From Candidatus Bathyarchaeia archaeon (GTDB lineage Archaea; Thermoproteota; Bathyarchaeia; TCS64): a stretch of 64,000 nt of DNA. Both the position numbers and the translations under genes were made by a program. Within the stretch, counting starts at the first letter, position 1, and each line of letters begins with the position of its first letter. The stretch is taken from the NCBI GenBank assembly GCA_050014495.1, contig JBEKDF010000009.1, forward strand, positions 22,850-86,849. Reading direction: 5' to 3'. The notes beneath the pieces were generated by a model. That model saw nothing but the letters and a program-made list of their open reading frames with translations. It was not told where the DNA came from and ran no database searches. This document shows positions 1 to 64,000 of the stretch, one piece after another.

Positions 1-153
1 CAACTCGCTAAAGAGCTGCACAAATCACCAACGATGATCCGATTCTACGCCTGTAGAATGACCCTTGAACTTGAACTTGGTCGGCAGATGACACCTGAGG
101 AGCAACACGAACTCGCAAAATATGTCTATGAGATCCACAGGAGGGCCCGCTGA
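1..153 (+). CDS. Partial ORF (C-terminus), possible HTH protein of the integrated element
   Basis: Frame 1 is open from the window edge: QLAKELHKSPTMIRFYACR...RRAR*, with an HTH-like LAKEL.KS pattern. Confidence 0.4.
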   Translation, partial: QLAKELHKSPTMIRFYACRMTLELELGRQMTPEEQHELAKYVYEIHRRAR

Positions 154-202
154 TGCCTCAGATCCTTGACGACCTAGACGAGTTGGCGCCGCGGAGGTGT
201 GA

Positions 203-460
203 TTGAAGTCCTTGCAGGCCTACTCCCCTAAGCTGGTTCGAGTCCGATACATGGATCACGTTCTATTCAGATATGTTGATCCACGGACAGTGGGGCCAGT
301 TCTGAGGGAGGCGGTGGGTTGGATAATCGCCCAGGACGATGAGGCTGTGACCATCCTCTTCGACAGGGCCCTGGAGCTCCAGGAGCGTGAGAAGCCTGAT
401 CTGGCCTCAGGGCTCAGGATCCTGAGGAGCTGCATAAAGGAGATCGAAGAAATTGGTTGA
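203..460 (+). CDS. Small hypothetical beta-rich protein typical of archaeal mobile elements
   Basis: 85 aa, SD-like GGAGGTG upstream, no recognised motif. Confidence 0.55.
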   Translation: MKSLQAYSPKLVRVRYMDHVLFRYVDPRTVGPVLREAVGWIIAQDDEAVTILFDRALELQEREKPDLASGLRILRSCIKEIEEIG

Positions 461-655
461 TCAATCTTCTTTTCTAAAAGACACACTAGACTTTTCGACA
501 TCGACAGAGGCCGTCAATTCTTCCTGTCCTTCAATTTTTAGGATTTTTACAGCTGCGCTTGGAATAGTCACTAAGAAACTGCCCCTTTGTCGTTTCTGTA
601 CTTTGACTTTTCCCACGTCTATTTCGACCATATTCGCTACCGCTTTATCTACCAC
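461..655 (-). CDS. AbrB/MazE/SpoVT-type swapped-hairpin DNA-binding protein
   Basis: KVQKRQRGSFLVTIPSAAVKILKIEGQEEL matches the AbrB pattern. Confidence 0.75.
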   Translation of the reverse strand: MVDKAVANMVEIDVGKVKVQKRQRGSFLVTIPSAAVKILKIEGQEELTASVDVEKSSVSFRKED

Positions 656-694
656 AGAGTTAAATATAAGCCTTCATAAATTATGTGGTAGATA
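646..694. promoter_or_regulatory. 11-bp inverted repeat flanking divergent TATA-like boxes
   Basis: TATCTACCACA (646-656) and TGTGGTAGATA (684-694) around TTAAATATAAG. Confidence 0.6.
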
Positions 695-725
695 TGGCGG
701 TAGAATCAACGGTTGGTAATGATGT

Positions 726-1031
726 ATGATGAAACTCCTGTTAGATGAGAACTGCTCGAACTTGGGACCAGCCCTCAAGGAGTTGGGTTGGAGCGTCTAC
801 ACCGTTCCTGAGGTGATAGACCGGCCAGCTGGCTGTAAGAGCGTTACGGATGACAGGATCCTGGAGTTCGCTAAAGCCGAGAAGTACGTGATCATCACGA
901 AGGACCAGGGACTCAAGGACCAATGCCAGAATGCTGAAGTCCCCTATGTCGGTTTAGGAGGTGTCGAGGAGGAGGCCGGTATCGTCGACCGGAAACTCAG
1001 GAAGGTAGTAGCCTGGAAGAGGTACCTCTAG
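726..1031 (+). CDS. PIN-like domain protein (Mut7-C/VapC45/DUF5615-like)
   Basis: KLLLDEN...DDRILEFAKAEKYVIITKD acidic PIN motifs. Confidence 0.8.
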   Translation: MMKLLLDENCSNLGPALKELGWSVYTVPEVIDRPAGCKSVTDDRILEFAKAEKYVIITKDQGLKDQCQNAEVPYVGLGGVEEEAGIVDRKLRKVVAWKRYL

Positions 1032-1032
1032 A

Positions 1033-2418
1033 ATGGCCGAGTCCAAACAATTCAAAGAGATCACACTTACCCACAGCTCCCGAGGCAGGAAGCTGAGTAG
1101 GCCAATCACATTCAGGATCATAATTGCTAGGAGCCCTGGAGAAAAGGCTGTCCAGGACTACGTGATCGAGTCTTTATCCATAAAAATGCCGAGTCTGATC
1201 CCCTTCGTCTTCGAGAATAGCACCGTGGTGAATCGAGCCAAGGATCTTAAATTCCACTACATTGGGAGCCCCGCGACACTCTACCAGGACGTATATGGAG
1301 TCTATCGATTCAGTAAGTGGATAGGCCAGTCACCTGATGAGCTCTTCAAGGGATGCCTGAACAGGAAAGGTAAGCCTGATCCATCTAGACTAGACGAGCT
1401 CAAGAGACGTCTCGACGACTTCATGTGTGATCTCAAGGCGGGAAATACCGCTCCGAGTACCGTGGCCAACTACGTGAAGGGAGTAAAAGGCCTCTTCAAG
1501 TCGAACGGTGTCCCTCTTGAATTACCTTTCAGGATCAGTCGTAAGAAAGCGGAGCCGGATCATTCTCCGACCCCTGAGGAGCTTCAGCAAGTTCTTGACA
1601 TCGCTGCTCCAAGAGAGAGGGCGATCGTGAGCTTCCTAGCTCTAACTGGAGTCCGGGAGGGAACCCTTGTGAGACTCAAGTATCGACACGTTCAGCAAGA
1701 TCTCGAGGCCAGAGTTTCACCCATCCACATTCACGTTGAGGTCGATATCACAAAGGGCGAGTATGGCGCCTTCGATACCTTCCTGGCCGGTGAGGGTGTC
1801 GAGTACCTGAAGGCCTACCTTCAATCCAGGAGGGCAGGAACAGAGAAGATCCCATCCGAGGAGATCATGCCAGACTCGCCCCTCTTCAGCTGGGCCTCAT
1901 GCGGAAGGCCTCTCACAGAGTCAAGGATCCACGCCCTGGTGAGTCGCCTATACCTGAGGGCCGGGATCATCTCAAAGGCCGATAAAGGTAGAAGGTACAG
2001 GGTCAGGCCTCACAGCCTGAGGAAGTACTTCAGGACCCAGCTCGCAGCTCTATCAATCCCCACCGATCACGTTGAGTACATGATGGGCCACGTGATGAGC
2101 ACCTACAATGACGTTCAGAGCCTGGGTATCGAGAAGCTAAGAAATGAGTACGCCACAGCTGGACTCAGCATCAGGCCGAGGACCAGAGCCAGTAAGATCG
2201 AGATGGTCAAGTCGATGCTTGAGTCCATAGGGGTGTCACCTGAGGAGATGAGAGCAGCTCTAGTTAAGCCAAACAGGACCGTGATCGGCCTGGAGGATGG
2301 AGAGGCAGTTCAGCTTAAGGCTCTCCAGGGTGTCATGAAGAGAGCTCTCCTTAAGGAACTTGGTATAAATTCATGGCTAGAGAGTGGTAGCCCGGCGGAG
2401 ATTCGAACTCCGGTCTAA
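1033..2418 (+). CDS. Tyrosine recombinase/integrase
   Basis: Catalytic R (GVREGTL), K (TKG), HSLR, MMGH and Y (TYND). Confidence 0.93.
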   Translation: MAESKQFKEITLTHSSRGRKLSRPITFRIIIARSPGEKAVQDYVIESLSIKMPSLIPFVFENSTVVNRAKDLKFHYIGSPATLYQDVYGVYRFSKWIGQSPDELFKGCLNRKGKPDPSRLDELKRRLDDFMCDLKAGNTAPSTVANYVKGVKGLFKSNGVPLELPFRISRKKAEPDHSPTPEELQQVLDIAAPRERAIVSFLALTGVREGTLVRLKYRHVQQDLEARVSPIHIHVEVDITKGEYGAFDTFLAGEGVEYLKAYLQSRRAGTEKIPSEEIMPDSPLFSWASCGRPLTESRIHALVSRLYLRAGIISKADKGRRYRVRPHSLRKYFRTQLAALSIPTDHVEYMMGHVMSTYNDVQSLGIEKLRNEYATAGLSIRPRTRASKIEMVKSMLESIGVSPEEMRAALVKPNRTVIGLEDGEAVQLKALQGVMKRALLKELGINSWLESGSPAEIRTPV

Positions 2419-2460
2419 GGGTCCAAAGCCCTCCATCCTTGTCCACTAGACGACCGGGCT
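2385..2460 (-). tRNA. tRNA-Gln(TTG), CCA encoded
   Basis: Minus strand reads AGCCCGG...GAGGG-CT-TTG-GA-CCCTT...GTTCGAATC...CCGGGCT-A-CCA; TATA-like CTTAATAG lies ~25-30 nt upstream. Confidence 0.95.
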
Positions 2461-2551
2461 CCAGCATCCAATACCACGCATGACTCTATTAAGGCTTAAC
2501 CGAAGGGGCTAAACCCAAATACCTCATCCACGTCCCTAGTGACTGAATTAA

Positions 2552-2830
2552 ATGGAGTTGACCTCAAAGATGCGTGCTGGGCTTAGAGCCCGGGCGCACG
2601 GCCTTGACCCTGTGGTCCAGATTGGTAAGTTTGGTGTAACCCCTGAGGCGCTAGCAAATATAGATAAAGCATTATCTGACCATGAGCTAATAAAAATTAA
2701 GTTCATAGGATTCAAGGAAGCACGCATCGAGCTATCATCTGAGATAGCTGGTGCAACCGGTTCTATTCTCATCGATGTAATAGGTAACGTCGCCATTTTA
2801 TATCGAGTTAATCCCAGAGTGTCCGATTAA
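2552..2830 (+). CDS. yhbY: YhbY/CRM-domain RNA-binding protein
   Basis: LRARAHGLDPVVQIGKFGVT...HELIKIK...IGNVAILYR. Confidence 0.92.
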   Translation: MELTSKMRAGLRARAHGLDPVVQIGKFGVTPEALANIDKALSDHELIKIKFIGFKEARIELSSEIAGATGSILIDVIGNVAILYRVNPRVSD

Positions 2831-3094
2831 ATGACACCGCTTTTTGTATTATTCCCAAATTTCCACTTGAAGCTACGCAGATAACTTCGGCTTACTCTTC
2901 TCATGGATCCTTGATGTATTAGTGATCGCAGCCTACTCATTCCTAAACTCTTACTTTATGTTTAACCCCTTCTACATTTTCATTCCCTTCATGGTCTCCC
3001 TAGAGAATGAGAAGAATTACTAGTCCTCGTTGAACGTAGTGAGAAAAAATACACGTTTTAAGACTAGAACTACTCTACAATCCATTATTTAGGT

Positions 3095-3730
3095 TTAAGT
3101 TTCTGTTCCTTTTCCTTTTTCTGAGTTCTTGTAAGCCGTGAAAACCCTGAATCCACTACCCCTGGATGTGACTTCGATATTCCCGAAAGTTTCCTCAATT
3201 ATCCTTGATAGTGTTCTTCCACCCTTATTCGATTGAACGACTAGCTGAAAGGCTCCACCATCCACAAGGTGATTGCGGGCATTAACTATCATGGGCTTAA
3301 CGGTTGTGTCTATTCCTGCGGAAATGGGTGGGTTGGTGACTATAAGGTCAAATTTAAGTTTATTAACTGGCTTGTAAAGACTGCCCAGTCTCACAGTGGC
3401 CTTCACGCCATTGCGCCTCACATTAGCCTCAGCGAGAGAAGCCGCACGCATGTTTACATCTGTCAACCAGACTTCGAGGGAAGGATTGAGTCTCGCTGCA
3501 ACTATTCCTACGACACCATAGCCGCAGCCAAGATCGAGAGCCCTCCCTTCCTTAGGCAGTTTCATGGCCTCGATGAGGAGACGTGTCCCCGAATCTACGC
3601 GCTTGTGACTAAATACTCCTGAGTTCGTCTCGAACTCGAAATCAAGGCCTTTAAGCTTAGTTTTTATGAGACCTCTCTTATCAGGGGAGGTTGGGTTCTC
3701 GGAGAAGTAGTACTCGGACACGCTTACCAC
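3095..3730 (-). CDS. Class I SAM-dependent methyltransferase (RsmC-like)
   Basis: GVFS..VDSGTRLL, LDLGCGYG and TNPP motifs. Confidence 0.9.
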   Translation of the reverse strand: MVSVSEYYFSENPTSPDKRGLIKTKLKGLDFEFETNSGVFSHKRVDSGTRLLIEAMKLPKEGRALDLGCGYGVVGIVAARLNPSLEVWLTDVNMRAASLAEANVRRNGVKATVRLGSLYKPVNKLKFDLIVTNPPISAGIDTTVKPMIVNARNHLVDGGAFQLVVQSNKGGRTLSRIIEETFGNIEVTSRGSGFRVFTAYKNSEKGKGTET

Positions 3731-4704
3731 GTTTTAGGATAGGTACCTCTGATCATGATGACACGCTCGGGTATTGCAGCGATGCCATGCTCCTCCTTGA
3801 GTATTGTCTCGGTATTCATTTCCGCCTTCATTAGGGCGACGGCCTCATTACGCTGCGTCATTACAGCTATGAGACTCTTTGGCTCTATTCCGGATTCTAA
3901 GCGGAGTATACCGGGGACAGCGAGTTGAGCCCCCGTGCAGAGTGCCTCGACTGCGGAGTCCCTAACCCAGACATGGGGCAGGAGCGCGAGTGCCTCCTCG
4001 ACCGGGTGAAGTATATTCATCAGTGGAGCCTCATTTCCTTCTCTGTATTGGTCCATCGCATCTGCGATATCGTAGAGAGTGACTGCTTGAGACTCAGTGA
4101 ATGGGCCACTACGAATACGACGGAGCTCCTGCATGTGGGCGCCACAGCCAAGTACCTCACCAACGTCACTACAAAGTTTCCTGATATATGTCCCACTCTG
4201 GCAGGCGACCTTGAAGAGCCAGTTCCTGCCGTCGCCCTCAAGATAATCTATCCTATAGATATATCGTGTGCGGAGGCGTCTGCTCACAGCAGAACGGAGG
4301 GGCGGCCTTTGGTAGATCTCACCCTCGAACTGCTTCAGCGTTTCTACAAGGTGTTTCTCTTCTATATCCTCATGAGTACGCATTATGGCTACATACTCCT
4401 TCCCCGAGTCAAGGAGTGCCTGCACACACTTCGTGGAGTCCTCAAGGGTAACAGGAAGAACACCTGTAACTTTGGGATCGAGAGTGCCCCCATGACCAAC
4501 GTGGTCGAGTTCCATCAACTTCTTAACCCAAGCTACAACCTCATGGCTCGTAGGACCAGGTACTTTGTCGACGATAACAACGCCTCGTTTGAGCATCTGC
4601 TGGAGATTCCTCTCTTCGGTTGGAATGCCAAGGCTGGTATTGGGCTCCTCTTCAGCGCGTGTGTAGATGGTCCGTTTTATCTCCCAGGCAGGTTGCTCCG
4701 GCAT
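3724..4704 (-). CDS. cbf5: H/ACA pseudouridine synthase Cbf5
   Basis: GPTSHEVV, GHGGTLDPKVTG, YQRPP, GTYIRKLC and a PUA domain. Confidence 0.96.
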   Translation of the reverse strand: MPEQPAWEIKRTIYTRAEEEPNTSLGIPTEERNLQQMLKRGVVIVDKVPGPTSHEVVAWVKKLMELDHVGHGGTLDPKVTGVLPVTLEDSTKCVQALLDSGKEYVAIMRTHEDIEEKHLVETLKQFEGEIYQRPPLRSAVSRRLRTRYIYRIDYLEGDGRNWLFKVACQSGTYIRKLCSDVGEVLGCGAHMQELRRIRSGPFTESQAVTLYDIADAMDQYREGNEAPLMNILHPVEEALALLPHVWVRDSAVEALCTGAQLAVPGILRLESGIEPKSLIAVMTQRNEAVALMKAEMNTETILKEEHGIAAIPERVIMIRGTYPKTW

Positions 4705-4965
4705 GACTTATCCCCACGTGAATCCATGCCCAGGTCTATAAGCATGGCGCATCTTGAGTAGATGGTCAGTACGAACGCGAAAACTTCACTAATTGTACCA
4801 GTTTATTCGTTCATTACTTAATTTCTAAAATATAATATAAAAATAACTGCCAATCTCTTCATTGTTGTCTACTTTCACATAACAAAGTTCCCCTCTTATT
4901 AGGGATGGTTTATTTCTATGTGAAGAATGGATGTGTTAAGCAGTCGTTAACTCAACGGTGTATGA

Positions 4966-6180
4966 ATGGTCCAAACCCAAAAAGCGTCGGTCGACGCTGT
5001 CCGTAGGCTTCAGCTAGAGAAACAAGGGATAGGCGAGCTACCAAAGAGTACGACAAAGAAGAGGATAGAAGAAACCCTAGGACGCCTCGGCTGTGTTCAG
5101 ATAGATACGATAAATGTCGTGGAGCGTGCCCATTATCTTACCCTTTGGAGTAGGCTAGGACAGTATAAAAAGAGTGATCTGTACTCCCTCGCTTACGAGG
5201 ATAGACTTGTTTTCGAGGGGTGGGGTCACGCCATGTGTTATATGCCCATGGACCATTGGAGGTTTCTAATCGCTGCTAACCAGGATAGAGCTAAAAACAG
5301 GGTCTTACACACAGGCTGGTTCAGCCAAGTTGATCCGAACATAGTCGACTTAGTCCTGAACAGGGTCAGAAGGGAGGGACCGTTGGGGAGCTCCGCCTTT
5401 GAGGGGAAGAAGCCGATAGGAGGCTGGTGGGGATGGAAACCTGCGAAGCGAGCCCTCGAGGCTCTATTCAGCTCAGGCGACCTCATGGTGACACGTCGAG
5501 ATGGCTTTCAGAGAATATACGATCTCACTGAAAGGGTGCTCCCAAGTTGGGTGGACACCTCCGAGCCTACTGAGGATGAGCGGACCAAGTTCTTCGTAAC
5601 TCGAACACTCGCCTCACTCGGTGCCACAAAACCCGTCGATATTAAATCCTATTATCAAACATGGTGCGTCAAGCTTGGGTTGACCACTAAGCAGATTAAA
5701 GCACTCCTTGACGGACTCGTGGAAAAGGATCTCGCTACAAAGGTGAGCATCGAAGGAATCCGGACACCGTACTACTGCCTCGTCGAAGATGCGGTTAGGT
5801 TGGATGAGCTGGATAGAGACTGGAGCTACGGAGATGTACACCTAATAAACTACTTCGACAGCCTCCTCTGGCATTCCGATAGGCTTGTAACACTCTTCGG
5901 ATTCGAGCGTGTACTCGAAGTCTATCTGAAACCCGAGGACCGAAAATTTGGCTACTTCACAATCCCCATACTCTATGGGGACAAGCTTATTGGGCGCCTG
6001 GACCCGAAATTGGAAAGAAAGGAGAAGAAGCTTATTTTAAGGGGCCTTTGGTATGAGGCTGGCTTCAAGCCAGACGAAGTTTACAATAACGAGTTCGACA
6101 AGACGTTAAACGACTTCGCTCGTTTTAATGGTGCAGAGAAGATTGAGTGGCAGTTGAAAAAAGTGCCTACTTCTGCTTGA
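4966..6180 (+). CDS. YcaQ/AlkZ-family crosslink-repair DNA glycosylase
   Basis: VQIDTINVVERAH (QxD), LWSRLG, RKFGYF.IPILYG..IGRLD. Confidence 0.88.
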   Translation: MVQTQKASVDAVRRLQLEKQGIGELPKSTTKKRIEETLGRLGCVQIDTINVVERAHYLTLWSRLGQYKKSDLYSLAYEDRLVFEGWGHAMCYMPMDHWRFLIAANQDRAKNRVLHTGWFSQVDPNIVDLVLNRVRREGPLGSSAFEGKKPIGGWWGWKPAKRALEALFSSGDLMVTRRDGFQRIYDLTERVLPSWVDTSEPTEDERTKFFVTRTLASLGATKPVDIKSYYQTWCVKLGLTTKQIKALLDGLVEKDLATKVSIEGIRTPYYCLVEDAVRLDELDRDWSYGDVHLINYFDSLLWHSDRLVTLFGFERVLEVYLKPEDRKFGYFTIPILYGDKLIGRLDPKLERKEKKLILRGLWYEAGFKPDEVYNNEFDKTLNDFARFNGAEKIEWQLKKVPTSA

Positions 6181-6943
6181 TTGTGCGGGTAGTGAGTTTG
6201 GGCTCACCACGGATAACCTTGACCATCTCAACGGCTTCTTTCACAGCTTCATCCTCGCCATCGAGGAGGAATATCTTGGCCCCCTCAGCTCCGTCAATTC
6301 CTCCGCCGCCGATTGGGACAACATCGACTCCGAAGAGCTCCTTGAATGCCTCCATTTCGGTGATTATATAACCGCCTATGACCATTATTCCACACTTTAC
6401 GTCTAGAGCAGTATCAATCTTCATGATGCCCATTCTATTAACAGCGTCTGTAAGGTTGATTGGTACGAGCTTCTCTAGGCCCGCGGCGATTATTGTTGTT
6501 ATACCGTTACTTGTGAGGTAACCCCAGGCTGCTCCTATCGTGCCCCCACCGATTCCTCCGAGGAGGATACCAGCCTGACCAAAGGGATCGATAGCGTTGG
6601 CGCCCTTGATGAAGACATCACCCGGCCCCATCTCCTTGAGAATGTCGGGGAGTTCGGGTACCTTAACTGTCTTCACCTTTCCCTTCTGGATGACCGTGTG
6701 GTCACCGCGTCCTTTTGCCTCAGTTATTTGAAGCCCATCCTTAGTGACGACACCAGCAGTAAACATCCCCTTTTCCTTAATCTCCTTCCCCAGGAGTTCC
6801 TCGAGAACATAGGCGTTAGTCGTGCTCGTGGCAATTATGACCGTGCCATTCTCCTTTGCGAGTTTGACGATCTCCATGTGACCTATCGCTTTAGCGATGA
6901 GTCTCTTCCCTTCTGAGGGGGTGAGAACTACCTCAGCTAACAA
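6167..6943 (-). CDS. Conserved hypothetical protein (NagB/RpiA/CoA-transferase-like fold)
   Basis: LTPSEGKRLIAK, DVFIKGANAID and GGTIG are conserved-looking motifs. Confidence 0.6.
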   Translation of the reverse strand: MLAEVVLTPSEGKRLIAKAIGHMEIVKLAKENGTVIIATSTTNAYVLEELLGKEIKEKGMFTAGVVTKDGLQITEAKGRGDHTVIQKGKVKTVKVPELPDILKEMGPGDVFIKGANAIDPFGQAGILLGGIGGGTIGAAWGYLTSNGITTIIAAGLEKLVPINLTDAVNRMGIMKIDTALDVKCGIMVIGGYIITEMEAFKELFGVDVVPIGGGGIDGAEGAKIFLLDGEDEAVKEAVEMVKVIRGEPKLTTRTIKQK

Positions 6944-7205
6944 GTTTAATCCTCCGATTCTTATGGTAGCCTCCGAGGGTTCTGTTTAAAAACTTAGCTA
7001 AACTAAGGAGGGTTTAACGGCAGCTATAAACCGCTATGACTAGGTAAAGGACTCATAATACGTAATTCGAATAATAATATCACATATTACGGTGATGGAC
7101 TGGACGGAATCGTAGGCTTATTGATGAATACTGGAAATGACACTCCTGACCTTTGGGGTTTTTAACTGGTGCTTGTAAAGTAGTGCAGGATACAACACAT
7201 TAGCG

Positions 7206-8003
7206 TTATACTACGCTTTCCTCCGAGAGGGCCTCAGCGAAGATCTCACCGAAATTTGTAAGGCTGATGACCTTCATTTTGCTCCCCTTCTCAGCATCTA
7301 TAAGCCCCTTCATCTCGAGCTTAGTCACTATGCGACTGAACTTGTTACGGAGTGTACTTGATGCTGCTTTATTACCAAACCAACGAATTATATCGCTGAT
7401 GGATTCCGCCTCGCCACCATTCTCACGTAATAAAATAAGGAGTTTTTTCTCCCTCTCCCACTCCTTCTCCTCGTGCTTTGTATTAGGCTCGAGGCGATAG
7501 CCGGGAAGCTGTATCTCCTTGGGTTCCTTGCTGCTTTGATTGCGGGCGTTCTCGAACCACTTCTCAAATTGGGGATCTCCGACCTTACCAGTGACGTACC
7601 AAGCAGATTTCTCTGGTGGAACACTATAAACTCGGGCGTTTCTGAACATTAAAGCAACGGTAAGTGCGACCCCCTGCGAAATATCGGTTGTACTTGTGAC
7701 ATCGATGAGAACCTCCTCACCACTGGCCCTCGCCTTGCTAACGACGCCGTAGATCGCCTTGAATGCACTCCTATGATCCATGGGATCAAAGCCCAGCATC
7801 TCGGGATCGAGAATTTCGAGTTTATCGCGGAGCTCCTCAGCGTTTTTCTGGCTCATATAGCTAAAGACTGCGGTCTCGTCGGTGGCCTTAGCGTTACTGT
7901 ATAGAAGATATAGCTTGGTTATGCCGTGGTGTTTGCTCCAATAACGGATACCATCGAAGGGTCGGCGGAAGTGTGTGCCCACTAGACAGACTATGATTGT
8001 CAT
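7206..8003 (-). CDS. CARF-like (DUF6293/Csa3-like) plus winged-helix transcription regulator
   Basis: Rossmann-like N-terminus (IIVCLVG, KLYLLY, VLIDVTSTT) and C-terminal wHTH (SISDII...LEMKGLI...ISLT.FG); start taken at ATG 8003. Confidence 0.7.
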   Translation of the reverse strand: MTIIVCLVGTHFRRPFDGIRYWSKHHGITKLYLLYSNAKATDETAVFSYMSQKNAEELRDKLEILDPEMLGFDPMDHRSAFKAIYGVVSKARASGEEVLIDVTSTTDISQGVALTVALMFRNARVYSVPPEKSAWYVTGKVGDPQFEKWFENARNQSSKEPKEIQLPGYRLEPNTKHEEKEWEREKKLLILLRENGGEAESISDIIRWFGNKAASSTLRNKFSRIVTKLEMKGLIDAEKGSKMKVISLTNFGEIFAEALSEESVV

Positions 8004-8245
8004 ATTACACCCGGCTTTCTTTGAATCTTTTACGGAATGTAACCTTGTATGATTCAATATATAAACTATTGTAGATATTTGGTAAAATATATATATTATT
8101 ATATATATTTGGGACAATCCTATATTATAAAGGATAAAAGCGAATTGTCCCCAAATTCGTTATTCGGAGTATTATGAATTAAACGATTACGTTCTTATAG
8201 CCCACGAGTCTTGCATGCTACTATCTAGCTTAGCGATCTCCATCG

Positions 8246-8530
8246 GTGATGTTTGGAATGAGTGCATCGAACTCCGTCGCGAGGGTTTTCTCCCTTCCTA
8301 ATTGCAAAAAATGTGAGCAGTTAAAGGAGTGGATGAAGGAGTGTCATGTGCCCTTCGAAGCGAAGTGGTTTGACACGGAGGCACAGACAGAGTTTGTAAT
8401 GAGAAACATGTTCGGGAACCCACCTATACTCGAGGTGGGGAAGCGATGTGTGTCGTCGGAGGAGATGTTTCCCGGCGGGGTGCTAAGCGAGGGCATAGTG
8501 AGGGATTTGCTGAATGTTAAAGAGGGGTAG
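8246..8530 (+). CDS. Glutaredoxin/NrdH-like redoxin
   Basis: FSLPNCKKCEQLK CxxC motif and cis-Pro PPIL; overlaps the nrdD start. Confidence 0.85.
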   Translation: MMFGMSASNSVARVFSLPNCKKCEQLKEWMKECHVPFEAKWFDTEAQTEFVMRNMFGNPPILEVGKRCVSSEEMFPGGVLSEGIVRDLLNVKEG

Positions 8531-10775
8531 GGATCTTCCCGAGGGGCAGACGTTCATAGACCAGTTCTACAAGTCGGAGCGCCTCTACAAGGGAATGCCA
8601 ATGGTGCGCACCACCGACGGTTACCTTGTAGAGTGGAACAAGGCGAGAATAGTGGAACAGCTCGTGAGGGAAACTGAGCTCGCGGAAACGATGTTCGGGA
8701 TAAAACCCATTAGCATTATGAGGGCTGAGAAGCTGAGTCAGGAGGTTGAGAAGCGTATTAGGCTCATTAAGCCTAAGGTCGTCTCGGGCCCTATGGTTAG
8801 GGAAATCACGAATAATGTCCTACTCGAGTGGAGCGAGTCCGAGAACGCGCCAGAGCTCCAAGTGTACAGGAATATACTGACACGTGTCGGTGTCCCCGTT
8901 GTGGATGCATACGAGATCGATACTGGCTCTGGATTTGAGGCGAAGGAGAACGCTAACCTCCAGCCTAACCCGGAGACGGTGCATAAGAAGAAGGCGGACA
9001 GACTCTCTAAGGAGCAGTACCTGCTGCTAATGGACCCTACGCTGGCGACGGCTCACCACCAGGGTGACATCCATATACATACACTGGAGTATTTTGGTTC
9101 CCGACCCTTCTGCCAGGACTGGGACCTCAGGTACTTCCTCTATTACGGTCTTATCCCTGATGGTAGTGGGTTCAGGAGCAGTGTGGCTGGTCCAGCAAAG
9201 CAACCTGAGGTGGCGATACTCCACAGCGTGAAGGTATTGGCCGCTGGGCAGACGAACTTTAGTGGCGGCCAGGGCTTCATGTACTATACGATGTTCCTCG
9301 CGCCTTTCCTCAGGGGGCTACCCTACGAGAGGGTGAAGCAGCTCGCCCAGATGATGTTCTATGAGTTGACACAGACATATGTGACGCGTGGAGGGCAGCT
9401 TGTATTCAGTAATATCCAGTTGCCGATGGGTGTGCCGAAGATCTGGCAGAATGTTCCCGTCGTAATGAAGGGACGCGTAGGTCCGGACACATACGGGAGC
9501 TACGAGGATGAGGTGCAGACCTTCTTCCGTGCTATCACGGAGGTGGCACTTGAGGGGGACTACTGGGGGAAACCCTTCAACTTCCCGAAGAACGAGAACT
9601 ATGTCTCACCCGAGTTCTTCAAGCCAGAGTACGATGACCTCTGGATGCTCGTCCACGAGTCTGTGAGCAAGTTTGGGGCACCCTACTTCGACAACATGCT
9701 TCCAACATACCGTGGCTACGGTAACGGCATAAGCTGCTACCAATGCTGCGCTTACCAATTCGCGAACACGCCAGAGACTGACCCCAAGTTCAATGAGAAG
9801 CTATACTTTGAGGGTGGTCAGCATTTCAGCATGGGCGGATGGCAGGTCGTGAGCCTAAACATGCCTAGGCTGGCCTACCGCGCCAACGGTGACTACGATA
9901 AGCTTCTGGAAGCGGCGCAGGAGAACATGCGGATGGCCGTAGACGTCTTCAAGACGAAGCAGCACTGGATGAAAAAGTCCCTCGCCAATAATATGGTGCC
10001 ATTCGCGACACAGACACCCAGAGATCCACACACGGGTGAGCTGGGGCCGCCAGCCGTTGACTTCTCCGAGCTCGTGAATGTCATAGGCGTCGTGGGAGTC
10101 AACGAAATGGTTCAGCACTTCACGGGTAAGCAGCTCCATGAGGACCCGGACTCTGTGCGCCTCGCTATACGGCTCCTGCTCGACATGGAGAAGTATAGGA
10201 AGGGACTCGAGATGAGGAACGGGTTCAAGATAATGTTGGCGCGTACACCAGCTGAATCGACAGCACAAACCTTCGCTATCAGTGACCTCGTCTCTCCCAC
10301 CTACAAGAAGTACGCCATCAACACAGTTAAGGGAGACCTGGAAGGGGCAGCAGCGCTGGTGAAGGGAAAGAGAGACCTCCCAGTATACTACAGCAATGGT
10401 ACACACACCTATGTAGGGGCGAAAATACCCCTGGGGACGAAGATCGACATCGAGCATAAATTCTTCCCAATATTAAGTGGCGGGAACATCTTCCACGCCT
10501 GGCTCGGCGAGGCGTGCAGCGATCCGGAGGCACTCTACAAGCTGACTCAGCGCATCTGCAGGAACAGCCAGATCGGATACTTCAGCTACACAAAGGACTT
10601 GACGGTGTGTAGTAAGTGTGCTAGCACGTCGCCGGGAATGCTGAAGATGTGTCCATCATGTGGTTCCGAGAACGTGCGCTGGTGGAGTAGAATCACCGGC
10701 TACTACACGGATGTGACTGGGTGGAACGAGGGCAAGCGCCAGGAACTCATGGACCGCTACCGCGTCACCATCTAA
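8514..10775 (+). CDS. nrdD: Class III anaerobic ribonucleotide reductase with ATP cone
   Basis: ATP cone, GDIHIH, QTNFSGGQ, YQCC finger loop, C-terminal CxxC..CxxC and SRITGYY glycyl-radical motif. Confidence 0.95.
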   Translation: MLKRGRDLPEGQTFIDQFYKSERLYKGMPMVRTTDGYLVEWNKARIVEQLVRETELAETMFGIKPISIMRAEKLSQEVEKRIRLIKPKVVSGPMVREITNNVLLEWSESENAPELQVYRNILTRVGVPVVDAYEIDTGSGFEAKENANLQPNPETVHKKKADRLSKEQYLLLMDPTLATAHHQGDIHIHTLEYFGSRPFCQDWDLRYFLYYGLIPDGSGFRSSVAGPAKQPEVAILHSVKVLAAGQTNFSGGQGFMYYTMFLAPFLRGLPYERVKQLAQMMFYELTQTYVTRGGQLVFSNIQLPMGVPKIWQNVPVVMKGRVGPDTYGSYEDEVQTFFRAITEVALEGDYWGKPFNFPKNENYVSPEFFKPEYDDLWMLVHESVSKFGAPYFDNMLPTYRGYGNGISCYQCCAYQFANTPETDPKFNEKLYFEGGQHFSMGGWQVVSLNMPRLAYRANGDYDKLLEAAQENMRMAVDVFKTKQHWMKKSLANNMVPFATQTPRDPHTGELGPPAVDFSELVNVIGVVGVNEMVQHFTGKQLHEDPDSVRLAIRLLLDMEKYRKGLEMRNGFKIMLARTPAESTAQTFAISDLVSPTYKKYAINTVKGDLEGAAALVKGKRDLPVYYSNGTHTYVGAKIPLGTKIDIEHKFFPILSGGNIFHAWLGEACSDPEALYKLTQRICRNSQIGYFSYTKDLTVCSKCASTSPGMLKMCPSCGSENVRWWSRITGYYTDVTGWNEGKRQELMDRYRVTI

Positions 10776-10869
10776 ATTTTTGAATAGTTTTATTTTTGCA
10801 ATATCATACGCGCAAAAAAGCAACCTATAATCCCCCAACTTTTATTCCCCAGAATCCAATCAGAACACC

Positions 10870-11076
10870 ATGAGTAAAAGAAGCAAACGCGAGGCAGAGA
10901 TACTTCTAAGTCTCGTCAATGCACGATACGGAGACCGCGTCACAGCTGAGGAGCTGGAAGAGATCCAAAAGGGAATCGACTCTATTCTCGATTCCTCTGA
11001 AGCTATGCATATCGTCAAGCTCGAGAACGGAGACGAGCCGTATCAATTCTTCAAGCCATACGGTGAAGAGAAATGA
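10870..11076 (+). CDS. Small GatC/AtzG-like amidase accessory subunit
   Basis: 68 aa helical protein ending in L.NGDEP; overlaps the amidase start (ATGA). Confidence 0.6.
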   Translation: MSKRSKREAEILLSLVNARYGDRVTAEELEEIQKGIDSILDSSEAMHIVKLENGDEPYQFFKPYGEEK

Positions 11077-12470
11077 AGAGCCCCATCTACACTCCCATTT
11101 CTGAACTCTCTAAACAGATTAAGAAAGGGAGGATCTCCCCTGTCGAACTTACTGAGACCTTCCTAAACCGCCTCGAGACCATCGGCTCACGTCTCAACGC
11201 AGTGGTAACCCTAACACGGGGTCTCGCCCTCAAACAAGCGCGTAATGCCGAGAAGGAGATAGATGAGGGCATCCATCGTGGACCCTTACATGGTATTCCT
11301 TGGGGTGCCAAAGATCTCCTCTCCACGCAAGGCATACCTACCACTTGGGGTGCAGAGCCCTTCCGAACCAGAATAATCGACACAGACGCAACAGTTGTTA
11401 AGAGGCTCCGAGACGCTGGTAGCATTCTATGCGCCAAGCTCGCTATGATAGAGTTTGCTGGAGGCATGGGTTACCGCCAACCCAACGCTAGTCTAACAGG
11501 CCCTCCACGTAATCCTTGGAACATCGACACTTGGGCAGGTGGATCATCAAGTGGCTCAGGCGCTGCCGTCGCAGCGGGTCTTATTTCCTTCGCCATAGGC
11601 AGCGAGACTTGGGGCAGTATCCTCAGTCCAGCCAATAACTGTGGTGTCGCTGGTCTCCGCCCAACTTATGGACGTGTCAGCCGTCATGGGGCTATGGCTC
11701 TCTGCTGGACCCTTGATAAGATCGGCCCTATCGCCCAGACTGCCAACGATTGTGGAATAATCCTACAAGCCATCGCTGGACCCGACTCGGAAGATTCCAC
11801 CACGATTCAGAGGCAGTGGAAATACAACCCACGCCCATTAAAGCAGAGGCCTCATCTCGCTGTCCTCAGGGGGGTAGTCGATGACGCTAACCAGGATGTG
11901 AGGGATAATTTTGACAATGCCCTCAAGACCATACGAGGATTCGCAGATGTCGAGGAGATAGACCTCCCATACCTCCCGTATGAGGCAATAACACGCACAA
12001 TCCTCAACGCGGAAGCTGCGAGCTCCTTTGAAGACCTTGTCGACTCCGGTCTAACTCAGCGTTTAACCGCCCCCGAGGACCATTGGGGACCCTACGCCAG
12101 ATCCATCCTCCTTGCTACCGACTATATCCGGGCCATGCGCCTACGCGGAAAGATGGTTAGAACTGTGACTGAGGTGATGAAACCCTTCAACGCCCTTGTT
12201 GCTCCAAGCGCAAAGAAACCCGCCACACCTATTTGGGAGGAGTTCCGGAAGGTTGCTCCTGGTACTACCAAGGACGTGATGGGCGCAATAGGCAATGGAT
12301 GCGGCTTACCGGCCATCAGTGTCCCAGATGGCTTTACAAGCCTCGGCCTACCTACAGGCATCCAATTTATGGGCAATCCCTACGAAGAAAACACAATCCT
12401 CGCCATAGCACGAGCCTACCAAAGCATGACCAACTGGTATACCCGCCACCCACCTGACACTGAGCCCTGA
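11073..12470 (+). CDS. Amidase-signature enzyme
   Basis: GPLHGIPWGAKD, GGSSSGS and GSETWGSI (Ser-cisSer-Lys triad). Confidence 0.92.
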   Translation: MKSPIYTPISELSKQIKKGRISPVELTETFLNRLETIGSRLNAVVTLTRGLALKQARNAEKEIDEGIHRGPLHGIPWGAKDLLSTQGIPTTWGAEPFRTRIIDTDATVVKRLRDAGSILCAKLAMIEFAGGMGYRQPNASLTGPPRNPWNIDTWAGGSSSGSGAAVAAGLISFAIGSETWGSILSPANNCGVAGLRPTYGRVSRHGAMALCWTLDKIGPIAQTANDCGIILQAIAGPDSEDSTTIQRQWKYNPRPLKQRPHLAVLRGVVDDANQDVRDNFDNALKTIRGFADVEEIDLPYLPYEAITRTILNAEAASSFEDLVDSGLTQRLTAPEDHWGPYARSILLATDYIRAMRLRGKMVRTVTEVMKPFNALVAPSAKKPATPIWEEFRKVAPGTTKDVMGAIGNGCGLPAISVPDGFTSLGLPTGIQFMGNPYEENTILAIARAYQSMTNWYTRHPPDTEP

Positions 12471-12678
12471 AACTGAACCCAAGAGTTTGCGAATTCAAAT
12501 AATATGCTTCCCATAATTCGGGAATGAGCATCAAAAATAGTTATCTAATTCGAAGGCTTATCGGCTACTCGATCGAGGCTATTGCGGTTGGCATTTTAGT
12601 TGCAGTCTCTGCAGTAATGGTTATATTCAGTAGACACCAGGCCCACCTTTTTTACCACAGAGGCAGGAAACAAACACC

Positions 12679-13284
12679 ATGGCCACATCGGAGCTAACAC
12701 TGAAATACTTTTTTTTCTATATAGCCTCCTTTGTAGTTATACTCCTTGGCTTCTACTTGGTCCCCTCCGGGTACATTGAGGCTCTGACTGCAGAGACATC
12801 GGCATTGGCACTAGCTTTGTTCGGACACGTTGTTAGTTGGGGGCAATTTGAAGGTCAAACAACCCTCACACTAATCGGACAAAATGTTGTCACCGTCTCA
12901 ATCGTGCGTGAGTGTACGGCATTGAACGTGCTCGGTGTTATGGTGGGGCTAATACTCCCCCTCAGGACGAGTTGGATCAAACGACTCTCTGGAGTCGCCC
13001 TTTCCGGTGTAGTCCTCTTTGTACTAAATATACCGAGAATAGCCCTTACCGTCTACCTCACCGCTTACGATACATGGCCTTTCACCCTGATTGCGGGACG
13101 AAGCCTTGAAACCTATCATTACCCAATAAGCTTCGCTTTTGGTGTAATTGGCGTCGCTTTGACTATCCTAATGGTTGTTAAATGGACTACGCCGGAGTTG
13201 GCTGAAACTCTGCTTGGAATTGTTGATAAAGTCCTTGGACTTGTTAAGTCGCTCATTGGCCTAGTTTCTCAAGACTCAACTTGA
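12679..13284 (+). CDS. Archaeosortase/exosortase-family transpeptidase
   Basis: Multi-TM protein with Cys (ECTAL), Arg (NIPRI) and His (YHY) triad. Confidence 0.8.
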   Translation: MATSELTLKYFFFYIASFVVILLGFYLVPSGYIEALTAETSALALALFGHVVSWGQFEGQTTLTLIGQNVVTVSIVRECTALNVLGVMVGLILPLRTSWIKRLSGVALSGVVLFVLNIPRIALTVYLTAYDTWPFTLIAGRSLETYHYPISFAFGVIGVALTILMVVKWTTPELAETLLGIVDKVLGLVKSLIGLVSQDST

Positions 13285-13311
13285 TCCAGGTCTTGCTTGT
13301 GCGCATCGCGC

Positions 13312-13455
13312 GTGCTCAATCGACCCTGGATCTTAGAATAATCAGTCGAGTCCCGAGTTCCCCATAGTGGACGAGACAGCCTCATTCAGCATGCTCATCC
13401 ACGAGCCGACTATTGTGCCGTTCATAGATATTTTCTCCTTAACCCTGTTTAACAT
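13312..13455 (-). pseudogene. N-terminal remnant of an HpcH/HpaI-type aldolase
   Basis: MLNRVKEKISMNGTIVGSWMSMLNEAVSSTMGNSGLD*, then degraded, ending at a CGCGCG tract. Confidence 0.5.
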
Positions 13456-13546
13456 CGCTGACTCGATAGTAGGATTCGGAATATCCGATATTACACCTGT
13501 TAGTTAAATGAAATGATGAGAGATCCGTTTCGTGAAAAATAGGGTT

Positions 13547-13873
13547 TTACTCTTCTTCCTTCTTCTTCTTAACGGGCTTCTTTGCCTCGACTTCCTCATC
13601 CTTACGGATGCTTATGGCGATTGTGGAGACGTTCCTCTTCCCGCCGTCCTGCCCCTCGAGCTCCTCGGTTCCGATCTCTATCTCCGGCTTGCTCAACCCC
13701 GCAATGAAGCGGTTTCTGCAGACCTCAGTTACGTCAACTGCCGTACTTATCGCCTGACCTCTCGCCTTGAGTACTACGCCGTCCGCTCCCTTCTGGTTGA
13801 AGGCTGTCAGAACCGCCATTACGTAGGTCATTACAGGTTTACTGCCGATGTAGATTATGCTGTCCTCTGTCAT
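13547..13873 (-). CDS. albA: DNA/RNA-binding protein Alba
   Basis: IYIGSKPVMTYV...KARGQAISTAVDV...RNVSTIAI. Confidence 0.95.
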   Translation of the reverse strand: MTEDSIIYIGSKPVMTYVMAVLTAFNQKGADGVVLKARGQAISTAVDVTEVCRNRFIAGLSKPEIEIGTEELEGQDGGKRNVSTIAISIRKDEEVEAKKPVKKKKEEE

Positions 13874-13942
13874 TCTGGATCAAATAAACGATACCGCATT
13901 GCTTAAAAAAGTATAGACTCCCTGATTGGTGACTCATGAGGA

Positions 13943-14440
13943 TTAATCTATGCTGAGTAGCTGGTCGAGCAGAAGATGGTCGTGGGAAGCTGGACTCCTC
14001 CAACCCTCCTTATAATTAAAATCATACTCCCTTGTATAATCACGAACGAAGCATATCGTCGGATCGCCCTTCACACTACCCCTCTTAAAATCCACCTCAT
14101 AATCATTCATCAGGTCGCATACCTCCCACTGATCCCTAAACATCGAATCGGAGACAACAAGAGGGATCTTTGAGTAACCTGAGGCGTTCAGCACTCGCCT
14201 CCTCCTCTTACCATATTGATAAAGGTCTTCGCCACTCCTAATAGAGATGGGGTGATGCTCCCAAAACACCTTGCCCAGAGGGAAAAAGTCGAAATTATAT
14301 CTCCCGATTTGGTATTCATGGTTCATCTCTTTTGGGGTTAAGCCCAGCCACTGCAGATACCTGAAACACTGGACCTCCTGATAGCTCACGAACCTTTCCC
14401 CCCAGATAACGTAACCAGTGTCGTCTCTGAGTATTTTCAT
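13943..14440 (-). CDS. Hypothetical protein, possible PD-(D/E)XK-like nuclease
   Basis: S..E, HEYQIGRYNFDFF and FWEHHP resemble DUF559/Vsr-like motifs. Confidence 0.45.
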   Translation of the reverse strand: MKILRDDTGYVIWGERFVSYQEVQCFRYLQWLGLTPKEMNHEYQIGRYNFDFFPLGKVFWEHHPISIRSGEDLYQYGKRRRRVLNASGYSKIPLVVSDSMFRDQWEVCDLMNDYEVDFKRGSVKGDPTICFVRDYTREYDFNYKEGWRSPASHDHLLLDQLLSID

Positions 14441-14805
14441 ATGATCACCACCGAAAGTATTTCGGAGGCGCGAGGAGCGAGGAGAATAGTGTGTATGAAG
14501 AGGTACTGGGCGTTCTCGCTCAGCTTCAGGGTGGTATATCCTCCCGCCTTAAACAGATCTAGGGATCATTGGAGATAACATTTACCTATTCTCGGAAAGG
14601 CTGTTATTGTGAAAAAAACTAATAAAGAAATTCGGTGGCTTCGTAATAACTTTAAATGGAGTGTATAAACTGGATATTGTTTAGATATAAGGAGACGTTC
14701 TTGATTAGTATGTGTCAATTATAAGGGATAGAACTTAGGCACAGCATAATACTTGTCACAGGGGTGCATCATAAGTCTAAATACTTTACACGCAGATGTT
14801 AACTC

Positions 14806-14937
14806 TGCCCAAGCAACAGCGACCGGGGATCGAAAAGGCGTGAAGAATCCCGGAGCTGACTCGGAACGGTGGGCCTAAAGGCTCTAGGGGCTTAGGCTTC
14901 AAGAGACCTCACCGTGAAGAGGAGAAATGCTTGGGCA
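14806..14937 (+). ncRNA. Unidentified structured RNA with a K-turn
   Basis: 10-bp closing stem TGCCCAAGCA/TGCTTGGGCA, two internal arms, canonical K-turn, TATA-like CTAAATA ~25 nt upstream and a T-rich tail. Confidence 0.7.
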
Positions 14938-15130
14938 CCTTATTTCTTCGAAAATCATCTCACTGAAAGTATCTACACTGTGTCGTCCTCAGCACTGACG
15001 TAAACATGACTTGCTTCTTCGCTAATTGACGAAAATCCATCCTTTACACATGTGATACGAAGACAATAAGAGAGTACAAGGTTATGCGTCACTAGTAATC
15101 GTTAAAGCCAGTATATCCACCCTTAGACCC

Positions 15131-15583
15131 ATGTCGATTGAAGCAAAGTTAAAGAAGCTAGGACTCGAGCTACCCTCCCCTCCCAACTACAAGGGTAACT
15201 ACATCGGTGCTAAGTGGGCTAATAACATAGCATTCAGTTGCGGACAGGGTCCATTCGATAAGACGAAGAGAGGCATGGTGGGTAAGGAGCTCACTCTCGA
15301 TGAGGGCTACAAGGCAGCCCAGGAGGTTGGCCTCAACTGCCTCTCACAATTAAAAAGGCAGCTCGGGAGCCTCGATAGGATCAAGCAGATCCTCCAAGTT
15401 ATTGGCTTTGTCAATAGCGCTGACGGATTTATGGATCAGCCAAAAGTTCTTAATGGCTTCACAGATCTTCTCGTGAATCTTTACGGTGATCCCGAGGGGA
15501 AGCCAGCGAGAGCAGCGATCCCACTCCATCACCCTGGGTGGGTTGCAGTCGAGGCGTGGATGGTTGTTGAGCTCAAGGAGTAG
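15131..15583 (+). CDS. RidA/YjgF-family protein
   Basis: IEAKLKKLGLELP, GFVNSADGFMDQPKVLNG.TDL, PARAAI. Confidence 0.9.
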   Translation: MSIEAKLKKLGLELPSPPNYKGNYIGAKWANNIAFSCGQGPFDKTKRGMVGKELTLDEGYKAAQEVGLNCLSQLKRQLGSLDRIKQILQVIGFVNSADGFMDQPKVLNGFTDLLVNLYGDPEGKPARAAIPLHHPGWVAVEAWMVVELKE

Positions 15584-16004
15584 ACTTTTTTTCCTCTTCT
15601 CTTATCCTTCCACTTAGATGGTTGAACCCTAACTCGGCATCGGCCAAGAGATTCTTCAACCTTTTTATGCGCCATCCAATCCTTGCCTTAATGAAGGCAT
15701 AAGCGTCGGGATAGTCACTTTTACGAGGGCAATCCTCTGACCCTGGGATACCTGCTAAATTCTGGGGGAGATCTACTGCAAAAATTTTCTCCAGTTCGTC
15801 CACGGGGTCGTGTGTCTCTCTGTAGATATCATTAAGTTTGTCCATACACACACGGCAGGACCCGATGTGTTCTAGTTGTCTGACCTCAGACTCGATGCTC
15901 ACCATGAAGCCGATGTAATCTGCTTCCATATGAAGAAGCCATAGGGGTTCACACTCTTCGGAGAGGGCTGAGAACCTAATACGCCGCATCGATTCACTAG
16001 CCAT
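15573..16004 (-). CDS. Hypothetical protein with an HxxxCxxC motif
   Basis: 143 aa ORF containing EHIGSCRVC. Confidence 0.5.
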   Translation of the reverse strand: MASESMRRIRFSALSEECEPLWLLHMEADYIGFMVSIESEVRQLEHIGSCRVCMDKLNDIYRETHDPVDELEKIFAVDLPQNLAGIPGSEDCPRKSDYPDAYAFIKARIGWRIKRLKNLLADAELGFNHLSGRIREEEKKSTP

Positions 16005-16071
16005 ACCCTAATCAGACTCGAGTTATCTTAAAATCGCTGCGAAAAGGATTAAATCGGGGAAAAGTCCTTAA

Positions 16072-16359
16072 ATGAGAAGTCTTCAGCAAGCCCTGATCCG
16101 AATGAGCCTCGAAGATGTCCTCAAGCTGATTGATGAGTCGAAGAAGTTCCTAGAGCCCTATAGGATTTATGGGCAGATGATAATGGATGGAATCGCTCAG
16201 CTAGAAAGCCTCGAAAAACTAGTCAAGGAGGAGAAGATCCCAGAGGCATATGCGTTGAGTTGTTCGATGTGCGAGCAGATCACCCAATATCGGTCTTTCG
16301 TTCCCCAATTAGCGGATAATATGGAGAGAGTTAGGGAGATTCTAAAAAGTAGTTGCTGA
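16072..16359 (+). CDS. Small helical hypothetical protein
   Basis: Open frame; likely start at MSLEDVLK. Confidence 0.5.
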   Translation: MRSLQQALIRMSLEDVLKLIDESKKFLEPYRIYGQMIMDGIAQLESLEKLVKEEKIPEAYALSCSMCEQITQYRSFVPQLADNMERVREILKSSC

Positions 16360-16373
16360 AAGCAGTTTATGAG

Positions 16374-16455
16374 TTAACGCCTTCTCATGAAAGCATTCAC
16401 GACGATGGCAAGTCCAACGATGATAATAAAGGAAGGCCAGATCTTGTCCCAGATA
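16374..16455 (-). pseudogene. C-terminal remnant of a membrane protein
   Basis: IWDKIWPSFIIIVGLAIVVNAFMRRR* begins directly at the (CG)5 tract 16456-16465. Confidence 0.5.
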
Positions 16456-16614
16456 CGCGCGCGCGATGAAGTTCATAAGATGGCTTAAAAAGTTTCGTAC
16501 AAGCGCCACAAATGGTCTCGTGATCGTCTACCCATAGGTCGCACGCGCCTGATCTCCAATGACAGATATGCTTCAGCTACTGTAAAACGGGTTAACTCGT
16601 GATAGATTATGAGA

Positions 16615-17484
16615 CTAGGCACGCTTATCGATCTTGACGCCCCCTCGGGGGCCTATCGTGGCCTTAGCATGGCGGAGAGCCCAGCAGCTTATGACTATGC
16701 CTACCGGGAGAGACGCAGGGTGCCTTGCAGCCAACTCTATATGGAGGTCGAGGGCGGTCGGCCCCTCACCGAGACCCATTGCACCTATACCGAGTTCATT
16801 CACCTTACCCAGAAGCTCCTCCTCTATAGATGCTAGCTTTGGGTCTGGGTTCCTCACTTTGAATGGTTTTAGTAGCGCCTTCTTCGCGAGGAGCATGCAT
16901 AGGTCCTCACTTCCGCCGATGCCGACCCCGATGAAGTAGGGTGGGCACCCCTGTGACCCAGCCGCAGCGACGGCCTCAATCACGAACTGTTTGACGCCTT
17001 TCATCCCTAAGCCTGGTTTAAGCATTCGATGATTTGCGACATTGCTGCTCCCCCCACCCTTCGGCATGGCGATGAGCTCTAGTTCGTTGCCGGGGACCAA
17101 TTCCCAGTTGATTATTGGTACGAAGGCGCCTGTGTTATCGTTTGTGTTTCCCTTAAGCATGTCCACTGCGTTGGGTCGGATGGGGATCTCCTCGGTGGCC
17201 CGTCTAGTGGCTTTGACAAGTATCTCCTTGAGCTCAGATTTGAGTGGAAACTTGTCTCCCACCTTGACCATGAAGGCGACGACGCCGGTATCTTGGCACA
17301 TGGGCCAGCTATTCTTTCTTGCGAGTGAGGCGTCGTCCAGTATACTCTTGAGCTGAGCTTTCCCGGTTATACCCTTTGTACCCTTCATGAGCCTCTCCAT
17401 TTCCTTGATATATTCGACTGGAAGTTCGGTGGCAGCTATCCTGAGAAGCTCCACTGCTGTGTCTTCTACGATGATGTTAAGCAT
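16615..17484 (-). CDS. Class I fumarate hydratase alpha subunit (FumA/TtdA family)
   Basis: PMCQDTG, PKGGGS, GCPP, GIG.MGLG and CWALR. Confidence 0.92.
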   Translation of the reverse strand: MLNIIVEDTAVELLRIAATELPVEYIKEMERLMKGTKGITGKAQLKSILDDASLARKNSWPMCQDTGVVAFMVKVGDKFPLKSELKEILVKATRRATEEIPIRPNAVDMLKGNTNDNTGAFVPIINWELVPGNELELIAMPKGGGSSNVANHRMLKPGLGMKGVKQFVIEAVAAAGSQGCPPYFIGVGIGGSEDLCMLLAKKALLKPFKVRNPDPKLASIEEELLGKVNELGIGAMGLGEGPTALDLHIELAARHPASLPVGIVISCWALRHAKATIGPRGGVKIDKRA

Positions 17485-18093
17485 TCATTTCATCTCCGAG
17501 ATGATCCTGTCCCTATTGGCGTTCACCTTCATGCCTACATCTTGAGTTAGATTACCACCGTGGGAATCTATAGCCACTATAAGGGGTCCAAAGTTCTCTG
17601 TTTCATAGACCCAAAGGCACTCAGGCATGCCAAGCTCCTCCAACCAGAAGACATCTTTAACCTTCTTAATTCCCTTGGCTGCGAGTAGGGCAGCACCTCC
17701 CGTGAAGGCGGTATAGACGCAACCGAACTTTTGGCACGCCTTCGAGGTCCTCTCACCCATGCCACCCTTGCCGATTAGGACTGCGGGTCGGAAGGCTTCT
17801 ATAAATCTGTCCTCGAATAGTTCCATCCTTGTGCTAGTCGTGGGGCCAGCAGCTACTACCTCCCACTCCTTTCCTCTCTTCCTCATTATGGGACCGCAGT
17901 GGAAGACTCCTACTCCTTTAAAGTCTACAGGGGTCTTCTTCCCCTGCTCAAATAATTCAAGGGCCTTACTATGTGCCTCGTCCCGTGCGGTTATCACTAT
18001 ACCCGTGATGTAAATTATGTCCCCGATATTGAGCTTCCTAAGCTCCGCTTCAGGGACTGGTGTCTTGAGGTGATACTCCAAACCCCTTCTCAC
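17485..18093 (-). CDS. Class I fumarate hydratase beta subunit (FumB/TtdB family)
   Basis: TARDEAH, HCGP, AAGPTTSTRM and IGKGGM. Confidence 0.92.
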   Translation of the reverse strand: MRRGLEYHLKTPVPEAELRKLNIGDIIYITGIVITARDEAHSKALELFEQGKKTPVDFKGVGVFHCGPIMRKRGKEWEVVAAGPTTSTRMELFEDRFIEAFRPAVLIGKGGMGERTSKACQKFGCVYTAFTGGAALLAAKGIKKVKDVFWLEELGMPECLWVYETENFGPLIVAIDSHGGNLTQDVGMKVNANRDRIISEMK

Positions 18094-18365
18094 TCATTTG
18101 AACAGGTCTCAACAGCGATTTAAAACCTGAGGAATTCCATGTTAGACTGGACAAAATTACCGTGTGTTTTCATCTATAATCTAAGTGGCGCTTAGAAAAA
18201 AAGTGAGTATTATCCTTGAATCACCCAAGGCTTCAAGAGATACTAAAGATCTCGTGCTACCCTAACAGTTAGCAGAACCCAAATTAATACCACATTTTCC
18301 AGAGGAAGCTGATCCCGGGCGTTTCTGAGAAAAGGTATAATATATACAGCGTTATAACTTCTGAG

Positions 18366-18785
18366 ATGTCTTCGGAAAAACAGGGGTTCATTATCCACCC
18401 CTCCCCTGATAACAAGGTTTTTCGAGACCGGATTAAGGAGCTGAGCGGAGAAAAGGTCGAACTCTGCTTCCAATGCGGTGCCTGTAGCTCGGGATGTCCA
18501 TTGACCCAGGAGATGGATTACCTCCCCAGCAAGGTGATTAGGCTGGTGCAGCTTGGCCTCGATGAAGCGCTGGACTCTAAGACCATATGGGTCTGCACGA
18601 GCTGCTTCAACTGCGAGGTCAGGTGTCCCCGCGGCATAGACATCGCCAACGTAATGGAGTCGCTCCGCCAACTAGTACTGAGGAAAAAGTACGATCGTGT
18701 GACCCTCGACCAGCTAAGTGACGAGCAATTGAAGGAGCTGCCCCAGGTCGCAATCATCAGTAGTCTGAGGAAACTAACTGCGTGA
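18366..18785 (+). CDS. hdrC: HdrC-like 2x[4Fe-4S] protein
   Basis: CFQCGACSSGCP and CTSCFNCEVRCP. Confidence 0.9.
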   Translation: MSSEKQGFIIHPSPDNKVFRDRIKELSGEKVELCFQCGACSSGCPLTQEMDYLPSKVIRLVQLGLDEALDSKTIWVCTSCFNCEVRCPRGIDIANVMESLRQLVLRKKYDRVTLDQLSDEQLKELPQVAIISSLRKLTA

Positions 18786-18792
18786 TCAAGTC

Positions 18793-19686
18793 ATGAATGT
18801 TGCATACTATCCGGGCTGCACGTTGAAGACAACAGCTAAGGAGTTTGACATAAGTACGAGGGCCTCAGCCAAAGCGCTGGGCATTAACCTCGTGGAGCTC
18901 CCACGCTGGAACTGCTGCGGTACCGTCCATGCCCTCGCGAAGGATGACGTTATGCACCACCTAGCGCCTCTGAGAAATCTCCTCCGGGTTGAGGAGGCTC
19001 AACAGAGCGGCATAGTTGACGAAAAACGTGTCATTGCCCTGTGCGCGATGTGCTACAACACATTGAAGCGGAGCAACCAGGCCTTTAACGCCGATTCGGA
19101 CAAAGCAGGGAAGGTCAAGGAGAGCATGAATAACGAGGCGAACGTCTACAGCGGACAGGTCGAGGTGGAGCACTTACTTGAGTTCCTTCGCACATATGGT
19201 TGGGACAAGGTACAGTCCCACGTCTCCAAGCCTCTGAACGGGTTGAAGGTTGCCCCATATTATGGATGCCTACTCTTAAGACCCCGAGGCATAGGAATAG
19301 ACGACGCAGACAACCCACGTGTCTTCGAGGATCTGCTAAAGGCACTAGGAGCAGAAGTAATAGATTTTGGCTATAAACAGAAGTGCTGCGGCAGCTACCA
19401 CACCGTCCACATGGTAGATGTGGTAGCAGATCTCAGTAACAGGATTCTGACGCAGGCTCAGTCTGCTGGCGCGGATCTTGTCGCCACAGCATGCCCACTA
19501 TGCGAGTTCAACCTCGGCAACAGGCAGACTGAGGTAGCCAAGAAGTATTCTAAGTTCCAAGGTATTCCAATTGTTTATTTTACCCAGCTGATGGCTCTCG
19601 CCTTCGGCCTCGGGGAGGATGATACGGCGCTCGGGATGAATAAGCCCGACCCGAGGCCTTTGCTCAGGGAGAAAGGGTTGATTTAG
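18793..19686 (+). CDS. hdrB: HdrB-like CCG-domain protein
   Basis: YYPGC, NCCG, CAMC, YYGC, KCCG and ACPLC. Confidence 0.92.
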   Translation: MNVAYYPGCTLKTTAKEFDISTRASAKALGINLVELPRWNCCGTVHALAKDDVMHHLAPLRNLLRVEEAQQSGIVDEKRVIALCAMCYNTLKRSNQAFNADSDKAGKVKESMNNEANVYSGQVEVEHLLEFLRTYGWDKVQSHVSKPLNGLKVAPYYGCLLLRPRGIGIDDADNPRVFEDLLKALGAEVIDFGYKQKCCGSYHTVHMVDVVADLSNRILTQAQSAGADLVATACPLCEFNLGNRQTEVAKKYSKFQGIPIVYFTQLMALAFGLGEDDTALGMNKPDPRPLLREKGLI

Positions 19687-19687
19687 A

Positions 19688-20377
19688 ATGACTGAGAACG
19701 GTAACAAGATGGTCACCATCTATGTGATGGGCAAGAAGCAGAAAGTACCTGCGGACCTAACTATTATGAAGGCTATGGAGTACGCTGGCCACCAGTTTAG
19801 GAGAGGTGCCGGTTGCAGGGGCGGCTTCTGTGGTGCTTGCGCAACTGTATACAGGAAGAAGGGGAGCTACAAGCTCCAGGGAGCTTTAGCCTGCCAGAAG
19901 ATAGTCGAGGATGGGATGATTATAGCCCAAATACCATTCAGCCCACAAGAGAAGGTGACCTATAAGATCAACGAGCTAAAGGCTGAGGCGAACACCTTCC
20001 TCGAATATTACCCCGAGATCGCTAGGTGTCTAGCCTGCAACACGTGCACGAAGGCTTGTCCACAGGATATTATGGTTATGGACTACGTCCAATCAGCTCT
20101 GCGCGGCGACGTCACCCAGGCCGCGAAGCTGAGCTTTGACTGCCTCGGATGCGGACTCTGCGCCATGAGGTGCCCCGCTGAGATCGTTCCCTACAATATT
20201 GGGCAATTAGCACGTCGCCTCGAGTCCAAGTATATCGAGGGACCCACCGAGCACGTCCTCAAGAGGTGCGAGGAGGTGAAAGAGGGTAAGTTCGACGCCG
20301 AGATCGAGGAGATGATGAAGATGGACAAGGCAACACTCTCTAAGAAGTACAATACGAGGGAGATGAAGATCAAATGA
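19688..20377 (+). CDS. Fumarate reductase FeS subunit-like ([2Fe-2S] plus 2x[4Fe-4S])
   Basis: GCRGGFCGAC..LAC, CLACNTCTKACP and CLGCGLCAMRCP. Confidence 0.85.
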   Translation: MTENGNKMVTIYVMGKKQKVPADLTIMKAMEYAGHQFRRGAGCRGGFCGACATVYRKKGSYKLQGALACQKIVEDGMIIAQIPFSPQEKVTYKINELKAEANTFLEYYPEIARCLACNTCTKACPQDIMVMDYVQSALRGDVTQAAKLSFDCLGCGLCAMRCPAEIVPYNIGQLARRLESKYIEGPTEHVLKRCEEVKEGKFDAEIEEMMKMDKATLSKKYNTREMKIK

Positions 20378-22029
20378 GTGGCTACATTTCAGGCTACCCA
20401 GAGTATATGCAGGATTCCATCAGGAAAGTCGCCGAGAAGAGGGGCAGCAACCTCTCGTCACATGGCATCAATGCGATGACAGCTGAGGAGAGGCAATCCA
20501 TCCTCGAGCACTTTCACCCCGACTGGAAGCCCAACATGAAGCGTCCGATAGCCATGGGGCCGAGTAAAGGGATGATGGTCCCCAACGAGGTTGCGGATAT
20601 CCTTGAGGCCCACCCACTCATAAAACCTAGTGACATAGACCTCAACCACATAGACTACGATGTCGAAGTTCTTATCATCGGAGCAGGTGGGGCAGGCTTA
20701 AGCGCTGCGCTACTTGCGCAGGAGAACGGAGTGCCCGTAGACCAGATACTAATGATCCAGAAACTCAGACTGGGAGACGCAAACTCGAAGATGAGCCAGG
20801 GGGGAATCCAGGCAGCCGACTCTTCAATTGACAGCCCCTCGATCCACTACTTGGATGTCATTGGTGGCGGTCACTATGCGAATAAGCCGGACTTAGTTGA
20901 GGCCCTCGTTAAGGATGCCCCCGATGTGATCAAATGGCACGAAGAACTAGGCGTGATGTACGATAAGAATCCCGATGGTTCTTTGCTCGAGATTGCAGGG
21001 GGCGGCACCAGCAGGAGGCGAATGCATAGCTGCAAGGACTACACTGGCTTGGAGATTACCCGTGTACTCGTGGACGAATTCATTAACCGTGGAATAAGCA
21101 ACATCGAATTTACGAGTGCAGTCGACTTCATAATGGATAGTAAGAACCAAGTCGCAGGGGCTGTCTTGTTCGATATGGAGACCGAGGAGTACCGTGTCGC
21201 GAGGGCTAAGTCGACGATTCTAGCAACTGGTGGCTTTGGCAGGTTGCACATCCAGGGTTTCGCGACGACGAATCATTACGGTGCAACGGGCGACGGTATC
21301 GTCATGGCTTACCGCACAGGCGCAATTTTGAGGGATCTTGACTCAACACAGTACCACCCAACAGGCGCTGCTTACCCGGAGCAGATTGTTGGTCAGCTGG
21401 CCACGGAGAAACTCCGTGGTAGAGGCGCTCTCCCCGTCAATAAGAATGGCGAACTATTCGTCTACCACTTGGAACCACGTGATATCGAATCCTCAAGCTA
21501 CATCAGGGAGTGCTACGAGAGGGATAACGGGATAATTACTCCGACAGGGATGCGTGCTGTCTGGCTCGACACACCGATGATCGAGATAGTAACGGGTCCA
21601 GGCACAATCGAGCGCGAGTTCGCCGCTATGTTCCGTAACTTCAAAAAATTCGGCATAGATATCAGAAAGGAGCCTATACTTGTCTTCCCCACTCTTCACT
21701 ACCAGAATGGTGGAGTTGAGATTAATCCCAACACCGAGACCAGTGTCCCCGGACTATTCTGCGCTGGTGAGGTCTGCGGTGGTGTACACGGTAAAAACAG
21801 GCTCATGGGAAACAGTCAACTAGACCTCTATGTCTTCGGACGTAGAGCGGGTAAGGCAGCTGCGGAGCACGCTAAGAATGCTTCCGTGGGCAAGCTCACC
21901 CTCGCTCACTTAGACCGCTATGAAAGGTGGCTCGCGAAGGCTGGTGTCAAAACGGATCGGAAATCCCCGATCCTTCTCCCCGAGTACAGGGGAAAGAAGA
22001 CGCTCGAACATAAATTGAACATACTGTAG
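20374..22029 (+). CDS. Fumarate reductase/succinate dehydrogenase flavoprotein (TfrA-like)
   Basis: GAGGAG, QYHPT, TEKLRG, PRD, LHYQNGG and HGKNRLMGNS; no covalent-FAD His. Confidence 0.9.
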   Translation: MSGYISGYPEYMQDSIRKVAEKRGSNLSSHGINAMTAEERQSILEHFHPDWKPNMKRPIAMGPSKGMMVPNEVADILEAHPLIKPSDIDLNHIDYDVEVLIIGAGGAGLSAALLAQENGVPVDQILMIQKLRLGDANSKMSQGGIQAADSSIDSPSIHYLDVIGGGHYANKPDLVEALVKDAPDVIKWHEELGVMYDKNPDGSLLEIAGGGTSRRRMHSCKDYTGLEITRVLVDEFINRGISNIEFTSAVDFIMDSKNQVAGAVLFDMETEEYRVARAKSTILATGGFGRLHIQGFATTNHYGATGDGIVMAYRTGAILRDLDSTQYHPTGAAYPEQIVGQLATEKLRGRGALPVNKNGELFVYHLEPRDIESSSYIRECYERDNGIITPTGMRAVWLDTPMIEIVTGPGTIEREFAAMFRNFKKFGIDIRKEPILVFPTLHYQNGGVEINPNTETSVPGLFCAGEVCGGVHGKNRLMGNSQLDLYVFGRRAGKAAAEHAKNASVGKLTLAHLDRYERWLAKAGVKTDRKSPILLPEYRGKKTLEHKLNIL

Positions 22030-22037
22030 GGATCTGA

Positions 22038-24398
22038 ATGACTGAAACACCTAGAATCGGCGTCTGGCTCTGCGAGTGTGGTGGGAATATAGGCGACGTA
22101 GTCGAGACTGATCGCGTCGTCGAGGAGCTCAAGTCCGAAGCTGCCTTCGTGAAGAAGGAGAGATACCTCTGCAGTAAACCGAGCGTTGACGCAATCAAGG
22201 AGGCTGTCGAGAAGCAGCACCTGGACAGAGTAGTCCTCGCCTGCTGTACACCTAAGATGCATAGGGAGACATTTCTGAGTAACCTCGCGGAGAAGGGAGT
22301 CAACCCCGCCTTCTTGGAGATGGTAAATGTCCGTGAGCAGTGCAGCTGGGTCCATAAAGAAGACCACGAGGGTGCGACTCTGAAGACTTTAGACCTTATT
22401 AGGGGTGCGGTGGCGCGGGCAAAGGAGTCTGTGGCACTGGAGTCGAAGAGGATGAAGGTTATCCCCGAGGCCCTCGTAATCGGAGGAGGCGTCGCAGGTA
22501 TCACTACAAGCCTTCGCCTCAGCGAGTTCGGCATGAATGTGCATCTCGTTGAGAAACGTCCCAGTATCGGTGGCCACATGATCCAATACCCGAAGGTCTT
22601 CCCGACGCTCGATTGTAGCCAATGCATACTTACACCGAAGATGGCGTCAGTAAGCCAGAGCAGGAACATTGACTTAATCACATATGCTGAAGTTGAGGAG
22701 GTCTCTGGTATCCCCGGTGATTTCAAGGCTAAGATAAGACTCAACCCACGGGGCGTAGATGTATCAAAGTGCATCGGGTGCGGTGCCTGTAGTAGGGTCT
22801 GCCCGACGAAGGTGCCCGCTGAACACGACCAAGACCTTGGCGTCAGGAAGGCGGCATATATACCCTTCCCACAGAGTGTTCCCAGCGTCTATACCATCGA
22901 CTTCGAGCACTGTATCCACTGCGGGGCCTGCGCGAAGGTTTGCCCACGGCAATGTATTGATCTTGACGATACCGGTTCCTCTAAGGAGCTGAAGGTGGGT
23001 GCCATTGTGATGGCAACTGGATTCGAGCTCTACGATCTCTCTGGGCTCATACAGTATGGCTACGGACGTTACCCAAACGTTGTGACTAGCCTCGAGATGG
23101 AGAGGATACTTGACGTCAACGGGCCGACGGGGAGCCAACTCATCGTCCCGAAGACCGGTAGGCAGGTTAAGACCGTGACTTTCGTCCTCTGCGCCGGAAG
23201 TAGAGACACTGAGGTAGGACGCAGTTACTGTAGTAGAGTCTGCTGCCTTTACAGTATGAAGCAGGCCCAGCTCCTGAGAGACCGTGGCGTCGACGTTTGG
23301 ATTCACTATATAGATATCAGGTCACCAGGTCGTCGCTACGAGGAGTTCTACAGGACTACACAGGAGAAGGGCGCGATGTTTGTGAAGGGGAAGGTGGCTG
23401 AGATTGTCCCAGACGGGGAGCAGGTGCTCGTGCGCAGCGAGGACATGATGCTTAATAAGATGCTTGAGTATTCGAGCGACCTTGTTGTCCTGGCTCCACC
23501 GATGGTAACGACCCCTGAGACCCTGAAGCTCGCTGAGATGCTGCGTGTGCCTGTTGATGAGGATCAGTTTGTATTGGAGAGGCATCCGAAGCTCGACCCG
23601 GTGTCCACGAAGAGAGACGGAATCTTCGCGGCAGGCACGGTTGTTGGTCCAAAGGATATCCAGTCAACAACGGCGGAGGCGGAGGGGGCGGCGATGAAGG
23701 TGGTTAACTTCCTCCATGTGGACAGGGTCATCGAACCTAACAAGGTGTTCCTTGCACACCCGGAGCTGTGCGATGGTTGTGCTAAGTGTGTGGGTTCTTG
23801 CCCCGAGTCTGCGATTACCCTCTCAGATGGGAAAGCGTTGGTGAACGAGATAATGTGCACGGGCTGTGGTGCCTGTGTGCCATCTTGTCCTAGGAATGCC
23901 TTGGATCAGCAAGGCTTGAGTGAGACTCAGATCAAGGCTCAGATAAGAGGGGCCCTCGAGGGATCGAAAGCTGAGCTTAAGATACTCACATTCGTCGAGA
24001 AGGAGGTAGCGTACACAGCGGTCGACCTCGCCGGGCTGGCGAGGCTACCCTACCCAAGCAGCATCAGGATCATCCCGATGCCCTCACTTGCGAGGCTGAA
24101 GCTGGAGCACCTACTCCAAGCCTTCGCCTACGGGGCGGATGGGGTGATGCTTCTCGAGGCACCATCTCATGAAGGTCCATATGGTCATGCTCATGTGCTG
24201 GCGGAGGAGAGAGCCGATGAGTACAGGTGGGCACTTGAGGATCATGGCGTGGATAGTAGTAGGATGTGGTTCAGCAGGGTCTATGTTCCCGACTGGAGGA
24301 AGCTAGAGAGGGTCTTCAAGACCTTCAACGACATCATTGCTGGGGAGGGCCCGATAGGAGAAGATGCTAGGAAAAAGCTCCGCGAGGAGCTCCAATAA
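22038..24398 (+). CDS. hdrA: HdrA with a C-terminal degenerate MvhD-like domain
   Basis: CECGGNI, GGGVAG, FPTLDC, YCSRVCC..K and ferredoxin motifs; C-terminal AVDLAGLARLPYPSSIRII lacks the MvhD cysteines. Confidence 0.9.
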   Translation: MTETPRIGVWLCECGGNIGDVVETDRVVEELKSEAAFVKKERYLCSKPSVDAIKEAVEKQHLDRVVLACCTPKMHRETFLSNLAEKGVNPAFLEMVNVREQCSWVHKEDHEGATLKTLDLIRGAVARAKESVALESKRMKVIPEALVIGGGVAGITTSLRLSEFGMNVHLVEKRPSIGGHMIQYPKVFPTLDCSQCILTPKMASVSQSRNIDLITYAEVEEVSGIPGDFKAKIRLNPRGVDVSKCIGCGACSRVCPTKVPAEHDQDLGVRKAAYIPFPQSVPSVYTIDFEHCIHCGACAKVCPRQCIDLDDTGSSKELKVGAIVMATGFELYDLSGLIQYGYGRYPNVVTSLEMERILDVNGPTGSQLIVPKTGRQVKTVTFVLCAGSRDTEVGRSYCSRVCCLYSMKQAQLLRDRGVDVWIHYIDIRSPGRRYEEFYRTTQEKGAMFVKGKVAEIVPDGEQVLVRSEDMMLNKMLEYSSDLVVLAPPMVTTPETLKLAEMLRVPVDEDQFVLERHPKLDPVSTKRDGIFAAGTVVGPKDIQSTTAEAEGAAMKVVNFLHVDRVIEPNKVFLAHPELCDGCAKCVGSCPESAITLSDGKALVNEIMCTGCGACVPSCPRNALDQQGLSETQIKAQIRGALEGSKAELKILTFVEKEVAYTAVDLAGLARLPYPSSIRIIPMPSLARLKLEHLLQAFAYGADGVMLLEAPSHEGPYGHAHVLAEERADEYRWALEDHGVDSSRMWFSRVYVPDWRKLERVFKTFNDIIAGEGPIGEDARKKLREELQ

Positions 24399-24531
24399 CC
24401 CCTCATTCAAGAGTTCTAAACTCTATAATTCAAAATTATACACGTGGAGATGTTTCTTAGGATGTGGAATTAGAAGTCAATTAGCTCGTTGTTTCATTGC
24501 TTTTGAAATGATCGTCGCGCGTACGAACGAC

Positions 24532-25305
24532 TTAGGCGTGGCTTAAGAAGTCCTTTCGCCCACCGTCAACAACTAGAACCTGCCCTGTGACGAAGCTAGA
24601 CTCATCAGAGGCAAGGAAAAGAACCGCATTTGCGATGTCCTGAGGTTCCCCAATACGCCTCATTGCTGCCATTCCCGCCTTTAGCTTCTGCAGCTCCTCT
24701 GTTTTCTCTCTAGTCGAACGACTTGTCATATCTGTGCGCGTCCATCCAGGCGCCACACTGTTCACGTTGATACCGTGGGGGCCGAGATCCTGTGCAGCGA
24801 CCGTCGTCATCGCTATTAGGGCGGCTTTGGCGCAACAATAGGCGAGTTCCCCAACTGGGGCACCTCCGAGCCCTGAGATGCTAGAGATATTAATTATTTT
24901 GCCCGACTTCTGCTCCACCATCATCTTCGATGCTATCTGGGTGCAGTTAAATGGGCCCTTGAAATTTACAGCGATGACTCTATCCCAATCTTCTTCGGAG
25001 GTATCAAGTGTTGTCCCGCCAGTGCCTATTCCTGCGTTATTTACCAGAATATCCACCCTCCCGAACTCGGCCAGGACCTTGTTAAACATTCTCTGAGCCT
25101 CTGTCCTCTTAGATACGTCGGCTTTGACGGCGATAGCTCTCCTCCCCATTGCCTTTATATTTTTAACAACTTCTTTCGCGTCATTTACGGACTTTACATA
25201 GTTCACGACGATGTCCGCCCCCTCTCGGGCGAATGTCTCTGCGATTGCTTTACCTATCCCACGGGAAGCACCCGTGATAACTGCTACCTTTCCATCGAGC
25301 TTCAT
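24532..25305 (-). CDS. Short-chain dehydrogenase/reductase (FabG-like)
   Basis: TGASRGIG, NNAG and YCCAK. Confidence 0.93.
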   Translation of the reverse strand: MKLDGKVAVITGASRGIGKAIAETFAREGADIVVNYVKSVNDAKEVVKNIKAMGRRAIAVKADVSKRTEAQRMFNKVLAEFGRVDILVNNAGIGTGGTTLDTSEEDWDRVIAVNFKGPFNCTQIASKMMVEQKSGKIINISSISGLGGAPVGELAYCCAKAALIAMTTVAAQDLGPHGINVNSVAPGWTRTDMTSRSTREKTEELQKLKAGMAAMRRIGEPQDIANAVLFLASDESSFVTGQVLVVDGGRKDFLSHA

Positions 25306-25346
25306 GGTGCAGACTCGCCACAGTGGGAGATTAAACTTTCCAGAAT

Positions 25347-25826
25347 CTATTGAGTAGCCTTTATCGCGTCTGCAAAAGTCTTTAGTTTCTCTTTATAATC
25401 CCCTATCTCGACTTCCGTCTCCTTTATCTCTAATGTTACAATGGGTGCGCCCGTGATTTTGGCCATATTCTCGAAGGTTGATCCTGGTGAACTCTGGTAA
25501 GTACAGAAGTATGCTACATTGCGGATCTTACTCTTTGCCTGAATCAGGTAGCTTCGTATGGGGCTCGCCATGTTCCAAGCCCAAATAGGCGTACCAATGA
25601 CAACGACATCGTAGTAGGATGGGTCCATTTTTAGCGCTTCTATTACGGGAGTTGCTCCGCTCATCGCCTCCCTCCCCGAGGTCAGCCACCCCATAGGTCC
25701 TGCACGACTCTTTGCTTCAGTAATAGCCTCTATATCAGCGGAAAGCAGAGTACTAAGCTCATCAGCGAGCTTTTTCGTCGTCCCTGTTCGGGAGAAGTAT
25801 GTGATAAGAGTCTTCATGAGATCCAC
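25347..25826 (-). CDS. Flavodoxin-family protein
   Basis: YFSRTGTTKKLA and GTPIWAW. Confidence 0.88.
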   Translation of the reverse strand: MDLMKTLITYFSRTGTTKKLADELSTLLSADIEAITEAKSRAGPMGWLTSGREAMSGATPVIEALKMDPSYYDVVVIGTPIWAWNMASPIRSYLIQAKSKIRNVAYFCTYQSSPGSTFENMAKITGAPIVTLEIKETEVEIGDYKEKLKTFADAIKATQ

Positions 25827-26051
25827 GTTTATGAGCTTAAATAAAAAATCGACTAAACTTCAGGTTAATGAGAGCTGATAAAAAAAGTAGTCATCTACAG
25901 AAGATCCTCTAATGTTGATTCTCCCATATTATTACAGAGATAATTCAGCTATCAACCGCAATGTGGACCCAATGAATGACCAGAATTGTTTGTGACTACA
26001 CCTCAATCTACTCGCGTAAGTGTTATCCTTACAATGTATCCCTATTTACCT

Positions 26052-27392
26052 ATGCCAGTCACAAAGGAAGAGCTTCTCAAGGAAGCCCAGAAGTGGAGTA
26101 AGATCGCTCCACCCTACCATGCCTTCTACCACGGAAAGGTCGAGGTCATGCCCAAATGCGCTATTAGGACCCTACAGGACTTCAGCATCTGGTACACCCC
26201 TGGTGTAGCCCAGGTTTGCAAGGACATAGAGAAGGACAAGGAGCTTGCCTTCGAGGGGACGAGCAAGTGGAACTATGTCGCCGTCGTCAGCGACGGCACA
26301 AGAGTACTCGGACTCGGCGATATCGGCGCCCAGGCCGGAATGCCCGTGATGGAGGGCAAGGCTCTTATCTTCAAGTATCTGGGCGGAGTCGATGCCTTTC
26401 CCATATGCCTTAGCACAAAGGACCCGGAGGAGATAATTCAGGCTGTTAAGTGGATAGAGCCAACCTTCGGCGGGATTAACCTTGAGGATTTCTCGAGCCC
26501 CAAATGCTTCTACATCCTAGAGAGACTCAGGAAGGAGATGCCCATCCCCGTCTGGCACGATGACCAGCAGGGTACCGCAGCGGTGATACTTGCCGCTACC
26601 TATAACGCATTAAAGATGGTGGGTAAGAAACTCAACACCGCGAAGATAAGTATAGTCGGCGTCGGAGCGGCTAATACTCGTACCTACTATGTCCTCAAGT
26701 CAGCGGGGGCAAACCCGAAGAACATCCTCATGGCTGACTCCACTGGTATCCTCAGCCGGACTAGGAAGGACCTTGAGGGCAGCTACAAATGGGAAATTGC
26801 TAAGGAGACCAACCCAGACGGCTTGGAGGGTGGTATTAAGGAGGCCCTCGAAGGAGCCGACATCCTTATCGCTGCTAGTAAGTCTGGCCCAGACGTCATT
26901 AAGAAGGAGGACATAAAGGGAATGGCATCGAACGCCATAGTATTCGCCTGCGCTAACCCCATTCCGGAGATCTGGCCATGGGAGGCTTCGGAGGGTGGTG
27001 CAAAGGTCGTTGCAACAGGGCGCAGCGACTTCCCTAACCAGGTAAACAACAGCCTCGTCTTCCCCGCTATATTCCGCGGAGCACTCGATGTCCGAGCCAA
27101 GACGATAACCGACGAGATGTGCATAGCCTCAGCTACGGCCCTCGCCAAGTTCGCCGAGGATAAGGGACTTACTGAGAAATATATAATTCCCAGCATGGAT
27201 GAGTGGGAGATCTATCCCCTTCAGGCTACCGAGGTAGCGTTGAAGTGCATAGAGCAGGGCCTTGCACGCAAGAAAGCTAGTAGGGCAGAGATTTACGACG
27301 GTGCAGCCGCCATAATCGAAAGGACGCAGAAGATCGTGAAACTACTGATGGCGCAGGGCTTTATTCCTTCTCCGCCCCCTGAGCCTAAGTGA
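26052..27392 (+). CDS. NAD(P)-dependent malic enzyme
   Basis: [36 protein letters not shown] and [12 protein letters not shown]. Confidence 0.94.
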
Positions 27393-27438
27393 TCCTCATT
27401 TTTTCAAAATAGCGGCATTCACGAAAATAATGGGCTGT

Positions 27439-28332
27439 CTAGATTCTGTTCAGCCTCTTGAGAAGCGGGGTAACATCCACTCTCCTTAAGTCCAGACCTA
27501 ATTCCTCGGGCTTCACACCCATGGAGAGACCGAGGACATCGACAAAGTGTATAACTGGTATACCATATTCCTTTCCCTTCGATTCCTTGAGCTTGATCTG
27601 CCCGACTTCAAGCTGCATCATGCAAAAGGGACACGTCGCCACGATCGCGTCCGCCCCAGACTCTTTCACGTCGTCGAGGATGGTCTCAGCAAGCTTGAGC
27701 CCTGCTTCCTCCGACACCTTCCCGAAGAAGGAGCCACACCCGATGCAGCACGCTGTCTTCTCATGGTAATCTATGCTTGTCGCCCCAGTCGACTCGATAA
27801 GTCTGTCGAGTTTCTGAGGGAACTCCGCGTCGTCGAAGCCTGAATACCTCTGAGGGAGGAAGAGGTGACAACCGTAGAAGGGAGCGGCTCTCAGACCGGT
27901 TAGGGGCTTTACACTAAGTTCCCTCAGCCCATCGGGGCTATAGTCCTTGTAGAGGGACGTAACAACGTGCTCTATCCTTACTTTTCCCTTATACTCTCTC
28001 CCCACTTCCCCCAGTAATTTATTCACATCCTCCTTTATCTCGGGGTTGTGATCTAGAAGGTACTTTGCCCTCGAGAGGTTTCCGAAGCAGCTGGAGCAGA
28101 GGGTCATTAGGGGAAGGTCTTCCTGCTCTGCTATGGCGAGGTTCCTACTGGTGAGTGCCAACCCCCTCTCGTAATCCACGCTGTGGACGAGGCAAGCAGG
28201 CATGCAGCAGTTGAAGTCATCCCTCTGACGAAGATTCACGTCGAGCCTCTTGAAGACCGCCCTCATTGCCATTTCGTAGCCGAGTTCCCTAACCGATGCG
28301 ACGCATCCAGGAAATAGTAGGTACTCTGTCAA
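27439..28332 (-). CDS. hdrB: HdrB-like protein with variant CCG motifs
   Basis: FPGC, NCCMPAC, CSSC, FYGCH, ACCIGCG and TCPFC. Confidence 0.88.
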   Translation of the reverse strand: MTEYLLFPGCVASVRELGYEMAMRAVFKRLDVNLRQRDDFNCCMPACLVHSVDYERGLALTSRNLAIAEQEDLPLMTLCSSCFGNLSRAKYLLDHNPEIKEDVNKLLGEVGREYKGKVRIEHVVTSLYKDYSPDGLRELSVKPLTGLRAAPFYGCHLFLPQRYSGFDDAEFPQKLDRLIESTGATSIDYHEKTACCIGCGSFFGKVSEEAGLKLAETILDDVKESGADAIVATCPFCMMQLEVGQIKLKESKGKEYGIPVIHFVDVLGLSMGVKPEELGLDLRRVDVTPLLKRLNRI

Positions 28333-28811
28333 GCGTCCAATCTCCTGAGAAGATCTTCGCCAAATATCTTCCTCTGCTCTTCTATCGCCTTCGGAGAGAT
28401 CGTAGCCCCTATGGGAGGTAACCCATATTCACCCCTCCACTCGTCGAAGTCGTTCGGAACCGAAACCGACCGCCCTGACCTCATTATCTCACGCATGATC
28501 GCCTTAGGATTCTCGGGTATTCTGCCCTCTTTTGACGCAAGGTTCCTCGTCAGGAGGAATATCTCGGTGGGCTGGATCCCCTGTGGGCACCTCTCAGTAC
28601 ACCGGTAACACCATGCACACAGCCACAGTTCCTCGCTCTTCAGAAGCTCAGGTAGGTTTTGGGAGACCCTCTGAAGGAGCCTCCTTGGGTTATACATCCC
28701 AGGCAGCGCCTTCGCCATGGGGCAACTCCCCGTGCAGCTACCGCAGTCTTGGCAGTAGCTCAGCTTCTTTTCGTCTAAAAGACGAGCGAGCAGATCCTTT
28801 GTATTAACCAT
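28329..28811 (-). CDS. hdrC: HdrC-like protein
   Basis: CQDCGSCTGSCP and CAWCYRCTERCP. Confidence 0.88.
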   Translation of the reverse strand: MVNTKDLLARLLDEKKLSYCQDCGSCTGSCPMAKALPGMYNPRRLLQRVSQNLPELLKSEELWLCAWCYRCTERCPQGIQPTEIFLLTRNLASKEGRIPENPKAIMREIMRSGRSVSVPNDFDEWRGEYGLPPIGATISPKAIEEQRKIFGEDLLRRLDA

Positions 28812-29016
28812 GTTATCCGATCCAGAAACCGGTCTATCTCAATCCAGTAATTACAGTATATTAAATATTTACTTCAAGTGTGGATGGATGCCGTTTACTC
28901 AACTATTAATGAGTTTTCTCTGAGGTTACGGGACCATTAGATATCAATAAAGGGTATATACTGGCGTTAGAAAGGGTAGTGGAATAGCTCCCCTTGAGAA
29001 GCAGCTAGAGGCGTGT

Positions 29017-29499
29017 TTGTTGACTCAAAGAAAACCCAAGATGATGGATAAGGTGAACGCGGAGACCTGTGATCAGTGTGGTAAATGCCCGTCATCGTGC
29101 CCGGTCACAGTACGCATCGAGGGCTTCAATCCTCGCCAGATCATTGCGAAGGTCGCCTTGGGTAAAGAGGCTGAGCTGATGAAGAGCCAGGTTTTATGGA
29201 CCTGCACTAGCTGTCTCAAATGTAAGGAGCGTTGCCCTGAGGAGATCTCCCCTTACGACGTTATACTAGCTCTGCGCCGTATAGCTATCAATCTGGAGTT
29301 ACCTCACCCTGAGGGATACGACGAGTCAGTGAAAGCCGTGGTTGAAACTGGCGTCGTTCAGCAACCTCAGCTTGTTCGAACTCGTAACAAGGAGAGGAAG
29401 GATAGGAAGTCTATGGGACTTCCACCTGCGGAGAAGCCAAGGGACATGACTATGTACACCAAGACTCTCCGAGGCATTCTTGAGGAAGATGAACTTTGA
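29017..29499 (+). CDS. hdrC: HdrC-like protein
   Basis: CDQCGKCPSSCP and CTSCLKCKERCP. Confidence 0.88.
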   Translation: MLTQRKPKMMDKVNAETCDQCGKCPSSCPVTVRIEGFNPRQIIAKVALGKEAELMKSQVLWTCTSCLKCKERCPEEISPYDVILALRRIAINLELPHPEGYDESVKAVVETGVVQQPQLVRTRNKERKDRKSMGLPPAEKPRDMTMYTKTLRGILEEDEL

Positions 29500-30374
29500 A
29501 GTACGCTCTCTATTTGGGGTGTACTGTCCAGACCGAACAGTACGGATACGAGGCCTCTGTGAGGGCGACTATGCCTAGGCTGGACGTAGAACTCGTGGGC
29601 ATGGTCGGGGTAAGTTGTTGTGGGTTCCCACCATTTAGTAGTGTCAATGAATTAGCCTGGTTGTACTCATCTGCTAGGAATATTGCTATAGCCGAGGAGA
29701 TGGGCCTCCCACTACTAACCTTATGCAACGGTTGCCATCTCTCTTTCACGGAGACTATACACAAGCTGGGGAACTCCCCAGAATTGAAGGTGAAGGTTAA
29801 TGAGAAACTTGCCGGAGAGGGACTTAGATATGATGGTAAGGTTAAACTCGTTCATATCTTTGAGCTCTTACACGATGAAGTTGGGAAAGATAAGATCACG
29901 GCCGCTTTAACGAATCCCTTGAAGGGATTCAGGTTCGCAGCGCAGCCGGGCTGCCACTCTATAAGGCCAAGCAGAGTCGGTAGACCTGACAACCCTGAGA
30001 ACCCGAAGAAGCTTGATGAACTCATAACCTGGCTCGGGGCTGAGGCCGGTGACTACCCTGAGAAAAACGACTGCTGCGGCAGCTCTCTAGCAGTATCAGC
30101 CGGGAAGGTCGTCCTCGATATAGCTGGGGAGAAACTCAAAGCAGTCAAACGCCGCGGCTTCGACGGCCTTGTAACGACCTGCCCATTCTGTTTCAAAGTC
30201 TACGACAACAAGCAGCGAGCCATCCAGGCGATGGGGGGCAAGGAGATAGATATGCCCGTCTTCTACTATACTCAGTTACTCGGCCTCGCCATTGGCCTTA
30301 AACAGGAGGAGTTGGGAATCGATCTAAATCAGAGCCCGGTCGACGAGTTGCTCATAAGGATAGGAGGAGCATAG
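29496..30374 (+). CDS. hdrB: HdrB-like protein
   Basis: YLGC, SCCG, CNGC, PGCH, DCCG and TCPFC. Confidence 0.9.
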   Translation: MKYALYLGCTVQTEQYGYEASVRATMPRLDVELVGMVGVSCCGFPPFSSVNELAWLYSSARNIAIAEEMGLPLLTLCNGCHLSFTETIHKLGNSPELKVKVNEKLAGEGLRYDGKVKLVHIFELLHDEVGKDKITAALTNPLKGFRFAAQPGCHSIRPSRVGRPDNPENPKKLDELITWLGAEAGDYPEKNDCCGSSLAVSAGKVVLDIAGEKLKAVKRRGFDGLVTTCPFCFKVYDNKQRAIQAMGGKEIDMPVFYYTQLLGLAIGLKQEELGIDLNQSPVDELLIRIGGA

Positions 30375-30375
30375 G

Positions 30376-31683
30376 TTGAAGCCAGTACTCGTCATAGGTG
30401 GCGGAATCGCTGGTATACAAGCAAGCCTAGACCTCGCAGATAGGGGCACAAAGGTCCATCTAATTGAGAAGACCCCGAGTATTGGTGGCGTCATGGCGCA
30501 GCTTGATAAAACCTTCCCCACTATGGACTGTAGTATCTGCATACTAGCCCCGAAGATGATAGAGTGCTACAGGCACCCCAATATCACCATCCACTCTGAA
30601 AGCGAGGTCGTTAACCTCGAAGGCGCAGTTGGCGACTTTAGAGTTAAAATCCTCGAACACCCACGAAGCGTAGACGCGAAGAAGTGCACGGGATGTGGCC
30701 TTTGTAGTGAAAAGTGCCCCGTCAAACGTCCCAGCAGCTTCCAGGCTGGCCTTGGACAGCGTAAGGCGATCTACCTTGCCTTTCCTCAAGCCGTCCCCCT
30801 CATAGCCACAATCGATCGCGACGCCTGCCTCTGGTTCACAAAGGGATTATGCAGAACATGTGAGAAGGTCTGTCCCTCCAAAGCGGTGGACTATGAGCAA
30901 AAGGAGAACTTAATCGAACTAAACGTCTCTAGCGTAATCACTGCGACTGGCTTCGAGCAGTACAATCCAAAAGACATTGGCGAATATGGCTACGGGCGCT
31001 ACAAGAACGTTCTGACTGCTTTGGAATTCGAGCGCCTCGTGTGCGCTTCAGGGCCCACCGGTGGTGTCCTAAGCAGACCCAGTGATGGGAAAGTGAGCCA
31101 CAACACAGCCTTCATCCAATGCGTCGGGAGCCGAACCCAGACCGTCGGTTACTCCTATTGCAGTGCTTTCTGTTGCATGTATGCCACTAAGGAGGCTGTC
31201 CTCATCAAGGAGCATGAGCCAAGTAGTCACGTCACAATATTTTACATGGATCTAAAGACCTTCGGAAAGGGATTCCAGGGCTTCGTCGATCGCGCCCAAA
31301 GCCACTGGGGTGTCCAGTATATCAGAGGCCGTCCAGGTGAAATAAGGGAGGATCCAGTTACAAAGAACCTAACAATCCTTTATGAGAACACGGAGATCGG
31401 CAAGGTCGAGCGTATCGAGGTCGACATGGTAATCCTCTGCACAGCCGCTGTCCCACACAGAGAAAACAAGGAGCTCGCTCAGGTCCTCGGTGTCGAGCTG
31501 GATGAATATGGCTTTTTCGAGGTGGGAGACCCCGTCTCCTCGCCAGTCGAAACAGGCAAACCAGGTGTTTACGTCTGCGGTAGTTGCCACGGTCCAAGAG
31601 ACATTCCCGAATCAGTAGCCGAGGCGAGCGCAACCGCGGCGAAGGCTTCTGAGAACATCGTACTTTCGGAGGTAGGACAATGA
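30376..31683 (+). CDS. hdrA: HdrA-like protein lacking the N-terminal domain (first half of a split double HdrA)
   Basis: Starts at GGGIAG; DKTFPTMDC, ferredoxin insert and YCSAFCCMYATKE. Confidence 0.88.
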   Translation: MKPVLVIGGGIAGIQASLDLADRGTKVHLIEKTPSIGGVMAQLDKTFPTMDCSICILAPKMIECYRHPNITIHSESEVVNLEGAVGDFRVKILEHPRSVDAKKCTGCGLCSEKCPVKRPSSFQAGLGQRKAIYLAFPQAVPLIATIDRDACLWFTKGLCRTCEKVCPSKAVDYEQKENLIELNVSSVITATGFEQYNPKDIGEYGYGRYKNVLTALEFERLVCASGPTGGVLSRPSDGKVSHNTAFIQCVGSRTQTVGYSYCSAFCCMYATKEAVLIKEHEPSSHVTIFYMDLKTFGKGFQGFVDRAQSHWGVQYIRGRPGEIREDPVTKNLTILYENTEIGKVERIEVDMVILCTAAVPHRENKELAQVLGVELDEYGFFEVGDPVSSPVETGKPGVYVCGSCHGPRDIPESVAEASATAAKASENIVLSEVGQ

Positions 31684-33353
31684 CTTCAGCTCCCAGAATC
31701 GGGGTCTTTGTCTGTCGCTGCGGTATAAATATCGCCGCTTATGTGGATGTCCCCGCAGTCGTTGAGTACGCAAAGACACTCCCTGGCGTCACCTATGCAG
31801 AGGAAAACATGTATACATGCAGCAGCGATGGCCTAAACAAAATAAAGGAAGCGATCAAGAAGTACGGTCTAGAACGTATTGTCGTCGCCTCATGCACTCC
31901 TCGAACACACGAGCCCCTATTCCAGGCCACCTGCGAGGAGTCAGGGGTGAACAAATACCTTTTCGAAATGGCAAATATACGGGACCAGTGTAGTTGGGTT
32001 CACCAGAAAGAGCCAGAGAAAGCGACTGAGAAAGCAAAAGACCTAATTAGGATGGCTGTTGCAAAAGCTGCTCTCCTCGAGTCAGGCGATGAACCTGAAA
32101 TCGATGTTACCCCGAGCACCCTCGTCATAGGTGGTGGGGTCTCCGGCATGCGGGCAGCCCTCAGCATCGCAGACCAAGGATTCAATGTCACTATCGTGGA
32201 AAAGGAGTCCACCCTCGGAGGTAAGCTGCGGGGATTCGACAGCCTCTTCCCACACAAGCAGAAAGCCTCAGAGGTTCTCATGCCATTAATTACAAGGGTA
32301 TCCACTCACCCTAGGATCCGGGTTCTGACCAAGAGCACTGTAAAATCTGTCTACGGCTTCCTTGGGAACTTTGACATAGGTGTTGAGACTCGTCAAGGAG
32401 TTGAGGTTCTAAAGGTTGGTACAATAATCGTCGCCGTTGGCGCAGACATACTAAAGCCAAAGGGTCTATACTTGTATGGTGAAGACCCACGCGTTGTCAC
32501 TCAGAGCGAGCTTGAGCAACTTCTTCACAAGGGTGAAGTTGACGCTAAAATTGTTGTAATGATCCAGTGCGCAGGCTCACGCAATGAGGAGCACCCCTAC
32601 TGTAGCCGGATATGTTGTAATGAGGCCGTGAAAAACGCCATTAATATCACTGAGAAGGAGAGCGATGTCTACATACTCTACCGTGACCTCCAAACCTATG
32701 GCATCCACTACTCGCGCCTCGAGCAGGAGGCCAAGAGAAAAGGCGTTAAGTTCCTAAAATATCAGGCGGAGAGACCGCCGTTGGTCACCTCAGAGCCTGA
32801 TGGGCTCAAGGTGAGTCTATACAGTCCGACAGTGAACGAGGCCGTGGAGCTTAGACCCGATATGCTTGTCCTTAGTACCCCACTAGTGCCTGTGGCTGAC
32901 GCTAAAGAGCTTAGCCAGTTGCTGAAGGTCCCTCTCGACTCAAATGGCTTCTTCATGGAGGCGCATGTTAAGCTTCGCCCAATAGATTTCGCTACTGATG
33001 GTATCTTCATCTGCGGCACTGCCCACAGCCCGAAGGACATTGGAGAGAGTGTCGCGCAGGCACTGGGCGTGGCGAGCAGGGCCTCAATACCCATGGCTAA
33101 GAAGAGGGTACGCACTGCGGCCATCATGAGCCAGGTGGACCAGACGCGATGCAGTGGTTGCGGCACTTGCCTAGATGTCTGCCCATACAACGCATTGAAG
33201 AAAAACGATAAGGGCCTCGCCGAGACCATCGCCGCCGTCTGCAAAGGTTGCGGAGTATGCGGTGCAACGTGTCCTGAGAAGGCGATAACTATGCACCACT
33301 TTACAGACGCACAGATAGAAGCACAGGGCCTAGCCGCCCTAGAGGAGGACTAG
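31680..33353 (+). CDS. hdrA: HdrA-like protein (second half of the split double HdrA)
   Basis: CRCGINI, GGGVSG, YCSRICC..K and a C-terminal ferredoxin. Confidence 0.88.
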   Translation: MTSAPRIGVFVCRCGINIAAYVDVPAVVEYAKTLPGVTYAEENMYTCSSDGLNKIKEAIKKYGLERIVVASCTPRTHEPLFQATCEESGVNKYLFEMANIRDQCSWVHQKEPEKATEKAKDLIRMAVAKAALLESGDEPEIDVTPSTLVIGGGVSGMRAALSIADQGFNVTIVEKESTLGGKLRGFDSLFPHKQKASEVLMPLITRVSTHPRIRVLTKSTVKSVYGFLGNFDIGVETRQGVEVLKVGTIIVAVGADILKPKGLYLYGEDPRVVTQSELEQLLHKGEVDAKIVVMIQCAGSRNEEHPYCSRICCNEAVKNAINITEKESDVYILYRDLQTYGIHYSRLEQEAKRKGVKFLKYQAERPPLVTSEPDGLKVSLYSPTVNEAVELRPDMLVLSTPLVPVADAKELSQLLKVPLDSNGFFMEAHVKLRPIDFATDGIFICGTAHSPKDIGESVAQALGVASRASIPMAKKRVRTAAIMSQVDQTRCSGCGTCLDVCPYNALKKNDKGLAETIAAVCKGCGVCGATCPEKAITMHHFTDAQIEAQGLAALEED

Positions 33354-33355
33354 AT

Positions 33356-34123
33356 ATGAGCACATTCGAGCCAAATATAGTTGGCTTCTTATGCAATTGG
33401 TGCAGCTACGCTGGAGCAGACCTAGCCGGCGTCAGTCGAATCCAGTACCCCACTAACCTGCGCATCATCAAAGTCATGTGTAGTGGGCGTGTCGAGCCTG
33501 GGATGGTCCTCGAATTCCTCGAAGCAGGCGCTGACGGGATCATGGTGACAGGCTGCCACATAGGCGACTGCCACTACATTACCGGGAACCTCCACACGAA
33601 GCGGAAATTCGCCCTTCTCCAGAAGCTATTAGCAAAGACAGGTCTCGAGCCCCAGCGCATAAGGCTCGAATGGAACAGCGCCTCTGAAGGACAGCGCTTC
33701 GCCAATCTCGTCAAAGAGTTCACCGAACAAGTACGCGACATCGGCCCGACACCCCTAAAAGCACCGAAACCAGACGCTGCGAAGCTCCTTAACCTCCGAG
33801 CTGCGAAGGCAGCAGCGGATGCCTTCAGGCTCCGCGCCCTTGTTGGTAAGGAAGAGAAGCTCGTGACCACAGGCAACGTCTACGGTGAGAAGATCACTCA
33901 GGATGAGTTCACGAAGACGATGGATAGCGCCGTCGAGACTGAGTTCCAGGTCCACCGTATACACATTCTACTTCAGGAGAGGTCGAGGTCTGTGAAGGAC
34001 TTAGCAAATCAGCTCAGTTTGCAGCCTAGGACCGTACTCGGGTATATGGTTGCTCTTAGGCAGAGAGGCTGGGTCGACGTCAAGGAGACCGTGGAGGGAA
34101 CACCCCTCTACGCGGCGCAGTGA
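33356..34123 (+). CDS. mvhD: MvhD fused to a C-terminal winged-helix-like domain
   Basis: FLCNWCSY, MCSGR, GCHIGDCHY; ~120 extra aa ending in SVKDLANQLSL.PRTVL..L..RGWV. Confidence 0.85.
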   Translation: MSTFEPNIVGFLCNWCSYAGADLAGVSRIQYPTNLRIIKVMCSGRVEPGMVLEFLEAGADGIMVTGCHIGDCHYITGNLHTKRKFALLQKLLAKTGLEPQRIRLEWNSASEGQRFANLVKEFTEQVRDIGPTPLKAPKPDAAKLLNLRAAKAAADAFRLRALVGKEEKLVTTGNVYGEKITQDEFTKTMDSAVETEFQVHRIHILLQERSRSVKDLANQLSLQPRTVLGYMVALRQRGWVDVKETVEGTPLYAAQ

Positions 34124-34134
34124 GGCGATTATTT

Positions 34135-37100
34135 ATGAAGAAAACAGGCAGTGTAATGGTCGTCGGCGGAGGCATAGCGGGTATTCAAGCTGCTTTGGAC
34201 CTCGCTGACTCCGGCTTCAAGGTCTACATAGTTGAGCGGGAGCCGAGCATCGGTGGAGTCATGACGCAGCTAGATAAGACATTCCCCACGAACGACTGCG
34301 CAATGTGCATACTCGCCCCCAAGCTTGTAAGTGCAGGGCGCCATCCAAATATACAGCTCCTAACCTACAGCGAGATCAAGTCGCTCCAAGGCAAGGAAGG
34401 CAACTTTACCGCGACCATTCTCAAGAAGGCGCGCCATGTTGACCCTGCCAAATGCAAGGGTTGTGGCGACTGCGCCACCAAGTGCCCAACATCCGCCATA
34501 GACACATACAATGCTAACCTCAACGACCGCAAAGCAGTGTACATACGCTTCAGCCAGGCCGTCCCACTTACATATGCGATCGACAAAGACAAATGCCTCG
34601 GCTGCGGCATATGCAGCGAAGTCTGCAAGGCCGATGCCATAAAATACGACGACGTCGACGAGGAGTTGAAACTCAATGTCGGCTCCGTCATACTCGCCCC
34701 CGGCTTCGAGGCATTTGACCCCTCAAAGCTCAGCGAGCTAGGCTACGGCAGATATCCGAACGTAGTTAGCAGCATTGAGTTCGAGCGTATACTCAGCGCC
34801 ACAGGGCCCTACCGGGGAGTCGTCCTTCGTCCGAGCGATGGCGACATGCCCAAGAAGGTCGCATTCCTCCAGTGCGTGGGTAGCCGAGACGCCCGTGTTG
34901 GCAACCCTTACTGCAGCGGTGTCTGCTGCATGTACGCTATAAAGGAGGCCGTCATCGCACAAGAGCATAATCCCGGCCTCGAGGCTAGCGTCTTCTTCAT
35001 GGACATACGCGCCTTCGGCAAGGAATTTGACGACTACTATACACGCGCTGAGCACGAGCACGGAATCAAATTCATCAGGAGCCGCGTTGGCCACATCGAG
35101 CAGGACCCGGATACCGATAGCCTCAACCTGACTTACGAAGAGGGTGGCGAGGTCAAGCAGAATCGCTACGACATGGTGGTCCTGGGTGTGGGTCTCAACC
35201 CGCCGAAGAGCGCGGAGCAGCTCAGTAAGGCGATAGGCTTCACACTCAACAAATATGGGTTCGCAGAGACCAAGCTCTTCAGCCCGCTGGAGACGAGCAG
35301 GAAGGGTGTCTACGTCTGCGGGGCATTCAGTAGCCCGAAGGACATCCCCGACAGCGTCGCACAGGCAAGTGGCGCAGCCGCGAAAGCAGCTAAGGCGATC
35401 TCCAGTGTTCGTGGGACGCAGGTTAATCCCATTATGTTCCCAACGGAGCGCGACATCGCCAACGAGGAGCCACGCGTCGGCGTCTTCGTCTGCTGGTGCG
35501 GGATAAACATTGGCGGCGTAGTCAACGTCCCGAGCGTCGCGGCATATGCGAAGAAGCTCCCCCACGTAGCATATGCAGAGGAGAACCTCTACACATGCAG
35601 CCAGGACACACAGGACAGGATCAAGAACACCATCATTGAGTACAAGCTCAACCGCGTTGTCGTCGCCTCATGCACCCCAAGGACACATGAGCCACTCTTT
35701 AGAGCCACCCTAAGGGAGGCGGGCCTCAACGAGTATCTCTTCGAGATGGCGAACATACGCGATCAGTGCAGCTGGGTACACATGCACGAGAAGGAAGCCG
35801 CAACAAAAAAAGCTGAGGACCTTATCAGGATGGCGGTCGCCAAAGCGAGCCTCCTCCAACCACTTGAGAAGCATAAGATACACGTCACACCAGGAGCACT
35901 CATCGTCGGCGGTGGCGTAAGCGGTATGACTGTCGCCCTCGAAATCGCAGACCAGGGCTACGAGGTCCACCTCGTTGAGAAGGAAGCTGAGCTAGGCGGT
36001 AACATGAAGAGGATTAAGTTCCTCCCATCGGGGGAAGATCCTGCCGCGGAGCTGGCTAAGCTCGAGGCGCGAGTAAGGAAAAACCCTAATATCCGGCTCT
36101 ACACGGGAACGCAGGTCGTAGAGATAGACGGCTACGTCGGCAACTTCGAGACTACCCTTGTCAGTACAGAGAAGGAGACACAGATCAAGCACGGCGTAGT
36201 GATCGTAGCCACCGGCGGGGTGGAATACACGCCAAAGGAGTACGAATATGGCAAGCACCCCGACGTCATGACTCAATTCCAGTTAGAGGAAAGGCTCCAC
36301 GGAGGCTACAAGCCCAACACAGTAGTTATGATCCAGTGCGTAGGCAGCCGTAATGAGGAGCACCCGAACTGCAGCCGTGTTTGCTGCACCGGCGCTGTTA
36401 ACAACGCCCTAAAGGTCAAGGAGGCAAACCCCGCAGCAGACATCTACATCCTCTACAAGGACATGAGGACATACGGCTTCAAGGAGGACTACTACCGGGC
36501 CGCTGCAAACAAAGGTGTCATATTCATCAGATACGACGACGGGCACAAGCCCGAGGTCCTAGCTCAAGGTGGCCTCAAGGTGAAGGTACTCGATCTCGTC
36601 CTAATGGAGAACGTGGTCATCGAGCCCGACGCCCTCGTGCTCAGCGCGGGTGTACTACCCGCCGCTGACAATAAGCGCCTCGCGGGGATGCTCAAGGTAC
36701 CTATCAGCAAGGACGGCTTCTTCCTAGAGGCACATATGAAGTTGCGCCCCCTTGACTTCGCGACGGAGGGCGTCTACCTCTGCGGTTTAGCACACGGCCC
36801 AAAGACCATCGATGAGTGCATAAGTCAGGCCAGTGGCGCCGCTGCGAGGGCGCTGACCATCCTAAGCCACGACGAGATCGAGGCCGAGGGCGCCATTGCC
36901 AGCGTCGATGAGGATGCCTGCAGCGGCTGCCAGATGTGCGCCGCCGTCTGCGAGTTCAAGGCGATAGAGATGGTGAAGAAAGGCGACAAGATACACAGCC
37001 ACGTCATCGCCGAGGTCTGCAAGGGTTGCGGAGTCTGCGCAGCCACTTGCCCGAGTGGGGCAATCACGGTCGGGCACTTCACAGATCTTGAGATACTTAG

Positions 37101-37137
37101 CCAGGTGAAGGCCGCCTTAGAGGAGGCGAAGCAATGA
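34135..37137 (+). CDS. hdrA: Large double-FAD HdrA-like protein
   Basis: Two GGGxxG FAD domains, internal CWCGINI domain and ferredoxin motifs. Confidence 0.9.
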   Translation: MKKTGSVMVVGGGIAGIQAALDLADSGFKVYIVEREPSIGGVMTQLDKTFPTNDCAMCILAPKLVSAGRHPNIQLLTYSEIKSLQGKEGNFTATILKKARHVDPAKCKGCGDCATKCPTSAIDTYNANLNDRKAVYIRFSQAVPLTYAIDKDKCLGCGICSEVCKADAIKYDDVDEELKLNVGSVILAPGFEAFDPSKLSELGYGRYPNVVSSIEFERILSATGPYRGVVLRPSDGDMPKKVAFLQCVGSRDARVGNPYCSGVCCMYAIKEAVIAQEHNPGLEASVFFMDIRAFGKEFDDYYTRAEHEHGIKFIRSRVGHIEQDPDTDSLNLTYEEGGEVKQNRYDMVVLGVGLNPPKSAEQLSKAIGFTLNKYGFAETKLFSPLETSRKGVYVCGAFSSPKDIPDSVAQASGAAAKAAKAISSVRGTQVNPIMFPTERDIANEEPRVGVFVCWCGINIGGVVNVPSVAAYAKKLPHVAYAEENLYTCSQDTQDRIKNTIIEYKLNRVVVASCTPRTHEPLFRATLREAGLNEYLFEMANIRDQCSWVHMHEKEAATKKAEDLIRMAVAKASLLQPLEKHKIHVTPGALIVGGGVSGMTVALEIADQGYEVHLVEKEAELGGNMKRIKFLPSGEDPAAELAKLEARVRKNPNIRLYTGTQVVEIDGYVGNFETTLVSTEKETQIKHGVVIVATGGVEYTPKEYEYGKHPDVMTQFQLEERLHGGYKPNTVVMIQCVGSRNEEHPNCSRVCCTGAVNNALKVKEANPAADIYILYKDMRTYGFKEDYYRAAANKGVIFIRYDDGHKPEVLAQGGLKVKVLDLVLMENVVIEPDALVLSAGVLPAADNKRLAGMLKVPISKDGFFLEAHMKLRPLDFATEGVYLCGLAHGPKTIDECISQASGAAARALTILSHDEIEAEGAIASVDEDACSGCQMCAAVCEFKAIEMVKKGDKIHSHVIAEVCKGCGVCAATCPSGAITVGHFTDLEILSQVKAALEEAKQ

Positions 37138-37565
37138 GCGAATACGAGCCCAAGCTAGTCGGCTTCCTCTGCAACTGGTGCAGCTACGCTGGCGCAGACC
37201 TCGCCGGAGTCAGCAGGTTCCAGTACCCGACTAGCCTGCGTATAATACGAGTCATGTGCAGCGGCAGGGTCCACCCCGCACACATATTGGAAGCTTTCAA
37301 GGATGGTGCCGACGGCGTCTTAGTCGCAGGGTGTCACACCCCAAGCGACTGCCACTATATCTCGGGAAACTTCAAGGCGCAGCGGCGTGTGGCCATGGTC
37401 AAAAAGCTCATGGAGCAGCTTGGCATCGACCCAGAGAGGCTTCGCCTCGAGTGGATAAGCGCAGCCGAGGGAGAAAAATTCGCGAAGACCATAAGGGAGA
37501 TGACAGAGGACCTGAAGAAGCTTGGTCCGAGCCCGGTCGTTAAGTCCCTTAGGAAGGCTGACTGA
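37134..37565 (+). CDS. mvhD: F420-non-reducing hydrogenase subunit MvhD
   Basis: FLCNWCSYAGAD, MCSGRV, GCHTPSDCHY and WISAAEG. Confidence 0.93.
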   Translation: MSEYEPKLVGFLCNWCSYAGADLAGVSRFQYPTSLRIIRVMCSGRVHPAHILEAFKDGADGVLVAGCHTPSDCHYISGNFKAQRRVAMVKKLMEQLGIDPERLRLEWISAAEGEKFAKTIREMTEDLKKLGPSPVVKSLRKAD

Positions 37566-37566
37566 C

Positions 37567-38076
37567 ATGGAACAATCTGAGATAAGGATCACCACCGAGG
37601 GGAAAGAGTTCAGGAACGAGGTGATGGCGACCCACGGCGCGGACAAGTTGATGCTGTGCTATCAGTGCGGCACGTGCAGCAGCGACTGCCCGGTAGCTAA
37701 AAGAGTCCCTGAGTTCCGCCCACGTAACATCGCTCGCTTAGCCATCTATGGGCAGAAGAACCGCCTCCTCGACGGCGACCTCGTCTGGCTATGCGCTGGT
37801 TGCTACACCTGCTACGAGAGGTGCCCCCAGAAGGTGCACGTTAGCGAGATAGTATCCGCCCTCAGGCAGCTAGCCCTAAGGGAGGGTAAGCTGCATCCCA
37901 CAATCAAGTCTATAGTCACAAGCATCCCTAGGCTCGGATACATCAGCGAAATCGGTGAGTTTGAGAACGAGATGCGAGGCGAGGACGGGCTACCACCCGC
38001 ACCCACTCCCGCCACAGAGGAGATCAAAGCTATAATGAAGAAGACCGGCATCCTCAGCCGCGTCGGGGGCGAGTAG
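37567..38076 (+). CDS. hdrC: HdrC-like protein
   Basis: CYQCGTCSSDCP and CAGCYTCYERCP. Confidence 0.9.
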   Translation: MEQSEIRITTEGKEFRNEVMATHGADKLMLCYQCGTCSSDCPVAKRVPEFRPRNIARLAIYGQKNRLLDGDLVWLCAGCYTCYERCPQKVHVSEIVSALRQLALREGKLHPTIKSIVTSIPRLGYISEIGEFENEMRGEDGLPPAPTPATEEIKAIMKKTGILSRVGGE

Positions 38077-38078
38077 AG

Positions 38079-38939
38079 ATGGAGTACGCCTTCTTCGTCG
38101 GATGCACCGTGTTGAGTAGGTTACCCGGCTACGAGAAGTCCGCACGCAAGGTAGCGGAGAAGCTGGGTGTCGAGCTCGTCGACATGCCCGGCTCAAGCTG
38201 CTGCGGTACAACTTATATGGAGACCCTGGACCGTAAGACGGCCCTCGCCCTCGCAGCACGTAACATCGCGATAGCGGAGGAGATGGGCCTTGACATAGTC
38301 ACTGTATGCAATGGCTGCACCGAGAACCTCACAAAGACAAACAAGACGCTCAAGGAGGACCCTACGCTCCGAGCCGAGGTCAATGAGATACTCAAGGATA
38401 CCGGCAAACAGTTCAAGGGCACCGTCAACGTCAAACACTATGTTAGGATGCTCAAGGAGGATGTCGGCCTCGACAAGGTCAAGGCAGCATCCGTGAAGCC
38501 ATTCAAGGGCCTCAGAGTGGGTGCCCACTACGGTTGCCACCTCCTAAAGCCTAGCGACGAGATGCTCTTCGAGGACCCTAACGACCCAAAGGTGCTCGAT
38601 GACCTGATCCACGTCACTGGTGCGGAGAGCATCGACTACCCGGGCAAGACTGAGTGTTGCGCCGGCCCTGTGATGGGCATCAGGGAGAAGGTTACGTGGG
38701 ATGTCGGTATGGGAAAGGTCGAGACCGTCAAGAGGTACGCCGACGCCATGACGACCTGCTGCCCATTCTGCTACATAACATATGAGAGATGCCAGTTCAT
38801 GACTGAGAACAATCCAGGCCTCCCAGTCGTCCACATCACCCAGCTACTCGGCCTCGCAATGGGCCTCTCAGCTGAAGAGGTTGGGTTGAGCTCAAACAAG
38901 GTGGATGCCAGCGTGCTTCTGGCGAAGCAGGAGACATAA
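38079..38939 (+). CDS. hdrB: HdrB-like protein
   Basis: FVGC, SCCG, CNGC, HYGCH, ECCAG and CPFC. Confidence 0.9.
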   Translation: MEYAFFVGCTVLSRLPGYEKSARKVAEKLGVELVDMPGSSCCGTTYMETLDRKTALALAARNIAIAEEMGLDIVTVCNGCTENLTKTNKTLKEDPTLRAEVNEILKDTGKQFKGTVNVKHYVRMLKEDVGLDKVKAASVKPFKGLRVGAHYGCHLLKPSDEMLFEDPNDPKVLDDLIHVTGAESIDYPGKTECCAGPVMGIREKVTWDVGMGKVETVKRYADAMTTCCPFCYITYERCQFMTENNPGLPVVHITQLLGLAMGLSAEEVGLSSNKVDASVLLAKQET

Positions 38940-38941
38940 CA

Positions 38942-39910
38942 ATGGAGAAGCTCAAGTTCGGGTTCTACTGGGCAGCAAGTTGCGGAGGCTGCGAGATCGC
39001 CGTCCTGGACATCGACGAGAAGATACTCGATGTGATGCAGATCGCAGACATCGTCTTCTGGCCCGTAGCCATGGATGTGAAGTATAAAGACGTCGAGGCC
39101 ATGGCGGACGGCTACATGGATGTCTGCTTCTTCAACGGGGGCATACGCAACTCGGAGCAAGAACACCTAGCGAAGATGCTGCGCAAGAAGTCGAAGTACA
39201 TCGTTGCTTTCGGCGTTTGCGCCCAGCTAGGCGGAGTCCCCGGTCTCGCAAACCTCAGCAACAGGAAAGATATCTTCGAAAGGGTATATCACACAACGGA
39301 GTCGACGGACAACATCGCAAATACGGAGCCGCAGACCAAGCACACACTCCCCGAGGGTAGCTCCGAGATACCTGTCTTTCAGGAGACCGTCAAACCCCTA
39401 GACCATGTCATATCCGTCGACTACTATCTCCCCGGTTGCCCGCCGCCACCTAAACTCATCTTCAACGCAATCGACGCCATCGCGAAGGGCCAACTACCCA
39501 AGAAGGGCAGTATTCTCGCCCCTGAGCTCGCCGTCTGCGATGAATGCCCCAGGAAGAAGGAGGAGAAGAAGATATCCTCCATCAAGAGGATCATCGACTT
39601 CACACCCGAGCCAGAGAAGTGTCTGCTAGAGCAGGGACTCGTCTGCATGGGCCCAGCCACACGTGGGGGATGCGACGCGAAGTGCCTCGGCGCGAACATG
39701 CCCTGCACAGGCTGCGGAGGAGCATGCCCAGGAGCCATAGAGCAGGGATCAGCCATGATCAGCGCCCTCTCTACTGTTCTCGGCATCGACGACGAGAAAG
39801 GCGAGGGCTACGATGTAGACGCCGTAGTGGCGCAGCTGAAGGATCCCGTCGGGACCTTCTACAAGTACGCGTTACCAGCTTCAATTATAGGTAGGAGAAT
39901 CAAAAAATGA
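38942..39910 (+). CDS. mvhG: [NiFe] hydrogenase small subunit MvhG
   Basis: SCGGCE, FGVCA, LPGCPP and CMGPATRGGC. Confidence 0.92.
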   Translation: MEKLKFGFYWAASCGGCEIAVLDIDEKILDVMQIADIVFWPVAMDVKYKDVEAMADGYMDVCFFNGGIRNSEQEHLAKMLRKKSKYIVAFGVCAQLGGVPGLANLSNRKDIFERVYHTTESTDNIANTEPQTKHTLPEGSSEIPVFQETVKPLDHVISVDYYLPGCPPPPKLIFNAIDAIAKGQLPKKGSILAPELAVCDECPRKKEEKKISSIKRIIDFTPEPEKCLLEQGLVCMGPATRGGCDAKCLGANMPCTGCGGACPGAIEQGSAMISALSTVLGIDDEKGEGYDVDAVVAQLKDPVGTFYKYALPASIIGRRIKK

Positions 39911-41364
39911 AGACCATAACAATCGACCCCATCACGCGGCTAGAGGGCCATGGAAAGATCAGCATCTTCCTCAATGACCAGGGCAATGTGGAGAACGCCT
40001 ACCTACAGATTCCAGAGCTTCGCGGCTTTGAGAAGTTCTGTGAAGGTCGCAGAGCGGAGGATATGCCAATAATCACTCCCCGTATCTGCGGAGTCTGCCC
40101 CGTAGCCCACCATTACGCTGCAACTAAGGCACTGGACGCCTGCTTTAACGTCGAGCCAACCGAGACGGCGAAGAAGCTCAGGGAGCTGATGTATACTGGC
40201 TACATCATCTACGACCACACTCTCCACTTCTACTTCCTGGGAGGTCCAGACTTCGTCGTTGGCCCAGATGCTCCCCCCTCGGAGAGGAATATCTTCGGTG
40301 TCCTCAAGCGGGTAGGTCTCGACGTCGGCAGGGATGTGATAAAGCACCGTGCGTACGGACAGAGGATAACCGAGATCATCGGTGGGAAGGCGACTCACCC
40401 AACTTGTGGAGTCCCCGGCGGCATAAGTAAGGGACTCACCGAAGAGGAGAGAAACAAGATCGAGGAAATGGCGCGGAGCAGTGTGGAGTTCGCGAAATTC
40501 ACACTCAGCGTCTTCAATGACATAGTGCTCAAGAATAAGCAGTATGTTGACATGATCTTCAGCGACCCCTACCGCTTAGATGCCTACAACATGGGCCTAG
40601 TTGACGAAAATAACCACGTCAACTTCTATGATGGTGACATCAGAGTAACCGATCAGCAGGGTGAGGAGCTCGAACGATTCAAGGCTGCCGACTATCTCGA
40701 CCATATCGCCGAGCGTGTCGAGTCGTGGACCTACAGCAAGTTCACTTACCTTAAGAAGGTGGGGTGGAGGGGGCTCACAGCGGGGCCGGAGAGTGGTATA
40801 TACCGCGTCGGTCCATTGGGTAGGCTCAACGCGTCAGAGGGCATGGCAACGCCGCTGGCGAATGCGGAGTACAAGAGGATGTACGAGACTCTAGGCGGTA
40901 AGCCAGTCCAATCGACCCTCGCATTCCACTGGGCCCGCCTAGTGGAACTTCTATACGCAGCTGAGCGCTCCCTCGAGCTCAGTACCGACCCATCGATAAC
41001 AAAGTCCGACCTTCGTAACCCCATAGGGAAGCCCGGCGAAGGCATCGGGGTCGTCGAGGCCGCTCGCGGCACACTCTTCCACCACTACAAGCTCGACGAT
41101 GACGCGATGGTGAAGAAGGCGAACCTCATAGTGGCAACCACGAACAACTACGCTGACATCTGCTGTAGCGTCCGCGATGCCGCCAAGGGACTAATCAAGG
41201 GAGGCGAGGTGAACGACGGCCTCCTTAACAGAGTGGAGATGGCGTTCCGCGCATACGATCCCTGCTTCGGCTGCAGTACTCACAGCCTACCTGGTGAGGG
41301 GCCTCTCTCAGTCGAGGTCATCGGCGCAGACGGAAGCCTCGTAAAGAGTCTCAATAGGTACTAA
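39907..41364 (+). CDS. mvhA: [NiFe] hydrogenase large subunit MvhA (group 3c-like)
   Basis: [16 protein letters not shown] and DPCFGCSTH followed by a cleavable C-terminal extension. Confidence 0.94.
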
Positions 41365-41510
41365 TTTTTTTTGGCTCCGACTACCTCAAAGCGAAGAAGT
41401 CGACGGTGAAAGAGGCTCATCTTTACGAGGCATCCGACAAGGTATAGAAGTTAGCGCAAGCATGAATGTGAGACAAGACCTTTAGAGGCGGACGGGTTTG
41501 ATTTCTATTC

Positions 41511-41966
41511 ATGAGAACCCTGGTCATCGGAGTTGGCAACCTTCTGAGGACCGATGACGGGGTTGGAATCCACATAATCAAGGAGCTAAACGAGTTACAC
41601 CCAGATGTTGACACCGTCGACGCTGCTATGGGGAGTGTGGAGATACTAGAAGCCATGAAAGGATATGACCGTGTCATCATCGTCGATGCTATCGAGACAG
41701 GTGCAGAGGCGGGCACAATCTTTAGTGTTAACATCACACAAGGTGAGGATCCCCCCAAGATCACGTACAGCCACGGCACTGATCTGATTACTATTTTACG
41801 CCTCGGACACCAGCTCTACGGCGAAGAGATGCCCAAGGAGATCATTCTCCTCGCCATAGAAGCTCAAGACACAACCACCATCGGAGACGAACTCACAGAA
41901 AAGGTGCAGAGCGCGGTCAAAAAAACAATCAAAACCATACTCACTCTTCTAACGACGAATCGATAG
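41511..41966 (+). CDS. Hydrogenase maturation protease
   Basis: IGVGNLLRTDDGVG, IIVDA and SHG. Confidence 0.92.
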   Translation: MRTLVIGVGNLLRTDDGVGIHIIKELNELHPDVDTVDAAMGSVEILEAMKGYDRVIIVDAIETGAEAGTIFSVNITQGEDPPKITYSHGTDLITILRLGHQLYGEEMPKEIILLAIEAQDTTTIGDELTEKVQSAVKKTIKTILTLLTTNR

Positions 41967-42092
41967 ATGATTGATAGAGCTATTTGGAACCTATCCGTAT
42001 ATCAAGAAGCTCGGATACAACCTTTGAAAGTTTTTAATGTTGTGAAGAATACTTCTAAAACATTATTAACCCTACCACTCCTCCCTTTAAGT

Positions 42093-42524
42093 ATGGTCAA
42101 GCTAGAAGGATTCAATTTTCCCGAAGACCTCTACTATCACCGCGAGCATATGTGGGTCAAAGTCGAGGGTGACAAGGTGCGTGTTGGTTACAACGACTGG
42201 GCCCAAAAGGCGGCAGGTAAGCTACTTAGCCTCAAGACGAAGCGACCAGGCGCCCCTGTCGAGATGGGGAAAACACTCGGCAGCATCGAGTCCGGTAAGT
42301 GGGTCGGCAGCCTCAAGGTCCCCGTAAGCGGTGAACTAGTGCAGCTGAACGAAGATGTCCTTAAGACCCCTAACCTCATCAACAGCGACCCCTACGGAAA
42401 GGGTTGGGTTGCTATAATTAAGCCCTCCAAGCTTCAGGACGAGCTAAAGACTCTGATCAGTGGAAAAGACACCGCTGGTCTAGAGGCTTGGCTCAAGGAA
42501 GAGCGGGCCAAGGCGAAGCAATAG
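42093..42524 (+). CDS. GcvH-like lipoyl-carrier protein (LbpA-like)
   Basis: YHREHMWV, ESGKWVG lipoyl-Lys motif and N.DPYGKGW; no gcvP/gcvT nearby. Confidence 0.88.
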   Translation: MVKLEGFNFPEDLYYHREHMWVKVEGDKVRVGYNDWAQKAAGKLLSLKTKRPGAPVEMGKTLGSIESGKWVGSLKVPVSGELVQLNEDVLKTPNLINSDPYGKGWVAIIKPSKLQDELKTLISGKDTAGLEAWLKEERAKAKQ

Positions 42525-42536
42525 GCGGATGAGACT

Positions 42537-43628
42537 ATAGAGAACTGGCGCCTCATCGATATGGGCCACCCCGAACCCCTAATAGCTCAGACCTTCTATG
42601 AATCCGTCGCCGAGGCAGTGGAGAAGGGATCAAGCCCTAATACCCTCATCATGCTCCAGCCTGGAGCGCCGTACGCTTGCGTCGGATATCATCAGGACAT
42701 TGAGAAAGAGATAGATCTCGAATACTGCCGTAGCATTGGTCTCCCAATCATTCGAAGGAGCCAGGGTGGGGGTGCAACCTATCTAGACGGTAACCAGGTT
42801 TTTTATCAAATAGTAGCCAAAAATACAGAGGCATATCCCCCCACTGTCGATGCGATGTTTAAAAAGCTGTTAGCGGTCACAGTCGAGACCTACAGACGTC
42901 TCGGTGTTCCTGCAGAGTTTAAACCGCTGAACGATGTAGTCGTCAAAGGTAAAAAGATCAGTGGAAATGGTGCCAGCATGAATGGGTCGACTTCCATCTT
43001 GGTCGGCAATATCATCCTCGATATGAACTACGACATGATGGCCCGCGTACTCAGGGTCCCCGACGAGAAGTTCCGTGACAAAATGGCTAAAAGTATGAGG
43101 GAGTGGGTGAGCAGCCTTAAGCGCGAGTTGCCTAACCCGCCAGACGGGGAGGAGGTCAAACGAGTCTACACCAAAACCTTCCAAGATCTCCTAGGGGTCC
43201 AGCTAACCAATGCGGAGCCAACTGCGGAGGAGTGGCGGATCTACGATACTGAGACCAAGCCGCGAAACCAGAGTCGTGAATGGCTCTACATGGAGGCCCC
43301 CTATTCTACGCGCAAACCCGGCAGGGCAGTGAAGATAGCCCACGAGGTCAAGATCGTTGAATCGGATTATAAAGCGGGTAAACTCATCCGTGTGAGAGCT
43401 GAGATGAAGGGTGAAGAGATACTCGACTTAAGGATAACCGGTGATTTCTTCTCGATTCCTAAGGAGGCTATATTCCACCTTGAGGAAGTCCTACGGGGCA
43501 TTCATTTAGACGAAGCGTTACTCCGTTCGGAGATAGGACAATTCTATGCGAAGGAGAAACCTGAGATCCCCGGTGTAAGCCCAGAGGACATGGTCCAGGC
43601 CATATTGAAGATCAAAACAATGCTCTGA
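42537..43628 (+). CDS. lplA: Lipoate-protein ligase (LplAB-type)
   Basis: WRLID, RRSQGGGATY, NDVV..KKISG and a C-terminal accessory domain (ITGDFF); start uncertain (ATA 42537 or ATG 42561). Confidence 0.88.
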   Translation: MENWRLIDMGHPEPLIAQTFYESVAEAVEKGSSPNTLIMLQPGAPYACVGYHQDIEKEIDLEYCRSIGLPIIRRSQGGGATYLDGNQVFYQIVAKNTEAYPPTVDAMFKKLLAVTVETYRRLGVPAEFKPLNDVVVKGKKISGNGASMNGSTSILVGNIILDMNYDMMARVLRVPDEKFRDKMAKSMREWVSSLKRELPNPPDGEEVKRVYTKTFQDLLGVQLTNAEPTAEEWRIYDTETKPRNQSREWLYMEAPYSTRKPGRAVKIAHEVKIVESDYKAGKLIRVRAEMKGEEILDLRITGDFFSIPKEAIFHLEEVLRGIHLDEALLRSEIGQFYAKEKPEIPGVSPEDMVQAILKIKTML

Positions 43629-43630
43629 TC

Positions 43631-45136
43631 TCAGCTGTGGAGCTTGATTCGAGCCTCGGCGGAATCCAATTTCTGCAGTGCTTCCCTAATTCTTTCTAGT
43701 CTTTCCGAGTGACGCTTCTCTTGCTCTGTTAGACTTTTCTTCCTATTTGCAATCATCTTTCTTACCGATTCCGGGGCTGGTCCACCAGTCGTGCTTCTCC
43801 CCAGCAGGTTTTGGTTAAGATCGAGAGCCGAGGTCAATTCCTCGATTGAGACGTCGATCCTCCTACCAATAATCTTCTCGGAGGCTTTTGCTATCATTTC
43901 TGGGCCTATCTCTTCCGCATTCTTTTCCTCCTCTAATGCCTTTATTACAACTTCTACGATGATATCGTGTGCTTGGCGGAAGCTGATGCCATGGTTTCTC
44001 ACGAGGGTGTCAGCGAGGTCGGTTGCTGTGGTGAAGCCCTTTCTTAGGTTCTTAAGCATCACGTCCCTCTTCGGGGTGAGAGTTGCAACGGCTCCCGCCA
44101 TCACCTTCGTACTTCCCACGGCCGTGTCTAGAGCCACAGGTTCGAGTAGTATCCTGTCGACGGTATTCGTGTATGTGACACCCTTGACTGAGGCTACCGT
44201 AGAGACTAGGTTTCCAATCGACTCAGCTGAGTAACTCTTAATGTATTCAAACTCAAGGGGATTCTTCTTTTGTGGCATGATGCTGCTCGTCCCTGCGTAT
44301 GCCTCGTCGATGTCGATCATGTTGTACTCGTCACTGCTCCAGATCTGGAGATCCTCTGAGAGGCGCCCGATCTGCGTCAGATGGATTGCGATGGCTGAAG
44401 CAAGCTCGATGACGTAGTCGATGGTGGCTACTGCGTCGGTACTGTTCTCACAAAGGCCATCGAAACCTAGGTACTCCCTCATCTTCTCCCGGTTGACGTC
44501 CCAGCTTGTCCCAGCGAGGGCAGCAGCCCCCATGGTGCTCAGGTTCGTTCGATTGTAGACACCCTCAAGCCGCTCCACAGTGCGTGCGGCTGCTTCTACG
44601 TGGGCGAGGATGTAGTGAGCGAGCGTCACGGGTTGAGCTTGTCTGATGTGTGTGTAGCCCGGCATGAGTGTCTCGACATTATCCTCCGCTTTCCCGATGA
44701 GTAGTCTCTGGAAATCGATGACTGCTCCTATGAGTCTCTCCGTCTGGTCCCTATAATAGATGCGGCGCTGGGCATGTCCCATATCGTTTCGACTCCTGCC
44801 GATGTGCATCTTTCCACCGACCTCACCCACTAGTTTGATGAGCGCGGTCTCCGTGGACATGTAACCGACGAGGGAGGCGTCCATTGTAGCCGCTTTCTCA
44901 ACGGCATTGATCCCCTCGAGGATCCTACTAGTCTCCTCAGCTGTGATTATTTTCTGCTCCTCTAGCATGATGGTGTGGGCGCGGTGAATGAGGACTTGAC
45001 CATAGTAGCTGGCTACATCGAAGCTCTGGGGGTTTCGCCTCCCCTTGTTGAGTTCCGTGATCGACTCCGCCTCGGTTTTCTTCGCTCTGCCGAACCTCTC
45101 CCAGTCCGTCTTCGGATGCTCACCCATAGTAATCAA
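43631..45136 (-). CDS. Argininosuccinate lyase-like (fumarase superfamily)
   Basis: H.GRSRND, MPGYTH..AQP, GAAALAG and GTSSIMPQKKNP. Confidence 0.85.
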   Translation of the reverse strand: MITMGEHPKTDWERFGRAKKTEAESITELNKGRRNPQSFDVASYYGQVLIHRAHTIMLEEQKIITAEETSRILEGINAVEKAATMDASLVGYMSTETALIKLVGEVGGKMHIGRSRNDMGHAQRRIYYRDQTERLIGAVIDFQRLLIGKAEDNVETLMPGYTHIRQAQPVTLAHYILAHVEAAARTVERLEGVYNRTNLSTMGAAALAGTSWDVNREKMREYLGFDGLCENSTDAVATIDYVIELASAIAIHLTQIGRLSEDLQIWSSDEYNMIDIDEAYAGTSSIMPQKKNPLEFEYIKSYSAESIGNLVSTVASVKGVTYTNTVDRILLEPVALDTAVGSTKVMAGAVATLTPKRDVMLKNLRKGFTTATDLADTLVRNHGISFRQAHDIIVEVVIKALEEEKNAEEIGPEMIAKASEKIIGRRIDVSIEELTSALDLNQNLLGRSTTGGPAPESVRKMIANRKKSLTEQEKRHSERLERIREALQKLDSAEARIKLHS

Positions 45137-45216
45137 GTAGAAAACCTCGCAACCACGGTTTAAAACAGCGCGTTGAGGGTTAGTCTTAAAGGCTACAATC
45201 TCACTTCGCTCATATA

Positions 45217-45831
45217 ATGCCCTACGATTTCAACTATGACCTATCTGGTATACCAAGATCCTTCTTTAGGGAGCTGGTCAGGGTCGCGGAGCAGAGGCAG
45301 CTACATAAGAGGCTGGGGATGAGGGCGAGGACCCTGGCTAAGACCTTTAAGCTGAGCGAGGCGACGGGACTCGATGTCCAAAATCTCCTAACGATAATCG
45401 AGGATCTCGTCGACGTCCAGATACTAAACGCTAGGCAGAGAGATACATTTGCTAAGACTGAGAGGAGGGCGCTCTTCCTCCCACACTGCTCGAGGAAACA
45501 CATGGACGGGAGCTGCAAGGCCCAATTTGATGCGACCGTTCCGTCTTACAGCTGTGCTCATTGTTCCAGTGACTGTCTCGTGAGTAAGGCCACAACACTG
45601 GGGGAGGAGAAAGGGTACGCCGTCTTTGTGGTTCCGGGTGGCTCCTGCATACCCGGTATCATCAAGAAGAGCAGCTTCGAAGGCATCGTTGGTGTCGCGT
45701 GCGGTCAGGAGTTGATTCCAGCGTACGAGATGACGAAGAGAGTGGGGCTACCGACTCAGGCAGTCCCCCTGATCAAGAATGGCTGCGCCAACACTGTCTT
45801 CAGCTACCAGGTTCTCGAGGGCACACTCTAG
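45217..45831 (+). CDS. DUF116-family Cys-rich protein
   Basis: FLPHCSR, CAHCS.DC, VPGGS, GVAC..EL and PL..NGC..T. Confidence 0.82.
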   Translation: MPYDFNYDLSGIPRSFFRELVRVAEQRQLHKRLGMRARTLAKTFKLSEATGLDVQNLLTIIEDLVDVQILNARQRDTFAKTERRALFLPHCSRKHMDGSCKAQFDATVPSYSCAHCSSDCLVSKATTLGEEKGYAVFVVPGGSCIPGIIKKSSFEGIVGVACGQELIPAYEMTKRVGLPTQAVPLIKNGCANTVFSYQVLEGTL

Positions 45832-45878
45832 GTCCAAAAAAGTTACTAACCATCAGTATCTCCTTATAGCCGATATTT

Positions 45879-46758
45879 ATGTTAGCTGAGAAGAAGTTTC
45901 GGGTCGGGGATGCTACCATCAACTACGCTGAGGGGCCAAAGGTGGGACCCCCCGATGGTTCTAACGCATGGTCTAACGGATAGATGGCAGTACTATCTGC
46001 CGGTGATGCCGTGGCTTATTATGAGGTGGCATACCTATGCCCTAGACTTTCGGGGGCATGGGCGCTCGAGTCGGACTCCCCCTTACAGGTACCGTGATCA
46101 CATCTATGACACAATTGCATTCATAGATGGTTGTGTCCAGGAACCCGTTGTTCTCTTTGGTTCCTCTATGGGTGGGATGGTAGCCCTAATGGTCGCTGCG
46201 AGTCGGCCCGACCTCGTCAAGGCGGTCATCTTCGGGGACTCGAGTGTTAAGACAGATAGGACGCGGGAGGTGATGCGAGACTTTCATAGCTATTGGGAGG
46301 GGTGGAAGAGGCTCGCCGGCTTTCAGGGCCAATTCAGTGAGTTCGTTAGGCTCGTCTCGGAGATGCCTGTCAGCGTACCTGGGCAGGGAAAGCGCACATA
46401 TGGTGAGGGCCTCGACTCCATCGCCATCATGAATAAGGCTAACTACCTCAGGTGCCTCGACCCGGCAGTTCTCACCGATTGGGCTGCGGGTGCCGAGGAT
46501 GATGAGGCATTTAGGAGGGTCATAGATGGGTACGAGCATGAGCGTCTCAGGGACATCAAGTGCCCAGTCCTCCTCATTCAAGGTAACCCGAAGAAGGGTG
46601 GTATCTTCACCGATGAGGCCGTCGACTATGCGAAGGCGAATATTAAGGACAGCTACCACATCTATATACCGGAGTACGACCATAACCTCGGCCTGTACAA
46701 TTGGGACACGGGGAAGCTCCTACAGGCTATCAGCGTCTTCTTAGAGTCACTAAGATGA
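45879..46758 (+). pseudogene. Alpha/beta hydrolase with a +1 frameshift in a C6 run
   Basis: MLAEKKFRVGDATINYAEGPKVGP (from 45879) joins PMVLTHG...DFRGHG...GSSMGG only if one C is removed at 45948-45953. Confidence 0.7.
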
Positions 46759-46811
46759 ATGACCCAAAGCTTATTTCAACCTCTAGATTCTCATCTCATT
46801 CGGTCCTATCC

Positions 46812-47312
46812 TTGGAGTTCATGGATGTTGTTAGGAAGAGGAGAAGTGTCAGGAAGTACAAGCCAACCCCAGTACCGAAGGCTGATATCGAGTACGTGCT
46901 CGAGGCGGCGAGGCTCGCGCCATCGTGGGGAAACAGGCAGTGTTGGAGGTACATAGTAGTTACCGACGAAGCGACTAGAAAAAAGATCACTATGACGGAT
47001 TGGGCAGCGAATGCACCCGTCGTCATCGTAGGATGTGGAGACCCGTCGAAGGCTGGGAACAGGGATGGGAAGCCATACTATATGCTCGACATGGGAATAA
47101 GCATGGAGCATCTCTGCCTCGCCGCGGCTGAAAGGGGTCTAGGCACCTGCTGGCTCGGTGGACAAATTGATGAGGGGATAGTCAAGAAGGAGCTCGGCAT
47201 CCCGGATAGCCACAGGGTCGTCGCTCTCACACCCCTCGGCTACCCCGACGAATCACCAGCAGTCAAGGAGCGGAAGCCGATGGCTGACATGGTCTCCTGG
47301 GAGAAGTGGTGA
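46812..47312 (+). CDS. Nitroreductase-family protein
   Basis: RRSVRKY, APSWGNRQCW, GLGTCW and LGYP. Confidence 0.92.
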   Translation: MEFMDVVRKRRSVRKYKPTPVPKADIEYVLEAARLAPSWGNRQCWRYIVVTDEATRKKITMTDWAANAPVVIVGCGDPSKAGNRDGKPYYMLDMGISMEHLCLAAAERGLGTCWLGGQIDEGIVKKELGIPDSHRVVALTPLGYPDESPAVKERKPMADMVSWEKW

Positions 47313-47406
47313 CAGCGTTCCCACCGCGCAGAACGATTTATCTACGTGGCGTCTATCAATCCCAATAATCTAGCGGCCCGCTACTCGGGCCGGTGGGGAT
47401 CACACC

Positions 47407-48792
47407 ATGCCTGATGTAAGCGGTTGGGTAAACGAGCTCGAGAAATTCATCTTCCAGAGGATGACTACGTCTGGAATTGTGGGTCTTAGTATAGCCACGA
47501 TTAAGGACGGGGTGGTCAATTACCAGAGGGGCTTTGGGTTCCGGGACTTCGAGAAGGGTACAAGCGCAACGCCTGAGACTATCTACTGCATAGGGAGTGT
47601 GACAAAGAGCTTCACTGCCCTCGCGGTGATGCAGCTCTGCGAGGCTGGGAAGCTGAGTTTGGATGACCCCATCGAGAAGTGGCTTTCCTTCATGGAGAGG
47701 CCAATGGGTGAGAAGATACTCATCAGGCATCTACTGAGTCATACTAGTGGACTATCTGCTCTAGGCTACGCTGAGGCAACACTCGCCGCCATAACTGAGA
47801 CACCCGACATCTGGTTACCTATCTCAAATTCTCGCGACCTACTGGTCTTCATGAGGGGAGCGGAGGAGTGGGCGATATCTAAGCCCGGAGAGAGGCACGC
47901 GTACCTAAACGAGGGATATATTCTTCTGGGGGCGCTGATAGAGGAGACCTCTGGACAGAGCTACGCAGACTACGTCAAAGAGAAGATTCTGTTACCCCTC
48001 CATATGTACAGGAGTAGCTTCACCGAAGACGACGTCAAGGACGATGAAGACCTCGCTGTCCCATATGTGACCAATAGGAACGGGGGGAAGGTTGCGACGA
48101 GGTACCCTTATGGGCAGATGATAAGCGATGGGGGGCTCATGAGTAACGCCCTCGATATGGCGAATTATTTGAGAATGCTGCTAGGACTCGGCGCCTTCGA
48201 TGGGCACAGGCTCGCGAGCGAGGAGTCGATAGGGGAGCTGATGTCGCCGAAGATCAGGATGCTTGACGAGCCCATAGAGGGGGAGGAATGGAGGTACTAT
48301 GGCTACGGGCTTAGGATCAAGGATGGCTTCCTTGGGCACCGCCTCGTTCAGCACAGCGGAAGCGTATTTGGCTCAAGCGCCTACATTAACTTCGTTCCTG
48401 ATCTTGGTTGCGGTGTCGCTATCCTGGCGAACGGCGGCTACTACCTCGAGGACATCGGTGAATATGCTGTGGCCCTCTTGATGGGGAGGAGTCCGCTGGA
48501 GATCACTAGCTTCAGAAGGGGGAGGATATTGGATGGACTCACGGGGGCTTACAAGACCTTCAAGGATACTTCCTCGTATAGAGTGGTGAGGAGTGGAGGA
48601 ATTTTGCAGCTGGAGCAGAGGTGGGGTGAGAGGACGTTCACCACGCCTATGATCCCAGTGGACATCGAGGGGGAGACGAAGTCTTTCAGGACTTTTGGGG
48701 TCGACACCACGACGCCAGCGCTCTTCGTTTCACGAGGAGGGGAGACGTACCTCGTATATGAGAGGACTCTAGCTAAGAGGATCGAGGGTTAA
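47407..48792 (+). CDS. Serine hydrolase, beta-lactamase/D-aminopeptidase family
   Basis: GSVTKS (SxxK), LLSHTSG, YLN and HSG. Confidence 0.9.
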   Translation: MPDVSGWVNELEKFIFQRMTTSGIVGLSIATIKDGVVNYQRGFGFRDFEKGTSATPETIYCIGSVTKSFTALAVMQLCEAGKLSLDDPIEKWLSFMERPMGEKILIRHLLSHTSGLSALGYAEATLAAITETPDIWLPISNSRDLLVFMRGAEEWAISKPGERHAYLNEGYILLGALIEETSGQSYADYVKEKILLPLHMYRSSFTEDDVKDDEDLAVPYVTNRNGGKVATRYPYGQMISDGGLMSNALDMANYLRMLLGLGAFDGHRLASEESIGELMSPKIRMLDEPIEGEEWRYYGYGLRIKDGFLGHRLVQHSGSVFGSSAYINFVPDLGCGVAILANGGYYLEDIGEYAVALLMGRSPLEITSFRRGRILDGLTGAYKTFKDTSSYRVVRSGGILQLEQRWGERTFTTPMIPVDIEGETKSFRTFGVDTTTPALFVSRGGETYLVYERTLAKRIEG

Positions 48793-48912
48793 CAGACACG
48801 TTTTGATTGCGTATAAATTATTAGAGAAAATTGACCTGCTTCCAGGCCTTTATTTTTTTGTTCATCTGGTAGCTGTTTTATTCCTCGACGATGTCAACTT
48901 TCCTTGGTCTAA

Positions 48913-49911
48913 TTGATTGTGGATATGCATGCTCACGTCTTCACTAGGGAGGCACTAGCGGGGCTGGATAAGAAGTATAGACGGTACGCTCCTCAACTCA
49001 TGGTTGAGGGGGGGAAGTACCTCATAGTAACGGGGGAGAGGTCGAGTGGCCCTATGGATCAGATGTTGGGGTTCAGCGATGTGGATGGGCGGCTCAAGGC
49101 CATGGATGGGGCGGGAGTTGATGTTCAGGTCGTGTCGGTCACACCGGGAAACTTCTGCTATGATGTACCTCTCGAGGCAGCCAAGGCGATCGCAGTGGCA
49201 CAGAACGATGCGATTGCTGATATGGTGGAGGATTACCCGAGCAGGTTTGTGGGATGCGCTACGGTGCCCCTCCAAGACCCCGAGGCAGCGGTGAGAGAGC
49301 TGGATCGTTGTGTTCGTGACCTGGGATTCAAGAGCGTCGAGATCGGGTCGAATGTGGCGGGTAGAAATCTAGACTCGCCTGAGTTGATGCCTTTCTACGC
49401 GGAGGCGGAGAGACTAGAGACGCCTATTGTGGTTCACCCTATTAATAATGCTGGGGCTGATCGGATGGGGAGGTACTATCTCGGTAATATAGTTGGAAAT
49501 CCGTTGGAGACGACCCTCGCAATTGGGAGTGTGGTTTTGGGTGGTGTCCTTGAGAGGTTTAGGATGCTGACGTTCTGTTGGGGGCATGGTGGGGGCTTCT
49601 GGCCTTACCAGATCGGGCGTTTTGACCATGGTTATGATGTGCGCCTTGAGTCGAAGGCGAATATACCAAAACCTCCAAGCAGATACTCCTCACGGATGTA
49701 TTACGATACAATAACCCATTCGGAGGGTGCCCTGAAGTACCTCATCTCCTCCATGGGGGCTGGTAACGTCCTCTATGGCACTGACTTCCCATGGGATATG
49801 GGGGACTACGATGCGATCCCGATGATAAGGGGGATGAGAGGAGTCGAGGCTGAGGACAAGGCTATGATACTCGGCGAAACTAGCGCAAGACTCTTCAGGA
49901 TTAGGCTGTAA
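48913..49911 (+). CDS. Amidohydrolase_2 (ACMSD-like) protein
   Basis: DMHAH, VHP, HGGG and YGTDFP. Confidence 0.88.
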   Translation: MIVDMHAHVFTREALAGLDKKYRRYAPQLMVEGGKYLIVTGERSSGPMDQMLGFSDVDGRLKAMDGAGVDVQVVSVTPGNFCYDVPLEAAKAIAVAQNDAIADMVEDYPSRFVGCATVPLQDPEAAVRELDRCVRDLGFKSVEIGSNVAGRNLDSPELMPFYAEAERLETPIVVHPINNAGADRMGRYYLGNIVGNPLETTLAIGSVVLGGVLERFRMLTFCWGHGGGFWPYQIGRFDHGYDVRLESKANIPKPPSRYSSRMYYDTITHSEGALKYLISSMGAGNVLYGTDFPWDMGDYDAIPMIRGMRGVEAEDKAMILGETSARLFRIRL

Positions 49912-49960
49912 ACTTCTATCAGTATTATTAGGCGGCGTCTCCTGTTATCCACTGATCGAA

Positions 49961-50803
49961 TTGAAGTTTTACCTCACAGGGCTCGGTAACCTCGCCGAGA
50001 ACCAAGAATACATAACAAAGTCGATTGTAGCAGCGGATCGCCTCGGCTTCGACGGAGCTCTTATGCCTGACCATTACATGTGGGGCGACGAGATAGGGCA
50101 CAGTATGAAGAACCCCTACAACACTCTGGAGACTTGGACAACCCTAAGCTACCTCGCTGGGAAGACTGAACACATTTGCCTAGGGACGCTCGTGACCCCT
50201 CTGGGACTTAGGCACCCAGGTATGCTTGCTAAGATGTTAGCGACACTGGACAATTTATCTGGCGGGAGGGTTGTCCTCGGCGTTGGAGCGGGGTGGAGTC
50301 AGGTCGAGTTCAAGGGTTACAGCAGCTGGCTCGAACCCGCTGAGAGGGTGGGAAAGACCGTGGAAGCGCTTAATGTGATCCTTGCTCTTTGGTCGGAGGA
50401 TAGTGTCACACACCACGGTAAGTTTTACGATCTCGAAGGCGCGGTGTTATCACCCAAGCCCATTCAGAGGCCACACCCGAGGCTGCTCTTTGGGAGTCAG
50501 GGCAAGAGGATGCTGAGGATGACGGGTCGTTATGGTGACATCTACTTTGTGCCGCCTTGGGCACAAGCGAAGTCTATGGAGATTATCGCGGAGGTGAGGA
50601 CGGCTGCGGAGGAGGCGAGTCGGAAGGTCCCTGCATTGATGCTGGGCATCATGGACTCGAGAGCGTATAGTGCATCCGAGTACGCGAACGGTGTGGAGGA
50701 GGCGGCGAAGATTGGAGCAGAATATTATGCCATCGCCTTCCCTAGGGAAGACCCGACTGCGATGAGCAGGTTCTCCAACGAGGTTATGCGATCCTATCAA
50801 TGA
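49961..50803 (+). CDS. Luciferase-like (LLM) flavin/F420 oxidoreductase
   Basis: GFD...PDHY, LGTLVT, RHP..LAK and GRVVLGVGAGW. Confidence 0.9.
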   Translation: MKFYLTGLGNLAENQEYITKSIVAADRLGFDGALMPDHYMWGDEIGHSMKNPYNTLETWTTLSYLAGKTEHICLGTLVTPLGLRHPGMLAKMLATLDNLSGGRVVLGVGAGWSQVEFKGYSSWLEPAERVGKTVEALNVILALWSEDSVTHHGKFYDLEGAVLSPKPIQRPHPRLLFGSQGKRMLRMTGRYGDIYFVPPWAQAKSMEIIAEVRTAAEEASRKVPALMLGIMDSRAYSASEYANGVEEAAKIGAEYYAIAFPREDPTAMSRFSNEVMRSYQ

Positions 50804-50997
50804 CGACCCGTTGAGTCATGGGTTGCGAATCGCTTGTATGTTATCACTCGTCGTCACGCGCGTCTAATGGTCTCCATGACGAGCGCGCAGTCTAGCCACA
50901 CTTTTCTAAGTGATACATTAAGATCCTGACCATCATATACATGCGAAAGCGAACGGGTTCAAATAACACGAAATGAGTCAATTACAGGGTATTAGAA

Positions 50998-51573
50998 ATG
51001 GTTGATTCCAAGGTTCTGAATGTCATCAAGCAGCGTCGTAGCATCAGGGACTATTCTGATCAGGAGATCGAGCAGGAGAAGCTCGACATCATACTTGAAT
51101 CCGCTCGGCTTGCTCCCTCGGCAACTAACGCCCAGGACTGGTTCTTCTACATCGTTAAGAGTAGGGAGACTAGGGAGAAGATAGCTGCGTCTGAGCCACT
51201 CATGGCTAACCAGTTTCTGCGGAAGGCTCCGATCGTGATCGTTGGCTGCGAGAGGTCTCAGGGGGTGGTCGGTGCAGCCACTGGAGCGGTGCTCAAGGTG
51301 ATGGGCGCACGCGACAGAGGCTGGGCTGATGTGGATGTTACTATTGCTCTCGAACACATGGTTTTGACGGCGACGGATCTTGGTATCGGCAGCTGTTGGG
51401 TGGGGATGTTTGATGGTCGTAGGGTATCGGGGATTCTTGACTTACCTGGGGATCAGCATATCGTTGCTTTGCTGGCTTTAGGGTATCCCGCTGCTCCGTC
51501 TACTGGTGACTCTATTGGTGGAGTTAGGGGGAGCTCGAGGGTGAGTTTGAAGGATATCACGAAGATAATCTAG
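50998..51573 (+). CDS. Nitroreductase-family protein
   Basis: RRSIRDY, APSATNAQDW and GIGSCW. Confidence 0.9.
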   Translation: MVDSKVLNVIKQRRSIRDYSDQEIEQEKLDIILESARLAPSATNAQDWFFYIVKSRETREKIAASEPLMANQFLRKAPIVIVGCERSQGVVGAATGAVLKVMGARDRGWADVDVTIALEHMVLTATDLGIGSCWVGMFDGRRVSGILDLPGDQHIVALLALGYPAAPSTGDSIGGVRGSSRVSLKDITKII

Positions 51574-51682
51574 AGTTTAATGAGAAGATGTGCTCCATAG
51601 TCTAACTCTTTCGCTGGCGTGGTCAAATTGATAATAATGAACGCGTTGATTCTACTATTCACACGCGATAATTATTAGAGGA

Positions 51683-52615
51683 CTAGGGGAAGTAGTCGAT
51701 CCTCACTTCTCTAGCTCTCTTATCTAATTCATTTAGCTCCTCTCTGGTTAGCTGTATGTCGGCTGAGTATGCGTTCTCCTCAGCCTGAGACGCGTTCTTC
51801 GCTCCGGGTATTGGTATAACGATGGGGTTCGAGGAAAGCCAACTGAGTGCTACTTGTCCATTCGTTATTTGGTGTTTCTGGGCTATTTCCGAGAGAGAAG
51901 AGTTGAGCTTCTCCACCTGCTCGATGTTCTTTGGCAAGAAGAGTCTGTTGGAGCCCCTAGGGTCACCGCTTGGGACGATGTCTCTTCTGTATTTGCCAGT
52001 CAATGCGCCCTGCGCGAGTGGGCTCCATGCCATTATCGAGATTCCCTCCCTCTTACAGTAGGGAAGTACCTCCTCCTCGATGTTCCTCTGAAGCATGTTG
52101 TATCTCACCTGGTTGGAGACGATGTCTGTTCTTGAGAGGTATGAGCGTGCCTCTTCTAGGTCCCTGATAGCGAAGTTGCTGACTCCGATCGCCCTGATCC
52201 TCCCCTCCATGTAGAGCTTCTCGAGTGCCCTCATAGTGTCTCTCATGGGGATCTGCTCCCATGGGTCGGGCCAGTGAACCTGATAGAGATCGATCTCTTT
52301 GACGCCTAGCCTTGCGGCGCTAGCTAGACACGCTCTCTGAAGTTCATCGTACCTGAGGTGCGCATCCTTGACCTTTGACGCTATCACGAACTCCTCGCGT
52401 CCTATCTCCTTCAAGGCGCGGCCGAGGACCTCCTCGCTGTGCCCGTTTCCATAGGCCTCAGCCGTGTCGATGAGGTTGACGCCTAGCTCATGGGATCGTT
52501 GTATCGCTTTGATTATGGCTTCGTCATCGCCCTTCCACTCAGCGCTTGCCTGCCAGACGCCTAATCCGATTTTAGAGACTTTGATGCCGCTTTTTCCTAG
52601 GAATGTGTATTCCAT
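51683..52615 (-). CDS. Aldo/keto reductase
   Basis: IDTAEAYG, IDLYQVHWP, IGVSNF and SPLAQG. Confidence 0.93.
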   Translation of the reverse strand: MEYTFLGKSGIKVSKIGLGVWQASAEWKGDDEAIIKAIQRSHELGVNLIDTAEAYGNGHSEEVLGRALKEIGREEFVIASKVKDAHLRYDELQRACLASAARLGVKEIDLYQVHWPDPWEQIPMRDTMRALEKLYMEGRIRAIGVSNFAIRDLEEARSYLSRTDIVSNQVRYNMLQRNIEEEVLPYCKREGISIMAWSPLAQGALTGKYRRDIVPSGDPRGSNRLFLPKNIEQVEKLNSSLSEIAQKHQITNGQVALSWLSSNPIVIPIPGAKNASQAEENAYSADIQLTREELNELDKRAREVRIDYFP

Positions 52616-52798
52616 AATTCCGTTACTCCTTCAGATTGGTTCCGATTAATCCTCTAATAGAATCGATTTTAAACGTTTCATATGAGAATGATGGGCGCGC
52701 GCACGCAGAGGAGGTTCTAGCTAAGATTAAGGAGCTAAAAAAGTGACTTCGATGTGATGAGTTTTTAATTATGTAATAAGGGTAGCACGATCTATTGT

Positions 52799-53290
52799 GT
52801 GATGAGATACAATACGGATCCTCATTTTGTTGGTTATGAGGTTCTAAAGAACAGGCAGAGAAAACAATTGGAATCCTTCGAGGAGTGGACGATCAATAGG
52901 CGTTGGAGCAGCTTCCACACCAACCACTACGATTGGTGGATGTTCCCAATCGATGAGCCAAGCAGATACGGCTACGCTTGGACAGTTTATGATGGCGACA
53001 TTGCTGAGCTCGTGAAGGATGAGGCCTATATCCGTAACTATCTCCGTGGAGTAGAGTTGCTCGCCCTCTCCTGGGGATGGAACCTGGCGAATGGGTTGTA
53101 TGTAACAAATTTTGATGAGGATCAGGTCTGGCAGGATTGGCCGATTAGGCTTTATAAGGCGTCGAAGTCTCTGAAGCTGTTCGGTTTCGACCGCCTCTTC
53201 GAGTCACTGAGGACTTATGCGAACGATTTAATGAATAAAGGTGAAAGTTTTGAGTATAATGGAAGGGACCTCAGCCTCCTATTCCGATGA
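52799..53290 (+). CDS. Hypothetical protein, OGFr/DUF1810-like
   Basis: HYDWWMFP..EPS and RLYK...SL..FG. Confidence 0.5.
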   Translation: MMRYNTDPHFVGYEVLKNRQRKQLESFEEWTINRRWSSFHTNHYDWWMFPIDEPSRYGYAWTVYDGDIAELVKDEAYIRNYLRGVELLALSWGWNLANGLYVTNFDEDQVWQDWPIRLYKASKSLKLFGFDRLFESLRTYANDLMNKGESFEYNGRDLSLLFR

Positions 53291-53391
53291 TCCGCGTCGA
53301 TAGATAGGTTGTAAACGTTCCCAGAACGCCAGACTAGATCATTGTAAATCAATATAAATTGACCAATGTCACTCAATCGAGTGACTGAGTT

Positions 53392-53937
53392 ATGAACAGC
53401 GATAACTTGAGTTTGGAGGAAGTACTCAGGGTAGCTAGGAATGCCTTCGTGGAGAGGAAGCTGGGGGATATTGTTGTTGCCTCAACGAGGGGGGACACGG
53501 GTTTGGCTGCGGCCCGCATCTTCGATGGTACCAAGGCGAACCTCGTCGTGGTGGGTCACAGCGTAGGATTCAAAGAGCCTAATCTGAACAGCTTCAGCCA
53601 GGAGGCGAGGAGGGAGATTGAGGCGCTGGGTGGGAAAGTTCTCCAGAGCACGATGCCATTCCACTCCATTAATGATGCTATCCGGGTTAAGTCGGGGACC
53701 TCGATCGAGACTCTGATAGCTGACACCCTTCGAATGATGGGTCAGGGGACCAAGGTCTGTGTTGAGATTGTTGCGATGGCCTGTGATAATGGCTTGTTGG
53801 AGAGTGGAAGGAGTGTACTCGCCATAGCGGGCACGGGGACGGGTGCGGACACCGTTTTGGTCATAAGGTCCGCTAACAGTAAGCGGCTCTTCGATATTAG
53901 GGTATTAGATGTTGTAGCAAAGCCTGAGAAGATATGA
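53392..53937 (+). CDS. Pyruvate-kinase C-terminal-like domain protein
   Basis: VVASTRG.T, H..GF, GQG.KVCVEI and GADT. Confidence 0.8.
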   Translation: MNSDNLSLEEVLRVARNAFVERKLGDIVVASTRGDTGLAAARIFDGTKANLVVVGHSVGFKEPNLNSFSQEARREIEALGGKVLQSTMPFHSINDAIRVKSGTSIETLIADTLRMMGQGTKVCVEIVAMACDNGLLESGRSVLAIAGTGTGADTVLVIRSANSKRLFDIRVLDVVAKPEKI

Positions 53938-53960
53938 AATGATGAACTATGCATGCGCGC

Positions 53961-54169
53961 AGTCGTGTTATGTACCTGAGGATCAGTACATGTTCGGGCC
54001 CGAGATTATGGTGGCGCCTGTGCTTGAGTTGGGGGCTCGGAGTCGATGTGTCTACCTTCCCTCTGGTGTTAGGTGGCGTGAGGGTGATACGGGGTTTGTT
54101 CGTGAGGGGGGTGTGTGGATTGATGTCGCTGCGCCACTGGATATGATCCACCATTTTTACAGGTTGTAA
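53961..54169 (+). pseudogene. C-terminal fragment of a GH31 glycoside hydrolase
   Basis: EDQYMFGPEIMVAPV...VYLP...W...APLD; begins right after GCGCGC. Confidence 0.75.
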
Positions 54170-54263
54170 ACTCGCATGCACGACTTTTAGAAATTGAAGA
54201 ATCCATCGAAACTCATTTTTGTTTATTATGCTCGCTCGTTTTGTTAGTTCTAGGTGAGTAAGC

Positions 54264-55367
54264 TTGGCGAGCAAACTGGACTTCTACGATGTCTTAGGGG
54301 TTGGGCCTGAAGCGTCCCAAGATGAGATAAAACGTGCATTCCGTAAGCTCGCCTTCAAATATCACCCCGATAGGAACAAGATGCCTAACGCGGAAGAGAA
54401 ATTCAAGGAAGCGTCAGAGGCTTATGCCATTCTATCCGACCCCGAAAAGAGGCGGGAGTATGATGCCCGAGGCTTCGAGGGGATTAAGGAGCAGTATAAG
54501 CCAGAAGACATCTTCAACCGCGGGACATTCCGAGACACTTTTTCAGAGTTTGGCTTCAATGTTGAGGATATCTTTACAAGAATTTTTGGTGGAGGTTTCG
54601 CGTCTCAGGGGGCACGTTCCGAGGCTACACGTGGTCGAGACTTGGATGCCCAGGTGGAGATCACCTTACAGCAAGCGGTATCTGGTACCGAGTTAGAGGT
54701 CACGCTGCCGAGGCTAAAGGGATGCAGCAGGTGCGGTGGGTCAGGCGTCGAACCGGGTAGTCATTCGGTGACGTGCCCAAAGTGTAAGGGCGCTGGGAGA
54801 GTTGAGTATGAAGCTGCATCAGGCTCAGGGCATGTGGTCGTTTTATGTGATCGGTGCAATGGTAGAGGGGTGGTTCCCGGGAGGCCATGTAAGACTTGTG
54901 GGGGGAATGGGCTTGAGGAGAGGCGCGTGAGGCTTCAAGTTAAGGTGCCACCCGGGATCGATAGTGGCGACCACTTAATTCTTAGAGGGCAAGGTGATGA
55001 TGGGCAGTATGGCGGCCCACCTGGAGACTTCTATGTGACGATTAGGATCAAGTCTCATCCATACCTAACCCGGAGGGGAGTGGATCTCATATATGAGGCG
55101 ACTATCAATGTTGCCCAGGCTATTTTAGGAATCGAGGTTAAGGTTCCGACGTTGACGAGTGAGAAGATGATTCGAGTTCCTCCTGGGACGCAGAGTGGCA
55201 CCACCCTTCGGCTGAGGGGGGAGGGAGCAAGCAGTGCTCTGGGAAGAGGAGACGAGCTCGTTCACATCAACGTCAAGATTCCTGAGAAGCTGACTTCCAA
55301 GGTGCAGGATCTTGTGGAGAAGCTCTCAAAGGAGCTCGAGGCAGAGGACCATTTTAGGCGTAAATGA
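54264..55367 (+). CDS. dnaJ: Chaperone DnaJ
   Basis: HPD J-domain and four CxxCxGxG repeats. Confidence 0.93.
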
Positions 55368-55608
55368 CAGGACGTGCTTCTGATAATTATCTATTCAGGC
55401 CACTTCATTGCTTCGCATACATTTCGTTGTTTTGGGAGAGCAGGCATAAAGTTGGCGTATATGTGCGTGCGTTCGAGCAAGCCTCGATTTCGAGTACGTA
55501 CCTGTCCTTTTCTCCCTCATTTTTATTCTCTAATAGTTCTGGAATGTGCTGGTGGTGGGAAGTCCTATAAACTCTGGTGACGTTGCCTTCAACGTTTCGG
55601 TGCGTTCT

Positions 55609-56745
55609 ATGAAGTACAGGAAGTTTGGAAAGCTCGATTGGAGGCCGTCTGCGTTGGGGTTCGGGGCGATGAGGCTACCAATCCTTGATGGTGATCCGGC
55701 TAAGATCAACGAGCCTCTGGCGATTGAGATGATTCGATACGCCATCGATCATGGCGTCAACTATGTTGACTCGGCGTATATGTACCACCGCGGGAACAGC
55801 GAGATAGTTGTGGGGAAGGCGTTGAGGGATGGCTATAGGGAGAGGGTGAAGCTCGCCACGAAGCTCCCATGCCAGATGGTGAATACCGCGGAGGACTTCG
55901 ACAGGTTCCTTGGGGAGCAGCTGAAGAAGCTTCAGACCGATAAGATCGATTTCTACCTTCTCCACGGTCTGAGGAAAACGAATTGGCCCAAGGTCAGGGA
56001 TCTCGGCGTCGTGAAGTGGGCGGAGGGGAAGTTGGATGAGGGTGTTATCGGTAACCTGGGATTCAGTTTCCACGACGAGCTGCCCCTCTTCAAGGAGATT
56101 GTGGATGTCCGGCCCTGGACTTTCTGCCAGATCCACTACAACTACATGGATAAGAACTACCAGGCTGGGGTTGAGGGGCTGCATTACGCTGCTGATAGGG
56201 GGATCGGGGTCGTGATAATGGAGCCCATCGCGGGTGGTCGCCTCGCAATCAACCCTCCGGAAGCTATAAAGAAGCTCTGGAGGGAGGGCCATCATCGTTG
56301 GAAGCCGGCTGAGTGGGCGTTACAATGGGTCTGGGATCAGCCAGAAGTATCGCTTGTCCTCAGTGGGATGAGCAACCTGGAGCAGGTTGTCGAGAACGTG
56401 AGGTCCGCGGGTCGCAGTGGCATCGGGAGTCTGACGCCGGAGGATCATGGTCTGCTTGAGAGGATTGCGTCGAAGTACAGGGAGATAGGATACGTTGGGT
56501 GTACGGGATGCGGTTACTGTCAGCCTTGTCCGAGTGGCGTCGCGATCCCCGAGATATTCGGCTTCTTTAACGAGTATTACATGAGGGATAGGGATGATTC
56601 GGTGAAGCAGAGGTATAAGGAGTCGATCAAGCCGGAGAATGCGCCTAAGAACTGTATAAGATGTGGTAAGTGTGAGGAGCTGTGTCCGCAGCATCTACCG
56701 ATTCGGGACCTGCTCAGGGGTGCGGGGGACACCTTCGAAAGGTAG
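55609..56745 (+). CDS. Aldo/keto reductase with a C-terminal 2x[4Fe-4S] domain
   Basis: LGFGAMRLP, DSAYMYH, GFSFH, CTGCGYCQPCP and CIRCGKCEELCPQ. Confidence 0.9.
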   Translation: MKYRKFGKLDWRPSALGFGAMRLPILDGDPAKINEPLAIEMIRYAIDHGVNYVDSAYMYHRGNSEIVVGKALRDGYRERVKLATKLPCQMVNTAEDFDRFLGEQLKKLQTDKIDFYLLHGLRKTNWPKVRDLGVVKWAEGKLDEGVIGNLGFSFHDELPLFKEIVDVRPWTFCQIHYNYMDKNYQAGVEGLHYAADRGIGVVIMEPIAGGRLAINPPEAIKKLWREGHHRWKPAEWALQWVWDQPEVSLVLSGMSNLEQVVENVRSAGRSGIGSLTPEDHGLLERIASKYREIGYVGCTGCGYCQPCPSGVAIPEIFGFFNEYYMRDRDDSVKQRYKESIKPENAPKNCIRCGKCEELCPQHLPIRDLLRGAGDTFER

Positions 56746-56920
56746 CGAACCTGCTAAATTTACATTTATGCCCGGCTCGATTTGCGTGAGCACTACTGTA
56801 TTACACTACTAATGGGCTGTCAGATGTTTTCGGGTATGGCTTTGGACTCAACCTTGAGACGTGTATAGGTGGCTCCTTCTTGGGCGATGCCTTCACCTGT
56901 ATTACACTCTCAGTGTCTGT

Positions 56921-57000
56921 TGCTGATGACTGCTCATGACTGTCGGTGACTGTCGATGACGGTGACAGCTGATGATGACTGTCGATGACTGCTGATGACT
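56921..57000. repeat. ~10-nt-period tandem repeat (TGYYGATGAC-like)
   Basis: tgctgatgac tgctcatgac tgtcggtgac tgtcgatgac ... gtcgatgact gctgatgact. Confidence 0.8.
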
Positions 57001-57308
57001 TAGTGTCGACATCTACTGTACCATGGCGCGGCATGGGGATTACGATATCCTTTACCTCCTCGTCCATGAATTCATCATTATTATCATTAACAGCATTGTA
57101 ATGACATCATCAGCATCACTGTCATCCATTGTCACGCCTTGCTCCGCAGAAACTGTCTATGGTGTACGCTACTGCTGTATTACACCCTCGCGTTGAATGG
57201 CCATCAGCAGAGCTTTGGGCTTACTTTTGACCAGAGGCGTCGGTAGCTCCTTCTTGAGCACAACCTTCGGCTGTAATACAGTAGCCTGTAATACATAAAC
57301 CGAAGGTT

Positions 57309-57430
57309 CCCGTTGTTGCTTTGCCGAAGACATCCGTTGCTTTGCTGAAGGTTTTTTCAAAGGCTCCCGTTGTTGATTACCGTTAGAAGACGCCCGTTGA
57401 TTACCATTGACGCCCGTTGATGCCCGTTGT
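57309..57430. repeat. Clustered (C)CCGTTG repeats
   Basis: cccgttgttg, tccgttgc, cccgttgttg, ccgttag, cccgttga, cccgttga, cccgttgt. Confidence 0.75.
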
Positions 57431-57615
57431 AAAGTGTGGTTTGCTTGTATAGTAGGGCTCTGACCAGCAGGTACGCCTTCTTCAACATCATCATCCATGG
57501 AACTAACTTCCGCTTCTGTAGTTACGGTCACCCTATTACAATGCAGTAACTCCTGTACGGGCTTCTACTAGTCAAGCAGACTTCGGGAGAGTACCGGCTC
57601 CATTCGCACATGTAT

Positions 57616-57966
57616 TCACGTACGCTTACCTTCATCGCGTTCTGATTTCTCCAAGAGTTCCTTTAGATCCTTCTCGTATTTATCCCAGAATTTTCTAGTT
57701 TCAGGAGACAGTTTATTTCTTCTGTACAATTCTCTTATTTCCGTTGGTGGCAGGCCTCTGAGTTCCTCCGGAAAAGGAGGTGAAGGTTCCTTCAATCCTC
57801 CAATGTTTCTATACTCCATTTTAGTGGGACCATTAATTATTTCTTTTTTCTCAACCGCGTTCATGAGTGCTTCTCTTATTACCTCGGTGACATTGATGTC
57901 CAGGTATTTGATTTTCTCTTTCAACTCAACTGGGATTCTGGCGGTGACGATGGCTGATTTAGTCAA
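57616..57966 (-). CDS. Ribbon-helix-helix (CopG/CcdA/VapB-like) protein with a C-terminal extension
   Basis: SAIVTARIPVELKEKIKYLDINVTEVIREAL; TTG start after SD-like GGGGTG. Confidence 0.75.
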   Translation of the reverse strand: MTKSAIVTARIPVELKEKIKYLDINVTEVIREALMNAVEKKEIINGPTKMEYRNIGGLKEPSPPFPEELRGLPPTEIRELYRRNKLSPETRKFWDKYEKDLKELLEKSERDEGKRT

Positions 57967-58456
57967 CTGTATTACACCCCTTCTGACACAGTTTAAGTAG
58001 CGGCCGTAATACACTTGTAAGGTTTATCCCTGTGTGCCTGCTGGTCGCGTACGCAGGAGGACTGTAATACGCCTCTAGCCCTTATGACTGTAATAAATGC
58101 AGGTTCATATTTTTAGCCTGTATACAGGGTTAATGTTGAATATACGCACAGAACCACACTACTAGTACCATCCACTGTATTCCCACTAACATCTGCGGAG
58201 GTGGTTGCCCTGTTTTTTGAGATGTGGTCGTCTGTTGTCTCTACTGGTGGAGATGACTGTATTACACCTGCGCATGAATAACCTGATTATTTTTTAATAG
58301 GCTAGCCTAATATGGTGTGATGAGCCACCTGTATACACATGTTAGTAACTGAGTGAATTCTACGACTGATAATTGGTACATGCAAAAAATTGACTTTGGA
58401 TATCTTTATTCCAAGAGTTCACAAAAAAGGGAAAAATTGTGTTTACTACGCGTCTT

Positions 58457-58708
58457 TTACTTCTTCTCTAGATAGGCGATGTTGTTGACTACCGATACCT
58501 CTATCTGGTTACCCATGTCCCTTGCATCGATCCTCTTTTTCAACTGAGTGCGGATATAGTTCGCGTCCTTCTCTTTTATGTCAACTTTCACTAGTTTAGA
58601 CTTGCTATTGCAGAACTGGTCGATTATCGGATCGTACTTACTTCCCTTTCTGTACCTTCTACTGGGTTTCTTTTCAACATCAACTAACTTGAATGATACA
58701 TCAGCCAT
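58457..58708 (-). CDS. Small basic hypothetical protein, probable nucleic-acid binder
   Basis: 83 aa, Lys/Arg-rich KKPSRRYRKGSKYDPIID, own TATA (TTTATTAA). Confidence 0.75.
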   Translation of the reverse strand: MADVSFKLVDVEKKPSRRYRKGSKYDPIIDQFCNSKSKLVKVDIKEKDANYIRTQLKKRIDARDMGNQIEVSVVNNIAYLEKK

Positions 58709-58720
58709 ATTTATTCACTC

Positions 58721-58809
58721 ATATGATGAGTCATCATATAGTTAATAAATTTATTCTATAATCCAATTTAATATTTGGTATAGTTACTCTCTTCATATAA
58801 GAGTAACTA
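58721..58809. promoter_or_regulatory. Two perfect palindromes in the promoter of the 83-aa gene
   Basis: ATATGATGA-G-TCATCATAT (58721-58739) and TAGTTACTCT-N9-AGAGTAACTA (58781-58809). Confidence 0.7.
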
Positions 58810-59123
58810 CATTTATCCCATTTACTTCATCTTCCTCCGGATCTTCCTGCCATATGCGATCTTCGTATTGATTATAGGATCCCCGGATTCCCTCTCCTTC
58901 AGATAACCCACAGACTTATACAGATTTTACAGAGTTTATCCGTGGGGTAGGAAGAGGGAAACTACTCTCATGTTCGATTCCCTAACTACTTTACCCATCT
59001 TTTAACACCAAAGAGACCATTGTCTCTAACAGAATGGTGCTATTTGTGGTTTTTAAGATAAACTAGAACCATGCAAAAATGTTCTAAAGATGCGTGTGAT
59101 TCCTCATTTTGCGCGCGCGCATG

Positions 59124-59750
59124 TTATTCTGGCTCAGTCTCTTGACGATCATTTGTACTTGTTGGCTTGTTGAAAAATGTCTTGTTCATTAAATTAGTGA
59201 TATGCGTAATTATTGGTATGATCGTGATGTTGGTTAGACCCAGAATCAGGTAACCCAAAGCATTAGTAAATTGTGCATTTTGCTTTTCTTGTAGATAATC
59301 TAAGGATTTAATATGCACAATATCAGGGAATGAAAAATTGACGGCATTTTCAGAAAATGCTAAGTCACTCAATACTGTAACGTTTACTCCATAGGCGCCT
59401 TCGTGAGTAAACACCATGTAGACCTTCGTCGAATATGGCGTTGTTTTATTTGTGTTCACATTAAGATAGGCATTATAGTCCCAGCTATTGGTCCAAGCCC
59501 ACTGTTCCTCCATAGTCCAACAATCAGGAAATCTGACCATTACCGATGCGGTTTCGTTACCTTGGAGTAAGTTTGGTTGAACTCTAATGTCCGCTGTAAT
59601 AACGTCTCCAATTACGAAAGCCTGTGTAGGAGTAAAGGTAATTTGTATTTTTCCAACTGATGCGCCTGCTTTTGGAGTCAGTTCCGCAACAAATGGTGAG
59701 CTTAAATCTGGTTGGGGTTTAGAAATAGAGCTCTTTTTCTCGCTGAACAC
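59124..59750 (-). CDS. Low-GC hypothetical protein: beta-rich domain plus C-terminal TM helix, possibly 5'-truncated
   Basis: AT-rich ORF whose stop lies 3 nt from (GC)5 at 59111-59120. Confidence 0.5.
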   Translation of the reverse strand: MFSEKKSSISKPQPDLSSPFVAELTPKAGASVGKIQITFTPTQAFVIGDVITADIRVQPNLLQGNETASVMVRFPDCWTMEEQWAWTNSWDYNAYLNVNTNKTTPYSTKVYMVFTHEGAYGVNVTVLSDLAFSENAVNFSFPDIVHIKSLDYLQEKQNAQFTNALGYLILGLTNITIIPIITHITNLMNKTFFNKPTSTNDRQETEPE

Positions 59751-60045
59751 AGTATGGGATTCAAGTTGGACCTAAACGACGAGAGTTCTGAAGGAGTATA
59801 TTCGCTCTCCTCGACCGTGGGGACTCCGTTTCCGATGTAGCTGATAAGCTGAAGATTGATCTGACTCTGGCTTGGGCTCTAGGAGGAGACCGGACCTCTG
59901 GCTGGTCACCAGATAAAATTGCAGAAATACCGTCGGTATCGTCGGCGACGGGGCTCCGCCGTGAGCCGGGGGTCCTCCTCGTCGCGTCCACGTGACGGAA
60001 GCGCCTGTAGAGGTAGGGGCTCTGAAGCCTCGTACCCATCGAGGG

Positions 60046-60282
60046 CTATGGGCGGCGACCGGTCTCTCCTGACGTGCCGCACCGGGTGCAGCGCCAAGCC
60101 CCGCCGGTCCACTCGAAGAGCCAACGCCCATGGCAGCCCCCGCACAGGATCTCCCTCAGCCACCCGGCCCACCGGCAGCCAGGGCAGCGGGCCCGGTACT
60201 CGACGACGTGGAGGCCGTCGACGCGGCGGAGGATCAGCTCCCCGCCACAGGCGGGGCAGGCGGGCGACGTCGAGGTGTCCAC
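60046..60282 (-). CDS. Small multi-CxxC zinc-ribbon protein
   Basis: CPACGG, CPGC, CGGC and CTRCG; GTG start after SD GGGGTGA. Confidence 0.55.
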   Translation of the reverse strand: MDTSTSPACPACGGELILRRVDGLHVVEYRARCPGCRWAGWLREILCGGCHGRWLFEWTGGAWRCTRCGTSGETGRRP

Positions 60283-60283
60283 C

Positions 60284-61331
60284 TCACCCCTCCACCTGTG
60301 CCCCGGCCCCGATGACTTGGTCAACCTCCAGGCCCCGCCTTTCCCACGTCCTGACACCGTCTTGACGGGTCCTCGGGCGCCCAGATGGGACCTCCGGTTC
60401 AAGGATGTCCTTGAGCCCCCTGTAGTGGTTCCTGATGGTGACCTCGGTGACGCCGGCTGCGTCTGTGATCATCTTCTGGGTTCTCTTCTCGTTCATCATC
60501 TGGCAGGCGATGTAGAGGGCCGCGGCGGCGAGCCCCATAGGGCCCTTGCCCGCCGTGGTCTTGAGCTTCCCCGCCCTCCTGAGTATCTCGACCGCCTTCT
60601 GCTGGGTCTTCTCGCCCACGCCGACCTTGGTGGCTATCTTAGGGACCCCTAGCTGGGCGTCGGGGATGGGCATCTGCATGCTCAGCTCCCTGAGTATGAG
60701 CCTGTAGCAGCGGGCGATGTCCTTCTTGTCTATTGTGCTTACCCTGGTTATCTCCCGTAGGGTCCTCGGAGTCTGGGTCATCCTGCACGCGGCGTACAGG
60801 GCGGCCGCGGCGATGGTGGATATGCTCCGCCCCCGGACTAGGCCCTGGTTGAGGGCCTTACGGTAGATGATGGCTGCCTTCTCCTTTATCGTCGGCGGTA
60901 TGTGGAGCTTATCCGATAGCCTGTCGAGCTCCGCCATCGCCTGTGCGAGGTTCCGGTCCGTGGAGCTGTGGACGCTGGACCTTACCTGCCACTTCCTGAG
61001 CCTGAGCATCTGGAGCCTCGTGTTGAGGGGAGTGTTCCTGCCGTAGGCGTCCTTGTCGACGTGGCCTATGACGGTGGCGAGGCCATTATCGTGGACGGCG
61101 AAGCTGAGGGGGGGCGCCGACCCTGTTACGGGTCTCCTCTTCGCCGGGTGTGAAGGCCCTCCACTCCGGGCCGAGGCTGATCGTGGACTCGCGTAGGACT
61201 AGGCCGCACGCGCCGCAGATCACCTCCCCGGTACCTCCGTCGTAGACGATGTTCCCGCCGCCGCACTCCGGGCAGACATCATCTTCGACGGGGATGCCCC
61301 TCTCCTTCGATATAATCGTCCTTCCTCTCAC
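60284..61331 (-). pseudogene. tfb: Transcription factor B, frameshifted
   Basis: Zn ribbon CPECG..CGACG, GPEWRAF and cyclin repeats (GRSI..IAAAALY; AGVTEVTIRN); +1 frameshift in G7 at 61108-61114; aberrant C-terminal tail. Confidence 0.85.
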
Positions 61332-61334
61332 TCC

Positions 61335-62555
61335 CTAGATCTGATTCGTCCTGGAATCCGGGGCTTCACCCCTGGATCCAGGTTCCTTAGGCCCCGGTTC
61401 TCCTCCCTTCTCATGGGTCTCACCTCCTCCCGGCTCGGGTTCTGGCCCCTCGAACCAGACGATGAGGAGGCCCTCTTCGGCGTTGAAGTAGGTTCGGCCT
61501 GTGATGCCCTTCTCTGCGAGCGTGGCCAGGGCCTCGTCGATAGCCTCGGGCCTGTTAGTAGCGCCTATGACTATGACGTGGCCCCTGCTCTTCAAGCCAT
61601 CCATGCTAGCGAGGAGCTGGGCGACGACGCGGCGCTCAACCTCTCCGGTGACCTCGCTCCTTTTCGGCGCGATGGCGTCTATCTCGTCGATGAACAGGAT
61701 GCTGGGAGCGTTCTTCTCGGCGTTCTCGAACATCTTCCTTAGATTGCCTTCGGACTCGCCGTAGAACTTGCTCATGATCTCGGGGCCGTTTATCGCGTAG
61801 AAGTTGGCGTCTGACTCGTTAGCGACTGCGCGGACCAGGAGCGTCTTACCACAACCGGGCGGGCCGTGGAGCAGCACACCCTTCGGCGGGTCTATGCCTA
61901 GGCGCTGGAATATCTCCGGGTGCCTCAGCGGCAGCTCCACCATCTCCCTTATGCGCCGGATCTCCTCTTTCAGGCCGCCGATGTCCTCATATGTGGTCCG
62001 GCTCGTCATCTCCATCTCGGGAACCGGTTCGCCTAAAATCTGAATCTCCGAGGTAGGAGAGATCTTGACGATCCCAGCTGGCCGCGTGTTGACTACCAAG
62101 AAGGGCACCGAGTGGCCGAGCATCATGATGAGCAGCGTGTCGCCACGCATCGCGGGGCGGTCGATGAGGCGGTCCTTCACGAAGCGTATGAAGTCGTTGT
62201 CCACGCTTATCCTGATGTCAACCGGCGAGAGCTTCACCGAGGCGGCGTACTCCGCCTCGGCCCTCTTGACGTCGACGAACTCGTTGATGCTCACGTTGCA
62301 GTTCTTCCGGATGAAGCCGTCGATGCGCAGGAGGCTGAGTCCCTGGTCCTCTGGGTAAGCTGGCCAAGCCTTCGCCGCGGTGGACTTCTTGCCGACGATC
62401 TCGACGACATCGCCTACGGTGACACCGAGGGTCTTCATCGTCTCAGAGTCCATGCGCGCGATGCTTCGGCCGACGTCTCTCTGCTGCTTCGCTTCGGCTA
62501 CTTTCAACTTTATGCTGCTCAAAGGGTCCACCTGGAGGTGTTTCTCGGCTTTCAA
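61335..62555 (-). pseudogene. cdc48: Truncated Cdc48/VAT (N domain plus incomplete D1) with an unrelated tail
   Basis: [22 protein letters not shown] and [13 protein letters not shown], then diverges before the RRPGRFD Arg finger; no D2. Confidence 0.85.
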
Positions 62556-62640
62556 GCTAGGTCTTAATCAATATAAGATTTAGTTTGTTATCCGTCTTTA
62601 TGAGTGTGTACGCATCCTTGTTTTTCATCACGTCACGCGC

Positions 62641-63110
62641 TCCTATGAAAACATTTCCAGAGCACACGGTGCCCGGGCAGCATCCACTTAGTTCCGCTGG
62701 CCATCATACGCTCTCTTACCCATGTTCTTAAGTTTTCTCTCCGTCAACCCCCTATCCTCGCCCCTGTAAGGCTCCTCACTCACCAGCATGAAGAACATGA
62801 TCCGAGCCATCTCGCGAGCCACAGCCACCACGGCGCACCCAGCGGCCCTACGCCTCGACACCCACTCATACAGCCCACGGAACCGGGGATCATACCGCAC
62901 AGCAGCCTGAGCAGACTCCACCATCGCCCACCTCAGCCTCTTGTTACCCGGACCGGAGACCCCTCCGATTCGGGTCCTCTCCCAGGACTGGTGGACCGAG
63001 GGCGCTAGTCCCATCCACGACGCGAAGGCCTTGTCGTTATGGAACCTGCCGATGTCGCCGGCTTCGGAGAGGATCAGCGCCGCGGTGAAGTAGCCGACAC
63101 CCGTCATCAC
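62641..63110 (-). mobile_element. IS110-family remnant (C-terminal transposase domain plus 3' end)
   Basis: GVG..TA..ILSE.GD..RF...ASW.GLAP...QS, GNKRLR and VAVAR; 5'-truncated at CGCGCGCGC. Confidence 0.85.
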
Positions 63111-63268
63111 GCGCGCGCCTTAAGGTAACTGATTGATTCTCTTAGCTTCTCGATCTTTACCCTAACGAAGATCCGTTTATCGCGAGGGGTCTTTATCTCA
63201 AGGACATTCTCCTTGCCTATGGTTTCCTTTAGCCTCTCGACGGTTCTCAAGTTCTCCTCAGAGTAGCT
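63111..63268 (-). pseudogene. N-terminal remnant of a NuoC/group-4 hydrogenase subunit-like gene
   Basis: MSYSEENLRTVERLKETIG..V.EIKTPRDKRIFVRV...LRE.I.YLK, cut at GCGCGCG. Confidence 0.5.
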
Positions 63269-63331
63269 CATATCATTCACCCTAGTACCCTGCACTCACC
63301 AACAACTTGACAACACCATCGAGCGCGCGCT

Positions 63332-64000
63332 GGCTCGTCCCTAAAATAGGCACACACCCAACAATCCTTCAATGAAATGAGCAAAACCATCAGACAAACG
63401 ACTCAACCACAAATCAACCAGCCAAACCAAACCCACAGCCAGCATAGCAACCCCCAGAAAATGAACGAATCCACGCAGACAGACAGAGCACCCACTAACC
63501 ACACCACCACGCAGACCCGAGACCAAGCCCTCACACGTTGAAGTCGGAGACAACGCCTTATCCGGCCTACCCATGTTCTCCGCCGCCTCCCTGTTCAACA
63601 CAAGGCACAGCACACTCAGCAACGCGTAGACCCCAACGTATAGCAGACCCCTCACCCTATTCACCGTCAACCCGAACTGGGTCTTCACGAAGGCAAACGA
63701 GGCCTCCACCGCCGGACGCCTACGGTACACTTCCACCAGATCCTCCGGGCCATGAGTTCGGAACAACCTGTCCACACGCAGCACTTCCTCACCCCGCCTC
63801 TGGTTGGCCATGTAGGGGATCACCGCGTGCTCAACGAGGCCCCTGACCTTAGCGCTGCTGTACTGGCTGTCCGCGATCAGGCTCCTGAGCCTAGCCCCAG
63901 CCTTCCCAAGCACCATTCGGGTCCTCTCCACCAGCGATGACGCGTGCCTCTTCTCGTTCTCGTTCGCCGGAGCCAGCACGCTGGCAAGCGGCAGGATGCG
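63332..64000 (-). mobile_element. IS5/IS1182-like DDE insertion sequence (3' part, runs off the window)
   Basis: ADSQYSS and YRRRPAVEASF..VK..FGL...RVRG; apparent C-terminal frameshift; putative terminal IR GGCTCGTCCCTAAAATAGG. Confidence 0.75.

Follow-up and report, generated by a model that had tools for sequence, protein, structure and literature searches.

Alternating C/G tracts in this Bathyarchaeia genome (G000) are newly added sequence marking joints left by DNA loss or rearrangement, and sequence comparison indicates that these scars were probably written by a mobile primase-like enzyme (AEP) that extends broken 3′ ends with GCGC copied from a folded RNA of its own. In the window, by which we mean the whole 64,000-nucleotide stretch that was analysed, all 13 CG runs reported by an earlier note are present where it placed them, including (CG)5 at 16456 and (GC)5 at 59111. 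Twelve runs of at least 6 nt occur here: ten from that report and two intragenic ones that it had omitted, at 34429 within an HdrA-like ORF and at 62454, where the run is synonymous and in frame in CDC48. The motif GCGCGCGC occurs six times in the window, against 0.70 ± 0.83 expected from 100 shuffles. The tracts and the features next to them are as follows, with strand given for genes and elements:

13307–13312: CGCGCG scar where about 560 bp present in G012 are deleted
16377–16454, minus strand: 3′ tail of a small membrane-protein gene, severed at the tract
16456–16465: (CG)5 scar; G012 and G011 match up to 1–2 nt before the tract
16544–16548: CGCGC, within a rearranged 150-bp spacer shared with the 16456 scar; possibly a short or decayed scar
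24516–24521: CGCGCG at a variable junction
50857–50862: CGCGCG scar in the spacer separating luciferase-like and nitroreductase genes
50883–50888: GCGCGC scar in the same spacer as the 50857 scar
52695–52702: (GC)4 scar; flanking blocks ordered otherwise in G016
53955–53960: GCGCGC scar with AT flank, cut point of a GH31 gene
53961–54169, plus strand: tail of the GH31 (glycoside hydrolase family 31) gene, encoding its C-terminus (PF21365, E 5.8e-14)
59111–59120: (GC)5 scar, then AT
62636–62640: CGCGC target at which an IS110-family remnant ends
62641–63109, minus strand: 3′ part of an IS110-family element, severed at the tract; no tract there in intact paralogues
63110–63118: 9-nt scar joining the IS110 remnant and an unrelated gene fragment
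63119–63322, minus strand: 200-bp fragment with one gene's end and the next gene's start; paralogue on contig C5, tract on each side
63323–63330: (GC)4 scar, target of an IS5/IS1182-like element; the left-flank paralogue has no tract
63331–64000, minus strand: end of an IS5/IS1182-like DDE element, which continues past the contig end

Genes are indeed cut at tracts, as had been proposed for the GH31 tail at 53955 and the membrane-protein tail at 16456 (the latter tail has a weak LiaI-LiaF-like TM1 match, E 0.007, under the cut-off), and IS ends coincide with tracts at 62636 and 63323. The proposed 'NuoC-like/IS110 fusion' stood in part: the IS110 remnant and a paralogous gene start are both cut at 63110, but no fused ORF exists because a stop codon follows immediately after the tract. 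The label 'NuoC-like' was the earlier note's own name, for which a family search gave no confirmation. A search for the supposed aldolase remnant returned no match, and the 5-mer at 14468 is not a breakpoint, since it sits within an unbroken match to G012. Synteny does break at 13307 and 16456, where about 0.56 and 1 kb of the G012 sequence are deleted, and at 24516, where the spacer measures about 0.14 kb here versus 0.24 kb in G016, 11 kb in G002 and 25 kb in G012.

The genome was assembled from metagenome data into 92 contigs and has 7.5% contamination, so such junctions could be assembly or amplification chimeras, a reading to which we assign a negligible probability. Contigs from four sequencing runs of other studies cross 50857/50883, 52695, 53955, 59111, 62636, 63110 and 63323 with zero differences, which refutes it for the eight sites checked, all beyond position 44500. 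Moreover, the signature is common to many genomes, single-contig ones included, and old tracts show CpG decay.

Genome-wide, there are 645 alternating C/G runs of at least 7 nt. Runs of 6, 7, 8, 9 and 10 nt number 481, 186, 192, 144 and 111, and only 12 reach 11 nt or more; five other dinucleotide alternations decay geometrically with length, whereas C/G runs end abruptly at 10 nt. The same cap appears in tract-rich relatives, where 11-mer windows amount to 2–15% of 9-mer windows. The expected intergenic enrichment was found throughout the genome, with runs of 8, 9 and 10 nt occurring at 1.5–3 per Mb in ORFs of at least 200 aa and at 93–167 per Mb outside them. Among ends of repeats with at least 95% identity, 82 of 243 fall at runs of at least 6 nt, compared to 1.4 in shifted controls, and existing tracts are reused as breakpoints with new partners. 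Tract-rich and tract-poor genomes are distributed patchily within genera.

Comparison with intact homologues shows what happened at these joints. Across 34 flanks that were neither IS-associated nor duplicated and had a homologue of at least 85% identity, the homologue overlaps the tract by just 0–2 nt in 32. The tract is thus absent at the break in intact DNA, and was therefore added rather than cut at. Six collinear deletions of 159–455 bp are each replaced by an 8–10-nt tract, and the lost segments contain no alternating run longer than 5 nt; one relative has, in addition, a non-native A in its filler. These data support the earlier proposal that the tracts are scars of a recurrent DNA-joining process, but not the three sources offered for them: restriction-type cleavage at GCGC/GCGCGC whose ends are then filled and ligated, breakage favoured by Z-DNA, or a recombinase that recognises a CGCG core. 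The length of 10 and the GC phase would agree with a filled G^CGCGC cut, and established tracts do serve again as breakpoints; however, each option requires the motif in intact DNA, where the homologue overlap and the lost segments show it to be missing. We regard these options as very improbable overall and, as the source of the tracts, refuted by the homologue comparison, while they may account for secondary reuse of tracts.

Mobile elements are conspicuous at the scars. Nearly every end of the IS5/IS1182-like family sits in a tract, and 64 of 71 IS-end pattern matches in G000 carry a run of at least 5 nt, the other seven including chance matches. The tracts might accordingly be excision footprints and adjacent-deletion joints of this DDE element, which targets GCGCGC and whose repeated insertion, loss and misaligned rejoining would make tracts longer and more widespread. 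In keeping with this, the family is nearly restricted to Bathyarchaeia and somewhat more frequent among tract-rich genomes (14 of 27, versus 21 of 123 tract-poor ones, in sets that include kin and so are not independent), one copy in G002 has one end in a tract and the other 200 bp off at a random site, and tracts acquire new partners. The accessible part of one report also describes IS elements as able to occupy rearrangement joints without target duplication (10.1101/2024.06.02.596822). Nevertheless, we consider this origin unlikely. Only 44 of the 645 tracts touch an end of this family, the target is missing at the break in intact homologues, and the six collinear cases show no simple 4-nt duplication. 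Tract-rich G079 (one contig, 86% complete), G099, G203 and G235 have no transposase match at E 0.001, and the association is weak once the host's own family is left out (4 of 14 versus 10 of 102). The cap at 10 nt, the non-native A and the lineage-specific flanks described below are left unexplained. A transposase source, convincing in 40 relatives, weakened when 261 genomes were compared, and GCGCGC is not the tip of the IS, since it is missing from one end and identical copies vary at position −6. When both flanks of one IS were sought in a single intact homologue, no pair was found. Two IS110 groups keep GCGCGCG in their 3′ non-coding portion. IS5/IS1182-like and IS110 elements together flank just 48 of 645 tracts, and neither was found in tract-rich G079; a search for IS110 in G079 and G021 gave no match. 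IS elements use the scars and are probably not their source.

The candidate writer is encoded outside the window, at G000:C53:7058-7864. This small AEP of 270 residues matches PF01896 above the cut-off, and its catalytic motifs, D99/D101, SGxxGxH154 (S148-G149-G152-H154) and D205, are invariant in 39 sequences. The AlphaFold model (pLDDT 91) has a PriS fold, with Pyrococcus furiosus primase as the best Foldseek match (E 3.5e-12) and archaeal PriS proteins as the top matches (TM 0.6 over the query). Broken copies lie in five further places, whereas viral contigs gave only four matches, all distant. Outside the class, four of five AEP-positive genomes tested have 45–197 nine-mer windows, in counts not controlled for G+C, and AEP-positive G349 has merely 7. 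Other candidates were set aside: a second PriS-like gene on C20 (439 aa) has no adjacent RNA motif, no reverse transcriptase (RVT_1) was found in G000 and four relatives, and nucleotidyltransferases of PF01909, present in five of five genomes tested, were uninformative.

Downstream of the AEP, and not in the upstream block at which a template site had been sought, lies a predicted folded RNA of about 90 nt whose conserved motif was found at 59 of 97 AEP loci. Two helices show compensatory changes at 11 of 14 pairs, in a structure derived from the same alignment, and a long-range, pseudoknot-like pairing, partly imposed by the search pattern, shows T-A/C-G exchange. Its unpaired linker holds GCGC-type letters, and the RNA has no match in Rfam. 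In G000, eight copies lie outside the window, seven with GCGCAU and the remaining one CpG-decayed; the distance between AEP and RNA is about 2.4 kb here, compared with about 0.7 kb where a relative has them closest together, and the locus is present in contigs of sequencing runs. The RNA occurs in 14 of 27 tract-rich versus 2 of 123 tract-poor genomes of the same non-independent sets, for which P values exaggerate significance, and in 10 of 14 versus 1 of 102 outside its own family. The other 13 tract-rich genomes gave no RNA match. Two of the tract-rich genomes are single contigs: neither RNA nor small AEP was found in G021, and G079 yielded no small AEP and the 3′ half of the RNA only, in family, alignment and RNA searches that covered the whole genome (its tract analysis covered 81 stretches, 1.62 of 1.98 Mb). 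Both would therefore require an element that was present in the past or only in passing.

If the RNA serves as template, its flank should be reflected in the scars. The two bases 3′ of GCGC in the RNA, AU or UA, agree with the AT or TA that precedes scars of the same genome in eight of nine clean cases. In genomes with AU-type templates (G000, G005, G016), AT before G (AT-G, the hyphen marking the start of the scar) is the top scar class, and in those with UA-type templates (G099, G089, G093, G103, G109), TA-G exceeds AT-G 4–18 times. G109, in which an intact AEP adjoins a GCGCG-UA template, also has a large TA-CGCG class (88), whereas G012, with an AU template, shows no preference (20 versus 20); templates of G011 were outside the reach of the patterns used. 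Scars of G000 have T just before them in 62% (background 37%) and A before that in 44% (background 29%), with no enrichment at position −3, so that template pairing would span just 2 nt. AT(GC)nAT occurs there at 5, 9 and 5 sites for n = 3, 4 and 5, and TA(GC)nTA at none over the same range. A GCGC-UA template leads one to expect a native T followed by a new A at junctions in G079, and this is seen at six of six G-start junctions with a non-native last base, although the G079 template itself sits inside a scar, which makes this flank case circular. In G000, the non-native last base is T in six of nine cases, after a native A in only three. (TAGC)n runs of G079 have no matching template in its assembly; TAGCTAGC windows number 5 in 9.8 kb at loci with a TAGC-repeat template versus 1 in 137 kb at other loci.

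Alternatively, a host end-joining enzyme, either Ku/LigD polymerase or the core primase, could write the filler without an RNA template, the GCGC of the AEP-linked RNA then being a guide to existing scars or a coincidence. G000 does have an operon of Ku, LigD polymerase and ligase, the AEP element is missing from many tract-rich genomes, and IS110 RNAs likewise carry GCGCGCG, which makes putative RNA guides to scars plausible. We nonetheless judge this unlikely: Ku and LigD polymerase, also present in G016 and G012, occur in nearly tract-free G001 and were not found in tract-rich single-contig G021, so their presence does not track the tracts. No RVT_1 enzyme was found in G000 and four relatives, the patchiness within genera fits a mobile factor, and an unsystematic look beside the AEP revealed no nuclease or recombinase for which a guide would be of use.

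For RNA-templated writing by the AEP, we envisage that a broken end pairs over 1–2 nt with the AU or UA beside the template, and that the enzyme would extend it by GCGC, at times again after a 2-nt slip. Both ends would thereby gain tails that are self-complementary and at most about 6 nt long; these could anneal over at least 2 nt and be filled and ligated by host enzymes into a 6–10-nt scar. IS5/IS1182-like and IS110 elements may then adopt the scars as safe targets, and ageing scars would decay by C-to-T changes at CpG. The accessible text of one source reports microhomology joining by AEPs and reverse-transcriptase activity of a truncated plasmid AEP (PMC4538821). On balance, we favour the wider view of a mobile RNP in Bathyarchaeia and some other Thermoproteota, in which a primase-fold enzyme and a template RNA would form a telomerase-like end-healer whose self-complementary tails glue any ends, leaving hundreds of lineage-specific scars per genome and a niche for two unrelated transposon families.

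Telomerase consists of TERT, with a reverse-transcriptase fold, and telomerase RNA, and also heals broken ends. The system proposed here resembles it in that a DNA 3′ end is predicted to pair over a short length with an internal RNA template, next to a putative pseudoknot-like pairing, and in that a short repeat would be added. It differs in that the enzyme has an AEP/PriS rather than a reverse-transcriptase fold, that its repeat is self-complementary and remains at joints inside the chromosome instead of at chromosome ends, and that just 6–10 nt are left by a mobile, archaeal system. DRT10, as far as the accessible part of its description goes, is a reverse transcriptase that acts in phage defence and whose repeat cDNA is protein-primed (10.1101/2025.10.16.682844); it shares a prokaryotic enzyme with an adjacent non-coding RNA dictating a tandem repeat, whereas the AEP is predicted to extend genomic DNA ends, its product remaining in the chromosome. 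Joining by the LigD polymerase domain or archaeal PriS likewise involves the AEP superfamily, end extension and break annealing but, in the accessible text of PMC4538821, no dedicated template RNA or fixed filler. IS5/IS1182 elements such as IS1272 prefer palindromic targets, according to the accessible part of PMC5678879, as do RNA-guided IS110/IS1111 elements; here, both kinds sit in tracts. Within the literature accessible to our search, we found no paper that describes these tracts or links an AEP to a template RNA.

Should another enzyme prove to be the writer, the filler itself would still have no precedent in the literature searched: it marks deletion joints across the genome, has a length cap, is specific to lineages and serves two transposon families as a target. 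If the reading holds, RNA-templated repeat addition to DNA ends would have arisen a second time, on a primase fold rather than that of a reverse transcriptase, for break rejoining, and the small enzyme and its RNA with a swappable template could be developed into a tool for programmable end-tailing. One of the most abundant archaeal groups would then possess a new route of genome rearrangement, with the scars as its readable record.

All of the alternating C/G runs listed in an earlier note are present at their window coordinates, and GCGCGCGC occurs six times in the window against 0.7 expected. In the source genome as a whole (G000; 3.1 Mb, 92 contigs; window at G000:C9:22850-86849), runs of 4–10 nt number 10384, 1901, 481, 186, 192, 144 and 111, with only 12 longer than 10 nt; the five remaining dinucleotide alternations show a geometric fall-off with length. 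Runs of 8–10 nt in G000 are 30–110 times denser outside long ORFs than within, and two window runs lying in genes had been omitted from the earlier note. As proposed, breakpoints fall at tracts: 82 of 243 near-identical repeat ends in G000 lie on them, versus 1.4 in the control. Eight window tracts are spanned without any difference by contigs from four runs of other studies, a check from which a run flagged as a possible source was excluded and in which the studies may share one campaign. The proposed aldolase remnant was not confirmed, and comparison with a related genome, G012, shows no joint at the 5-mer at 14468. Three further features of the window are:

window:1033-2418, tyrosine recombinase, 461 aa, with no tract link seen
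window:18366-41966, long cluster of heterodisulfide-reductase-like, FlpD/MvhD, succinate-dehydrogenase-like and [NiFe]-hydrogenase genes, nearly tract-free
window:60284-62555, a second TFIIB gene, divided between two ORFs, and a second, truncated CDC48 gene (406 aa), with G+C above the rest of the window

The view that tracts are scars of recurrent DNA joining is supported by comparison with intact homologues, which lack the filler added at joints. A homologue of at least 85% identity reaches the tract at 80 flanks, of which we set 46 aside by inspection because they are IS ends, runs internal to IS110 or junctions that are duplicated; the homologue overlaps the tract by 0–2 nt in 32 of the remaining 34 and by 4–5 nt in two. 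Six tracts have both of their flanks in collinear order in a single homologue but separated by a gap (167, 317, 455 and 316 bp in G000, 159 bp in G021, 198 bp in G007); 8–10 nt stand in place of each gap, and the lost DNA holds no alternating run longer than 5 nt. The small overlap and the tract-free lost DNA together exclude, as the tract source, the three processes suggested earlier, namely cut-and-fill at GCGC/GCGCGC, Z-DNA breakage and a recombinase with a CGCG core. The remaining collinear cases are shared tracts, one-base variants or synonymous coding runs, with no 4-nt duplication among them. Five of the six deletion sizes are near multiples of ~155–160 bp, perhaps by coincidence. As tracts age they decay, mainly through C-to-T changes at CpG, and existing tracts get reused with new partners.

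Over 261 genomes of the class, nine-mer windows are patchy, with zero to few in most genomes and hundreds in members of several families, low-G+C ones included, and the length cap near 10 nt recurs in relatives. One of these, G079 (one contig, 39% G+C), has a run spectrum like that of G000 (107, 140, 87 and 97 runs of 7–10 nt and 18 of 11 nt in 81 stretches), repeat ends bound by tracts (12 versus 1.8, same stretches) and tracts excluded from ORFs (21 of the 81 stretches); its flank is TA|GCGC instead of AT|GCGC (two bases before the tract, bar, tract start), and it has additional (TAGC)n runs. For the comparisons below, tract-rich genomes have at least 25 nine-mer windows, and the 150-genome list was rebuilt from family tallies with counts entered by hand.

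An IS5/IS1182-like family, whose best NCBIfam matches are below cut-off, ends within tracts nearly everywhere, as would be expected if tracts were IS footprints; two IS110 groups likewise end at tracts, with GCGCGCG in their 3' non-coding part. However, only 44 + 4 of the 645 runs of at least 7 nt in G000 touch IS5/IS1182-like or IS110 ends, tests contradict an IS-scar origin in G000, and tract-rich G079, G099, G203 and G235 gave no transposase match (nor G079 and G021 an IS110 match), making this origin improbable. Because one IS5/IS1182-like end in G002 lacks GCGCGC and position -6 varies between identical copies, the GCGCGC is target-derived; these elements and IS110 are users of tracts. 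The IS5/IS1182-like element occurs in 14/27 tract-rich versus 21/123 tract-poor genomes, and outside the taxonomic family of G000 in 4/14 versus 10/102. In G002, an IS5/IS1182-like copy (L076:1079-2577) lies between ~200-bp direct repeats, with GCGCGC at one end and a tract-free site at the other. The GCGCGCG conserved in the 3' non-coding part of IS110/IS1111-type elements (L087:2560-2730, G000:C17:58707, C48:7023) is a candidate bridge or seek RNA guide aimed at scars; one such group abuts the ends of the IS5/IS1182-like DDE element. The accessible text of published work describes IS elements at rearrangement joints (10.1101/2024.06.02.596822) and palindrome targeting by IS1272 (PMC5678879).

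Writing of tracts by a host filler also seems unlikely: G000 encodes Ku and LigD polymerase, yet so does tract-free G001, and a search of G021 did not turn them up; we rejected them as writer. The complete Ku, LigD-polymerase and ligase-phosphoesterase operon (G000:C3:64206-67463) is shared by G001, G012 and G016. No RVT_1 reverse transcriptase was found in G000 or four relatives.

A different enzyme is encoded at G000:C53:7058-7864, a 268-aa small primase-like protein (AEP) with a PriS fold in its predicted structure and catalytic residues invariant in 39 sequences. It has 91 homologues, mostly on 1–4 kb contigs, and broken, tract-bounded copies on C13, C22, C24, C32 and C51 of G000. One RNA, with 59 copies found by pattern in 97 AEP-family loci, lies at or after the gene's 3' end. 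It begins with a 5' strand that pairs with a loop far away, followed by a hairpin, by a single-stranded linker that closes with GCGC-like letters and an A-rich stretch, and by another hairpin. Both sides have changed in 11 of 14 predicted pairs, far above shuffled and slid controls, the structure having been derived from the alignment that was scored; in the long-range pairing, one position shows a T-A/C-G exchange (29 versus 22 of 51 distinct copies). The CUGA and GAUGA words of the RNA may form kink-turns, and it has no Rfam match. Seven of the eight G000 copies carry GCGCAU, the nearest lying 2.4 kb downstream of the C53 gene, past two small ORFs and an insertion.

The AEP-RNA element is often found inside arrays of a second repeat of ~26 nt, core GGTGGAAGTGAGGATAAG, with ~160 copies in G000 outside the window (C15, C16, C24, C50, C53, C72, C74, C75 and others), in single orientation between small genes, resembling integron-type cassette array repeats; in L353 and L354 it lies ~100 bp before the AEP start. 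C53 also carries a tyrosine-recombinase-like gene (weak Pfam match), and G000:C20:26047-27366 a second PriS-like gene (439 aa) with an extra C-terminal domain.

Scar flanks mostly agree with the RNA template. In G000 the base before G-start tracts is T in 359/575, preceded by A in 159/359, with no enrichment at position -3; the pairing signal thus spans 2 nt only, which counts against templated addition. AT(GC)nAT occurs at 5, 9 and 5 sites for n=3–5 and TA(GC)nTA at none, with the reverse in G079 (6, 28 and 19 sites). Taking templates from 31 RNA matches and counting four flank classes in 261 genomes, reversed controls included (G011, G122, G128, G138 and G140 are left out of the tally), we found that template and scar flank agree in 8/9 genomes, with one tie. 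AT|G versus TA|G counts are 186/51 (G000), 86/21 (G005), 106/42 (G016) and 20/20 (G012, the tie) where AU follows GCGC in the RNA, and 17/225 (G099), 21/253 (G089), 15/64 (G093), 14/247 (G103) and 17/183 (G109) where UA does. G097 (33/5) and G092 (10/95) show flank agreement only, their templates being divergent, and G079 (26/388) is circular. In G109, whose intact AEP lies next to a GCGCG-UA template, TA|CGCG sites number 88, versus 17–19 in its AT classes, and TAGCTAGC occurs near loci with TAGC-repeat templates.

With tract-carrying homologues removed beforehand, the last base is non-native and preceded by two native bases at 6/18 G-start junctions in G079, and all six read T and then a new A. 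The non-native base in G000 is T in 6/9. The AEP-linked RNA may instead guide something to existing scars, but a guide role alone leaves the non-native A unexplained.

The observed correlations, together with the flanks, the capped length of an added filler and the presence of gene and RNA, make RNA-templated tailing by the AEP the probable explanation of the tracts. Model R1 detects the RNA in 16/150 genomes, 14/27 tract-rich versus 2/123 tract-poor, and outside the taxonomic family of G000 in 10/14 versus 1/102, kin not being independent in either comparison. Against this, thirteen of the 27 tract-rich genomes gave no RNA match; G021 lacks both the RNA and the small AEP, and G079 lacks the small AEP and has only half of an RNA, so the element would often have to be past or passing. 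Outside the class, the AEP occurs in seven genomes of two families (phylum sample of 321), tract-rich in 4/5 tested without G+C control.

A broken 3' end would pair with the template flank over 1–2 nt, GCGC would be synthesised with an occasional 2-nt slip, and two self-complementary tails of up to ~6 nt would anneal by at least 2 nt, which would yield the 6–10-nt range, before fill-in and ligation by the host. In operation the present system would resemble telomerase and DRT10 (10.1101/2025.10.16.682844), but it belongs to neither, its enzyme being an AEP. The accessible part of one source reports that AEPs anneal breaks and that a truncated plasmid AEP, one case, has reverse-transcriptase activity (PMC4538821); that of a survey of mobile AEP families makes no mention of Bathyarchaeia or non-coding RNA (PMC5862659). 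Our literature search found no paper on this AEP-RNA/tract system. RNA variants in L450 (G140), L401, L405, L423 and L389 carry other templates (GGCCG, TAGCTAGC, ATGC), which predict different scar words in their hosts.

Follow-up and report, generated by a model that had tools for sequence, protein, structure and literature searches.

A pseudoknotted RNA class of Bathyarchaeia shares a hairpin and an upstream element with a second RNA family

Results

A new class of structured RNA

The 132 nucleotides at positions 14806-14937 of the window (the whole 64,000-nucleotide stretch of a Candidatus Bathyarchaeia contig analysed here) hold the short form of a real, new RNA class, which we call family A. 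Its members fold as a pseudoknotted three-way junction, occur as paralogues, and have in common with a second family, B, both an element upstream of the gene and a near-invariant hairpin, while the distribution of A is complementary to that of canonical B. Both families are uncatalogued. The earlier note on this DNA had proposed an independently encoded, uncatalogued structured RNA that forms a kink-turn RNP with L7Ae. The first part is upheld by promoter and terminator signals and by covariation, the kink-turn and L7Ae part is not, and the pseudoknot, the paralogues, the distal double-palindrome and the hairpin common to family B were absent from that account. The features of the locus are as follows.

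14677-14721, no strand assigned: distal double-palindrome, predicted transcription-factor site (seed motif and matrix)
14753-14783, + strand: core promoter region with TTG near -53 and TATA-like CTAAATA at 14777-14783 (column counts over 128 upstream regions)
14806-14937, + strand: family A RNA, short form, 132 nt, three-way junction with pseudoknot (fold against shuffles, covariance model)
14806-14815, + strand: 5' strand of P1, pairing with 14928-14937 (99.2% of cells paired, two-sided changes in 5/10 pairs)
14817-14858, + strand: arm 1, with P2 (14817-14820/14855-14858), P3 (14823-14831/14845-14853) and loop L3 (14832-14844)
14836-14876, + strand: pseudoknot between AGGC of L3 (14836-14839) and the bulge GCCT (14873-14876)
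14860-14921, + strand: arm 2, with P4 (14860-14862/14919-14921), P5 (14866-14871/14910-14915) and P6-P7
14889-14898, + strand: near-invariant hairpin GGC-UUAG-GCU (G.U, G-C, C-G; UUWG loop), predicted protein-binding site
14938-14948, + strand: pyrimidine/T-rich 3' run, predicted terminator (T 84-89% at +8 to +10, 122 loci)
13943-14440, - strand: divergent 165-aa ORF with a weak PD-(D/E)xK-nuclease-like lead, adjoining the same intergenic region and not a fixed partner
15131-15583, + strand: RidA/YjgF-like gene (PF14588), a variable neighbour that is not part of the system

The plus strand folds with an energy of -60.1 kcal/mol (z -5.29), and 0/200 shuffles folded as well. Since the minus strand of the same stretch also folds strongly (z -4.77), the strand was assigned from the conserved upstream TATA and the downstream T-run. 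Several elements that the earlier note had drawn are indeed there, including the 10-bp pairing of P1, arm 2 and the stem of its third arm (14866-14871/14910-14915), the TATA-like CTAAATA and the T-rich run after the 3' end. Its statement that the RNA holds no ORF was borne out (none of at least 60 aa within 14440-15131), no tRNA was found in the same interval, and the genome's 5S, SRP and RNase P RNAs each sit elsewhere, above cut-off. The Rfam covariance models, run on the window, gave no match at the gathering score and none at E<=10. For six loci of other family A members Rfam 15 returned only an unrelated tRNA and a sub-threshold match on the opposite strand, with 25.4 bits against a cut-off of 50. 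Resemblances to the glycine and ZTP riboswitches, SRP Alu loops, the tRNA-Ala acceptor stem and the L11 region were dropped for want of Rfam or profile support.

Promoter, terminator and genomic setting

The signals around the RNA recur across the family. Among the 128 upstream regions, A reaches 85% at -38 and -33 (BRE-like) and T 77% at -1, and A/T-rich, TATA-like bases at -27 to -23 recur across paralogues. The downstream gene lies on the same strand in 101 loci and on the opposite strand in 78, and we rejected a riboswitch or cis-acting leader because downstream genes are found in either orientation.

The copies are dispersed, each with the 10-bp P1 as a terminal inverted repeat, and the genome has TnpB-domain genes, all of which would fit a mobile element, whether a non-autonomous MITE or an orphan TnpB/IS605 guide RNA such as the earlier note had allowed for. 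This reading is largely refuted, and we regard it as exceedingly unlikely. The inverted repeat shows the compensatory changes of an RNA helix, and the promoter and terminator signals lie outside it. A MITE was rejected because there are no target-site duplications (flanking duplications are at chance, 7/131 at 2 nt and 0/131 at >=5 nt), the paralogues within this genome are only 50-86% identical, and covariation is internal; moreover, the window locus keeps its orthologous position across the genus. An omega-RNA was rejected because the neighbours have no tnpB link and the 3' flank is constant rather than variable. The TnpB domain was not found in 3/4 carrier genomes tested, no model match lies beside three tnpB loci of this genome, and viral contigs yielded 0 matches to the family A pattern.

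Covariation and the fold

The structure was tested on 53 sequences. With the 43-pair model, which was derived from these same sequences, 90.5% of cells are paired against 77.0 when shuffled. The covariation sought among collected homologues was found, with two-sided changes at 29 pairs, and the covariation score was 0.367 against 0.154 for the shuffled and <=0.099 for the slid control, a comparison in which the structure, derived from the same sequences, is favoured over the slid control. These compensatory changes support a predicted three-way junction with a loop-bulge pseudoknot in family A. Its layout consists of P1, a P2-P3 arm with a 12-13-nt loop, and a P4-P5-P6-P7 arm ending in the UUWG tetraloop. 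The pseudoknot joins the P3 loop to the bulge after P5 and is 4 bp long in the window copy and 5 bp in most family members; its pairs are 95.5% paired, with two-sided changes in 3/5, and all five positions are complementary in 178/200 members against 79.7 (maximum 97) in 1000 permutations.

The kink-turn of the earlier note had been drawn in what is now the variable internal loop of arm 2. The pattern, a 3-nt bulge followed by tandem G.A/A.G pairs (PMC5435971), does fit the window copy, and both GA steps are retained in close orthologues, so that an L7Ae-bound kink-turn RNP might be considered at least for the window subfamily. However, the Watson-Crick C-stem with its 3-nt bulge occurs in only 1/9 distinct orthologues and in 8/192 parsed members of the family (13/205 family A sequences could not be parsed). 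The outer pair of the kink-turn register is broken in 4/11 orthologues, whereas the P4 register, which pairs CTC with the first GAG and leaves the purine linker single-stranded, is intact in the 10 closest and has two-sided changes in 3/3 pairs. The cap drawn as GCCTAA/TTAGGC is likewise broken outright in 3/11 orthologues, and its bases instead form the pseudoknot and the tetraloop hairpin. We therefore hold an L7Ae RNP, even one confined to this subfamily, to be highly improbable.

Aptamers and small ribozymes typically combine conserved unpaired purines round a junction with a docked pseudoknot, as family A does. Its purine-rich junction, closed by the pseudoknot, could therefore be read as a pocket or active site, in an RNA that binds a ligand or is catalytic and works in trans. 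We find this quite unlikely, as Rfam gave no riboswitch or ribozyme match, there is no expression platform and the downstream gene may have either orientation, the junction bases differ in the window subfamily (ACA instead of GGA/GAA), and the hairpin held in common with family B would be left unexplained.

Distribution and length classes of family A

By BLAST the RNA is single-copy in its genome, with orthologues 70-93% identical in 11/17 other genomes of the genus. A first covariance model, built from the orthologues of the window RNA, gave 68 matches in 43/79 genomes of the order, and a second was built from 53/68 of these after near-duplicates had been dropped. With the second model this genome proved to have four copies, at C9 (the window RNA), C11, C24 and C17, and 51/79 genomes of the order to have 1-6 copies each, counting the five weakest matches, which are partial. 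All carriers belong to five genera of one family, f1 (g1 16/17, g5 4/5, g6 1/1, g8 28/32, g9 1/1), and ten other genera have none. Outside f1, searches under strict filters, in which few candidates were scored for each genome, did not find family A in 122 genomes of the class or in 149 others of the phylum. A pattern scan of metagenomes returned at least 120 loci, 115 with intact P1, adding 82 new sequences; at 52/73 metagenome loci with ORFs, a protein has a counterpart in this genome with at least 50% identity.

The full-length genome hits number 131, of which 101 measure 127-143 nt, 19 measure 166-169 nt and 8 measure 200-208 nt, the other 3 being partial or mis-parsed. The longer forms have one or two extra hairpins between P5 and P4. 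In the long forms (L151, L152, L154, L140, L141, L107, L137) the extra domain includes a small hairpin, looped by GGA/GGAA, that looks like the invariant GGACGC hairpin with which canonical B ends on its 3' side. We also noted deleted or truncated copies (L161:366-478, L163:2501-2590, L158:1247-1375), one of them without the P5-P7 arm, which are probably pseudogenes.

An upstream double-palindrome common to two RNA families

The distal element has the consensus TTGTCcCA-n7-TGnGACgTT followed by CTTaAC-n-CAAaAA. Across all carrier genera it is present at about -130 to -87 in the majority of short-form loci; the window copy has a degenerate first half. The seed motif was found in 76/127 upstream regions. 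At >=15 bits, with a matrix trained only on A promoters, the element precedes 77/101 short, 2/8 long and 0/19 medium copies. In the 3.1-Mb genome the matrix found three sites, and 0 in two shuffles; the sites precede the window RNA, its C11 paralogue and, at C29:7128, a structured leader and a 109-aa ORF. In a looser scan the next matches (17.2, 16.1 and 13.3 bits) were within the shuffle range (maximum 17.8).

Other genomes gave a similar picture. In five genomes without A, the 7 pattern matches comprised 4 free-standing B genes, 1 duplicated operator fragment and 2 unrelated sites, and in five carriers the 8 matches comprised 4 A genes, 2 Myb-like genes, 1 B gene and 1 unrelated site. All free-standing B loci checked (12/12) carry the double-palindrome. 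At one locus (G027:C53, L204/L207) a tandem partial duplication, its copies 458 nt apart, takes in the operator and the beginning of eS1, and may be an assembly artefact. A borderline operator match was also seen upstream of a cluster of six small, apparently winged-helix-like genes that follows a gatE-like gene (L264:3811-6150; G000:C35:9810-12152), where genome G004 has its A copy.

Family B and the UUWG hairpin

Family B either stands free between eS1 and pcc1, as it does in many genera, or lies in the leader of the Myb-like gene (L209:1194-1410 (-), L202-L205, L409-L425; in this genome G000:C29, about 6810-6995 (-)). As a leader it is 138-257 nt long, with a terminal helix that closes 28-40 nt before the start codon. 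Nine family B loci gave no Rfam match at E<=1. Beyond the hairpin, homology between A and B was not detected (best cross-profile E 4.8; best E 1.2 for the A model R2 without filters).

The hairpin pattern GG(S)U-DD-G(S')CU is present in 116/123 A and 27/30 B sequences, against a genome background of 0.6% per 190 nt. In 205 family A sequences the loop is UUUG in 117, UUAG in 76 and something else in 12, and UUCG in 0; that UUCG is never used suggests a loop selected for recognition rather than mere stability. No true match to the hairpin was found in the genome's own 23S, 5S, SRP or RNase P RNA, and three other long matches inspected in the genome all lay in coding sequence.

With a model of the 3' part of the RNA, built from canonical copies only, canonical B was found in 19/21 genomes of the family outside g1 and g8, in 0/17 of g1 and in 1 (weakly) of the 32 of g8. 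Family A, present in 16/17 and 28/32 genomes of these two genera, is expanded where canonical B is missing; as the genomes are related, this pattern represents few events, not dozens. A diverged, hairpin-bearing B is kept in the leader of the Myb-like gene in most of the g1 and g8 loci read, although the hairpin is gone from that leader in this genome. Since diverged B is kept and the model came from canonical copies only, any replacement of B by A is only partial.

In a genome of another family, we noted a 144-nt RNA-like stretch (L428:1472-1615 (+)) that has a terminal helix of 12 bp and in which GGGACGC hairpins recur. It gives a partial match to the B model (E 4e-6) and an insignificant one to the A model (E 1.2), has no operator, and is possibly a distant relative.

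The neighbourhoods of both families could also point to translation. Free-standing B adjoins eS1 in 12/12 and pcc1 in 10/12 loci checked, and the commonest neighbour of A, at 31 loci in g1, g8 and g9, is a 158-aa AlaX-like tRNA-editing gene (for example L063:4012-4488), a neighbourhood that is probably the ancestral A locus. Family A sequences have GUGGGAG at positions 8-14 in 114/205, and in most members the P1/P2 junction resembles the L1-stalk stretch of the genome's own 23S rRNA. This might be expected of an RNA that imitates a piece of rRNA or tRNA so as to contact the ribosome, uL1 or an enzyme of tRNA editing. We consider such a role unlikely. Profile comparison with the genome's own 23S, 5S, SRP and RNase P RNA gave nothing significant (best E 2.3), and a pair matching the position that we take to be the core G-C of the uL1 site is possible in only about 9/53 sequences. 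The window copy is without the GUGGGAG motif, a 3' CCA sought at the ends of family A was absent, and the neighbour counts reflect few inherited loci. For uL1 binding itself, the available passages of PMC2175363 give no nucleotide-level rule.

A Myb/GcrA-like zinc-ribbon gene behind the same element

The 109-aa ORF (L171:6457-6783, -) combines a Myb/GcrA-like helix-turn-helix with a zinc ribbon and is single-copy in 64/79 genomes of the order, with four invariant cysteines. It has no Pfam match over the cut-off. For the N-terminal half, modelling gives a bundle of three helices whose best structural match is the GcrA DNA-binding domain (Z 7.5, rmsd 1.9 over 49 residues), with c-Myb repeats at Z 6.1-6.2, although a Z below 8 may reflect no more than a common fold. 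Atlas matches agree, and the relatives found by profile are Myb/GcrA-repeat proteins. The double-palindrome precedes the gene in 11 genera checked. In genus g10 (0/4) and family f4 (0/3) the gene has no such element, and f4 has the gene without A or B RNA, so the protein and the RNAs are not obligately linked.

Dosage-acting RNAs as the favoured reading

The reading we favour, while giving it somewhat less than an even chance, is that A and B are co-regulated, dosage-acting RNAs that bind a protein in trans through the UUWG hairpin and titrate it by dose. The double-palindrome would be the site of an activator or other transcription factor, and A and B RNAs would be induced together under one signal to act in trans. 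The UUWG hairpin is the predicted docking site, and copy number would set the amount of protein held. The Myb/GcrA-zinc-ribbon protein is the obvious candidate as reader of the operator, as RNA partner, or as both; if we were to guess, it is itself the partner, so that the regulator's RNA outputs would hold the regulator in check, a feedback logic like that of Csr/Rsm- or 6S-type systems.

Promoter signals at a fixed distance and the 3' T-run speak for this titration reading, pointing to an independent gene. Its dosage part draws on the 1-6 diverged paralogues per genome, and its private-regulon part on the single further site of the A-trained matrix, which precedes a leader RNA and the Myb-like gene. 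The hairpin common to two otherwise dissimilar RNAs, the complementary occurrence of A and canonical B, and the GcrA/Myb-type fold modelled for the protein also count in its favour. Against it, each RNA has a single hairpin, whereas classic protein sponges carry many binding sites, and the conserved junction and pseudoknot are more elaborate than the display of a hairpin requires. The 19 medium and 6/8 long copies without a distal element at the threshold used also count against titration, as does the Myb-like gene without element in g10 and f4 and without RNAs in f4.

A related arrangement, to which we give a small chance, is a dedicated non-coding RNA regulon in which the Myb/GcrA-like factor reads the operator and the two RNA families bind back to the factor or to the transcription machinery. 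If true, a promoter used almost only for RNA genes and for the factor's own gene would be an archaeal counterpart of 6S/7SK-type control. Paralogous RNAs under one activator are also known among base-pairing regulators, with Qrr as the example, and the paralogy and common distal element of family A would suit such an sRNA family. We judge this very unlikely, since nearly the whole RNA is held in helices and the pseudoknot with no conserved single-stranded seed, and since complementarity between the four copies and the leader of the Myb-like gene, the only target compared, is 6-7 nt against a shuffle mean of 7.

Titration by family A would make it comparable to known systems. CsrB/Rsm RNA genes have an upstream activator box, and family A resembles them in its several independently encoded paralogues with a common upstream palindrome (in 77/101 short copies) and in a conserved hairpin loop that is likely a protein-docking site. 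Unlike those RNAs with their many GGA loops, a short-form A RNA has one UUWG hairpin, a rigid pseudoknotted three-way junction and an archaeal promoter. Like 6S RNA, family A is stand-alone, 130-200 nt long and possibly acts on a transcription regulator, but it is without the long helix with a central bubble and without an Rfam match. It is lineage-restricted, strongly covarying and pseudoknotted like the raiA motif and OLE RNA, and differs from them in being multi-copy and co-regulated with a second RNA family, with no model match. A small stand-alone RNA whose regulon has a distal activator site also recalls Y RNA, but the P1 of family A is unbulged, and TROVE (Ro60) was not found in 5/5 genomes tested, in a search whose control gave a signal in 2/14. 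To our knowledge, trans-acting archaeal RNA classes are few beyond tRNA, rRNA, SRP, RNase P, modification guides and CRISPR-type RNAs. CsrB/CsrC and RsmX/Y/Z are bacterial protein-sequestering RNAs (PMC5027483), and L7Ae kink-turn RNPs include those of box C/D, H/ACA and RNase P RNAs (PMC5689011, PMC5499556); family A differs from the latter in that the kink-turn pattern, though it fits the window copy, is not conserved, and in having neither C/D boxes nor an ACA tail nor a guide region.

We found no published description of the family A RNA in the literature. The parts seen of the COMPASS preprint (10.64898/2026.10.21.760802), in which intergenic DNA of GTDB was clustered wholesale, never name Bathyarchaeia, and its clusters may hold the RNA unnamed. 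For the new class there are now more than 200 different sequences, a fold backed by covariation and a sister family, besides a candidate operator, a possible 109-aa partner and a 10-nt stretch as candidate binding site. Together these make archaeal control by protein-titrating RNA testable in vitro, with no need to culture the host.

Neighbouring genes

The genes around the window RNA vary. At several orthologous loci a transporter-like ORF in convergent orientation takes the place of the RidA/YjgF-like gene. The 165-aa ORF has no Pfam or NCBIfam match, and its Atlas assignment to DUF559/PvuRts1I-N at high confidence is a lead only. It is present in 32/79 genomes, all in genera g1 and g8, and at the 18 other loci checked no RNA adjoins it. 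Some 190-200 nt upstream of this nuclease-like ORF, several g8 loci have a weak operator-like site but no RNA, and the ORF may belong to the double-palindrome regulon. Also near the RNA are an Alba gene (PF01918) at 13547-13873 and a 753-aa ORF at 8514-10775 that by eye resembles an anaerobic ribonucleotide reductase.

Follow-up and report, generated by a model that had tools for sequence, protein, structure and literature searches.

A lipoyl carrier and a soluble fumarate reductase as possible semi-independent Hdr modules at a Bathyarchaeia locus

Which disulfide do the heterodisulfide reductase (Hdr) proteins of a probable non-methanogen reduce? The window analysed here, a stretch of 64,000 nucleotides from the Bathyarchaeia genome of a sediment archaeon, raises this question at positions 16615-43628. 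A preliminary description proposed that a protein-bound lipoamide replaces the methanogen heterodisulfide, being reduced with H2 and re-oxidised with fumarate. All the genes that it named were found:

16615..17484, minus: Fe-S (class I) fumarase alpha subunit (PF05681; NF004885 299 bits, above cut-off 276)
17485..18093, minus: Fe-S fumarase beta subunit (PF05683; TIGR00723 above cut-off)
18366..18785, plus: HdrC1 of the fumarate module (dicluster; TIGR03290 under cut-off)
18793..19686, plus: HdrB1, two CCG domains, clade specific to the fumarate module (PF02754; ten cluster cysteines retained)
19688..20377, plus: Fe-S subunit, [2Fe-2S] motif and dicluster, resembling the TfrB N-terminal half, without CCG domain (family and motif matches)
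20374..22029, plus: fumarate-reductase-type flavoprotein, TfrA-like (top NCBIfam match TfrA NF004900, 318 bits, cut-off 718)
22038..24398, plus: HdrA1 fused to an MvhD-like domain without [2Fe-2S] cysteines (PF02662 at 649-767; MvhD alignment)
25986..27392, plus: malic enzyme (PF00390, PF03949)
27439..28332, minus: HdrB2 (PF02754; in the tree, sister of the carrier-adjacent HdrB in L054)
28329..28811, minus: HdrC2 (family matches)
29017..29499, plus: HdrC3 (family matches)
29496..30374, plus: HdrB3 (orthologues adjoin the carrier directly in other families)
30376..31683, plus: HdrA2, flavin domain with inserted ferredoxin (family matches)
31680..33353, plus: HdrA3, second HdrA-type module (family matches)
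33356..34123, plus: MvhD1 with C-terminal extension, cysteines intact (PF02662)
34135..37137, plus: HdrA4, two flavin domains, ~1000 aa (family matches)
37134..37565, plus: MvhD2, cysteines intact (family matches)
37567..38076, plus: HdrC4 (family matches)
38079..38939, plus: HdrB4 (E 1e-68 vs PDB 5odc_B)
38942..39910, plus: MvhG, hydrogenase small subunit (top match VhuG)
39907..41364, plus: MvhA, [NiFe] large subunit (both CxxC motifs; T8 run after gene)
41511..41966, plus: hydrogenase maturation protease (PF01750, TIGR00072)
42055..42070, plus: TATA-like element, putative own promoter of carrier and ligase (similar element ahead of the carrier ATG in 8/10 closest loci printed)
42093..42524, plus: LbpA-type lipoyl carrier, cysteine-free, basic, ESGKWVG, K69 (H-protein fold; pI; tree)
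42537..43628, plus: fused lipoate:protein ligase, LbpA-associated type (PF21948; catalytic lysine retained)

Apart from the fused domain of HdrA1, catalytic and cluster residues are intact. Beyond HdrA1 and hdrC1/hdrB1 the locus holds three additional hdrC/hdrB pairs, three other HdrA-type genes and two mvhD genes. The 11 genes from hdrC3 to mvhA are spaced by -4 to +11 bp. On the 3' side of mvhA a T8 run is followed by gaps of 146 and 126 bp before the carrier, so that the gene order described earlier was correct but direct succession was overstated. A conserved TATA-like element lies 24-30 bp upstream of the carrier ATG, and carrier and ligase seem to be transcribed from their own promoter, apart from the Hdr/Mvh genes. 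The 66 window ORFs scanned gave zero family matches to gcvP/gcvT, E2/E3, mcr and dsrC, as had been described, but elsewhere the genome encodes gcvT-gcvH, two gcvPA/PB pairs, an E1/E2 2-oxoacid dehydrogenase, an E3-like protein and a DsrC-like protein with C-terminal cysteines. McrA, ComA and ComE had no genome match above cut-off, which agrees with the probable non-methanogen suggested before.

ATG 42093 is the most likely start of the carrier and gives the family length of 143 aa. Its predicted structure is an H-protein fold (pLDDT 92.5, TM 0.84 to PDB 1onl). It lacks cysteine and has a pI of 9.2, against 4.7 for the true GcvH of the same genome, which is encoded with gcvT/gcvP elsewhere. The acidic residues D43, E46, D68 and D86 of E. 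coli GcvH are replaced by K48, R51, S73 and K91. In the tree, the GcvH side is split from a KW+LbpA side, which holds the carrier, at 99/98 support. Joining the carrier to GcvH was not rejected by the AU test (p 0.08), a result counted against our reading. Judged by tree and surface, the carrier is a paralogue distinct from the glycine-cleavage H protein and a relative of LbpA.

Synteny was compared between the two sides of this tree. An HdrB/CCG protein lies within 5 kb at 43/79 carrier-type loci, across 19/26 families, and gcvT/P at 0/79; these counts come from related, hence non-independent, genomes, and many of the CCG neighbours are GlcF/HdrD-like rather than proven disulfide reductases. 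The same test on GcvH-side loci found a CCG protein at 4/61 and gcvT/P at 23/61. The background for a CCG neighbour in the window's genome is 1.7%. These contrasting neighbourhoods therefore make protein-bound lipoamide a reasonable candidate HdrB substrate, and this part of the earlier proposal holds better than the full H2:fumarate loop. Neither of the outcomes that the preliminary description named as refuting was observed. In HdrB4 the methanogen loops CCPAPG and CCGAGGG are replaced. Carriers occur in unrelated architectures: Mvh-Hdr (L113, L127), membrane hydrogenase-HdrB (L046, L080, L090), GlcD-CCG and NarI-CCG. HdrB3 orthologues stand in the order hdrC-hdrB-carrier in L041 and L043 and carrier-hdrC-hdrB in L127. 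Linkage of the carrier to fumarate (tfr) genes was observed within the window's genus only. Counting against our reading, carrier and ligase seem to be transcribed apart from the Hdr genes, and only 7/29 carrier loci in the window's own family have a CCG neighbour. Among Bathyarchaeia class genomes CCG proteins occur in 136/151 and the carrier type in about 62, so Hdr runs without the carrier in most of them. Two carrier-bearing genomes, G001 (87% complete) and G034 (91%), gave no CCG match.

The probable start codon of the ligase is an ATA at 42537; ATA-E-x-W opens the gene in 7/10 closest loci. It falls in a 22-row clade with ligases adjoining LbpA-type genes, and R47, R140, K143 and K272 are changed to Y, S, G and G. 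A basic LbpA surface with altered sLpl(AB) residues is the pattern described by Kümpel et al. (bioRxiv 10.64898/2026.10.01.755906), and it is matched. LipA and LipS1/S2 had no match in the window's genome, which also counts against our reading; close LipS2 orthologues occur in only 3/59 order genomes, with weaker matches in 27/59.

The flavoprotein keeps H232, T244, E245, R248, R287, H355 and R390 of E. coli FrdA and has N137 in place of the covalent-FAD H44. In FrdA/SdhA, non-covalent FAD (no covalent-FAD histidine) favours one-way fumarate reduction, and the protein looks like a one-way fumarate reductase. Every flavoprotein-adjacent HdrB falls in a single 19-row clade with HdrB1 (support 99). 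FeS-flavoprotein-hdrA1, or the part covered by the locus, is kept in 29/29 order-level loci, and hdrB1 in 27/29. Dependence of this module on the carrier, as implied before, is not supported, given three observations. The carrier type is absent from 7/13 flavoprotein-bearing genomes outside the order, no H-like gene lies near 16/20 fetched flavoprotein loci, and three relatives' operons unite fumarase, HdrA-MvhDGA, a single HdrB and the reductase. In relatives the module comes with a single HdrB and with genes for hydrogenase and 2-oxoglutarate synthase, but without a carrier in the neighbourhood. This suggests that the fumarate enzyme can operate without a carrier and agrees with a module wired directly within a reductive TCA branch. 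Among the 20 loci korAB is adjacent in 5/20 and fumarase in 4/20. The genome has a korABG-sucCD operon, and making 2-oxoglutarate may be the main purpose of fumarate reduction. Searches of the genome by blastp with E. coli queries did not find gltA, mdh or aspA.

We tentatively favour, at a probability of roughly 0.4, two semi-independent modules: a lipoyl carrier and ligase serving the Mvh-linked HdrB, and a soluble fumarate reductase with its own Hdr feeding 2-oxoglutarate. The ligase would attach scavenged lipoate to K69. MvhAGD would hand H2 electrons to HdrA2/3/4 for bifurcation, one share going to ferredoxin and the other to the lipoamide disulfide at HdrB2/3/4; run in reverse, the reaction could release H2. 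Malic enzyme and fumarase would supply fumarate, the flavoprotein would form succinate, and SucCD and KorABG would take it to 2-oxoglutarate with reduced ferredoxin. The predicted partners of the reductase are its own HdrC-HdrB-HdrA, with electrons entering at HdrA1 (from ferredoxin or F420H2) or from thiols at HdrB1, where the carrier would be one possible donor and not an obligatory one.

A closed loop would be a soluble H2:fumarate bifurcation: Mvh-Hdr would make reduced ferredoxin and at the same time reduce the lipoamide of the carrier, and HdrB1-FeS-flavoprotein would oxidise that carrier again with fumarate. This reading is somewhat unlikely. It gains from the fused MvhD domain of HdrA1: this lacks cluster cysteines, and therefore the fumarate module cannot receive H2 electrons by that route. 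Modules with a degenerate HdrA accompany a carrier in the window's order (35/40 genomes), in G047 and in families f49/f63/f65, and standard-length-HdrA modules have the carrier type in 1/5 families, a small and post hoc pattern. However, the f49/f63/f65 cases are probably of one origin, and their H protein sits on the GcvH side of the tree. In one distant lineage (L142, L280, L281, L286) a basic-patch H-like gene is flanked by the module on one side and, on the other, by a membrane hydrogenase with a second HdrB. Such a gene also adjoins the module in the cut locus L287. The single-HdrB operons L284, L285 and L298 offer no second HdrB site within the operon. With assumed potentials, reducing ferredoxin and lipoamide with H2 costs energy at 10 Pa (+23 to +38 kJ per 2 H2), and fumarate as final sink makes the reaction downhill (-39 to -24 kJ per 2 H2). 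Carrier and flavoprotein genes share a contig, 13-48 kb apart, in 4/6 congeners having both, but in 0/24 order genomes outside the genus, whose assemblies are fragmented. Outside the order the carrier occurs in 6/13 flavoprotein genomes and 21/98 others (Fisher p 0.08, kin non-independent), and in G140, a one-contig genome (92% complete), a flavoprotein is present but a carrier match is not.

It is improbable that carrier and ligase scavenge or relay lipoate for glycine cleavage and the 2-oxoacid dehydrogenase and are parked by Hdr genes in this genus, with Hdr using a small-molecule disulfide or the DsrC-like protein. Lipoate clients (GcvH, E2) are encoded and a synthase was not found in the genome, the pair appears to have its own promoter and adjoins unrelated genes, for example ribosomal operons, in most of the family, and such carriers are flanked by LipS1/S2 genes in several loci. 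This role leaves the CCG neighbours in 19/26 families unexplained, however, the carrier has basic surface positions that are acidic in GcvH, and the genome has two more ligase-family genes, one within the dehydrogenase operon. The DsrC-like protein is a rival carrier and counts against our reading, but it was found in the window's genus only (8/59 order genomes). Very improbable is oxidative running in amino-acid fermentation, from 2-oxoglutarate through succinate, fumarate and malate to pyruvate, with HdrA confurcating succinate and ferredoxin electrons to H2 and the carrier being reduced through oxidation of glycine or hydroxy acids. Malic enzyme usually decarboxylates, 2-oxoacid:ferredoxin oxidoreductases are many in the genome, GlcD-like dehydrogenases are frequent carrier neighbours, and succinate oxidation was weighed for a homologous cluster (Kohtz 2022, PMC9723716). 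Against it, the flavoprotein lacks the covalent-FAD histidine, and with assumed potentials the step from succinate to H2 is very unfavourable at moderate temperatures.

TfrAB of Methanothermobacter is reportedly a thiol:fumarate reductase with non-covalent FAD and Fe-S and CCG domains, said to have been described by Heim et al. in 1998. The window's enzyme shares these features, but divides the TfrB functions over FeS and HdrB1 and adds HdrC and HdrA in a genome where CoM synthesis (ComA, ComE) was not found. All subunits of the MvhAGD-HdrABC of hydrogenotrophic methanogens (PDB 5odc) are present, with the HdrB cluster cysteines and the HdrA lysine/glutamate at the flavin, whereas the HdrB substrate loops differ, HdrB and HdrA-type genes number four each and Mcr was not found in the genome. 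Bifurcation to ferredoxin and fumarate, direct or via a thiol carrier, has been proposed for Hdr-Flx fumarate reductases, namely the tubeworm symbiont korABCD-tfrAB-flx-hdr cluster (Rubin-Blum 2019, PMC6315080; Mitchell 2024, PMC11636981) and the Pseudoclostridium thermosuccinogenes succinate operon (PMC7282089). The likeness is one of gene set (soluble fumarate reductase, HdrABC, fumarase, 2-oxoglutarate:ferredoxin oxidoreductase). These systems have NADH/Flx input, and a DsrC-like protein, not a lipoyl protein, was suggested as carrier, whereas the window combines Mvh acting in trans with an MvhD domain without cysteines. The sHdr-LbpA systems with sLpl(AB)/LipS1/LipS2 (Cao et al. 2018, PMC6067878; Tanabe et al. 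2023, PMC10332631; Kümpel et al. bioRxiv 2026) share a GcvH-fold basic lipoyl carrier, a dedicated ligase and CCG-domain Hdr-like partners. The window's set lacks their conserved cysteine pair and short sHdrA-hyp gene set, and has full-length bifurcation-type HdrA and a hydrogenase in an anaerobic host. The core idea of a lipoyl group as the HdrB disulfide is not new, as it was proposed for the Ehe cluster of Ca. Culexarchaeia (Kohtz et al. 2022, PMC9723716), where HdrB, an HdrABC set, an SdhA-like flavoprotein and a GcvH-like gene likewise occur together in a non-methanogen. L142, which we infer to belong to Culexarchaeia, matches the Ehe layout, with 59% (flavoprotein), 57% (FeS) and 43% (HdrB1) identity to the window's proteins. 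The Ehe hydrogenase is membrane-bound group 4 and its H protein type sits on the GcvH side of the tree, in contrast to the soluble MvhAG and the LbpA-side carrier with its own ligase found here.

Every gene listed in the preliminary description was confirmed by Pfam and NCBIfam. The features on which the analysis bears are:

16615-18093, minus strand, fumarase
18366-24398, plus strand, fumarate module (hdrC1, hdrB1, an FeS protein, a flavoprotein and hdrA1)
33356-34123, MvhD1
42093-42524, plus strand, carrier, a GcvH-like lipoyl protein with no cysteines (motif ESGKWVG, predicted lipoyl lysine K69)
42537-43628, plus strand, lipoate ligase
43631-45136, minus strand, argH-like lyase

The stretch from 16615 to 43628 is more than one operon. 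The fumarase gene is divergent from the five-gene unit of the module, whose gaps are -4 to +8 bp; hdrC2B2 lies on the minus strand; and 11 genes from hdrC3 to mvhA form a run with intergenic gaps of -4 to +11 bp. mvhA is followed by a T8 run and, after a gap of 146 bp, by the protease gene; a second gap, of 126 bp, precedes the carrier and the ligase. A TATA-like element lies 24-30 bp upstream of the carrier ATG, and 8 of the 10 closest loci listed have it too. From the T8 run, the gaps and this recurrent element we infer that carrier and ligase are transcribed separately. A sigma-70 promoter and terminator scan, a model unsuited to archaea, gave results at chance level, and a search turned up no RNA runs. 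The ligase of the window has no ATG, GTG or TTG at the start position of its family. An in-frame ATA (42537-42539) before E-x-W-R, kept in 7/10 of the closest loci (L145, L146, L149-L152 and L154), suggests that ATA is the start codon. Another close relative, L148, has the order protease-carrier-lipS2-lipS1-ligase, and its ligase comes from another clade than that of the window.

The argH-like gene is convergent with the ligase, a position kept in several congeners. Since the genome has three argH-like genes, one of them adjacent to argG on contig C1, the window copy may be another fumarate-releasing lyase. It was rejected as a sign of bacterial CoM synthesis because all three proteins score 203-244/575 bits for XcbC and ComA is absent. 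At the contig end, window 58001-64000 goes from 41% to 64% G+C and holds a short TFB, a CDC48 fragment and two transposase pieces; it reads as either mobile DNA or misassembly. A phage-type integrase adjoins a DUF5615 gene at 1033-2418.

The carrier is predicted to have the H-protein fold (pLDDT 92.5; TM 0.84 to PDB 1onl), with K69 in a hairpin and aligned to K64 of E. coli. It is not the cell's GcvH, since a gcvT-gcvH pair is encoded elsewhere, on contig C21, along with two gcvPA/PB pairs. The carrier and the true GcvH are 35% identical, with pIs of 9.2 and 4.7, respectively. Acidic residues D43, E46, D68 and D86 of E. coli GcvH are K, R, S and K in the carrier, whose surface patch has a charge of +5; the mean is +4.3 for LbpA-type and -0.4 for gcvT/P-linked proteins. 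The carrier narrowly passes NF002270 (119.7 vs 117), a model that an LbpA-type protein passes too, and fails TIGR00527. Its named relatives belong to Ca. Bathyarchaeota/Bathyarchaeia.

For comparison, 224 H-like proteins were gathered by similarity to the carrier, not by context, and 84 of them were hand-picked for an IQ-TREE tree on a 140-column alignment. The H-like trees contain no biochemically characterised LbpA sequence, and the label LbpA denotes the cysteine pair plus gene context. The xKAVS and xKW types, named for the motif at the lipoyl lysine, split at 99/98, and the LbpA-type proteins with cysteines (13 rows, 100/99) fall inside the cysteine-free KW proteins in this tree. The best tree separates the carrier from GcvH, but an AU test does not reject joining the two as one clade (p 0.08).

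One clade, which includes L041:6761-7426, L043:9165-9593, L106, L107, L109 and L113, is made up of eight H-like proteins in which R or M replaces the lipoyl lysine. Seven of the eight lie within 5 kb of genes for CCG, a domain of HdrB-type proteins, often near a lysine-bearing carrier. They are possible non-lipoylated adaptors. A second H-protein group on the xKAVS side (L050, L052, L076, L089, L124, L128 and others) adjoins a CoA-disulfide-reductase/NADH-oxidase-like flavoprotein, not gcvT/P, and E3 may be replaced there. In the window's genome a third H-like gene (C32:23240-24498) has a heavy-metal-transporter-like gene upstream and two DGC-type cysteine-rich genes downstream, these families being named by sequence appearance.

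Among KW proteins outside the LbpA-type clade, a CCG-domain gene lies 5 kb away or less in 43/79 loci, and gcvT/P in 0/79. On the GcvH side CCG is near in 4/61 loci and gcvT/P in 23/61. These counts keep the eight lysine-less proteins apart and leave out L145-L208, which have no family codes. As background, 1.7% of the window's genome lies within 5 kb of a CCG gene. A CCG neighbour is present in 30/50 KW loci with nearly full flanks. The architectures are diverse (Mvh-Hdr, membrane hydrogenase-HdrB, GlcD-CCG and NarI-CCG). Other families encode close relatives of each of the window's HdrB2, HdrB3 and HdrB4 next to a carrier, and relatives of hdrC3-hdrB3 directly flank the carrier in L041, L043 and L127. 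Within the genus, the carrier follows mvhA-protease in 6/8 loci. A CCG neighbour recurs across families (19/26), but in the window's own family just 7/29 carrier loci have one.

The carrier type occurs in 35/40 genomes of the order and 27/111 others of the class, by a cut-off (E 1e-50) set after a gap in the scores was seen and with 6 of the 27 calls outside the order made by score without a motif check. Since CCG proteins occur in 136/151 class genomes, the Hdr of the class does not generally need the carrier. No McrA was found in five carrier-holding genomes of other Thermoproteota families. Complex prediction for HdrB3 with the carrier scored 0.00 and is uninformative on binding either way. 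On gene context, it is plausible that the lipoyl carrier serves as an HdrB substrate.

The NiFe ligands, MvhD cysteines, non-cubane ligands of HdrB and flavin lysine/glutamate of HdrA are intact in the window, except that the second flavin domain of HdrA4 has no lysine and the MvhD domain fused to HdrA1 no cysteines. MvhD1 is extended at its C-terminus by ~110 residues that match nothing in Pfam at 1e-5, possibly a helix-turn-helix. The genome has six HdrB genes in all. At C13:46777-57035, hdrC-hdrB-hdrA adjoins a group-4-type membrane hydrogenase, and its HdrA is another whose MvhD domain lacks the cysteines.

The window lies on contig C9 of an assembly of 3.1 Mb that is 95.95% complete and 7.5% contaminated. 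McrA, ComA and LipA were not found in this genome (96% complete), LipS1/S2 gave no blastp match there, and neither did gltA, mdh and aspA with E. coli queries. The genome does contain an E1/E2 dehydrogenase operon with a ligase-family gene, an E3-like protein, a second LplA and, on C5, a korA-korB-korG-sucC-sucD operon. At C14:25700-26372 a DsrC/TusE-like protein with C-terminal cysteines is followed by a DsrE-like gene; DsrC-like proteins occur in 8/59 order genomes, all of the window's genus.

All seven E. coli FrdA residues checked, catalytic or substrate-binding, are kept in the flavoprotein of the module, which has no covalent-FAD histidine. Fumarate reduction is favoured in FrdA-type flavoproteins without this histidine. 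L-aspartate oxidase and membrane SdhA were rejected as identities because the best match is TfrA, the operon with FeS and HdrB1 is fixed and this operon has no membrane anchor gene. The flavoprotein is found in 36/40 genomes of the order, 13/111 others in the class and 16/301 phylum-wide. Module gene order is fixed throughout the order, and HdrB1 forms a dedicated clade. Twenty loci were fetched around more distant flavoprotein homologues. In three of them, fumarase, hdrA, mvhDGA, hdrC, one hdrB, FeS and flavoprotein form a single operon; korAB lies beside the module in 5/20, and an H-like gene is next to it in 4/20 and in none of the other 16/20. The single-HdrB operons, the korAB neighbours and the loci with no H-like gene point to a complex in which electrons can go straight from HdrA to fumarate and which serves the reductive C4 route.

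The preliminary description had proposed instead a closed loop in which Mvh-Hdr reduces the carrier lipoamide and the HdrB1-fumarate reductase re-oxidises it with fumarate. The genes are confirmed and the carrier-HdrB part is plausible, but closure of the loop is a minority reading, less likely than not. Loss of the MvhD cysteines from HdrA1 favours it, since the module here needs other electron input. Lineages with this degenerate HdrA hold a carrier, and families with standard HdrA have the window's carrier type in 1/5, a small, after-the-fact pattern. Families f49, f63 and f65 have an H-like gene, its product bearing a basic patch, that separates the module from a membrane hydrogenase accompanied by a further HdrB, an arrangement that probably has one origin. 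Against the loop, carrier and flavoprotein share a contig in 4/6 congeners but in 0/24 other genomes of the order (fragmented assemblies), and 7/13 flavoprotein genomes outside the order do not have this carrier. Calculated from redox potentials, electron transfer from H2 to ferredoxin and lipoamide gives -23 to -7 kJ per 2 H2 at 1 bar and +23 to +38 kJ at 10 Pa; the latter value becomes -39 to -24 kJ if the electrons end on fumarate. A fumarate sink thus helps under direct wiring or a carrier alike.

The broadest reading joins both parts. Cysteine-free LbpA-type proteins would serve the CCG-domain enzymes of non-methanogenic TACK/Asgard archaea as their general disulfide currency, in protein-bound form, and would be the ancestral stock of sulfur-oxidiser LbpA. 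Here the carrier would close an H2:fumarate circuit that needs no membrane: Mvh-Hdr reduces lipoamide and makes ferredoxin, the dedicated HdrB1-fumarate reductase re-oxidises lipoamide and ferredoxin drives 2-oxoglutarate synthesis. We give this reading about one chance in four.

Non-methanogenic sediment archaea commonly carry HdrABC genes in abundance. The potential of CoM-S-S-CoB has been revised to -281 mV (PMC12054007). With a potential of about -290 mV, lipoamide would be an equally good acceptor. For a cluster that includes SdhA, Kohtz et al. 2022 (PMC9723716) proposed that the disulfide of HdrB is GcvH-bound lipoyl, LbpA is established for the sHdr system (PMC6067878), and Hdr-linked fumarate bifurcation, with a direct route in Hdr-Flx clusters, has been proposed for bacteria (PMC6315080, PMC11636981, PMC7282089). 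Because these ideas are already in print, the value of the locus lies in comparative support and testability. A search of openly available full texts found no paper in which HdrB was tested on a lipoyl protein, sHdr apart, and no description of the present Bathyarchaeia locus. The test set is small and definable: a 143-residue carrier, the ligase and four HdrBC pairs. If the carrier acts with HdrB, a new electron carrier would be known from an archaeal group that is among the commonest in the subsurface, and the origin of LbpA would be explained.

The window differs in part from each known system. In all four window HdrB proteins the methanogen loops CCPAPG and CCGAGGG of MvhAGD-HdrABC are replaced; these loops presumably have a role in substrate binding around the CoM-S-S-CoB site. 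Loop sequence alone was rejected as a substrate marker, since Baldrarchaeota loci (L176, L177 and L198) keep methanogen-type loops beside a carrier. In these three loci (Ca. Baldrarchaeota/Odinarchaeota records) the carrier is 64-67% identical to that of the window and convergent with hdrC-hdrB-hdrA. TfrAB and the module share a dicarboxylate active site with no covalent FAD, and FeS plus HdrB1 have the domain content of TfrB. In the window, however, TfrB is split (FeS without CCG), HdrC1 and HdrA1 are extra, and scores against the family cut-offs are 318/718 bits for TfrA and 33/385 for TfrB. With regard to the TfrAB donors CoM-SH and CoB-SH, the genome has no ComE over the cut-off in addition to no ComA, and one ComB-family phosphatase, which several non-methanogen controls also have. 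Window HdrA genes encode methanogen-type modules of 435-1000 aa, unlike the short HdrA of sHdr; the short-HdrA layout (hdrC1B1A-hyp-hdrC2B2 type) occurs in L138 and L212. In contrast to GcvH, the carrier has neither the acidic ligase-binding surface nor gcvT/gcvP neighbours. LbpA is typified by two conserved cysteines near the N- and C-terminus, and some archaeal LbpA are without them (PMC6067878); the carrier lacks the pair and shares the basic surface. The ligase matches sLpl(AB) in clade and in residues, and carrier and ligase together carry the charge swap known from LbpA/sLpl(AB) pairs (bioRxiv 10.64898/2026.10.01.755906).
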